47,731 nt of DNA from Seison nebaliae (Eukaryota). Of this stretch, positions 1 to 47,731 are shown one piece after another. Within the stretch, counting starts at the first letter, position 1; each line of letters opens with the position of its first letter. Made by a program: the position numbers and the translations under genes. The notes beneath the pieces were generated by a model, which was given only the letters and a program-made list of their open reading frames with translations, was not told where the DNA came from and made no database searches. Location of the stretch: positions 1 through 47,731 of the forward strand of contig JALJEE010001888.1 in NCBI GenBank assembly GCA_023231475.1. Reading direction: 5' to 3'.

Positions 1-1
1 T

Positions 2-169
2 ACGTCTCCTTTATCATTTTTCTGTTCATATTACACTCTTCCGAAGCCTACTCGGCTGTTCAATGCAAGAGAATTGATTGATCAATTCTCCGTCGATTAC
101 TTGGTTCCTGATAATCTCAAAAATCAAATACCCAGATGCCGTGAACTAATCCAACGACCAAGGTCGTGA
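2..169 (+). CDS. Probable 3' end of a gene truncated by the window edge (unknown product)
   Basis: Frame 2 is open from the edge (TSPLSFFCSYYTLPKPTRLFNARELIDQFSVDYLVPDNLKNQIPRCRELIQRPRS) to TGA at 167-169, then GC content drops abruptly. No family recognised. Confidence 0.4.
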   Translation, partial: TSPLSFFCSYYTLPKPTRLFNARELIDQFSVDYLVPDNLKNQIPRCRELIQRPRS

Positions 170-230
170 ATTCTTAATTTTTATTTATAATTATATTATA
201 ATTATAATTACCCTATAGGGATTTACATTT

Positions 231-256
231 AAAAAAAAAAAAAAAAAAAAAAAAAA
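231..256 (+). repeat. A26 homopolymer, preceded by palindrome CCCTATAGGG (211-220)
   Basis: Read directly from the sequence. Confidence 0.95.
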
Positions 257-783
257 TTATCTTTGGAAAATCAATCTTTGTTAAATTTCAAAAAATTGTA
301 AATCATTATCATTTTTTCATTCATCTTATTTATTTGCTGAAATCATGTAGATTCCCTTTTTTCCTGCTTCAAACATTATAAACAATCTGATTCTTTATTT
401 GGATAACTATGTTGTCCAAAACTATCTCCTTGTGTAAACGTACTAGCGACAATTTAAGTTAAGATCGATAAAATTGTCAAGGAGAAAAATATATAAAATT
501 TGTTTAACCTAGTCCAACATTTAATGAGAATCGAACGAAAAGTGAATGTCAATTAACTTTAAACTATAAACGAAGCGACGACGGAAACTTAATTTAGGAT
601 AACAAACAGTTTATTTATCCATAAAACTGTTCATGTATTTTTTCCTATTTACTAATTTGATGCTGATAATATTCCGGACATTCATATATGACCACCAATC
701 TAGTCCATGGGTCTAATTTGTTTCAAATTCATTTTACATGTTTAATATTGACCAAGTAATTAATTATTTCATCAAAAAATTTA

Positions 784-856
784 CATCCCTGGTGGGATTC
801 GAACCCACGGCCTTTGGATTAGAAGTCCAACGCGCTATCCACTGCGCTACAGGGAC
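784..856 (-). tRNA. tRNA-Arg(TCT), intronless, 73 nt
   Basis: Reverse complement GTCCCTGTAGCGCAGTGGATAGCGCGTTGGACTTCTAATCCAAAGGCCGTGGGTTCGAATCCCACCAGGGATG. Acceptor stem GTCCCTG/CAGGGAT (G1:U72), anticodon arm TTGGA-CTTCTAA-TCCAA, T-loop GTTCGAATC, and a T6 Pol III terminator just downstream (A-run 774-779 on +). Confidence 0.97.
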
Positions 857-1264
857 CACATATTAAGGAAGAAAAATAAATATATGAAATATAACAAAAT
901 TAGCAAATAAAAAACATTGAGAAATTTAACATCGTTGACGAATTTATCAAAGTTTTTATCCACAAATCTCATTAATCAATTTTTATATCAACTAATTTTC
1001 GTGTGTTCATTTCTTTCTTTTTTATATAATAATCAGCTAAATTTTAGAATTTACACAATTTTAATAAGTTTATCTAAATAATTTATGATGTCGGTCGTTA
1101 GGAATGAAATAAGAATGGCATTCTTTGTTTCCATTGTACATAGTCTGCTCTTTTACATATAGAAGGGCCAGGTGAGGAAACTTGTGACTCTGTTTCTTCG
1201 CGACGTATATACACATAGTCACAAAAAGAGAGAAGCTATTAGAAAACAGAAATTCCCAAGAAAA

Positions 1265-2710
1265 ATGGAAAATTTTGCAGAAAGTCTCAATAAAATTGAA
1301 TCAGCTCGATCGGCGTGTATAATAGGAGAATTTGAAGAATCGAAAAATTTATATCAGGAAGGCATTCGTTTGCTACAAGTTACTCTTGGAAAATATGGAT
1401 CACAAGTTCCCATCGAATCAACGTCGACGATGAAAGAGTTGTTGGTTTTGTGGCGAGAGGAACTTCAACTCATCGACGACCAAGAACAAAAAATTGATAT
1501 TGAACTCAATCGGAATTGTGAGGAATGTTTCCGTAAAGTCAAAACAGAAGATCATCATCGTCTCTCTCAGAAACCGGCGATTGGTGAATTTGATAATTAT
1601 TCGAATAATAAACGAATTCGTCGATTATATGATGCGCCGAAAAAATCGGAAGTGAATAATAATCGATTATTAGCGAAACCGAAAAATTCAAATTTGGGAA
1701 TTGGTGGACGTCCAAAACCACGCTTAACAAGTGGGAAAGGTGAAGGTAAATCATATGAATCAGGTAAAAAGAAGAAAGATGAAACGGAATTCGCACCGAA
1801 AGGTTTCGACAAAGCTCTCGTCGAAGCTTTAGAAGGAGATATTCTCCAAACGAACATCGACGTCAAATTTAACGATATTGCTGGTTGTGAAACGGCGAAA
1901 CGATTATTGGAAGAAGCGATTATTGTTCCCACCGTTCTCAAAGATATTTTCAAAGGAATTCGACGTCCTTGGAGAGGAATTCTCTTAGTTGGTCCTCCTG
2001 GTACCGGTAAAACGATGTTAGCTAAAGCTGTTGCAACGGAATGTAAATCGACATTTTTCAACGTCGGAGCTGCTTCATTAACATCGAAATATCACGGCGA
2101 ATCAGAAAAATGTGTAAAACTTTTATTTTTAATGGCAAGACATTATGCCCCAAGTATCGTGTTTATTGATGAAATCGATTCAGTGTCTGGTAAACGAGGA
2201 AATTCAAATGAACATGAAGCATCGAGAAGAGCTAAATGTCAATTATTGATGGAAATGGATGGAGTCACTTCATCTTCTGATGATCCTTCAAAAGCTGTCA
2301 TCGTATTAGGCGCTACTAATTGTCCATGGGATATCGATGACGCAATGAGAAGACGATTAGAGAAACGTATTTATATTCCACTACCAAATAAAGAGGCTCG
2401 TTTAAATCTTTTAAAAATTAATTTGAAAGAAATTAATTTATCATCAAATGTCGATTTGGATGAAGTTGCTGCCAATTTGGAAGGATACAGTGGAGCAGAT
2501 GTTACTAATATTTGTCGAGATGCTGTTATGATGCCAATTCGAAGGAAATTATCGGAAGTGAAGAGATCGGATTGGCATTTGATTGCGAACGAAAATCCTG
2601 AAACGACGATGGAAGATTTTTTGGCATCCATTCAAGCTATCACGTCGTCAGTTGATGAAGATCAATTATCGAAATATGATGATTGGATGGCGAAATTTAA
2701 AAGTGGATGA
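1265..2710 (+). CDS. KATNA1: Katanin p60 AAA+ ATPase subunit (KATNA1/KATNAL1 family), single exon
   Basis: N-terminal MIT-like helices, Walker A GPPGTGKT, GIRRPWRGILL, pore loop KYHGESEK, Walker B IVFIDEID, EHEASRR, RRRLEKRIYIPLP and a Vps4_C-like tail. First ATG is at 1265 (the ORF track starts at a GTG). Confidence 0.93.
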   Translation: MENFAESLNKIESARSACIIGEFEESKNLYQEGIRLLQVTLGKYGSQVPIESTSTMKELLVLWREELQLIDDQEQKIDIELNRNCEECFRKVKTEDHHRLSQKPAIGEFDNYSNNKRIRRLYDAPKKSEVNNNRLLAKPKNSNLGIGGRPKPRLTSGKGEGKSYESGKKKKDETEFAPKGFDKALVEALEGDILQTNIDVKFNDIAGCETAKRLLEEAIIVPTVLKDIFKGIRRPWRGILLVGPPGTGKTMLAKAVATECKSTFFNVGAASLTSKYHGESEKCVKLLFLMARHYAPSIVFIDEIDSVSGKRGNSNEHEASRRAKCQLLMEMDGVTSSSDDPSKAVIVLGATNCPWDIDDAMRRRLEKRIYIPLPNKEARLNLLKINLKEINLSSNVDLDEVAANLEGYSGADVTNICRDAVMMPIRRKLSEVKRSDWHLIANENPETTMEDFLASIQAITSSVDEDQLSKYDDWMAKFKSG

Positions 2711-2913
2711 CAATTTATTTTATTCATTTTTCCTATTTCTCATAATCATTTTTTAAGTTTTTTTTTCACATTACGAATCTTAAAAACAGTTTATTTAATG
2801 AAAATCAGATTAAATTCCACCCATTTTGAAAATTTTCAATTTATTTTAAACTCGAATAAATTCTCGAGAAATTCAAATGATAAAAGTTTTTTTTTCTTCA
2901 ATAATCATCAATA

Positions 2914-3531
2914 TCATGATGATGGTTCAATTTTTTCCCCATATTTTTTCACTACATAATTCTTCATATCTCCTATCATCAATTCGACTGGTTGTTGACC
3001 TTTGTAAATATCGGCGAATTCTTCGACGATTGTATAATGAAGTTCGAGGTCTTTGTAATTTACCGGTCGATTCATAGACCATACGGCCATATTATAATTC
3101 AATTTATTCTTTGAACTCGAATGTGCCAAAGCGGAAGAAGTTCCACATTTCAGGACATAATTATTCTTCGATGAATGATTCGTATACCATTCACCATCAA
3201 CTAATTTTTTCGTTGTTTTCGACATCATTCGAAAGAGAAATCCTTCGAAATATTTACCTCGTCCAATAATGGCAACTATTTTAAAATAAAATTAAAATTA
3301 AAATTTGAAAATATGAATTTAACCGTTCACTAAAAATGGACCTGATGTTCGTGATTTATCATGGAAAGCAAATATTTGGTATGGTGATGTTTGAGAGGAA
3401 TTCATTGGTCTTATTTTCGCACCATGACCTGGTATACCGTTCCTACAAACGGATTGTGGAAGATGTTTTCCTTTTGGATAAGCATGACTTAAAGACACCA
3501 CGAAAAATAGAATGAGAATGAATTGTTTCAT
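2914..3531 (-). CDS. Secreted Reeler-domain protein (defense-protein-like), 2 exons
   Basis: Signal peptide MKQFILILFFVVSLSHA, then YPKG..VC..GIPGHG..SPYQI. Intron 3276-3323 (GTTAAA..ATAG) joins to VAIIGRGKYFEGFLFR..G.W..C..ALAHS..W..TIV, the Reeler pattern. Confidence 0.8.
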
Positions 3532-3682
3532 ATTCTTTCTTTTTAAATAATTTCTATAATTAATCGAGAACTATTTTTACTTTTTATTTGTGTCTTAAGA
3601 CTGTTAAATGGTAAAGATGTTTAAATGAATGATGTTAAATATTATGAGATGTTGATTAAAAACAAAAGATGATAAAGGTCAG

Positions 3683-5334
3683 TCAAGTTGGAACATCGTC
3701 AGGTAGCGGAGAAGGGGCATGACTATCATTCTTCAACGACGTCATCATATTATTATTAACGATTGACAAGTGATCTCTCTCTTGATGATTATCATCATTG
3801 GATGGATTTTCATTCGTCATTTCCTCAGAAGTTTTCTTCAATTTTAATTTATTCTTCTTATTACGAAATGTCTGTTCGACGTCATCATTTTCTTCAATTC
3901 CCGGAGAGACGAATGTCACTTCCAAATCAACTTGACCAATCTAAAAAAAGAAAATAATATGGAAATTTCAAATTTTAAAAATTATTTAACAATTGATGAT
4001 AATACTTCAACAGCATCTTTATGACGCGCTGTCCTTAAATCGATGTCGTTCACTGAAAGAATTGCGTCACCAACATTCAAATTGTTAGATCGTTTGGCTG
4101 GTCCTCCTTCATGTAATTCTGAAATTAATATTGGTACTCCATGTTCTCTTCCTCCCTACATTAATTTGAAAGTAAATAAATAATAATTAATATTATAATA
4201 AATTATCAAAAAATCAATTATAACTGTTATCGACATTCCGAGACCTTCATCTTTCCATTTGTTTAAAGAGACTCGACGAAGAATTCCGATTTGTTTCTGT
4301 TCTGTCGATTTCATTTGAGATTCGTTGTGTGATTCATTAGCATCAGCTTTCCTTCCATCTCCACCTTCCAATAACATATTTTTGTCATGATCGTCATCTT
4401 CCAATTCCTCATTTACTTCATTCTCAAAATGATCGTCATTTGTTGGTAATCTCTTCGGTCCCTGACAAGCTTTCACAACGGCTTTGTGTCGATGTAAATG
4501 GATTTCTGCTTCCAATTGACACCAAAGACGTTCGTATTCGTCTTTGGGTAAATCGCGACCTAGTAATTGAAGTTGTTGGATACGACCAGCTAATTCCTTA
4601 TCGAGATATCGAGTGGCTAAACGAGAACCGAATAATTCAGCTCGACTTTCATTCAACGAATTTTGAAGCCAATTAATTTTTTTTTTCAAAATTTCATTTT
4701 GTGATTCTAATCGTTTCTTTTGAATTATCGCTGAATTCATTTCTTCTTCCATCTTCTCGTGGATGTCGTTGTCGAATTTCTTCTTCATTTTTTCCGCTTC
4801 CGTCGAATCAATAACGGAAGTTCTATTATGTTTGGGTGAATCGTCTTTAATGGATTGGGTTGGTGAACCGGCTTTATGTAATTGAAGTTGTGCTAAATGT
4901 AATTGAGAGAGAAGTTGTTGGAATTGATGATTAATCGCTTCATTTTTACATTGAATATCAACATTATCTTCCTCCATCGAATGGAGACGAACTTCCAATT
5001 TCGTCGTTGATTGTAAAGTGCTCAATGTTTTGTGTGCTAATTGTGTCCAACTGGAACAAATGGTATTTAAATGATTTCTTATCGTATCGATTAGTTCAGT
5101 GACACCGGAACCTTTTTCGATCGTTTCGTCTAAACCGGCGGCGATGGAAATCGCTTCTAATTCTCCCAACAACAATTCGATATCAACATACGAAGTATCG
5201 AAATCCTGTTCGAGAGTATCTAGCCAACGGAAAGCATTCATCGACGTGGTGATGTCGTTGGCAATCGTTTCGTCGTTTCCTAATCGACTGTTGGAACTGG
5301 TGGATGAAGTGGAAGTTTTATTAGTCTTCTCCAT
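3683..5334 (-). CDS. GOPC: Golgi-associated PDZ and coiled-coil protein (PIST/CAL), 3 exons
   Basis: [13 protein letters not shown]-terminus, [24 protein letters not shown] and [17 protein letters not shown]. The PDZ domain [23 protein letters not shown] is reconstructed across a GTTATA..TAG intron; second intron GTTAAA..TTAG. Confidence 0.93.
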
Positions 5335-5592
5335 TGGACGAGAAATAAAGTGGGAATATTAATGGAATAATCGATAAGAAACAATTATCGAGACATCGGT
5401 TCTGAGAGGACTGAACAAAAATGAAAAATAAAACATCCTCTTCGTTCGGATGTGATAAGATGAATAATTTTATTTTATATGAAATCTTCTCGAATCATTC
5501 ACTTCTTCTTGCTTCTAAATCAACGGCTCACACACTCACATACATATTCGAATGTTCTCTCATTCGTATAGAAAAGTTTAATGTTTCGTGTT

Positions 5593-5600
5593 TGACGTCA
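5593..5600. promoter_or_regulatory. CRE palindrome TGACGTCA upstream of GOPC
   Basis: Exact CREB/ATF consensus about 260 bp upstream of the GOPC ATG. An 8-mer can occur by chance. Confidence 0.3.
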
Positions 5601-6680
5601 CGCACTCCCTCAATTTGCATTTGAGGCAAGATGATATAAAAAGAGATTTCTTCCAAAAAAATAACTTTCTTATTCTGTCAGTGACGATAAGATGAAGTGA
5701 ATTGTCATCTAATTTATTCATATCCATCTGCTATTGTCTCCTTTTTCTCCTCCTCCTCCTCCTCCCCCTCTCACCGAATATTTCATCTAATCAGCATAGA
5801 GCAATGATTTCTATCAACAATTGTTGAAGTGAAAAATAATTAACTTCTGATTATGCAAACTCATAGCAATTAGGGAAAAGTAGAATAGCTACGGAATTCG
5901 TTAGGATTTCGGATAGAAACGAAATCAAATTAAATGATTCTCTCTCTATCTCTAGGAAATCTCTTTACTTCTTCTATAATAAAATGGATATTATAAATTG
6001 AGTTACTTATCTTCATCTAATATTTCTTTCCATCTCAACACTAATTGATGAGATTTTCGGTACAAAACGTCATGTATATTCATTTCACCAACACCAATTT
6101 CTTTGCATATATATTAGTTTGTTTCTCGTCCTCATTTTATTCCAAAATAGTCATACAGAACAAATAAATTTTCTTTTATTTCGAATTACCATTCATTCAT
6201 TCTTAAAATTTGCTTGCTACGATGAAATTACTGGAATTTTATTTTTAATTTGAAATTTATTGTACTCAAAAGTCATCAATATTTTATAACATAGATTTCT
6301 AAATTAGAAATCGGATAAATCATTTTAAGGAAATTGTTCGTAAAGAAGAAAATCATTTAGATTTTGAGGAAAACTAATGAATTTTTTAAATTTACTTTAA
6401 ACTTAATTTAGAACTTTCAATGTTTTATCCAATTTAAGTCAAACTGAAAAAATTAAAAAAGTTCACTGTTCACTATAATTTTTAATATCATCTGACTACG
6501 TTCCATACTATCGGTCGTTGTTCACTTACATTACATGTGATATTAATCGAATAATGTTCTTGTTTGATTAATAATTAGTTGGAATAAAGAGGAATATCAA
6601 AACAAAGACATTAGAACAATTGGGAGAACAAATCAATTGAATAAAAAACTTGATTTTTTTGTAGTAAGAGATTTGGAAAG

Positions 6681-9600
6681 ATGCGTGATCAAAATAGAAA
6701 AATATATGAATCGACAAGTGGAAAGTCATCTGATATACTTGACAGAATATCACACACTACTCCAAGACCGACGGAGAAGCCGACTTGTAGTAAAAACGGA
6801 GCAGATGTCGTACTTATGAATTTGAGTTATCTTCCGAAGAATCCGGCAAATAAATATGTTAAAGATCGATTACAAGAGCGACTTAATAGATGTTCAAATA
6901 AAAAGAATAAATTTATGAATGCTGTTCGTAAATCAGTGCCAATTCATGACACTAAAATTGATCGAATTACTGTTGATAATTGCAAACAGGCTATTACATG
7001 CAACACTATTGATAAAAAATTATGTCCACAAATTGAAGAGAATTCATTTGATATTATACGTGAAGATCATCCGGTAAGAGATAAGTGTAATGATTTTACT
7101 CAATGGAAACGATCATATTTGGTTGAACATTGTGATTTTCAAATAAGGTCACCTCAAATGATGAACGAGAGAGACGAACAATCATCACCAGGTCCCAGCG
7201 GCAGTGTTAGTGGAATGCGTCGTCCCAGTAGTATAGAAGAACTTCGTCGTAATAGTAGTATATCTCCACATGTATTCGCTTATTCGGCGGATCATGGTGG
7301 GCATGTTTATTCTCCACGTTCAAGTGATACACGACGTTCAACAAAATTTTCTCATGAATTACGATCTTCACGTCCTCAACGCCAAACTTTAAATATTCGA
7401 GATTCACTTTTCACTAATGATCACTACAATTCCGAACCGAATGTTGATGGTTATTCGAAACGTCTCACTGGTAATTTACGTCCATCTCGGGTTACTTTTG
7501 GAGATAATTCCACTTATGATCGGAATTATGATTACAATTCTCGACGTCCAAGCGGCAGTTTACGCTCATCTCATTTATCGAATTACTCGTCCGATTATAG
7601 TGTTAATCGTCAATCATCTGTTAATCGCAGTTTACGTCCATCAAATTTTGGTGGTAAGATTTATAGTTCGGACCAAAGTACAAATTTATACTCACAATAT
7701 CCCAAAGGTAGGGCCAGTTCTCCACGATTGTATAGGGCTCAATCATATTCATCTAAATCGAATGGTTATAATTACACACAACAACAACCAACCGGTCCTT
7801 CTGAATCACTTCACTCACAACAACTGGCTGATGGTTTTGGTTATCAATATCAACCCAATAGTACTTTCCACTTAGATCGTCCGAGTAGTAGTATTGGAAC
7901 GGTACACCCGACCAGTAATACGAACTTCGGAGAATTACATCCTAGTGGATTCGCGGGTCAAAGTAGCGGTTTCCCTAGTTCTGGACCTGATATGCAACAA
8001 GGAATTGTTGGTATGTTAGATCATCAAGGTAGTGTTTTCGCTCCTCATCCAAGCGGTAGTCACATGCCACAACAAATGGCGAATTTTGGTTTGGCAGGCC
8101 AAAGTGGTAGTTTTGGAGTTACTGAAAAGAATGGCATTGTTCGTATGTTGGATCAAAAAGGTAGTGTCTTTTTGACGAAGCCTAGTTTTATTACACCTCA
8201 TCAGAATGCTCAGCTTAACGATCAAAGTCAAAGTGATAATTTGGGGGTTGCCCAGAAACACGGCACTGCTTTTATGTTAGATCAAAAGGGTAGTGTTTTT
8301 CAATCACATCCAAGTGGTAATCCTATTCTGCCACATAACAGTGCTCAATTCGGCGAAGCTTCCGACAGTAACACTTTTGCTATGGTCCAAAAAAATGGAA
8401 CAGTTGTAATGTTACATCGGAAGGGCAGCGAATTTCAACCTCATCCAAGTGGAAATATTATGCGACCTCATCAGAGTGCGAAATTAGGAGACACTGACCA
8501 AAGCATGAGCTTGGCTCAAGTTCAAAAAAATGGAACCGTTGTAATGGTAGATCCAAAGGGAAGTGTTTTTCAACCACAACCAAGTGGGAATATTTTAAAA
8601 CCTCATCAAACTGCCAAATTTGGAGAAACTGAGCAAAGTACTAGTTTTGCACAAGTTCAAAAGAATGGGACAGTTCTAATGTTAGACCAAAAAGGAAGTG
8701 TTTTTCAACCACAACCAAGTGGCAATATTCTCAAACCTCATCAGAGTGCTAAATTTGGAGAGACGGAACATAGCACCAGTTTTGCACAAGTTCAAAAGAA
8801 TGGAACCGTTGTAATGGTAGATCAAAAGGGAAGTGTTTTTCAACAACAACCAAGTGGCAATATTTTAAAACCGCATCAGAGTGCCAAGTTTGCTGAGGCG
8901 AATGAACCTAACGACTTAACTACAGCACAAAAAAATGGCACTCTAGTTTTCCAAGATCAGAAGGGTAGTGTTTTCCAACCAAGTCCAAGTAGTAATATGT
9001 TAAGACCACATCAGAGCGCCAAATTTGGAATGGCCAATAAGAGCGTTAGCTTTGCTATAGCTCACAATAATGGTACCCTTCTTATGTTGGATCAAAAAGG
9101 CAGTGTGTTTCAACAACGACCGAGTGGCAAATTTTTAGGACCGCATCAGAGTGAAAAATTTGCAGACGTAACAAAAGAATCCAGTTTCGCCATAGCTCAA
9201 GCTAACGGCACACTTGTAACACTAGATCAAAATTGTAGTGTGGTTGAGTTACAGCCAAGTAATACTGATATTCGACCACACCAAAGTGCTAAATTTGGAA
9301 AAGTGGATGGTCCTGTAGATTTTAATAAAGCTGAGAAAAATGGAACATTAGTTATGATTGATAAAAAAGGAAGCATAATTCAACCACATCCAAGTGGCAT
9401 TCTTATTCGTCCACATCAAAGTGCCACATTTGGACAAGCTAACGAAAGCACTGTTTTTGGATTGGTCCAGAACAATGGCACAGTTATAGTAGTAGATCAG
9501 AAAGGTAGTGTTCTACAACCATATCCAAGCGGGACCATAGTTAAACCGCATCGTAGTGTCAAATTTGGAAAGACGGAAAGTAGTTTTGCGATTGCTCAAA

Positions 9601-12488
9601 AAAATGGTACTCTCGTTATGCTGGACCAAAAAGGTAGTACCTTTAGACCTCGTCCTAGCAGTGCAATGGTTAAACCACATCAAAGTGCTAAATTTGGTTC
9701 CGAAATCACGAAGACTAACTTTGACATTGCTCGTGAAAATAATATTATCATTAAAAAAGGCCAAATTCTTCCAAATAGTAATGTTGGTGTGTCAGGTCAG
9801 AGTGGAAGATACCCCAGTATCACTAATTCATATTTTGGCTTATCACAACCTTCATCTATTCTAGGTTTACAACATCCTAGTGATGACTCAAAAACTTCGA
9901 GCACTGAAAATAGTGCCGGAGACTTAAGTAGCAAAATGGGAATGGGAAGTCTCAGTATAGCAACAGATACCGCACATGGTAGTGGTAGCGCAAGTACAAT
10001 GCGTCCAAGTGATCTTAGTCAATCACAGGGTAGTCGTTGGCAAGATAGTGAAAGTGCTGCAGATCAAAGTAAATCGAGGAAAAGTATTGGAACGCTTCCA
10101 AACCCTAATGCGGATATGAATCAAATTATACAAGGGTCCAGCGCACAGTTGAATGACTTCAGTAAACAAGAAGTGAGTCGTGCAAATGCTGATATATCTG
10201 ATGAACCACGCAGATTAACAAATGTCCATCAACAAAGTGCTAAACCCAAACCAATTAGTGTAGCAGGAGGAAGTAAAAGTGGAAAATCATATATCCAAAA
10301 AACACCCGGTTCATCTAGAACTCAACGAGTTATCATTCAACCACCTTCCAGAGGTTCCAAATTTAGTAACGATATCTCTCGAGGACCATTAGGTCGATCA
10401 AGAGGTTATCCAAGTAAATCACAGACAAGAGCTTTTACTTCTGCACCACCAGATTATCATGAAAATATTATTTCCATTGCTAATCGTGATTCTTCACCAT
10501 CTATGAAGACAGGTAGTAGTAGACCTACCAACTGTTCTTCATTTAGAGATCCCAGTTCGGCCTATAACCAAGGTAGTTTATCAACACCATCAAAGAAGTC
10601 GACATATCTAAAACCACACATTTTTAGTAAACGAAGTCACATTCCACAATTCAATATGTATGCCCAACCAACCAAATATGTTAGTAGAGAACGATGTGAA
10701 TCTCCATGTTCTCCTCGACCCAGATCTCCGAACGATTATTTAGTTGAATTTTCCAAAGCTACCAGACCATTAACAACAATACAAGTATATTCTAAAACTT
10801 CATAGTGAACTTCAATAACTAATAACCTCTATATTTAAGCCTGTACCGCAAAAAAATTGCGTGAAAATTGAACCAACGATATGTCAACCGATGCCAAATA
10901 TTAAGTATGAAGCTTTTTATCTACCTCAAACAGTTTAGCTCAAAAAATTTTAATACTCTAATTTTTACTTCGATTATAAATCATGATGATTTTTGAATTT
11001 TAGTCTCCACCTCCGGCAACACCACCACCCAAACCAGTAGAAAAAAAGGAATCGGCAACCGATTTTGCGATGGAATTATTATACGAAGCAACGTCAGTTT
11101 GAATTGTTTATTCCGTTCAATGTTCATGATAAGATTTAGATGCATAATCGAGAGAGTGCTATGGAACAATTAAGAGAGAGATCCGAAAGATTATTAGAAC
11201 TAGCTTCACATGCAAAAGGAGCCGAAAGAGAAAGTCTGATGGCAGATATTCAAAATTTAATGAGAATTTATGAACGAGAAATTAGTCGTCCTAGTAGTGT
11301 TATCTTAAATTATGTTTCCGACGGTAATTTAAAATGATGAATTATATTCAGCATTTTTCTTCAGTAGACACTAAAGTGAAATTTAGTATGCAGCATGCCG
11401 AAGATTTTAATGGGAGATCAAATTCAAACTTGAATCTGGTGCGTAATATTAATAATAAACTACTTCTTTTGAATGATGCCGAACTTCGTTCCACAACATC
11501 TGGAGCTATAGCAAGAGTTCAAATTTTAAGATTACTGTTAAATTTAATTTAAAATTCATTCAATAGAAATTTTCATCCGTGTATTATCCGACAGCCGCTA
11601 ATGCGGTAGACGGAGAAGCATCTCATCGTAAATTGAAACAACCGGAACTCTTGGATAGACCGGAAGTAATGAATACTATTCTAAATGAAATAAAACTCTT
11701 AGAAGAGGAAGTATCGGATAATGAAAGAATTGAAGTTTTCATTTTTAATTCTTCCAAATCGACTGAACTCATTAAAATACTTATAGTTTGATCGAATAAA
11801 TAGTATGAGATTGGTAAATCCAAAAATGAGGACACAATCCCAATTTCTATTAGGCCATATTCAGAAAGAAACGACAGCCGAATTACAATTCTTAGATAAT
11901 ATCAATGATTTAGTTGAACTCGTTAAATGTCTTTATTCAATTCGGATATTTTCATAATTATTCTTGAAATCTTCCCAGGAGAAACAACAATTGGAAGATG
12001 ATAATAGTAAACATCAACTTAATGGATTCATCGACTCAAATGTGATTACTCCAGAAATGACAGTGAGAGAATTAATTATGATGTTAGGAAGCAAATCTCA
12101 AGAGGGGACGAATCCGATTGCATTAAGATTACAAATTGCATCAACAATGCAAGAAGCTTTCGCGCACAACTTACCACTGATGCATGTGCTAATGGATAAG
12201 ATGAAGAGATTCTGCATTTGTCCCGAAGAAATAAATAATGCGAGGATGAATCCATTTATGTCCACCAAAATTAAAGGTAACATACAATTCGGTGGTGCAG
12301 GTGGACGGATGGAGAAAGTCGTCTATTCGAAAAACTCGTTTGGCAATTACGCTTTGATCGAAGGTCAACAAAAACCGATGAGTGTGAAAGAAATGAAAGG
12401 TGTGTTACATTCAATGAAGAAACAAGGTATTGACGGACTCCGATTACTTGACGATAATGAAGTTTTTATTATAAAGAAAAACGATTAA
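6681..12488 (+). CDS. Large orphan protein (~1,800 aa): Ser/Arg-rich region, 13 x 45-aa tandem repeats, helical C-terminal region; about 8 exons
   Basis: The 1374-aa ORF continues through 7 short GT-AG introns (after ..TTIQ, ..LPQT, ..YEATS, ..VSD, ..AIAR, ..ERIE, ..LVEL). These join ORF-track pieces 11140, 11334, 11579 and 11964 in frame to TAA at 12488. Confidence 0.75.
7995..9731 (+). repeat. Coding tandem repeat, 13 units of ~135 bp/45 aa
   Basis: Consensus QKNGTVVMLDQKGSVFQPxPSGNILKPHQSAKFGExxxSxSFAxA/V. Unit starts at 8523, 8658 and 8793 are exactly 135 bp apart. Confidence 0.95.
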
Positions 12489-15064
12489 ACTTCACCAATT
12501 CTTCTCAAACTCTTTGTGAACCTTCAAATTTCGAGTTTATTATTCTTTATATTTGACAATTTTTACGAAGAATAAATTTAAAATTAAAATTGTATAAAAT
12601 TCCGATTTATTTATTCAGTCATGAAAATTCATTCACGAATAAATTACTTAATAAAAGACGATAATTATATTGTGCCAGAAAGGGAATCGTAAAATTAAAA
12701 AAAAACTTTGTTTTTAATTATTTCTTTTAATGAAAATCGCTTTAATTTGGAATGATATCATGAGGCATTAGAAAAAATTAAAAGTTTTGAAAGTGTTGTT
12801 TATGAATAAAGAAGTGAGAAAGAAGAAGAAAAAGAAGAAGACCGATTAAAGATGCATTGGGAGGAGACCACTAATCGGAATTGGAATTAGAAAACAATGA
12901 GAAGTAAATGAAAAATGAGAAAATAAAGAAAGATGACGAATCAGTACAATTTGTTCATTGAATAATGATGATGATGAAAATCGGAAAGAGGAACGGATAT
13001 GAACAATTTCCAACAACAATGAAGCACATCAATAACTAGTAGAAAGGAGGAATAATGTAGAAGAAGGTAACTTCCGATGAATCCAGATAAATTCAAATTT
13101 AATCAGGTTGACGTCAATATCGAGCTGCTTATCGTTTTCGCATTCCATCTACTCTTCACCTACTGTGTATCAATCTGCTGTAAATATGAATCTTCGGAAA
13201 AATGGAAAATTTCCATCTTTCCTCTCACAGCCCATATCATGACGACAAGTAATATTTATCATGCTTCATTCCAATCATATTTATCTTCTTTTCATATTCT
13301 CTTCTTTCTTCTCATCGAATTCGAGAACAACCAACGATGGATCATAGTCAGAGTTTTCAAGCTGATCGAGTTACACGAATTCGTGCCAGAATGATCGGTC
13401 TATTGTTTTAACTCGTTGATTTTTGATGAGCTGGTAGACGGGAACAAATGAGACAACGATATGTCGGTGCAATCATCGATAAAGAAAGAGAATTCTTTCA
13501 ACAATATTAACTTTCCTTTCGTCTTTTAACATCTCCCCCACACACATCTCTCCTCACGACTATCCTCAAATTGTTTCAGAATCTCATCGATCGTCAATTT
13601 CTTCGATTCATCATCGTCTTCCTCGTCGTCATAGTAGCTTGGAAGCTGCTGTTAAGTCAGGCCATTTGATGAATAGATACATCCGCTCGTCAACATCATC
13701 ATTTATCCAACATTTGGCGTTGATGTCTTCTGGGGAGGAGAAAGTGAAGGAAATTTTTTTTTCAAAAATTTATATTTTATTTCGATCGACAATAAAAAAA
13801 AGAATGGAGAGAAAGAAATTTTTGATTCTTCACAAGTAAATTGACATTAGTTCCCAATCGAAGTGAAAGTGGAATGATGGGAGGGAATTGATGATTTTGG
13901 TTTGTCGAACGTCATCGATAAATGACATCGAAACAATTTCCGGACATATCACTTAATAAAGTTATTAATAACTTCTGGAAAATGTGGAAAGGAGAAAATG
14001 GTGACTGATCATCAATAATATTGTTCCACTACTTAACGAATCGATTGAATTGTTTTACAGCCAAGTCTCTGTTTTTTACCAGTTTCAATGATGATTGGAA
14101 GAAATAATAATGGAAATTGTGGACAGGTTCGTCGTTGTCGTCTCATGTCGGAAAAGTAATGAGATGAATCGATTATTCGTCATCCACTTCCATTTGTCTG
14201 TTAACGTTCCTTCGAGTGTTGGGATGACAGTGTTGATGTTTACTGTTAATTAGAATAAATTATTATCTGAACACAACAATAATTTATTTGGAGTGGAAAG
14301 AAGTCAACTAATAATTAGATGTGAAGGTGTCTGATGAGGGTAGCTTTCAATCAGCCGTTGAAACGGCTGCAGATCGATGAGAAGGGAAAGTAATAAATTA
14401 TCGATCATACAATAAAGAGGAGGCGAAGTGATTTCGGATAAATAACAATGATGTGACAGTTGATGTAGGACATATGTAATAGAAAGTCACATCCTCATTT
14501 GATGGAAGACAGGTACTGATTACCAGAAAAAAAGAAGCATATTAATCATTTTCACCTTTCGCACATTCTCTTCATTCCCTCCCAACATATAATTGAGACA
14601 ATTGTGATAGGTGTTTTCAGCCAAATCACCATTCTTATTCTCTTCTAATATCTCTAGTAATGTCGATGATAAATTTCGGCTAGGTTCTGTCTTCACAACT
14701 TTTCTTAAATTTCTTCATCATTTCACTTTTTCTTACCAAATTTATCAATCATTCGACTTGACTGTTGAGAGGTGAAGAGAAATAGAAATGTATTAAATAT
14801 GTAAATAATCCACGAACCTTACATCACAGGAACAGATCGCTCCTTTTATCTACCAACAAACTTTTAAGCTCCTTCAATTTGTACACTCAACACTTTCTTC
14901 TTCCTACCAACAAAACGATCAGACTCTTAAATTAAGTCTCTTAATTCATATCATGTTTTTGTTTGAGTTGACATATCGAGAAGAAAGTGGTGGTCATTGG
15001 AAAAGGAATGATAAAGAATAAATATTAAACGGAGTGATGGGGACGATAATAATGTTGATGACTA

Positions 15065-15090
15065 TGATGATGATGATGATGATGATGATG
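15065..15090 (+). repeat. (TGA/GAT)n microsatellite
   Basis: tgatgatgatgatgatgatgatgatg read directly. Confidence 0.9.
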
Positions 15091-16427
15091 TAGGAGAAGT
15101 AGTAACTGTCCTTTTTAATTGTGCATGACATAAGAGACAGTTCCGAGTACCGTCATACATTTCATTCCAACGGTGAATTATTTGAAATGGACGATTTTGA
15201 ATTAATCTTTCAGTTGTTTATCTACATAAAATTTTATAGTTTTCCTGTTTCACCCAAATCATTGTACGTAGGTGTTGGTCAGGGGAGACGTGATGATAAA
15301 GAAATATGTCGAGTTGTATCCGTTCTATTCCTCATATATCAGTTCTCTTTCTTTTCTCTTAAATAATATTTCGAATTGAGGGAAAGTCTGAATAGATCAG
15401 TCGAATCGAGCATCAATAAACAGAATCAATTATCTCTGTTGATTATCTATTTACCTCAATTTCGATTGTTCACATCAGACTCGTATTAACGATAGATTAC
15501 CATTCTTTTATTAAGTAGGCGCATCTCAGTCTGGTGCGAAAAGATATACGATCCCATTCGAAGAAGACGCTAATCCGCCGACCAATCTTCCTATTATTTT
15601 GAGTTCTGATGTTCTTATCAAATTAATATGATTGGATATTCTTTCCATTTCATCTTTCCTTACTCGAAAAAATGGAAATTTTAAATATTTTACATTTTTT
15701 TATTTTCTTCTTTTTTCCTGATAAGTTTTTTAAATAAAGTTCATTTTTATCTCTCGTGCAAGAAGTGTTTAAAGGTCCCCTACTCACTCCAAGTCGTAAG
15801 GAGAAAGTTTTCTTTAATGACGTTCGACTATAAAGAAAGTTGTTCCATTAATTTTACTTATTTGTTGAGGACGGATAAATGTTTGATAAAATGTTTCTGT
15901 TCATCTGACATGATAGAAGAAGGGGAGGCAGCTGAATGAAAAGGAAAAGTGAAATATGAAGAAATAGAATTGAAAGGAAAATTCTTTCACTTGGAATAAG
16001 GAGATCAAATAAATATTTTCTTTCATTTACACCGACACATTCCGATTTGATAAGAAAAGTAGTGCATCAAATCTAGAGTGTCGCTTTATCAAAACTATAC
16101 AGAAAGGTTGTCCGTCTGGAAGGGTTGAAAGGGAAATCATTTACTATCATTCTCCTACATATGTTCAATGAGTGAAAGAGCGAGAAGATTAAGAAGTTGA
16201 AAGAGGAAAATTCTGATTAATCGGAAACGTTTAACGGGACGAAAGAACACAAGTGTTTTACTTATCAAATTATAAATTCATCATATAAACACGAGGTAGA
16301 ATTGATTGAATTAAAAAAATTTTTGATTTTTCTCAATTTAAATTCCTAATTCATTTAGTCATCATTCCCTCTCCCTCATCATCCTCCATATTCATATAGA
16401 GTTACAGATTGCCGTATTGAATCGCTT

Positions 16428-18458
16428 ATGATGAACGACTATTCAACGACGGACAAAGAGAATATTAATGGAACGAAATCATTAGACTCACCTCAACCTA
16501 CGCATCACAGTCACGAATGCCAAATTGACGAATCGAAATGGTTGAAAAGTGAATCAATCGAATCTATTGAATCCATAACGAGAGAGCGCATCGAAAATAG
16601 TCGACAACAATATTTGACCAGTAATAATAATACTCACAACATTCTCCACGAAAAGCAACAACAAGAGAATCAATATCAACCATCACAACAATATCAAATT
16701 AATCAATTTGACCCGACGAAAGATGAGTCGGAAATGGTTAATGTTAATGATGTTAATGAGAATGAAGGAATTAATTCCGACGATATCGTCTGTGAACACG
16801 AAGAGACGAAAGTGGATAAAATTAATGGGGGAAATGAACTGAAAAATTCAAATAGTTTCTCCATTCAAAATTTATTGAATGATTCAAAAAATCAGGAAAG
16901 TCTCGATCCACAAAATGAGACGATCCGTTGGATGACATCAAACGATTTATCTCGATTAGATGATTCTGGTTTATCGTCAGTGGAAGCGAGTTTACGAATC
17001 TCCTTACAGAAAAAAGAGCAGACGAATAAAGTGATTAATAAGAATGCGAGTGATAAAGGTAGTCCAGATTCAGCGATCTCTTCTACCTCCTCTCAGAAAG
17101 AAGATGGTAATCTATTGTCCAAACCATCTTCTCCAATTAGCATTGTTCGAAATAAACGGAAATGTAGCAAAGATCAAATTCAGCGAATGTTACCATCGAA
17201 ACAAGTCTGTTTACCCAAAGATCAAATCGCCAATTGTGACGATCAATCGATGAATATGGAAACGCCAACATCGAATAAGACGACGAACGATGAGAGTTTG
17301 AGAGGAAAAAATTTCGATAATTTACTTCAAATTGTTCAATCGCTTATCAATAATAATAATAAAAATAAAATATGTTCACAACAATTACAATCACAACAAG
17401 AAACGCCACTACCAAAAATGTTCCCAAAAATGATGATCGAAAATGTTGAAGGTAATGAAACGATAAATAAAACTCTGTTGTCACAACCAAATCAAAAAGA
17501 TTTAATTGGTAAAATCATTAAAGAATTCTCACGAAATCAAATTGGCAATGCAGAGAAATCGAAACTCGAATCGACACAATTAGCAGATCAACAACAACAA
17601 CAACAACAATTGAGACTGTTACAAAATTCGATTGTGAAAACATTAACGGAACGAAATAACTCTACTCAATCTCATAATATGATCAATAACAACAACAATA
17701 ATAATAATAATAATGGAACAACAAATGTATTATTGAAAATTATCGAAACATTCAAAGAGCGACAACATCAGAAAAATCAGAATATTCATCATTCAAATTG
17801 TCAAGCATATAATCAAATTCATAATAATATGACGCAACATCATTTCAATTATTCCTTCTTAAAATTTCCACCACAATTCCAACAGCAACAACAACAACAA
17901 CCAGTAATTAATCCAAAATCATTTTCGTCAATGGCTCATCTTCTCTCGAATGCGTTACAAGGAAAGAAAGTTGAAACATCTTCGTCGTCCTCCGTTTCTT
18001 CCAATGGAAATGAACAAATGAATTTGGAGAAGAATTCGAATGAGGATAATGACGAGAATCAGATAGAGAATGATAATATCAATTTCGATTCACAACATCC
18101 ATCCTCTTCAACTACTGCGAATCGAACAGGAGAATTATGTTCGTCCTCATCATCTCAAAGGAACTTCGAATGTCCTCATTGCAACAAGAAATTTCCTCGC
18201 TTAGCCAATTTGACTAGACATCTTCGTGTGCATACCGGTGAGCAACCATATGTCTGTCAACTTTGTGGCCGCGCCTTCTCAATCTCATCTAATCTACAAC
18301 GACACATTCGCAACATACATCAACGAGAGAAACCATTCGCTTGTGGATTCTGCGAACGACGTTTCGCTCAACACGGCAATTTAGCTCGTCATCATATGAG
18401 ACATTTGAAACGAGAACAGAAGTATATGGTGCAGAAGAACAACAATTTATCTGAATAG
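16428..18458 (+). CDS. MECOM/PRDM16 (EVI1, Hamlet, EGL-43) family C2H2 zinc-finger transcription factor, C-terminal 3-finger cluster only
   Basis: [65 protein letters not shown] matches the EVI1/PRDM16 distal zinc-finger signature ([24 protein letters not shown]). N/Q-rich N-terminus; probable 5'UTR intron 16296-16358. Confidence 0.88.
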
Positions 18459-19292
18459 ATTAACATTATCTCATCTTATGAACTAAATGAATAATTTCAC
18501 AATTTTCCTCTCAACTTTCTCTCTTTCTCTCTTCATCCTTTTCTTTTTCCATTTCACTTCCGTTTTTCCCAGTTTAAATTTCTGCAATCAACAAACTTCT
18601 CTGACGATGAACCAGATGATATCATTAGTCTATCGATTATATAGTTCTTCTAAAAGATCACATAACAATCGAAGTTTCACTCAGAATTGTCTGATAGTAA
18701 ACTCAAAAATTCTCTCTTATTCTTTTCATTTCCATCAAATCGATATTGATTATTTGATTTGGTAGATATTTCTTTCATTTCTTTTATTATCAATCAATCA
18801 ATTATCTTTCAATGAATTAAATAAACATATTTTCTTAATTTTCATTAAATTTTTCAGTTTAGGAAATTTATTCGGCTATTTTTAGAGAAAATGAAAAAAC
18901 GGAATTTTTTTTTCACTTTTCTTTTATTTTAAACACATGAATGATAATAACTGAATAGTGGACCTTTTTCGCTTCTTTTTTGTTTTCCAAAAGTGATAAT
19001 TGAAAAAAATGTTGTTGATCTAAAAGAATGTTGTTGATCGAAAAAGTATGAGATGAAAACTCATCAATTGATCAATTGGTCAATCAATAAAAATCGGCAA
19101 TTAACGCAATTCACTGTTGCATTTAAAAGGTATAGTTCAAAATTCTCAATCAATTTATACTTTTTAAAGTAGAAAGTTTCTACTGAATAGTTAAATTTCG
19201 GGAATATTTTTCAATTAAAGATCAGAAGATGATAACCATATATAAAAAAGAAGATTTGATGATAATGCGTTATCACTATATTTTCTACTAAT

Positions 19293-19716
19293 ATGTCAAT
19301 TGTATCGTTTGTAGGTCTAGAGGAAACGACATCTTAGTCTTGGATGAAAGGTATTATTTTTATAAGAGGAAGATATACCATTCGGGAAGCACAGCGTGGA
19401 TTTGCAGTCGAAGGAAAACTGAAAAATGCAAAGTGCAATATGCTTAACGGAAGAAAAAAAAAACAAGACGATAAATCATGAACATTCTCATGGGCCTAGT
19501 GAATTGGAAGTCAAAAAATTGAAGGCGAAGAATCAACTATCTAAAGCATGTCAGACAATAGGGGAAACTCCTTCATCAATTTTCGCAAGAACTTTAGGGA
19601 AGGAAGACGAAGAAGTTCAGAAAACATTTGGAAGAATTTCGTTTGTTAAAAGAAACATTAGAAGGAAACAAAGCAAATGGAGATCGGTCGGCAAAGAAAT
19701 ATGTAAATCTAATTAA
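19293..19716 (+). mobile_element. Decayed FLYWCH-type zinc-finger N-terminus of a Mutator-like (MULE) transposase, 2 frameshifts, truncated
   Basis: MSIVSFV / RSRGNDILVLDERYYFYKRKIYHSGSTAWICSRRKTEKCK / SAICLTEE..HEHSHGP..ETPSSIF reads as a FLYWCH W-x-C..C..H-x-H motif only across frameshifts near 19310 and 19430. No DDE domain follows. Confidence 0.65.
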
Positions 19717-19996
19717 AACTTTTTTTAATTTTCAATTTAATTTAAAATTTTTCTAACATTTTTTCTTGAAATAAATTCGATAAATCTAATCATTTTTTTT
19801 TAAATACAATTAATTATTGTGTTTGATTGTCAATTATCGATAAAAATGAGTTTGAAATAGAAATTTATTTTAAGAATTATATTTCATATATATAGATTCT
19901 ATATATAGAGAAAACGATAAATAATGATGACATTGAATATATGCAAATAAACGAGAAAATAATGAAAGGAGCAGCAGAGTATTCTTTTCTTTCAAA

Positions 19997-20808
19997 TTAA
20001 GTGAAATAATAATAGAAGAACAGAACAACAACAACAACAAATATCATTCCCCCAAATAAAATGATTCGATCGCCACTATTTCGACGTTCGATCATTGATA
20101 AGATTGATTGACTCAATCCAATCACTTTCCCCACATCCCACATCTTCCTCCTGACATTCTTCAGAACATCATGTTGATTCCTTAAATTGTGAATGACTTC
20201 TTGACCATGATCAATGAGATTATCTAATTCTTAAAAATTTTTTTTTTGAAATTTTCAAAATTTTTAAATTTTTTAGTAACGTGTATTGGCACCAGCTAAA
20301 CGATCACGATGAACTAGATCATCACCTAACGGAATAGCGATATCGTTGGATGGTTCAAATTGAGTTTGAAGTAATTCGTTCCTTCGTCTAGCTTCCGATC
20401 TCGCCTCTTTTCTTTTCCCCGCAAAATATGAGATATGAGAAAAAGAAAAAAACGAACAAACAATTTACTTTTCATTACTTCCATAGACGTCATATAATGT
20501 CGATGATCGTATTTCAATTGATCGAGTAGCATTTTGAACATTCCTCTTTCCGCCACATTTGACACATTCATTAATTGAGATTGTAATCTCTGTAGATGAT
20601 CAGTGGCGAAATTTCGATTCATTTGTTCGAATTCGATATTTATTCGTTTTAATTCATTCTCCAATTGATGGATTTGATTAGGATTAGCGAGATCACCATC
20701 ATTGTGATAGATGCGAACTAATTCGTCATTTTTCTCTTGATGCCATTCAAGTATTCGTGTAAATTGTGTTTCGAGGAGTTTACTCGCCTGTTTTATCGAA
20801 CGATCCAT
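19997..20808 (-). CDS. GOSR2: Golgi SNAP receptor complex member 2 (membrin/GS27), 3 exons
   Basis: DQLKYD motif, RRRNELLQTQF, SNARE region LDNLIDHGQEVIHNLRNQHDVLKNVRRKMWDVGKVIGLSQSILSMIERR and C-terminal TM anchor DRIILFGGMIFVVVVVLFFYYYFT. Confidence 0.92.
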
Positions 20809-20971
20809 TCAACAAGAAAAATAATGGAGAGAGGAAATTGGAATGAAAGAGAAACAGATGAATTCTAATTTGAAAAAGAAGAAAAATAAAATTGAATTAA
20901 TAATTAAAATCTAAATAATAATTCTTTATCATTTGAAATCGAAGAATGAAATAGAAAGAAATTTTAATCGA

Positions 20972-23900
20972 TTATCGATCATATTTCTCATTAAGTAAAT
21001 AAAAAAGAAGATAAGCAGAAGATGAAATAATTTCTGATGGTTTCTTTATATTCACACGACTATCATCATATTCATACCAATGATCGTCGATGAAAGATTT
21101 GATGACACAAGTGTAATGGCCACTTTCCAACGTACCCGAATGATTAACGATTCCATAAAGATTGAAACATTTATTCTTCTTCTCCGACGGATCGTTCAAC
21201 AAAATCTTGAACGGAATCTCAACAAATTTTTGATTTTTTTCATAAGAAATATTCGTATAATCAAATCTGTTTAAAATAAAAATTTGAATTCTTTAAAAAT
21301 TAATTATCAGGAAATAAACCGTTTCAATACAATTATCAATATTGGTGGTAATCGCCATAATCTGATGTTTTTGATAACGGAACGTAATTCTTTACAATTC
21401 GGACAATTCCAACAATTATCCAATAATTCTTCTTGTTCGAATTTCTTCAAAAATTGACCAATACTACCACCATCACTTTCGATTGGTAACGACAATGTCA
21501 AAAACGGTTCAAATCGAAAACTTTCTTTTTTACATTTCTCACAAGTAATTGACGATCGCATTTGACCCTGATAAATTTATAGTTTTAAAAAAATTTTTAA
21601 ATTCGAAAATTTATTTTTAAAATAGAAATTTACTAACATGAAAATAATCGATAATAAACGAGGTATTTCTCTTATAATAATCGTTCCATTCTAATTCACT
21701 CATCAATTCTGGTGACATTCTCTTGGGATCATCTTCGATTTTCGGTTTGTTAAAATTTCCATGAGACTATAATAAAGCGAATGAAGAAAATGAGAATAAA
21801 ATAGATTAAAATAATAAATTGATAATTATTAATAATTATAATTAAATAAATTCATAAATATTTCAACGAACTTTATTGAGATCTTCGTGTAATTGATCAA
21901 GGAGAAATATGAGGAATTCTTGAGCGTCTTGTTGTTGAGAAGTGGCGAATTGTCGAGAATGTTTCCGAATAATTTGTCGAAATTCACTCACATCAGCTAA
22001 AAGTAAATAACAATTTCTTGATTGATTCGATCTCTTCGAACTGAGAATAATTTCTTTTTTTCTTATTTGACATTTAGAAATATCATTGCGAATTCTTGAT
22101 AATAAATATCGGCCGATATTGACGAAGGAATTTGTGATTTCACCTGAAGAACTCAATGGATTATTTTTGTTTGCACTTTTCAAATCATTCATTATTCTTC
22201 CATTACATATCTTATAAGAAATGGGTGGTGAATGAACTAAACATTGTAATACTGAATTGATATAACAAGTATTACCAACGTTCTCAAGACCAAGAGTAGA
22301 GCCTGGTCCACCAGAACCTTCACTACTTCCCACACAACTTCTCGACATCTGTTGATGGAATGACGCCGTTGCTGTCTGATTGAGAAGTGAAAGATATTTA
22401 GAGAATTTTTCTAATTCTTCTTTAATATTTGTTCTTGTCAATTTCTTCGAAGAATTCCGAATATTGACAATCGGTCGATTAATTTTTGATAAAATTTTAG
22501 ATGAATTCGAAATATTTTTCTCTTCTTTCTCACTTTTATCGATCACTTCACCGATGATATTCTCTAACGACTTCATAAACTTTTCATCACTTTTCGTCAT
22601 TTTATGATTCAATGGTAACTCGGTCTCTTTACATTCATCCAATTTCGATGGTTTCGGTTTCGAACTTCTATCAGGAATCATCTTTTTAATTTCTTCAATT
22701 TTTTTCTTCGATTCTTCATCAAATTTTTTTTTTGATTCTTCAAATTTTTCAATTTTTTTCTTCGATTCCTCTTCAAATTTTTCCTCAAATTTTTCAATTT
22801 TTTTCTTCGATTCTTCAATTTCATTTTTCTTTTTCGGTTTCGTTTCTCTGTCAGGAATACGTTTCGGTTTGTTAGTTCGATCTGGTATTGATGGTTTTGG
22901 AACCGGTTGTTCAAGATTCTCAACATCATTTTTTTCTTCTTCGTAAAATTCGTTTTCGTTAATTTCTTTTGTTTTCTCCATTTCTTCAATAATTTCTTTC
23001 GTATCATCTGAAATGATTTCATCTTCTATAGGAAGTTCATTGATAAATTGTTTTTTCTGACTCGTCACACGATGTGCCTCCACCATGTTATTGGTATATT
23101 GAGGATAGAAATAGGACCATTCGACAAAACCGTTTTCTAAACGATAAATTCTCTTTCGCGATTGTTGTTGAGTGAAAACATCGTAATCGGTCAATGCTAA
23201 TTCAAGTTTCTTATAAGTTTCCGTCTCTTCAGAAGTGGAATCGACAATAAAAATATAATCACAATCCTTCCGTCCTCGAAGTAGAACAGCGGCTGATTCA
23301 TCCAATCTTTTCTCAATTTCCCACATTGTTCGCACATCACCATCTTTCAACAATTCGAACGGAATATTTACCATTCTCATAATTTCTTTATTATTCTGAT
23401 TGAAATTGACAAGATAATCATTTGACAAATCGATATGACATAAATTATATTGATAAGATGATCGAATATCAATGACAAGATTATGATATAATCTCTTTTT
23501 CAAATGTTCGAACATTTTCGACGAATTTATTAAATTTATCGTTTCATTTCCAATTTCAGGATCTGATGGAATGAATTCTTCTTTTTCATTCACAATCTCT
23601 TTATTTTCCACATTCAATTTCTCTTCTTCTTTCTCTTCATTTTTAAAATATTCTTTCAACCATTTTAAACGATCAAACGCTGATGTTATCTCATCTTTCG
23701 ATGCAATATTATCGACGAATGATCGATTTTGTATTTTCACACACATCTTTGTCACTTCACTATGGAAATGGAAGAATCGATAATAGAAATAAAATGATCT
23801 TTCATAATCTTCTTCCTCATCTTTCTCCAATCCATATTTCAATAACGTTCGACAACCACGACTGATTTGTGATAAACTTGAAAAAAATTATTTATTTTGT

Positions 23901-24016
23901 TTAAAAATTAAAAGAAGAATTTGAAATGAATTTCAAAACTTTTTAGCTGTCACTTCCTCCAAGTTCTTCTTTGCTTCATCTTGAAGTCTTTTCAATTTAT
24001 TCTTCTCCTCTCTCAT
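20972..24016 (-). CDS. USP8: Ubiquitin-specific protease 8 (UBPY), 5 exons
   Basis: N-terminal USP8 dimer/MIT-like region (DYERSFYFYYRF), rhodanese-like domain (LVIDIRS..Y..CHI; LENGFVEW..YP), DRxxKP motifs, Cys box GLENVGNTCYINSVLQCL, QQDAQEFL..LHEDLN and His box NHSGTLESGHYT. Four GTT..AG introns restore frame. Confidence 0.92.
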
Positions 24017-24305
24017 TCTCTTCACGTCGATTAATTAATAATTAAGATTGTGATGAGAAATGATTATTTCATATTATTCTCCTCGTTCTTATTAAATTAC
24101 TCATTCTCTTTTGTGAGAAGGCTTCAAATTTCTATTGAATGATATTCTGATATTTTTTCTCTAATTCTCTTCTTCTCCAATTTCCCAATCATATGACATA
24201 CATTATCAAAGGACATCTTTATCACCGTCCACAATCCAAATAACATCAACACCAACTAAATAACATCGAGATATTTTTTCTTTCTAGTCATTCTCATTTA
24301 GTTCA

Positions 24306-24883
24306 ATGATGAATTCCGTTTTATATTCCCTCATCTTTCTTTTTTCCGTCTCATTAATTCAATGTACTCCCGTCACCAATTGTGGTGGTTCAGCCGAAGT
24401 ACATTCGGTACAAATTAATGAATGTGAAACGACACCATGTCCATTAATTAAGAATACTTTGACTAATATTACTGTCCACTTTCAAACAAGTTAATTCTCA
24501 TTATTAATTTTGATAAGTGATAAATGTCTGATAATTTAATGATAATATTCATGTTTTCTAGCAAAACCATCAACCACGGCTACGACGAGTGTTCATGGCA
24601 TAATTGCAAAGATTCCAATTCCCTTTCCAGTGAAAGAACCAAATGCTTGCCAAGATCCCGCATCTGGTATCAAATGTCCAGTAGCTACTGATACAGAAGT
24701 GGAATATGATCAACAAATTCAAATTCTTTCGGCTTATCCCGACGTTAATATTATCATTATTATTATCAAGTAAACTTTATCATTTCCTTCCAATAGATTT
24801 CGTTGAAAGTAAGATGGGAATTGAAAGGAGATGACGATGACATATTTTGTTTCGAAGTCGACGCCACAATTAAAGACAATTAA
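24306..24883 (+). CDS. NPC2: NPC2/ML-domain lipid-binding protein, 3 exons
   Basis: Signal peptide and six-Cys ML pattern: NCG..C..PCPL..VHGIIAKIPIPFP..NAC..GIKCP..YPD|ISLKVRWEL..IFCFE. Introns 24490-24561 and 24744-24796. Confidence 0.92.
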
Positions 24884-24914
24884 AAGAATTCGATTTTTTT
24901 TTTAAATTTATTTT

Positions 24915-26322
24915 TCAAAGAATTTTTTTCCTCATCAAATAATCCTAAAAAAACATACTCGATGATCAAATGAATCAAAATTAAACTACTAACTATTTCT
25001 AAGTTTTTCTGTCGATAAATTTCATCATCTCGATTATCGATGATTTTTCTCTCGCGAAGATATTTATTTAAACCACTTCTTTCCGCTTTTCTATCTTCCA
25101 CTCGTTCTTGAATGAAAAATACGACGATCACCAAAACGACCGTGCCAAGAAAGAAGAACGAATAATATCCCCAATACCAAAATTCATGTTCCGTATCATA
25201 CTTTCTCGTTTCGTTCTTTTCCTCATTCTCTTCTTTCACTAATTGTTCGAATGACTCCAAATTATTGGGCAGTCCTCGCTTCTTTCTGACAATTTCCTTC
25301 TTTTGAAATCCTCTCAATATTTCTGTGATTTTTTCTGGATAGACCATCGAATAATTTAAATGTTCAAACGAAAGTGTACCCAATAAGTGGAGGACAGGAA
25401 TAATACGTTGTTGAAATGATTCTTCTGATTCACAACTATGAAAAATTTAATTAAATAATTTCAATTTTTTAAATAATCATAATGAAATTAACAATTCTTC
25501 AATATAATATTCTTTCCACCGTTCGAATCCGATTTTAATCAATTGATAAATTGTCATATAAGAATTAGTACTAGCCAACAAATGCCTCGTACATTCGTCG
25601 AAGTAGTTTTGGAGATAATCAAAAATACTATCACTTAAGCTAAAATGTTCATCAATTGTATGACAATTGTCGAGGAGATACGATTTCATATATTCTAAAG
25701 TTTTAATGAATTCTTCAGTTATCATCAATTCCAAATGTTCTTTCGACAAATATTCATCCGTCGAACGTTCGTGAGATTCGTAAACGAAATTTTTAATTTT
25801 CTGATATTTGAATAAGAAAGTTCCTATCAATTTCTTCAAATCTTCCGTTTCTTCTTTATCCAATTCCTCCTCTAAATCCTCTTCGAACATGAACTCCCTC
25901 GTCGAAAATTTATCTGCAATTAAATGTGGATTGTTATATGTCATTTGTTCGGAAATATCTCCTTCGAATTTCTCATTAAATGAATCTCGAATCGTCATCA
26001 AATTGTTGTTTAGAAAAAGCTAAATTTAATTGGAATAAAAAAAAAATTTGAATTTTTGGGCAACTATTGAGAGTTTTGGTCTTTTCGATTTTTCTATTGT
26101 CTCCTGATAAACCGTTTCAACATCTTCGAACTCATCGTCTTTTAATTCGTATTGATCTGATTCATTTAATGAGAAATTAGTATTTTTCATTTGATAATCG
26201 AAGTGATATGCATCCTCGTATAAATCGTCGATTGGCAACCATTTCATATCTTCAGCTTCATCGCCCCAACACCATGACAACATGAGAGAAAAGAAGAAAA
26301 GTTGAATAATCATTCGAATCAT
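24915..26322 (-). CDS. Orphan type-I membrane protein (signal peptide, acidic helical ectodomain, TM near C-terminus), about 4 exons
   Basis: MIRMIIQLFFFSLMLSWCWG signal. Three GTT..AG introns join ORFs 26026, 25477 and 24880. TM segment YWGYYSFFFLGTVVLVIVVFFI; the last intron gives ..EIDYLMRKKIL*. Confidence 0.65.
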
Positions 26323-26411
26323 TTTCGAACAATGTGAATCAATTAAAACGACTAATTGAAACAGTGTAATGAAATGGAACGAAGAAATATCTAATTGTTT
26401 CATTTCATCAC

Positions 26412-26425
26412 CCGTTACGTAACGG
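26412..26425. promoter_or_regulatory. Perfect 14-bp palindrome CCGTTACGTAACGG (PAR-bZIP/NFIL3-type TTACGTAA core) in a bidirectional gap
   Basis: Seen directly, between divergent ATGs at 26322 and 26539. Confidence 0.4.
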
Positions 26426-26538
26426 ACAATGATAATTAATACGATTTAATATATAAATCGTTTGAAAATCACAATAATTCTCATCTTTTTTCTATTTCGC
26501 AATTTCATTTTAATATTCTGACACTGTATCAGAAAGAA

Positions 26539-27097
26539 ATGAATAAACTCCTTCTATTTTCTCTTATTGGCGTTATCGCTCTCATACAAGCCGATTCAGC
26601 TGATGGTTAATTTCCATTTTTTTTTTGAGTTTCATTTAAATCCGATTTAGATCAAGCTTTTAACGATTTAGCCAATTTATCGTCCGATGAAGCTAGCTCG
26701 TTTTTGGAATCGTTACAAAAACGATTTTTCTCCAGTAAACCCAAATTGTCGAAAGAGGAAAAGGCGAGACAACGGGAGGCAGAAAATGAAGTGAATAAGA
26801 AGAATAAAAGGAAAACCAGAATGGCGAAAGCATATAAATTGTACGAAGATACATGTGAAACTCAAAAGAATATCGCCCAACGTTCTTGTTTGAATGTCGA
26901 TGTATGTCAAATGCATGGACAACCGATCACAAAAGCTGGTTTCCCACCAATCAATTCAGGTAGTTCTCGAGGATCAACTCGACGTACTTCCGGTAAGGAC
27001 ACTCCACCAACTTACAGGTACATTTTATTGTCTCATTTATTCTTCTAATCTCTTTTCATTCAGATCGTCATTCCGTTTCCCCAGTAGAAATAAGTGA
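26539..27097 (+). CDS. Orphan secreted prepropeptide-like protein, 3 exons
   Basis: MNKLLLFSLIGVIALIQA signal, acidic spacer, KR site, then a basic region with 3 Cys. Introns GTTAAT..TTAG and GTACAT..TCAG keep frame to ..SSFRFPSRNK*. Confidence 0.7.
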
Positions 27098-27434
27098 GTA
27101 GAATGATTATCTGATGATTCCTTCCATTCATCCACATTTAATCAACTGATTGGAACAATGAACATAGACTATAGTTTATGATTATATCACTAGGCCGTTA
27201 AAGAATAATTGTTGGAATAATTTTTTTTTGTTTTCATAATAAATAAAATGGTTAATTTCTTTTTTTCTTCCAAACAAACAAAGTTTTTTATCGATTTTCA
27301 TTTTCCTAAAATTGAAAAAATCAATGACTTAATCATAAAGTCAATGAATTTAACGAATTAAATTAAATTTTAATAAAACACTAAATTAACTGAAAATTAT
27401 TTTCTCTAAATTAATCCTCAAAAATTTTCTTAAT

Positions 27435-27565
27435 ATTATTTTACGATATTTCAATTAAAATTTTAAATTATTTTACGATATTCAATTTATATTTTTAATT
27501 ATTTTACGATATTCAATTTATATTTTCAATTATTTTACGATATTCAATTTATATTTTCAATTATT
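27435..27565 (+). repeat. AT-rich minisatellite, ~31-bp unit x ~4
   Basis: Unit aattattttacgatattcaatttatattttc; ACG anchors at 27443, 27475, 27506 and 27537. Confidence 0.9.
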
Positions 27566-28128
27566 GTTAGTGAATGTGTTGAATATTTAGGGAGAATGAG
27601 AAGAATAAATAAAAAAATTTACTTCACAAAATTTGGGAACGATAATGATAAGGAGACGTTTGAAGAATATTTTGAAAATTCGAATGAAAGAGAGAAAGTG
27701 GGCTGTAAAACGAAATTGAGAAATGAATAATTTGTGGGGGGATGATGGTAGTAGGGAGAGAGGAGAGCCAAGAGAGAGAGAGAGAGAGAAGTTTGACTAG
27801 AATTGTACAATAAAATATTTACAGCGAGAATTAATCTGTAAAAATGGAGAATAATGAAATTAATTGACTAGAATTGAAGTGTTTCCCGACTCGAATGATG
27901 TGTGGGAAGATGAACAAGAATAAATGTCTTCACTGATGATGACGAATGGATTGAGAGAGGAATACAAATTAGAAGATTGAAACGGCCGTTTTCATCTCAT
28001 TGTGATTAATGTTTTTTTTTTGACTTGAAATGATCGGGTAGAAATTTGTAATCGAAAAAGGATTGATTGTTAAAAATGAAAAAAAATTAGAATAAATAAG
28101 GGGGAAGTATCGTGGGAAATTGAATGAA

Positions 28129-29807
28129 TCATTTCATCTGCTCCCCATCGAATGAACAGCAATGAATTAATGATTGTGGATATTTGAGTTTCCGTTTTCG
28201 ATCATTTCTCGGTAATGGACTACTCTCTATTGTACTGACATGTTCGTCCACGATATGTGTCTCGAATAATTCGAGTTTTTCAAAATATTCATCACATGAC
28301 AAACAGAAATAATCGCAATTTTTTGATGATTTGATAGTGGTGGGAGCAGTGAGACGTACATCCGTCATATCCACCAAATCTCCAATTGTATCGATGTGAA
28401 TAGATGAAGTTGATGATGATGATGGAAATTGATTCGATTTATTTTCATTCACTGTCATGAATTGGAATGAATCGATTGATGAATTTAAATTCGAAGGAAG
28501 GAATTCGGTGTGAGAAATCTTCTTTAAAATATCCAATTCGTCTGATGAGAGAAATGATCGTTTCCCTAAAATGTTGTTAATTCGATTCAAATTCATCTCG
28601 TTCAATTGTAAATTTGAATTTAAAATTTCTATCGAATCCTCATCATAATTATGTTGTTGATTGTCATTGGGAAATTTATTTTGAGTCGAATTCTCGTCTG
28701 TTAAAAGGAGATTGAGTAACGGAAAATTTGAATTTGATGATTTGCCAATATCGTTGTTTATAGTGGATGTTTCTTGATCAGTCGCTGGATTGACATTTTC
28801 GAATTCATTTTTATTTTTATTCATTTTTTTCTTCAAATCATTTATCCGTTGGATTGGATCGTTAAGTTTGGGCGAATCGTGACTCACTTGACTATTGAAC
28901 CATTGAACGATTTCGAAGAGATTCTTTTGTTGTTCCGTTTCTCGACAATTATTCCCAAAACCTAATTTCTTTGTGTCGATATCATTATCCGATTTTTTTT
29001 CACCACAATATCTTTCCTTCAATTTCGACAAATTTTTCAAACTCTCTTCAAATGAAATATCGGATAATTTATCTTCCTTCTTCCTCAAATCATATGCTTT
29101 GTCGAATGAATCGATATTTTGTTTCTCATTCGATTGATATCGTTGACAATCATTCAAATATCGAGAAATGATCGAATGATTCTGAGAATTTCTTGATTCA
29201 ACTCCATTTGCACCGATCGAAGATGTGACTGTCGATGTAGTCGTCGTATTAACGATCGTTGTCGACGGTTGTAATGATAATGTTGATGGTGTTGACGAAA
29301 GAAGGAAATTGTTCGAATTATTAATTTTTCCTGAAAATTCAAAAAAAAAATTTTATGAAAATTTTTATAATAATTTCTTTAAATATTTAAATGCAAATTA
29401 ACCTTGTTGTTGTTGTTGTTGTTGATGATGGAAATGAGATGTTGATCGTTCGATCTGTTCCGCTTTCGTTTCCATATTCCGAATACTCAATTTGGGAATG
29501 GCTAATCGATGTAGTCGCGTCACGTATAATGGAGTGGCACCGTCAGATTGGAGGCCTTTATTGACGACATGATATTCGTCTTTGTTGAAATGTCGAGAAC
29601 AAACGGTCATATTCGCTTTCATCTTATAATCCATTTAAAAAAAAGATTTAACGATAATAATGGAACTTCAATATGGAGATTATTCTCACCGATGGCACGG
29701 AGCCATGCCATTCGTCTTTCCGGATCTTTCGGAAAGGAGAAATATGTGACATTCTTATCTTTGTTATAATGATTGCCACAACCAGTGACGATACATTTCT
29801 TCGGCAT
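28129..29807 (-). CDS. THAP-domain protein with a C-terminal C2H2-like finger, 3 exons
   Basis: MPKKCIVTGC..FSFPKDPERRMAWLRAI|..VCSRHF..LAIP is a THAP C2CH domain with an AVPTIF-like box, split by a 44-nt GTTCCA..AAG intron. PolyQ follows, then YFCLSCDEYFEKLELFETHIVDEH near the C-terminus. Confidence 0.85.
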
Positions 29808-30132
29808 TTTGAGTTCTAACAATCTAATTCGTGTTTGGAACGAGTGTACTCTCTCCTCATAAGTCGATTGGGATAGGAATCATGTTACGAATAATCTAGA
29901 AGTAGAAGAGTAGAAAGGAATTGAGGGAGAATTAATGTCCGAACATAATTGCACTGTCAATTACTTATTCACGTGAATTGTGTGCTCTTCGCACTTCACA
30001 ATTCAGATGTTTATAGATTTTTTGAGAATATGTAAAACGGTTACTCCAAATACCAATAATTCTTTAAGCTTAACATTCAATTTTTTATCAATTATCAATT
30101 TATTTTCCTCCCATGCAAACTTTATCATTCCT

Positions 30133-30166
30133 GTTGCCATTAACATCCAAACAATCTTCTAGCGAC
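30133..30166 (+). promoter_or_regulatory. RFX X-box-like elements upstream of AK7 (GTTGCCAT half-site; ATCTTCTAGCGAC)
   Basis: Motifs lie 86-119 bp upstream of the ATG of a motile-cilia gene; imperfect matches. Confidence 0.4.
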
Positions 30167-30251
30167 AATTGTAGACATTAAATCTCGATAGAATTCATCG
30201 TTCATTTCATCAAAACTTTATTTTTATTCTCATTCCAATAATTATCGAATT

Positions 30252-32985
30252 ATGGATCAACAAGACACAACGGAAACGACGGAAGATACTGGAGTTCTTC
30301 TCAAACGAATGTTTTTCAACAACGTCGACGAATATGTCGGAAGAGTTATAGCGAAAGTTCATACATTTATTAAACTTTACAAAATTTTCAAATTCTCTCA
30401 AAGTTTATGACATCGAAACGATTCGAGAATTACAACGAAGAAGAAGGGGAAATAATTGACGACGAAGATAAATCCGTTCATGATGATCCTCGAAATCATT
30501 GGACTTGTTTAGGAACGGTCAACAACCCCGAATATGTCAAACCCGTATACATTGAGAAAATAGTGAATGTTAATTCAAGATCATTCATTGTCTTAAGTGA
30601 TCGGAGATCATTTTTTAGAAAGCTCATCGTGACGAATTGGAGGAAACTATAAAGAGTTGTGACGCCATCGTTTATGATATTTCTTTAGCATCTGAATTTG
30701 AAATTGATGAAGCGGTTTTTGTTGCCGAAATGATGATGAAGGAATGTGAGAATTTTGTGGATCAGAAAATGTTCATTCTCATTTCTAACGTCTTAACTTG
30801 GGCCAATACGAAACAAATGGAAGTTTTATTTCTTTTCTGTTTTGAAGAACATTCAAAATCATTTCTCAGGAAGAGGAAGATGACGCTCCATTTTCCGAAG
30901 ACGATTTCCGTCGACGACGACCTCATCCAAATTATAAAGATCATTTCGAAGCGGAAAAGCGAATTATGTTTTGTGGACGACATGTTCCGTTTTCTTTCCA
31001 AAAATTTTCATTCAAATTCTATTTTTTTTTTTAGAATAAGAAAAAATTCATAACTTATGTCGTGTCCACGGGATTCTTATATGGTTATGGTGAATTTTTA
31101 TTCCAAGATTATTTCAAACGATGTTGGTTGAACAATCAAACTATCGACGTTTACGGTGATGGCACCAATACACTTCCATTAATTCATGTTGTAGATTTAG
31201 CCAAGTTTTTCTTTTTTAATATTTAATTATTTAATTTCTTTTAAAATAATTAAAATTAAAATTTATTTGTTTATAGTATTGTGTTGAATGTGGCTGAGTC
31301 TAAACCGAAACCCAAATTTTTAGTAGCAGTTGATGAGACTAATCATACGTTGAGTGAGGTAGTGAAAGCGATTAATGGAGTGTTAAATAAAGGTCGAATA
31401 AAATATGTGATGAAAGAAGATGCATTTCGAAATAATGATTTGACGGTTCGTCCATTTTTCATTAATTTTCACAAAATATTCTTATTATTTATTAGCAACC
31501 AATGATCGATATGTTATCATGTTCTATGAAATTGGATGGAATTTACGTAAAAGAAAATTTCAATTTCGATTGGGAATGCGAATCAGGTTTCGTCGATAAT
31601 ATTGAACAAGTTGTCAAGGAATTTCGAATTCATCGTAGTTTAGAAGTTTCTTTTTTTTTTAATTTTCAAATTTTAATTTTTAAATTTTAATTGTCAATTT
31701 TCGTTAGCCATTCCGTTTAGCGATTATTGGACCTCCGGCAGTGGGTAAAACTACATTGGCGAAACAACTCGCTCTCCAATATAAGATCCATCATTTGACC
31801 GTACAAAATTTGATTCAATCATTTCTTGAAGAAATGCAAGTGTCTGATAATCAAGCGAGTTCAGAAGATACTCCGTCTGAGGACGAAGAAACTAACTTCG
31901 ATGATTTACAACAAGACAAAGAATTGTTCGCTTCTGTGGAAGAGGCGAATGTTGGATCAGGTGGTCGATTATCAGACGAAGTATTAATTCAATTATATAA
32001 GCGGAAATTGAAATCGACTCCATATCAAAATCAAGGATTCATCATTGACGGTTTCCCAAAAACGGAAGAGCAATTACAAGATTTATTCGTGAATGATGTG
32101 GATGTAGCTGAGAATACGGAAGGTGATGAAGATAAAGAAAAAGAGCCTCAATATAATAAATCGATTACTCCAAGTAATTCTTCTATATTCACTTCTCCTT
32201 AACTACAAATTTTAGATGCCGTTTTTTGTCTCGATGCCAATGACGATTTCTTGAGTGATCGAATTATGAATCTACCAGAATTGGAAGTTAGTGGAACGCA
32301 TAATAATGAAGAGAATTTCCTTCGACGAATCGCTACTTATCGAAAAACAAATATGGAAGAATCAACTTCGGTCGCTAATAAATTTGGTGAATTAGATATT
32401 ATGGTGAAAAGAATAAGTTGGATTTTTTAAAAAATTTTCTTTAAAATTCTTTTTTTTTTAGGTGTAGAAGATGATACTTCAATTCTTCATTTGAATATTT
32501 TGAATGAGATTAAAGAGATAATTGGGAAACCTCGGAATTATGGTATGACAATCGAAGAGAAGAGAATGATGGAAAAATTGGAAGCGGAAGAATTATTGAA
32601 GAAAGAGAATGAAGATCGAGAACATCTGGCTCAATTGGAGATGGAGGAGAAATTAGAAAATGAGAAAAATGAAAAGAAATGGGTTAATAATTAACGATTA
32701 TTTATAGTTTCAAATAAATTCATCATCAGAATGAAAGATTGATGGAAATAAAAAAAGAGGAGATTGAATTACTCGAAGCAAAGTCGTTACCTCTGCGGAA
32801 TTATCTTATGAAATATGTGATGCCAACTCTGACGAAAGGAGTCCTCGAATGTAACACGTTAAGGCCAGATGATCCTATCGATTTCTTAGTTCATATTTTC
32901 AATTATTCTTAATCAAAATTCTCTCAATTGTGTTTAGGCGGAATATCTGTTCAAGAATAGTCAAGAATTTATTGATATTCAATAA
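30252..32985 (+). CDS. AK7: Adenylate kinase 7 (ciliary/flagellar), 12 exons
   Basis: [63 protein letters not shown]-loop [28 protein letters not shown] and a C-terminal Dpy-30 motif [32 protein letters not shown]. Eleven short introns restore frame. Confidence 0.93.
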
Positions 32986-33274
32986 ACAAATTAAACGAAT
33001 TATAATTAAAACATTTTTTTCATTACATGGCAAACTTTCATGGTCTAATAAATATTTTTCTTGAACGAGAAATTTTTAGGGAAATTCTTTGTCTTTTTTG
33101 CACTTCAAACTCTTCGTCGAACGACGAACGAATAAAGAGAAACCTTAACTATTCAATTCACAAGAGAATGAGAATGGAAATAATGATATTCATTTTCTCT
33201 TCACAACATCAGATATTATCTTCTCTTCTTTTCTTCTTCGAGATTTTCATTTAGATTATAGTCAAAGACAAAAG

Positions 33275-33806
33275 ATGTGGAAAATTTTAAGTTTAATTTT
33301 TCTTCTTCATTTCGCATATTCGTTACACGAGGATAAGGTGAAACAAGAAAGTTTCCATTCAATTCTTAATTAAATTATTTAAATTATCGTCATTAGATAT
33401 CTGTGATCAACCGTTACAAATCGGTTCATGTAGAGCGTTGGAATCTCGATATTATTATGATAAGGAGAGTAAGGAATGTAAAGAATTCACCTATGGCGGT
33501 TGTCATGGCAACGAGAATAATTTTGAGAATTATGAACAATGTTATGTTCAATGTATCCTATTATCTCAGGGAATAGAAGAGGCGGAAAGTGCCACTGATT
33601 TAACAAAAGAATTCGGCACAATTGATGCAATGGATGATGCAACTTTCGAGAAGGAATTCAAAATGAAGAAATCCTTTTACGATGAAACTATGAAAGATGC
33701 TTATGACCATTTAACAGAAAAGGAAAAAGAGGAAGCAAAGAAAGCTAGTTACATGGATATCAATGAAATTCCAAAAGAATATCATCAATTTGAAGGTAAT
33801 CACTAA
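33275..33806 (+). CDS. Secreted single Kunitz/BPTI protease inhibitor (P1 Arg) with acidic C-terminal extension, 2 exons
   Basis: Signal MWKILSLIFLLHFAYS. After a GTTTCC..TTAG intron: CDQPLQIGSCRALESRYYYD..CKEFTYGGCHGNENNF..C..C. Confidence 0.9.
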
Positions 33807-34023
33807 TCATTCCGATTTTAAATATTCTAAACATAATCCACCAGATATATTCTAAATATATTCTATTAAATAATTAACACAAATATAAATATATCTCACA
33901 ATTCGTTCGTTTATTTTAGAAGTGCAAAAATTTTTCATAAAATTTCTTTTATCAGTTGATCATAAAAATAAAAAAACGTTGACGTCTAAGATTTAAAATT
34001 TTTTTAATTTGACTTAATTTCTC

Positions 34024-34337
34024 TTAATTTTCGGCCATTTCAGCTTCATAATATTGTTGGACTGCGAGAATAAATTCTTTGAAACTGACACAATTATCAT
34101 CGTTCTTATCACACTTGTCCCAGAACTTCTCAAAACTTATTTCCAATTCCAATTCCTTCATAAAACAGGAAATTAAAAATTATAAATTAATTAATAAAAA
34201 TAAATAATTATAACTTTAGCACGTTTCTCATAAACATCTCTCAATTCTTCTTTACTCAACCGGAAATCAGCATTGTCATCGTTGGCATTAAAATCTTCTC
34301 CAACTAATCGGATGAGTTCGACATATTCACCGCCCAT
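34024..34337 (-). CDS. Small (84-aa) two-EF-hand calcium-binding protein, 2 coding exons
   Basis: MGGEY..DDNADFRLSKEEL..KRAK|ELELEISFEKFWDKCDKNDDNCVSFKEFILAVQQYYEAEMAEN*, joined by a GTTATA..AAG intron. Confidence 0.8.
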
Positions 34338-34494
34338 GATTGAGTATGAAAAGAAATATTTTAGAAGATCTGCTGAAAGTTTCATATACAAAAAATAGAT
34401 GTGTTCAATAAACAACACGTGAGTGGGTGTTGGATGAAGAATGATAAATTTTAGATTAGATCATTGTCCACCATTCGGTGATGACGTCAAGTCG

Positions 34495-35415
34495 TTACTT
34501 ATCCTTTTCCTTATCGAAAGAAATGGTATCTGTGCTATTATTTCGTTTTATCGAATGGAAGTTTTGTTTCCCTCCGAAATCGTTCACAGAATAAGAAGAA
34601 AACGAATTATCGATCACATTCGATTGGAGTGACGTGGTAGTTGATTGGAAAAGTTGAGGTAAAACCTTGAAATTATGTCTGTCCATTTGTCTTCCAATTC
34701 GACGATATTTCTTTTGACTAAAAATCATCAAAATGATAACTCATACCAGATGAAAATGGAACTTTATATTTTTGATATTTGGAATTTTCGTTAGACGATT
34801 TTTCATCACCAGATGTTTTTGGAAATCTTTTCTGTGTTCGCTAACGGTAGAGACGTACGGTTTTGTTTTGATAATACGGAGGAAAAGTTTTTCATTCTCT
34901 AAACGTAACCGATTTTGTGTATCGGAGTAACTTCGTATTGCTTGTTTTGGGATTAATGGTCCGTCATCGATCGAAGGCTTCTCCAACGTAGCGTCATATC
35001 TGTCAAAAACTCATATTTATTCATATCAAATTCTTCATATTTATCGAGTCATCAAAAAAATTTTATTTTCAAAATTTTTATTAGATAATTTTACATATAA
35101 AACTAATCTTGTTTTGAAAATTATACGAAAATTTTGTTTACGGAATTAATTTAAATGTCAATGACTCATCTTATAACATTTACTCATTTATATTCAAAAC
35201 TGTCGAGATAATGAAGAAGAGAATAACCGTTTCATGATTTTTGGAATATTTCTTGGCGTTCTGTTAATGGTGGTGGTTGAGTTGGGCATTCTTCGATGAG
35301 AAGTTCTTAATTCGATTTTCGCAATATTTTCCACTAAACGTCTGTTGGCTTTTTCGATTTCTTCCTGACGGTGGAGAGCAGTTGTTCGAAGAGCGGAAAT
35401 GCTATTCTGTTCCAT
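34495..35415 (-). CDS. CFAP97-domain (KIAA1430/Hemingway-like) ciliary protein, 3 exons
   Basis: EEIEKANRRLVENIAKI and RLRLENEKLFLRIIKTKPY..EHRKDFQKH..RL resemble the two CFAP97-domain helices. Introns GTTATT..CAG and GTTCCA..TAG; X-box upstream. Confidence 0.65.
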
Positions 35416-35580
35416 TTGGGAGAAGAATGAAAAAAATAAAAATTACCAAATTACTACGTATAATGATTATAACATTTGTAATAGACCTAATGATGAATAG
35501 GTGAATCATTAAGAGATGATATGAAATATCGAATTTCCTTCATATAACAGTCGATTGCATTTGATATGAATGCACATGAC

Positions 35581-35594
35581 ATCACCATGACAAC
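35581..35594 (-). promoter_or_regulatory. RFX X-box (GTTGTCATGGTGAT on minus strand)
   Basis: Fits RTHNYYATRRNAAC (ATCACCATGACAAC), about 165 bp upstream of the CFAP97-domain gene. Confidence 0.6.
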
Positions 35595-35924
35595 GAAGAA
35601 GAATGTGAAGTATCTTTAAGACTATTAATTGGCATCTCTTTTTGTTAATACACTAAAATTTCAAAAGATAGATACCTTCATGACATCATCACATGTCATG
35701 CATACATGGAGATAATATATATTCGTTTAGGGAAATATTTATCGTTCACAAGAAGATAAAGGTTGGACGGAAATCATTAAAAAATTAGTAGGAATGACGT
35801 CAGTTGAAGGAACGTTACATTCTTTCTTCATATACCAATCTGATTAAAAGTAGTTGATAATAAAGTGTTTTCTTCTCGTTGCATTTCAATTTTCAGAGGA
35901 TTAGAATTCTTCAATAACGAAAAA

Positions 35925-36428
35925 ATGGTAAGTACTTATGGGAGAGTGATAAGGAGAACATATTTTCCTAAACGAAAACGGTCAATATGGAAGAAGCAGA
36001 ATAAACATTTAATTAGAAAGGAACAAGGTGCAAACGGTCGTTGTTCAGGGCCAACCATGAATAAAATCAATACACCTAACTTCTTAATTAGTCAAATGAG
36101 TCAAGTAGAGAATCAAGGAAGAAGTAGAAGAATATTCGAACGACTCACTAAATACAAATCGAAACAATTTACTCCTCCTATGTCGAAAGGACGCGGGAAT
36201 TGTATCCAAAACATTTTCTTCCCAACCAAACAAATTCAAAAAAATGATAAAATAGTAAAAGAAAAAGAAGACAATTCTACCGATAAACTTGCCTGTTATT
36301 CATCTTCTTCTTTTAAGAGTCTATTAAGACGAATTAGAACAGTTCGTCGAAATATTAAGCATGTTAAAAATATTTTTTCGAATTTGAACGAAAGGGAAGA
36401 AAGTATTCTTCGAAAGAATTCTCTATAA
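35925..36428 (+). CDS. Orphan highly basic (Lys/Arg-rich) 167-aa protein, single coding exon
   Basis: Open frame from ATG 35925, very K/R-rich. CRE at 35795-35802 upstream; no family recognised. Confidence 0.5.
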   Translation: MVSTYGRVIRRTYFPKRKRSIWKKQNKHLIRKEQGANGRCSGPTMNKINTPNFLISQMSQVENQGRSRRIFERLTKYKSKQFTPPMSKGRGNCIQNIFFPTKQIQKNDKIVKEKEDNSTDKLACYSSSSFKSLLRRIRTVRRNIKHVKNIFSNLNEREESILRKNSL

Positions 36429-36638
36429 ACTTTTTTATACTCAAAATCAAAATTTCAATTTTATCTCATTATCTTATCAATATTTATTCAAATATCATAA
36501 TCTATCATAATTCATTAATGGACTAACAAGGGAACTACACTTGTGAGAAATGAATAATAATTATTTTTATTTCTTTTTATATTTTTTCAATTTTCACAAC
36601 ATATCTAACAGAACAACGGGAAAAGAATGGGAAGACGT

Positions 36639-39029
36639 TTAATGAATGAATGGATTATTTATGATCCTGAAATGGAGATAAATGAATAATGGAGAATAAG
36701 TGAGAAAATCGAGGAAATCAAAATTCATATCATTCTTATTAATCACTTTCAATTTTCTTCCCGCTTCTCGCATTCGTCCTTCATCTATTCCACCGGCCTA
36801 ATTTTGATGATTCAGAAAAATAAAATAATTTCAAAAATAATTTTTATCGATTTATTCTCAGATGAAAAAACAATTCCTTCTAACTTTCAAGTCGACGAGT
36901 ATATCGTCAATAGACAGAGTCGTCGTTCCATCACAACCATTTCTCATAATTAAATATTCCCATAATTGCCGAAGTTCAAATGTTTTCATTTCTAACGACT
37001 TCAAATCGAATGCTGGCAGCACATTCAGAATAGAGAATAGTCCCATTTCTTCATTCAACCAAGGTATCCTTCTCGCTAATGCCGCTATTATGTGGAACAA
37101 TCGTCGAGAAATATTCTTTTCATAATTCTTCTCCAACTCACCTTCATTCCTTTGCGAATAGTTTAATAGACACAAATTTCCATTAGAAATTAAGGAACTT
37201 GTTTTTTGATGAATCTTCGAAAGATATTTGGAAAATATCTCGGAAAGTTTCCGATGTCCTCTTCGTGATGTTCATGATACGAAGTATTCGTAAAAGGTAA
37301 TCCATATCTGAATTCGACATAGCTATCAAAAAAATGTAAGCTTCAATAATTCAAAATGAAAAATGGAAAAAAACCATAAAATTTTTTTAAGGCCGATAAT
37401 GTTCTTTCTAAAGATATAAGTTTGTTTCCTTTCGATATTCTATCATATTGACCGTTCAATACACGAACATCGTTCGCGTCTTTGAATATACAATTTTTCA
37501 ACAACCAATCGATATTATTCACATCGTCCTGTATAAGAGCCGTTTCATTATCACTTTCAACTGGAGATTTCTCATCTTTTGTCGGTTGTTTTTGTTTCGA
37601 TATTTTTCGTTCTTCATAATCTTCTTCAATTATTTCCTCTTTTTTTTCGGAAATAAACGATGAAAAAATATCAGTTGTCGATTTCAAATTATCGAGATCT
37701 TTTCTCGTTCTGTTAGGAATATATTCGTTCCTGATAATTCGGGTATTATTCTGACTAACATTGTTTGAACGTGTCTCTTCCATTAATGGCGGATTTGGTA
37801 TTGATTCACTATCTGAATTTTTTTCATTGCAAGGAATTATTTGCAGTGAAGTAGAATTTTTCACATCTGGTGGTTCAATTAAAAATGAAATCTCTCTTGA
37901 TATTAGATCATTATCATAATTCACAGAATTATTTTTTACTGTTTCCTTTATCGGCAGGTATGAGTGCAAGGAAATATTTTTGCGTTGTTTTTTCAGTTTC
38001 CGAGTTTGGAAAGATTTTGGTTCTTCATATTGGAAATAATTTATAATTTTCCTTCTTTTGAAAGTATTTAAAGTTTTTTCGCGCATTTTATTTTCCGTCG
38101 ATATATTATCGTTCTTTTGGAGATTGTTCCGTTGTGGAAGATCGTTCGCAGTGTATAATTTTTGACAATCCAATTTAAAGGAATTTTTATTTGTTGAGAA
38201 ATTAGAAAATCCTCTAATTCCCCCTTTCCGAAGTTCATCGGGTGACTGAAAATTCATCAAGTTTCTTGAATAATTGTTCAATGTAAAATCATTCGGGTGA
38301 TTCATTTGAACTTTCGAAAGGAATGGGGTACTGACTGATCGTAATTTATGGAAATCATCAGATGATCGAAAACAATTGTTTATATTTAAAACATTATCCG
38401 TTATCTCATCATACTGCAAGAAAAAAATTTTAGCGAATATTTCAAAATTCAAACTGATTTATTATCGTAATATTTCAAATACGATGACATTGAATTGGAG
38501 TAAAGCGTTTTGGTAATTTCTGGATGTCCCTTATAGATTAATTCACCGTTAATTTCTATAAAAAATTTGTCAGTTTGAGAAGTTGTTGGAAGAAGATTTC
38601 GATTGTCCATCTTCAACGATGTCCTTCCATCTCGTCCATCTAAAATTGAAATGATAAAATTGAGAGAATCGAAGAAAGACAGAACATACAGATGAAATAT
38701 GAGAAGTTGCATATGAATTGAAATTACGTTTTCTCTAACAAATTCATTCAGTGGAATTGATTAATAAAATGATGAACTTTCCATTTGTGATAGGAGAGAA
38801 TTTCGTCTGAGAACTCATCAACATAATCCGTTAGTTTCCCGAACAAATGAGCGAATATTTCCCAGTTCTGGTTGAATGAAGAGATTCTGATAAGTTCACG
38901 TTCAGATTCTTCGAATAAATCATATTTCTGTGAATAAGTCAAATCTCCTTTCTTTTTATACCAGATTGTATTCTTATCAATTTGGTTATTTCGTTTAGAT
39001 TCTCGATATTCAAAGACATTATAACTCAT
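36639..39029 (-). CDS. Uncharacterised protein with degenerate EF-hand-like C-terminal region, about 7 exons
   Basis: Six GTT..AG introns join ORFs 38748, 38449, 37343 and 36858 and a last exon (LK|AGGIDE..DFLDFLTYSPLFIYLHFRIINNPFIH*). The C-terminal helix-loop-helix pattern looks EF-hand-like. Confidence 0.65.
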
Positions 39030-40030
39030 CGTCCTTCAATTTCAGTAGTTAATAATAATTGTTCTCCACTAATCTACTAATATTAAATTGAGTTTATTCA
39101 ATAACCAATTAGTGTTAGTTTAATTTGAATTTTATTATTATTCAAATCTTATAATATTAGAAGAATAAAACTATAAAAATAATCTTCTAAAGTAGAAGAA
39201 AATTTCTTTTCCAAGTTTGTCAAGACGTAAATATTTTACAGTCAAGAAATTCATTCGATTGGAAGACATTTCTATCAATTATTCTCAGTGATTGAAGTTT
39301 ATTTTTATTATTTATCAAAATCCAAATAAACAAACAAACCGAAATATGGATTATAGTCCAATTTTGTGTATAGACTTTATTAATGATCAAATTTAACTTT
39401 CGAATTTACCTTCTAGTCAATCTCCAACGATTACTTACTTACACTTATAAGTAATCCCGTTATTTTTATAACGATAACTAATCGTTAACTTGTAAGTTGT
39501 ACTTCATTACTTCTTCCAGAATCTTCAGCCAAACATCGTCACTCTTAAAACTTTTTAATAAATTCTTTTATTTCTCTTTTTTGAGGCATATCAAATTAAA
39601 ATCGAATGACATAATTAATCCGAATTAATTTAATACGAAATTGAATATTTTAATTAAAAAACTGACATTATTAAATTTTATTTGCGTCTCAATTTTAATT
39701 ATTAGTTCCCGACAAATATCTGGTGTTTCCTCGTTGTTGATAATTCCATTGAATATTGACAATTTCTTAAGTGGAACAGACTGTAAATTTGTTGGAATTG
39801 GACAATTTTGTATAATTAATCCTATTAAAGTTAATATTTTTTTTTTATTTTAAGTTAATAATCCCCTCGGGGTAATATATTTTTTTTTAATTTTTTTTTT
39901 TCCAGAAAATGTTATTGCATTTGAATTCTTTCTTGAAAAAAAAAAGAAACAAAATATCGCTTAAAAATATAAATAAACTAAATTTTCCATAATCAAATAG
40001 ATTTAAAATATTCTTTTCTTCCTTCCACCA

Positions 40031-40693
40031 TTAGCCAGAGGCCAAATTATTCTGATCTTCCAAATCTTGATCGACTTGAGTCTTTGCTTTGACAGGTTCT
40101 GAGGCAGATACTGATGGTAACAGATCCGTCACATTATCAGCAATATCCAACATCTTTTCATTGATTTCTTCTTGTTCCATTTCTTCCAATTCCGCCAACA
40201 GTTCATTATCGTCTGCATCAATTTTCCTATTCATCGGATTGGAAATCGCATCGTTTATCTCTTCTAGGGTCCTATGTTGTTCTTGGATATCATCCATCAA
40301 CTCCTGTACATTGTCGACTCCACTCAATTCTTTGTGAGTTCCTTTCAAAGCCTTTGCACCTTGTTGCATCGCTTTCAACACTTCAGCATTGGAATTTGCA
40401 TTCTCTAAACAATCTCTCTGATATTCTAATGTGGCTATTGTGCCATCGATTTGGTTTAATTGTGATTCATATCGTTTCTTTCGTTTTAATGCCGCCAATG
40501 CTCCTCTTTTATTTTCCGTTCCATATTGTTTCGCATTCTTTAATTCATCGTCAATTTTTGTTTCTAATAATTCCGTCTTTTTCATCAACGTATCCTCCAC
40601 ATCTCTGAAACGTTCAATAGCCTCTTGAGGTGACGGCTCTTTCCCATCTTTCGATTTTCCAAATATCCGATCAAATAATGAAACTTTTACCAT
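40031..40693 (-). CDS. CHMP4: ESCRT-III CHMP4/Snf7/Vps32 family protein, single exon
   Basis: SLFDRIFG, PSPQEAI, NKRGALAALKRKKRYESQLNQIDGTIATLEYQR, LMDDIQEQ..EINDAISNP and DDNELLAELEE. Confidence 0.93.
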   Translation of the reverse strand: MVKVSLFDRIFGKSKDGKEPSPQEAIERFRDVEDTLMKKTELLETKIDDELKNAKQYGTENKRGALAALKRKKRYESQLNQIDGTIATLEYQRDCLENANSNAEVLKAMQQGAKALKGTHKELSGVDNVQELMDDIQEQHRTLEEINDAISNPMNRKIDADDNELLAELEEMEQEEINEKMLDIADNVTDLLPSVSASEPVKAKTQVDQDLEDQNNLASG

Positions 40694-41265
40694 TTTGCGA
40701 TAATTGGAAGTTTTAAAAAGTTTTTCAAATAAAAAATTGTTTGTCTATCAGTTAGTAGTTCGTTTGTTAAAAGACTCAATTCGCTTAGTACTAATATTAG
40801 TCGCTGATTGACAAGGTCAAATTTTATCGTAGAAGTCAAAATAGAAATTAATTGTTCAATCAGGCAAAAAATATGCAGTGTATTTTTCTTCTAACGACAC
40901 CAGTATATCGGAAGATGAATTTGATTCATAAATATAACGAACTATAAAATTCAAAAGAGAAACTTTCAAAATCTTTTGGAATGAACTAACATGAACTTTA
41001 AGAAAACGTGGTCATAATTAAATATTTATCAATCACTTCCTTACATGAATTATCGTGTAACTACACATCTACACCGTAGGGCTGGGGGAATGATCCATGT
41101 AGTACACCGTTACATTTGATTTATTGTGGAAAATTTCTTATTTGTTTAAATGATTTTTCACTCCCTGTCCTTTTGATGTTATATCAGTCCAATTATCGCC
41201 TATCAGTTTTCCCTCTGTAACGAATTCTCCCATTCTATGGATTGTTTGTCTATTTGGAAATCTAT

Positions 41266-41279
41266 GTTGTCATAGTAAC
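41266..41279 (+). promoter_or_regulatory. RFX X-box GTTGTCATAGTAAC
   Basis: Matches GTTNYYATRGNAAC, 86 bp upstream of the RGS22-like ATG. Confidence 0.7.
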
Positions 41280-41364
41280 GACAATCGGTCAACCAGTTGA
41301 TAAATTGGTGCTTCATTTTTCATCAACTAACAAGCTAAGTATATCGGTTAACTCGCAATCCGAA

Positions 41365-44300
41365 ATGTCTGGAAATCTTCAATTGGAACTTGAGGTCGAT
41401 GAATTATTATTGGAATATTTTAATTATTATTTAAAATCTCCTGTTATCTTCAACGTTTTTTAAATAATCAATAATTTTAATTTTCAGAGTTTACCAATAG
41501 TCGTCGAATATGATAAGGTCAAGAATAACATACAACTGACAACCAACACAACTTTATCATCCGAAATTACAATATGTCAATATGAAGAACAGAAGTTGAC
41601 TGAGTTATTGAATGGATTAAGTAATTCTACAAATGTCACAAGAAGTCATTTCCCACTACCACACTTTCTAAGGTTGGATGGTCAGAAACCGCAAACAAAT
41701 TCGACAAATAATCAAGTCACTTCGGTCGATATCGAATATAGAAACTCGAATTTGTTCGAATGGTTAAATTGTGAACGATTTAATTTTTTCATCAAGTTTC
41801 CCGACTTCTCTTTGTCTTCTTCCATAATAAATTTAAATAGAACTGAACTCTATCGAGAGTATTTACTTTGTCAGAATTTATTGGCACCAACAACAAAACC
41901 AAAATGTTATTCAACTTCTGCAAGATTGAACAATGACACGTATCGACAATTATCTAGTCGTCTTTTAGGCGGAAGAAGTTACACAGGTTAACCATTTTAA
42001 CCTCCATCTTAATATCATTTTTGTTTTCATTTTATTTTTTTAAATTTCCATTTTATTTTTTTTAAATTTCCCTTTTAATTTCATCTTATCTTCCATCAGA
42101 ATTAAGTTTTACAACTGATTTGATTGATAAGCAAACAACTTCGAGGACTAAGGGACTTCATTCAAATAATAAAAACAAAACCAAATCAGCCATAATCGAT
42201 AGAGAAAACGGTTTTAAATTTTTTTAAATGATACAATTTAAACTTTTTGATAGATGACAGAAGAGTAAAATCGAATAGTTCCTCTTTTATTAGTTGGACA
42301 AAATTCCAACACAAATACACCAAGTCCAAGAATATTCCTTGGACCATTCTAATGAAAGAAATTAATCCATCGTTTAGTCAATTCTAATAGATATTTGAGA
42401 ATATTTATTTGTAGAAATGAATCGAATGAAAATTATCAAATGGACGTTGAAGCGTCAAAGAAGAATTTACAACGAAAAATTCTGGAAGAGAACCATGAAA
42501 AATTTATCGGAAATGTTATATCTTTCTTATTTCATTTAATTTTATTCTTCAATTATCAGTTAAATGGAATGAAACGTTTCGTCAAGTATTTGCGAAACAC
42601 GAGTGGAATTTATTTATATCAATTTTGGATGGATGTTGAATTCTTTAAACAAACCATGAAAATTTTCGATGACATACCACAAATGCCTAGTCGTGCTAGA
42701 GATTTAAGGTTTCCATCATTTTCTTTCATAATTTTTTCTTTTTAACGAATTTTTTAGACGAATATTTTTTCTATTTTCTCATGTATTCGACGAGAAAACA
42801 TGGAATGCATTAACAGAATTCTTCCAAGAGAATAACTATGAAATTCGACATAACATTCTCAACGACGTTCAATATAACATTTTACGACGACTTCGTAGTT
42901 ATTGGGTTCCACGATTCATTCTCAATGAGATGACATCGAAAGAATTCGAATCGATTAATTTCGCTCATCAAATCAATTTAGTCCTAGAAGATTTTGATAA
43001 GAAAATGATAGAACCAATCTCGACCATTATACATGACGACCAAATGGAATTATTTGATGATATCGATATCTTCAAAAACGAAAATAAAACACAATTTTCT
43101 AATCGATTGCCACAATACTTCATCAACATGGCCATTTGTGGTGATATGGATTATGGTGCACCATTTTTAGAATATGTTTGTCTGTTAGTTTAAAATTTTC
43201 AATTTTTTTTCAGTTTTCTTTCCTTTAGACAACATTCGGATAAATGTATGGCGATACTTCTGTTTTGGATGGATACGATTCGTTTATATAAGGACTGGTA
43301 TCGATTAAGTGATGATGTTCGATTAGAACAATGTTGGGCGATGTATCATACATATCTGGATATCAGGAGTAATCTCTATTTGAGTTTGGAGTGAATTATT
43401 TAAAAATTTTTTTTGATTGTTCTTTTGAAATTGATTAGATTTTGATTTGAATGAGAATCATAAAATTCGAAATTTATTAATGAATGTGAAAGAAAATAAG
43501 AAAACAGATATTTCACAACGATTCGATGAAAAAAGGCGATCTCTAATATCGAAATATAGCGAAGGAAAATATCAATCGATTGACAATACTGTGAAATTTT
43601 CGAAAACTAATAGTCGCAGACCGTCATTGACTATAACTAGAGAGATTCAAAAGAACGACGATTATGAGGAGAAAGTGAATGAACGAAGAGTCCGAGAAGA
43701 ACAATTGAAACGATCGATGGATAAATGTGGAGATATTGAGGAGAATAAGAATGTTTTAGATATCAACATATTTTCCTATTATCGTAATACAATTTTATTA
43801 CCGATTGTGAAGATGTTGTGGCTGAATTATGTGAAGTATGATATCATTAAATATCGAATGTTTATTTGTTGAATATTTATTTATAAAATTTCTCTATTCT
43901 CTTCGATTTTAGTGCGGTCATCAATAGTTGCATTAGATTGTTGAAGAATTATGGGAATAAAGTTTTCGCGAACAAAGTTCAATTTTCCCATTGAGATTTT
44001 GAGATTTGATGTTTTTATCGTTCCAGAATGAAAGTGAGGGGGAGAAGAACGGTGAAATGTTCAGTATTCAAGACAATAAATTAAGGGAACTTATCGTACA
44101 GACATTGCAGCCCCAATTGCGATATGAACGACAACAACTTATTCTCAATTGTGATAGTATGGAAAGGTCGGTGTAATAATATGTCATAAAAGATCTTTCA
44201 TAGTCTTCTACCGAATTCTCTTCATTTTCAATTTATTCCTATTAAGTTTAATGGAATATGCTGAAGAACTGATCTCGATCGACCATCCTGTAGTAACGAC

Positions 44301-47174
44301 AGTTGTTACGAACAATTCAAAGAAGGTGAAATTAAGCGAAGGAAAAATTGAAAAGAAACGACGTCTGACTGAAGATGAACGACTGGAACGGAAGAAGTTT
44401 TATGAGTTTATGGATAAACAAAGAAAGAAAGTTTCACATTAAAGAAAATTATTCATAAATTTTCAAATTTGTAGACTGTTCGAGCGGTTCTCTCTCGTCA
44501 GAATGCTGATCGGAATAAGGCGAAATTGAAGAAATTAGCAGAACGAAAGAATCAAGAGAAGAATGATGATAATAGTGAGACGATAAGAGAAGAGATTGAA
44601 GAGACGATTGATGAAGAGATGGTAGAATTGAATCGAAGGAAGAAAATCGAACAAAAATTCGACAGTTATTTAAGTAATGACGGGTTAATATGCTTCTGAT
44701 TCCGAATAATCCGAAATTGATCCGAATTCCTTAACAAACAATTTCCATCAATTAGTTTATTTCAATTGATGGTGAATGAATTTTCAAAAAATAAACAACG
44801 TCAAACTTTCGTACCTCCATTACAATTCGTCAAACAGACTAATCAGCTAACAAATAGTAAATTAAAAGTTATTTGTCCATTATTATTTATATTTTTGTAA
44901 TAAATTTTATCCATATTTTATTTTGGATTGATCATTAACTGTTGAATTGAAATATTGTGAATGAAATAGAATAAAAAACAAAAATTTTCAAAACTTTCAA
45001 CCACATTCCTCAGCGGGAAAGCAGCTAGTCGTCTCAAAATGATATTAGACAAAAAGGAACAAATTGTATTTGGTGAACATTTGAAACAAGCACAATTATC
45101 GATGCAACCGGCTTTCATACAACTGTCCAACTTACTCCGAGACAAAGTAACACCAGTTTTTGAAGTTCAACAAGCCACTTAATTTATGGTTTTGTATTTG
45201 CCCTTTTTCCAGGATTTTTATTCAGATGAAGCAAATAGAACGGGAAATGATGGTGAAAATTTCAGAAAATTTTTAGATTTATCCACCGATGAATTGATTA
45301 ATAAATATACAGAATCAGGAATACCAATTTTCAATGAAAATGATAAGCAAACGGATAATGAGGACGCATTTGATGTTAACATAATTATCGAAGTTACTTT
45401 CAAATTTAACGTCAAAAAATGAAGAATAATAATAATATATTTAGCCATGTACGAATGGAAAGAAGACACCAAATGATCTTGATAAGAAGAATTTCGTCAG
45501 TTTATTAGAAACGGTTGCTACTGGAGGTATAAATTTAAAGCAGAAAATTACATCTTCTTTCGACTTGTCAATGATGACGGACAATAAGGAGATAACGGAA
45601 GAACGTAAAACATTATTCCGAAATTATCAACATCAATACTCTCATTATTTGGCATTTCTCAGCAACATCTGTGGTGAAGTGATTCATAAGAAGAATACAG
45701 GAAATAGTTCAAACGCATCTCAACAACAACAACAACAACAGCAAATTGCTCAATCGATTGTTAATCAAAGTCGTCGTCAATCGACATTGACTTCTAATGA
45801 TAGTTTGACGGTAAATGGGACAAAAGAATTTGGAATTGATATACCGTATGGTAGACAATTATTTGAAGCGCTTCCAATTTTGAAGAAACGGAGTCCGTAT
45901 GGTCATAAAATGGAGAGAATTCTAGGAATCAACGGAATTGAACCAATGCAACAGGAAGTAGCTGAAACTAAATTGATGGTTCCAAACCATTTGGACGATT
46001 TGGCGAAAGCATTAACGGCAAAAGGAAAGAATATCAGTTCAACGTTAAAAAAGAAAGATCCAGAAATCGAATTAATTTTTCCTTCAATTAATTGTTCTAT
46101 TCGAAATTCAAATAACGAAAATCTTCCATGGTTGGACAACGATCTAAAGTTTTATGTGGAATTACTTCGATTCAAAGTTTAAAAATTTTAATTTTAACAA
46201 TTTTTTTATTCAATTTTTAAAAAAATTCAGGAAATTTGTCATCCTAAATCGAATGTGGAATTGAATCGAGCGAAAGCATTATATCTAATTGATTCATTTC
46301 TCAATTGTAAAGTATTCATTCCACCAGCCATGCAATTAGATATTCCGGTTGATATCGGAAATCGATTGATTAAAAATCTTGAAAAGTTTCATATTTTCTT
46401 CTTTTCCCTTAAAATTTTTCATAATTGATGATTGATAGATATTCAAATCAATTACATTCCGGTGAACATACAAGTAGCACAACAGGAATTGGTTCAAGTT
46501 CAACGTCGGCCGTTCAACCACGTTCCTCCAAAGGTGGTCGAAATACTCCGTCGGCAAGAATGGGCGGAAATAGTGCCCAAGTGCCTTGTCCAATGTGTTT
46601 GAATAAAGATCAATTACAAGTAATTGATGATTGTCTATTACATATACTCACATTATTGTTACCATATTATTCTTGTTTCCATCAGTACTACAGGAAAGAC
46701 TACAATCGATTTTACGATAATAAATACGCAGGTTCTTTCTAAATTGTTTATTTTTTGTATTAGATTTTTTCGAAAATAGTCACCAAAAGACAAGGAAGAA
46801 TTCTGCAACGTTACAAATTCTATGATACTGATGATCAACAACCTCTGGAATATTCGATTGATGATTTGAGAATTAATATAAATGATAAATCTGTTCCAGT
46901 AGCGAATTTACCTTTACCCGATAAGAAACGGTCAGATTCGAGACAAAAGGATCAAAATAAATATTCGAATGCACCACTTAAGATGACTCTTCTTAGTGAT
47001 CCGAATTCACTTCCACCGATAATGGAGAGTCCACGACCATCAAACACTAGTAAACAAGCAAGTCGAAACAACGCCTCAATAAATCTACATTTTTCACTCG
47101 TCTCCGGATTAACGGTGAAGAAGGCGAATACTCAATCATTTACTAACCAAAATAATATGGAAATTAAAACATGA
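41365..47174 (+). CDS. RGS22: RGS22-like regulator of G-protein signalling (RGS22/RGSL1 family), about 21 exons
   Basis: DELLLEYFNYYLKSP, WL..ERF..F.K|TELYREYLL, F.KYLRNTSG..LYQFWMDVE, RLRSYWVPRF, LLFWMD, NDLKFYVELLRFK and KALYLIDSFLN..IPPAMQLDIP (RGS22 has IPPALQIDIP). About 20 short introns keep one frame to TGA 47174. Confidence 0.78.
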
Positions 47175-47620
47175 ACTCTCTTTCCTATTATACCAAATTA
47201 AATATTCTCATAATTATCAATTTTATTTTTATTTTTAATATTAAATGTAGTAATTGATCCACACATCAAGAAAGTCACAAAATTTTATAGTATGAATCAT
47301 TTATGATCATTTAAGGTGATCGAACGATTTCCAATACATTCTATATGGACAAATATTGTATAGATTTTAGTTTCTATTTAGAATTTTCAAATTAGTAAAA
47401 GTTTTAAAAAATTATTCTTTAGCTGACGATGAACCTTTTCAAAATTTTTTCATAATTTAATTTAAATAGATATTTATTGTTCTTCATCTAATTTGAACCT
47501 TAAAATCCTACTCTGACAATTGTGAGAAAATTTCCTACGAAAACCAGTTTATACAGCGTATATATTACTTCAAATTACTTGAGATCACTTCAAAAAAAAA
47601 GACATTGCATTTAAATTTAT

Positions 47621-47665
47621 AATTGGAAGATATAAATTGGAAGATATAAATTCGAAGATATAAAT
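47621..47665 (+). repeat. 14-bp tandem repeat x3 (aatt[g/c]gaagatata)
   Basis: Read directly from the sequence. Confidence 0.85.
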
Positions 47666-47731
47666 CTCTTTTTTAATATGTCTATGGATATTAATACATT
47701 GTTTAATAATTCTGATGATGGGGACGACGAA

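What the first reader, a model, noticed from the sequence alone, without database searches (positions are those of the whole stretch)
3276..46779. Window-wide rewired 5' splice-site code: introns begin GUU, not GURAG
Seen: of about 66 introns inferred by restoring reading frames, about 61 start GTT (4 GTA, 1 GTC). None starts GTAAG/GTGAG and only about a dozen have +5G. In genes pinned by conserved protein sequence: AK7 10/11 GTT (GTTCAT, GTTAAT, GTTTTA, GTTCCG, GTTTTT, GTTCGT, GTTTCT, GTAATT, GTTGGA, GTTAAT, GTTCAT), USP8 4/4, NPC2 2/2, GOPC 2/2, THAP 2/2, Kunitz, Reeler. The exonic -1 base is G in only 2 of 11 AK7 junctions. Known: metazoan U2-type donors are AG|GURAGU, with +3 purine pairing U1 nt 6 and +5G pairing U1 C4 and the U6 ACAGAGA box. 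AT-richness alone would predict A about as often as T at +3. Inference: this lineage recognises a GUU donor, through a changed U1 5' end (e.g. nt 6 U>A), an altered U6/U1C/LUC7/PRP8, or intron definition driven by length (40-75 nt) and AT content. I do not know of a description of this.
Basis: partly seen in the sequence, partly recalled or inferred. Interest (0 to 1): 0.88.

Follow-up and report, generated by a model that had tools for sequence, protein, structure and literature searches.

The report
Animal whose introns start GTT
In this stretch of DNA from the tiny marine animal Seison nebaliae, about nine in ten predicted introns begin GTT instead of the GTA/GTG that dominate in related rotifers, likely because a small splicing RNA has changed the base that reads this position.

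Summary
Confirmed from DNA and protein evidence; no RNA was available. The window is from Seison nebaliae. Two NCBI-annotated proteins map onto it with 31 introns, 29 starting GTT. A profile of 39 AK7 homologues ranks all 11 AK7 junctions first. My curated set gives 57 of 62 GTT (unfiltered 64 of 78) and none GTRAG. AT-richness does not explain it: bdelloid-like introns of similar composition and length are 23 of 86 and 26 of 86 GTT. The donor is MAR|GUU(A); +5G is at decoy level. Canonical U1 pairing barely separates true donors from unused GTs (AUC 0.56; bdelloid-like donors 0.91). A one-base-shifted register and transposon-born introns are not supported. Mechanism untested, as no genome is held: most likely U1 nt 6 U>A, as in Entamoeba (0.45); U6/U5-led or protein-led reading are rivals. 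I found no description for an animal in six literature searches. This scan noted the same pattern before on two other pieces of this genome (unchecked AI notes), and GTT donors in unrelated protists.

The parts
30252..32985 (+). AK7 gene (NCBI SNEBB_005092, P0121), 11 introns: 30357-30403, 30569-30618, 30823-30869, 30984-31034, 31205-31276, 31446-31495, 31646-31707, 32174-32215 (GTA), 32417-32461, 32683-32729, 32889-32937; 10 GTT
   Evidence: exact mapping; alignment to two solved AK7 chains; homologue profile ranks each junction first; 11 of 11 recovered by donor-neutral predictor
41365..47174 (+). 1556-aa gene with no Pfam family (NCBI SNEBB_005098, P0122), 20 introns from 41443 to 46779; 19 GTT, 1 GTC (44167)
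   Evidence: 19 of 20 recovered by donor-neutral predictor
3276..3323 (-). Intron of Reeler-domain gene, ACG|GTTAAA, 48 nt
4156..4224 (-). GOPC intron 1, ACA|GTTATA, inside PDZ motif GLGMSIT^GGREHGVP
3941..3990 (-). GOPC intron 2, ATT|GTTAAA
11093..11978 (+). Five ab initio introns of a gene without Pfam match (donors 11093 GTC, 11324 GTA, 11517, 11735, 11922 GTT)
   Evidence: ab initio only
20230..20280 (-). Intron of V-SNARE_C (GOSR2-like) gene, CAC|GTTACT; an upstream intron near 20407-20460 has only GTT donor candidates but an unresolved, purine-rich 3' end and was left out of counts
21267..23939 (-). USP8-like gene, four GTT introns: 23939-23877, 21871-21767, 21637-21568, 21319-21267
21997..22071 (-). 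Probable fifth USP8 intron, in frame and stop-free; donor GTC (22071) or GTT (22041), unresolved, not counted
24490..24796 (+). NPC2/ML-domain gene, two GTTAAT introns (24490-24561, 24744-24796)
24945..26064 (-). Three ab initio GTT introns (26064-26020, 25492-25436, 24993-24945)
   Evidence: ab initio only
26606..27063 (+). Two ab initio introns (26606 GTT, 27018 GTA)
   Evidence: ab initio only
29331..29666 (-). THAP-domain gene, two GTT introns (29666-29623, 29402-29331)
33351..33396 (+). Kunitz gene intron AAA|GTTTCC; the more canonical AAG|GTGAAA at 33338 does not restore the frame
34156..34762 (-). Two ab initio GTT introns (34214-34156, 34762-34718) in two small genes
   Evidence: ab initio only
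36785..38777 (-). Six ab initio GTT introns (donors 38777, 38685, 38454, 37374, 37198, 36884); an unused canonical AAG|GTGAGT lies at 37141 in a predicted exon
   Evidence: ab initio only

Best explanation
The GT-AG introns inferred in this Seison nebaliae window use a donor MAR|GUU(A), with U at +3 in about 90% and no preference for G at +5, likely because the U1 snRNA base facing +3 has changed from U to A (predicted 5' end ACUAACCUG, possibly with nt 9 C>U to read the exonic A). Shown: the donor motif, its excess over composition and over bdelloid-like controls, and the failure of canonical U1 pairing to mark donors. Inferred: a short U1 helix over -2..+4, helped by U5 loop 1 on the A-rich exon end, plus cross-intron definition of 41-60-nt introns (the first AG at 41 nt or more is the acceptor in 60 of 62; the nearest GTT giving 41 nt or more is the donor in 50 of 62). 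Untested: any snRNA or protein of this species.
For: +3 carries 1.1 of 2.0 bits beyond GT relative to 1251 unused GT sites, so U appears selected, not merely tolerated. Canonical U1 duplex energy is -1.5 kcal/mol for true donors, -1.4 for decoys and -4.6 for bdelloid-like donors; AUC 0.56 vs 0.91. 19 GTRAG sites lie unused in window genes, several in conserved domains. All 23 bdelloid-like katanin GTT donors have +5G or -1G, whereas 37 of 57 Seison GTT donors have neither. Best single U1 change is nt 6 A (AUC 0.74), best double is nt 6 A + nt 9 U (0.79). AAGTT is under-used in coding DNA (24 vs 41, z -3.1; z -2.2 with a stricter shuffle) while its reverse complement is not. Precedent: Entamoeba GUUUGU with U1 ACAAAC, and Mastigamoeba.
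Against: No U1 was seen, and the fitted variants only restate the logo. A U1 changed only at nt 6 keeps C4 and should still favour +5G, yet +5G is 9 of 57 among true GTT donors vs 19% among decoy GTT (p=0.2-0.6). Among GTT sites alone the variants separate true from decoy poorly (AUC 0.62-0.69). Micromonas, Thecamonas and 69 yeasts have atypical donors with a standard U1. U6 G44 also faces +3, so a U6-side cause gives the same logo. AAGTT depletion ranks only 18th of 651 five-mers, and Val codon choice after xAA shows no significant effect (p=0.48).
Confidence: 0.45

Rival explanations
1. U1 pairing is degenerate or dispensable and the donor is chosen at the U5/U6 step: U5 loop 1 reads the exonic AA, and +3U pairs with U6 G44 by wobble or with a changed ACAAA box.
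For: The signal sits at -3..-1 (A-rich) and +3, with nothing at +5/+6, resembling an extreme U5-class donor. PMC11732430 (passages) says G44 faces +3, that U5 loop 1 can compensate for weak U6 pairing, and that Cyanidioschyzon splices without U1. About 35% of metazoan BUSCO genes are reported missing in this species.
Against: Pairing to canonical ACAGA separates true from decoy donors no better than U1 does (AUC 0.59); loss of +5G removes the central U6 pair too; the described U5 class is AG|GU, whereas -1 here is A in 32 and G in 15 of 62.
Confidence: 0.25
2. The snRNAs are canonical and a protein (U1C, LUC7, PRP8 or a U-binding factor of the TIA1/NAM8 type) has changed so that it prefers +3U.
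For: Several lineages with atypical donors keep a standard U1; Entamoeba U1C is highly diverged; U-pseudouridine contacts can contribute in human donors.
Against: No protein was examined. A general U-binding factor would not give a single sharp position with U reduced at +4 (18 of 57 vs 42% in non-coding decoys).
Confidence: 0.17
3. Selection on donors has relaxed and +3U results from AT/T-biased mutation, with introns defined by length alone.
For: Total donor information is low (2.0 bits), and the nearest GT giving 41 nt or more is already the donor in 46 of 62. Bdelloid-like introns already have 27-30% GTT.
Against: Intron bodies are 51% T and 33% A, and internal GTs are followed by T in 32 of 67, yet donors are 57 T vs 3 A (p about 1e-12). 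+6 to +12 sit at background while +3 does not.
Confidence: 0.06
4. Canonical U1 reads the donors in the +1 shifted or bulged register (G|UUAAGU type).
For: It explains +3U, -1A and +4A without a U1 change; shifted and bulge scores beat the canonical register (AUC 0.69 and 0.71 vs 0.56).
Against: It needs G at +6: 5 of 57, equal to decoys (10%); 0 of 57 are GTTRRG. In human such registers cover about 1.5% of donors.
Confidence: 0.04
5. The pattern is an annotation artefact, or the introns are recent transposon (introner) insertions carrying GTT.
For: No RNA junction was seen; how the NCBI models were made is unknown to me; my curation dropped more non-GTT than GTT predictions; introns are slightly more alike than shuffles (30.9 vs 28.0).
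Against: 13 of 29 NCBI GTT introns have no frame-keeping non-GTT GT donor within 45 nt, and 19 of 29 have no GTA/GTG one. The homologue profile prefers the GTT junctions by 8-43 bits. The same kind of predictor gives 30% GTT in bdelloid-like DNA. No terminal inverted repeats, no target-site repeats (36 of 62 with none) and no family-level similarity.
Confidence: 0.03

Closest known systems
Entamoeba GUUUGU donors with co-evolved U1 ACAAAC (Roy and Bowser, bioRxiv 10.1101/2022.06.08.495308; abstract and sections 12, 14, 15, 16 read)
   Same: U at +3 replaces the purine in nearly all introns; short AT-rich GT-AG introns.
   Different: Entamoeba is intron-poor and keeps a strict hexamer with +5G (97-98% GUUUGN). 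Seison genes here are intron-rich (11 introns in 723 codons, 20 in 1556), have 0 of 62 GTTTGT, no +5G preference, and A or C favoured at +4. It is an animal; its U1 is unknown.
Bdelloid-like katanin loci from metagenomes (L001-L071, 71-96% identical to Adineta steineri P0069)
   Same: Same GC content (28-35%), intron length (median 53) and T/A-rich bodies; a minority GTT class; A often at -1 in flanking genes.
   Different: +3 is A/G in 62 of 86, +5G in 62 of 86, GTRAG in 27 of 86; katanin GTT donors are always backed by +5G or -1G.
U5-class (AG|GUNNN) versus U6-class (NN|GURAG) 5' splice sites (PMC11732430, passages)
   Same: Information on the exon side and none at +5.
   Different: Here a single class, -1 mostly A, and a near-fixed +3U that neither class has.
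Shifted and bulged U1 registers in human donors (PMC4856993, passages)
   Same: GUU start, A at -1 and +4.
   Different: Rare in human and needs +6G, which is absent here.
Non-canonical GA/GG donors in the copepod Eurytemora affinis (PMC5714493, search listing only)
   Same: An animal with lineage-specific donors.
   Different: Changes +2 in about 12% of introns; here +1/+2 are canonical and +3 changes in about 90%.

Membership tests
U2-type (major) spliceosomal introns | GT...AG ends | tested here: met
   All 31 NCBI junctions have a GT-AG solution; one search enumerated all dinucleotides, one search printed only GT/GC-AG solutions
U2-type (major) spliceosomal introns | Metazoan donor consensus MAG|GURAGU complementary to U1 ACUUACCUG | tested here: not met
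   0 of 62 GTRAG, 3 of 62 +3R, AUC 0.56
U2-type (major) spliceosomal introns | YAG acceptor, pyrimidine tract and branch point | tested here: inconclusive
   YAG 55 of 62, AAG 7; no tract beyond general T-richness; TGA/TCA enriched but not positioned, CTAA scarce
U2-type (major) spliceosomal introns | Excised by U1/U2/U4/U5/U6 in vivo | not testable with these tools
   no genome, no RNA run among holders
U12-type (minor) introns | GTATCC/ATATCC donor (motif recalled) | tested here: not met
   0 of 62 in the hexamer list
Entamoeba-type transformed donor with co-evolved U1 | U at +3 in nearly all introns | tested here: met
   57 of 62
Entamoeba-type transformed donor with co-evolved U1 | Strict GUUUGU hexamer with +5G | tested here: not met
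   0 of 62 GTTTGT; +5G at decoy level
Entamoeba-type transformed donor with co-evolved U1 | U1 5' end changed to complement the donor | not testable with these tools
   no snRNA in window; no genome
+1 shifted / bulged U1 register donors | G at +6 after two purines | tested here: not met
   0 of 57 GTTRRG, +6G 5 of 57
Introner (transposon-derived) introns | Sequence families, terminal inverted repeats, target-site duplications | tested here: not met
Introner (transposon-derived) introns | Lineage-specific positions not shared with other animals | not tested
   no genomic homologue of a window gene with introns was fetched; the two NPC2 positions match my recollection of human NPC2 (recalled, no call)

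The most novel reading that the evidence does not exclude
Seison is an intron-rich animal whose major spliceosome has been recoded genome-wide: the U1/U6 pair with +5G has been abandoned and a single +3U, read by a rewritten snRNA or by a U1-independent U5/U6 route, marks tens of thousands of ancestral introns that changed in place.
Probability: 0.55. Interest if true: 0.87.

Novelty: new variant of a known kind. Interest (0 to 1): 0.74.

Why it matters
The animal donor consensus is thought to be held in place by pairing with U1 and U6. The six known rewirings listed by Roy and Bowser come with massive intron loss. An intron-rich animal that has switched +3 and dropped +5G would have had to change a very large number of sites together with its machinery. 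This makes it directly testable which component (U1, U6/U5 or protein) sets the consensus. Bdelloids, with about 30% GTT donors, offer a possible intermediate. In practice, gene predictors and splice-site scorers trained on other animals would mis-score this genome.

Tried and rejected
No whole genome is held, so U1/U6 and splicing proteins could not be sought. No RNA holder listed. Runs X1 and X2 behave as DNA (contiguous across AK7, no intron-skipping joints), X6 and X7 laid nothing, and reads were laid on 28000-42000 only; this is no evidence either way on splicing. Rfam finds only a tRNA and one sub-threshold hit in the window. The window's katanin is intronless and long-branched and did not place the organism; the names came. 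An apparent +5G enrichment over intron bodies (11 vs about 4 expected) vanished against context-matched GTT decoys, so I rejected it. GTA depletion in coding DNA (z -6.8) disappeared when codon-boundary dinucleotides were kept. No positioned branch-point motif. Shifted register and introner origin rejected. Of 80 katanin loci I aligned 32 and used the 16 with at least 70% identity to P0069; their 86 introns fall at only 8 positions, so I added 86 ab initio introns from 15 flanking gene models, which are noisier (+5G only 32 of 86; 9 of 26 GTT with neither +5G nor -1G). The tree is the quick one (clade support 90, unstarred). One monogonont-like locus (L014) gave one well-pinned intron, GTA: too few to use. 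The Atlas look-up of the repeat protein gave no answer. The two supplementary files of PMC8351084 were listed, not read; its transcript-mapping table may bear on RNA support for junctions.
Full report
Source. No genome is held for the window. Searches with two window exons each returned one longer protein, 100% identical, from a contig of 47731 bases, named by NCBI as hypothetical proteins SNEBB_005092 and SNEBB_005098 of Seison nebaliae. Seisonidea belong to Syndermata (Rotifera-Acanthocephala); the species has a compact genome of about 32-34% GC (PMC8351084, passages). No RNA holder was listed, and the two runs that could be laid behave as DNA. Every intron below is therefore inferred from protein evidence or prediction, not from transcripts.

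The observation. P0122 gives 20 introns, 19 GTT and 1 GTC. How these NCBI models were made is unknown to me, so I tested them three ways. (a) Of the 29 GTT introns, 13 have no frame-keeping non-GTT GT donor within 45 nt and 19 have no GTA/GTG one. (b) A profile of 39 AK7 homologues (of 149 returned; the best 53, filtered by length; P0121 left out) ranks the annotated junction first among 3-19 GT/GC-AG alternatives at all 11 introns, 8-43 bits above the best other non-GTT donor. Two solved AK7 chains align across most junctions without gaps. (c) A gene predictor with no donor model beyond GT/GC, trained on the other gene, recovers 30 of 31 introns exactly. Applied to 16 further regions it predicted 47 distinct introns (35 GTT). 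I kept 31: 13 in genes with Pfam or PDB support (13 GTT) and 18 ab initio (15 GTT, 2 GTA, 1 GTC). I dropped 16 (7 GTT, 9 non-GTT) that lay in doubtful gene ends, broke a Pfam domain, split one long intron or had an unresolved boundary. Curated total 57 of 62; unfiltered 64 of 78. A probable fifth USP8 intron has a GTC or GTT donor and is not counted.

More than chance. GT is followed by T in 40% of window sites and 32 of 67 intron-internal sites, and intron bodies are 51% T and 33% A; 57 of 62 has p=4e-12 against 0.51. As a biological control I scanned metagenomes with Adineta steineri katanin, aligned 32 of 80 loci and kept the 16 with at least 70% identity, which group with A. steineri (quick tree, support 90). 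Their 86 distinct introns match Seison in GC and length but read +3 A55/C1/G7/T23, +5G 62, -1G 47, GTRAG 27. They lie at only 8 positions, so the Fisher p-values are inflated. Flanking genes predicted with the same kind of donor-neutral model gave 26 GTT of 86, +5G 32 and -1 A33/G29. So bdelloid-like rotifers have a sizeable GTT minority and often A at -1, but the near-fixed +3U and the loss of +5G are seen only in Seison here.

Anatomy. Against unused GTT sites, true GTT donors differ at -3 (A/C 43 of 57), -2 (A 36), -1 (A 31, G 12) and +4 (A 23, G 2), but not at +5 (G 9 of 57 vs 19%) or +6. Information beyond GT is 2.0 bits, 1.1 of it at +3. Acceptors are TAG 40, CAG 15 and AAG 7, with no distinct pyrimidine tract or positioned branch motif. 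Lengths start at 41 nt with median 50. The first AG at 41 nt or more is the acceptor in 60 of 62; the nearest GT giving 41 nt or more is the donor in 46 and the nearest GTT in 50. Nineteen GTRAG sites among 1251 unused GTs lie in window genes, and in the Kunitz gene AAG|GTGAAA is passed over for AAA|GTTTCC 13 nt on.

Mechanism. Shown: canonical U1 pairing hardly marks Seison donors (AUC 0.56; -1.5 vs -1.4 kcal/mol) but marks bdelloid-like donors well against the same decoys (0.91; -4.6). Inferred: something reads +3U positively. The simplest candidate is U1 nt 6 U>A, the best single change (0.74), with nt 9 C>U the best second change (0.79); this fit restates the logo and is not independent evidence. 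Entamoeba is the precedent: GUUUGU donors with U1 ACAAAC (bioRxiv 10.1101/2022.06.08.495308, sections 12 and 14). Against it: the same paper found standard U1 in Micromonas, Thecamonas and 69 yeasts with atypical donors; +5G should persist if U1 C4 still paired; and U6 G44 also faces +3 while U5 loop 1 reads the exon end (PMC11732430, passages), so a U5/U6-led route predicts a similar logo. I put U1 at 0.45, U5/U6 at 0.25, protein at 0.17. The shifted register, a lead from earlier notes on other genomes, fails here: +6G 5 of 57, GTTRRG 0 of 57. Introner origin is unsupported. Weak support for selection against cryptic donors: AAGTT is under-used in coding DNA (z -3.1, or -2.2 with a stricter shuffle; rank 18 of 651 and of 613), but a Val-codon test is not significant.

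What is known. Searches for Seison with intron or splice-site terms, rotifer or bdelloid donor terms and atypical animal donors with U1 co-evolution returned no description of Seison donors. The passages read in the two papers holding both 'Seison' and 'splice site' do not treat them. A 263-species intron survey does not mention Seison in its main text. The library lacks most subscription journals, and supplements were not read, so an annotation paper may have noticed it. This scan's notes e1-10700797 and e1-10419817 report the same pattern on two other pieces of this genome. They are unchecked AI notes on DNA I did not see: a hint that the trait is genome-wide, not evidence.

Verdict. The feature is real within the window and is not explained by composition, annotation bias, shifted pairing or transposons. 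It works like the Entamoeba rewiring at +3 but is not a member of that type (no strict hexamer, no +5G, intron-rich animal). New variant of a known kind; interest 0.74; the cause can be decided by one snRNA search on the assembly.

Noticed in passing
window 6654-10805 +: Intronless ORF of 1383 codons with about 14 imperfect 40-residue repeats (…HQSAKFG…QKNGT…DQKGSVFQP…); Pfam gives only weak repeat-driven hits with no stretch passing on its own; Atlas gave no answer.
   Followed up: partly
window 1265-2710 +: Katanin p60 is intronless and long-branched here, whereas the bdelloid-like orthologues have up to 8 introns; suggests intron loss or a retrocopy.
   Followed up: partly
window 21997-22071 -: Probable in-frame, stop-free intron in the USP8 catalytic domain, missed by frame-based reading; donor GTC or GTT.
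   Followed up: partly
window 20407-20460 -: First intron of the GOSR2-like gene ends in a purine-rich stretch with two AG candidates and no T-rich AG; the 3' end may be unusual.
   Followed up: no
window 29438-29616, 29941-30360, 32010-32175, 38763-38941 and 39900-42000: Runs X1 and X2 hold low-depth contigs about 83-93% alike over exons, and the Snf7 region breaks into many divergent short contigs: a second lineage in the samples and a second Snf7 copy or haplotype are possible.
   Followed up: no
window 784-856 -: One tRNA gene (Rfam 75.9 bits); anticodon not determined by a tool.
   Followed up: no
L002, L023, L068, L022 (katanin flanks): Shared gene order in bdelloid-like contigs around katanin (WD40 protein, EF-Ts-like and cysteine-dioxygenase-like genes; names recalled from the printed translations).
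   Followed up: no
intron bodies, whole window: The dinucleotide AC is strongly under-represented in introns (observed/expected 0.37 vs 0.79 intergenic) and TGA/TCA over-represented; a changed branch-point preference is possible.
   Followed up: partly
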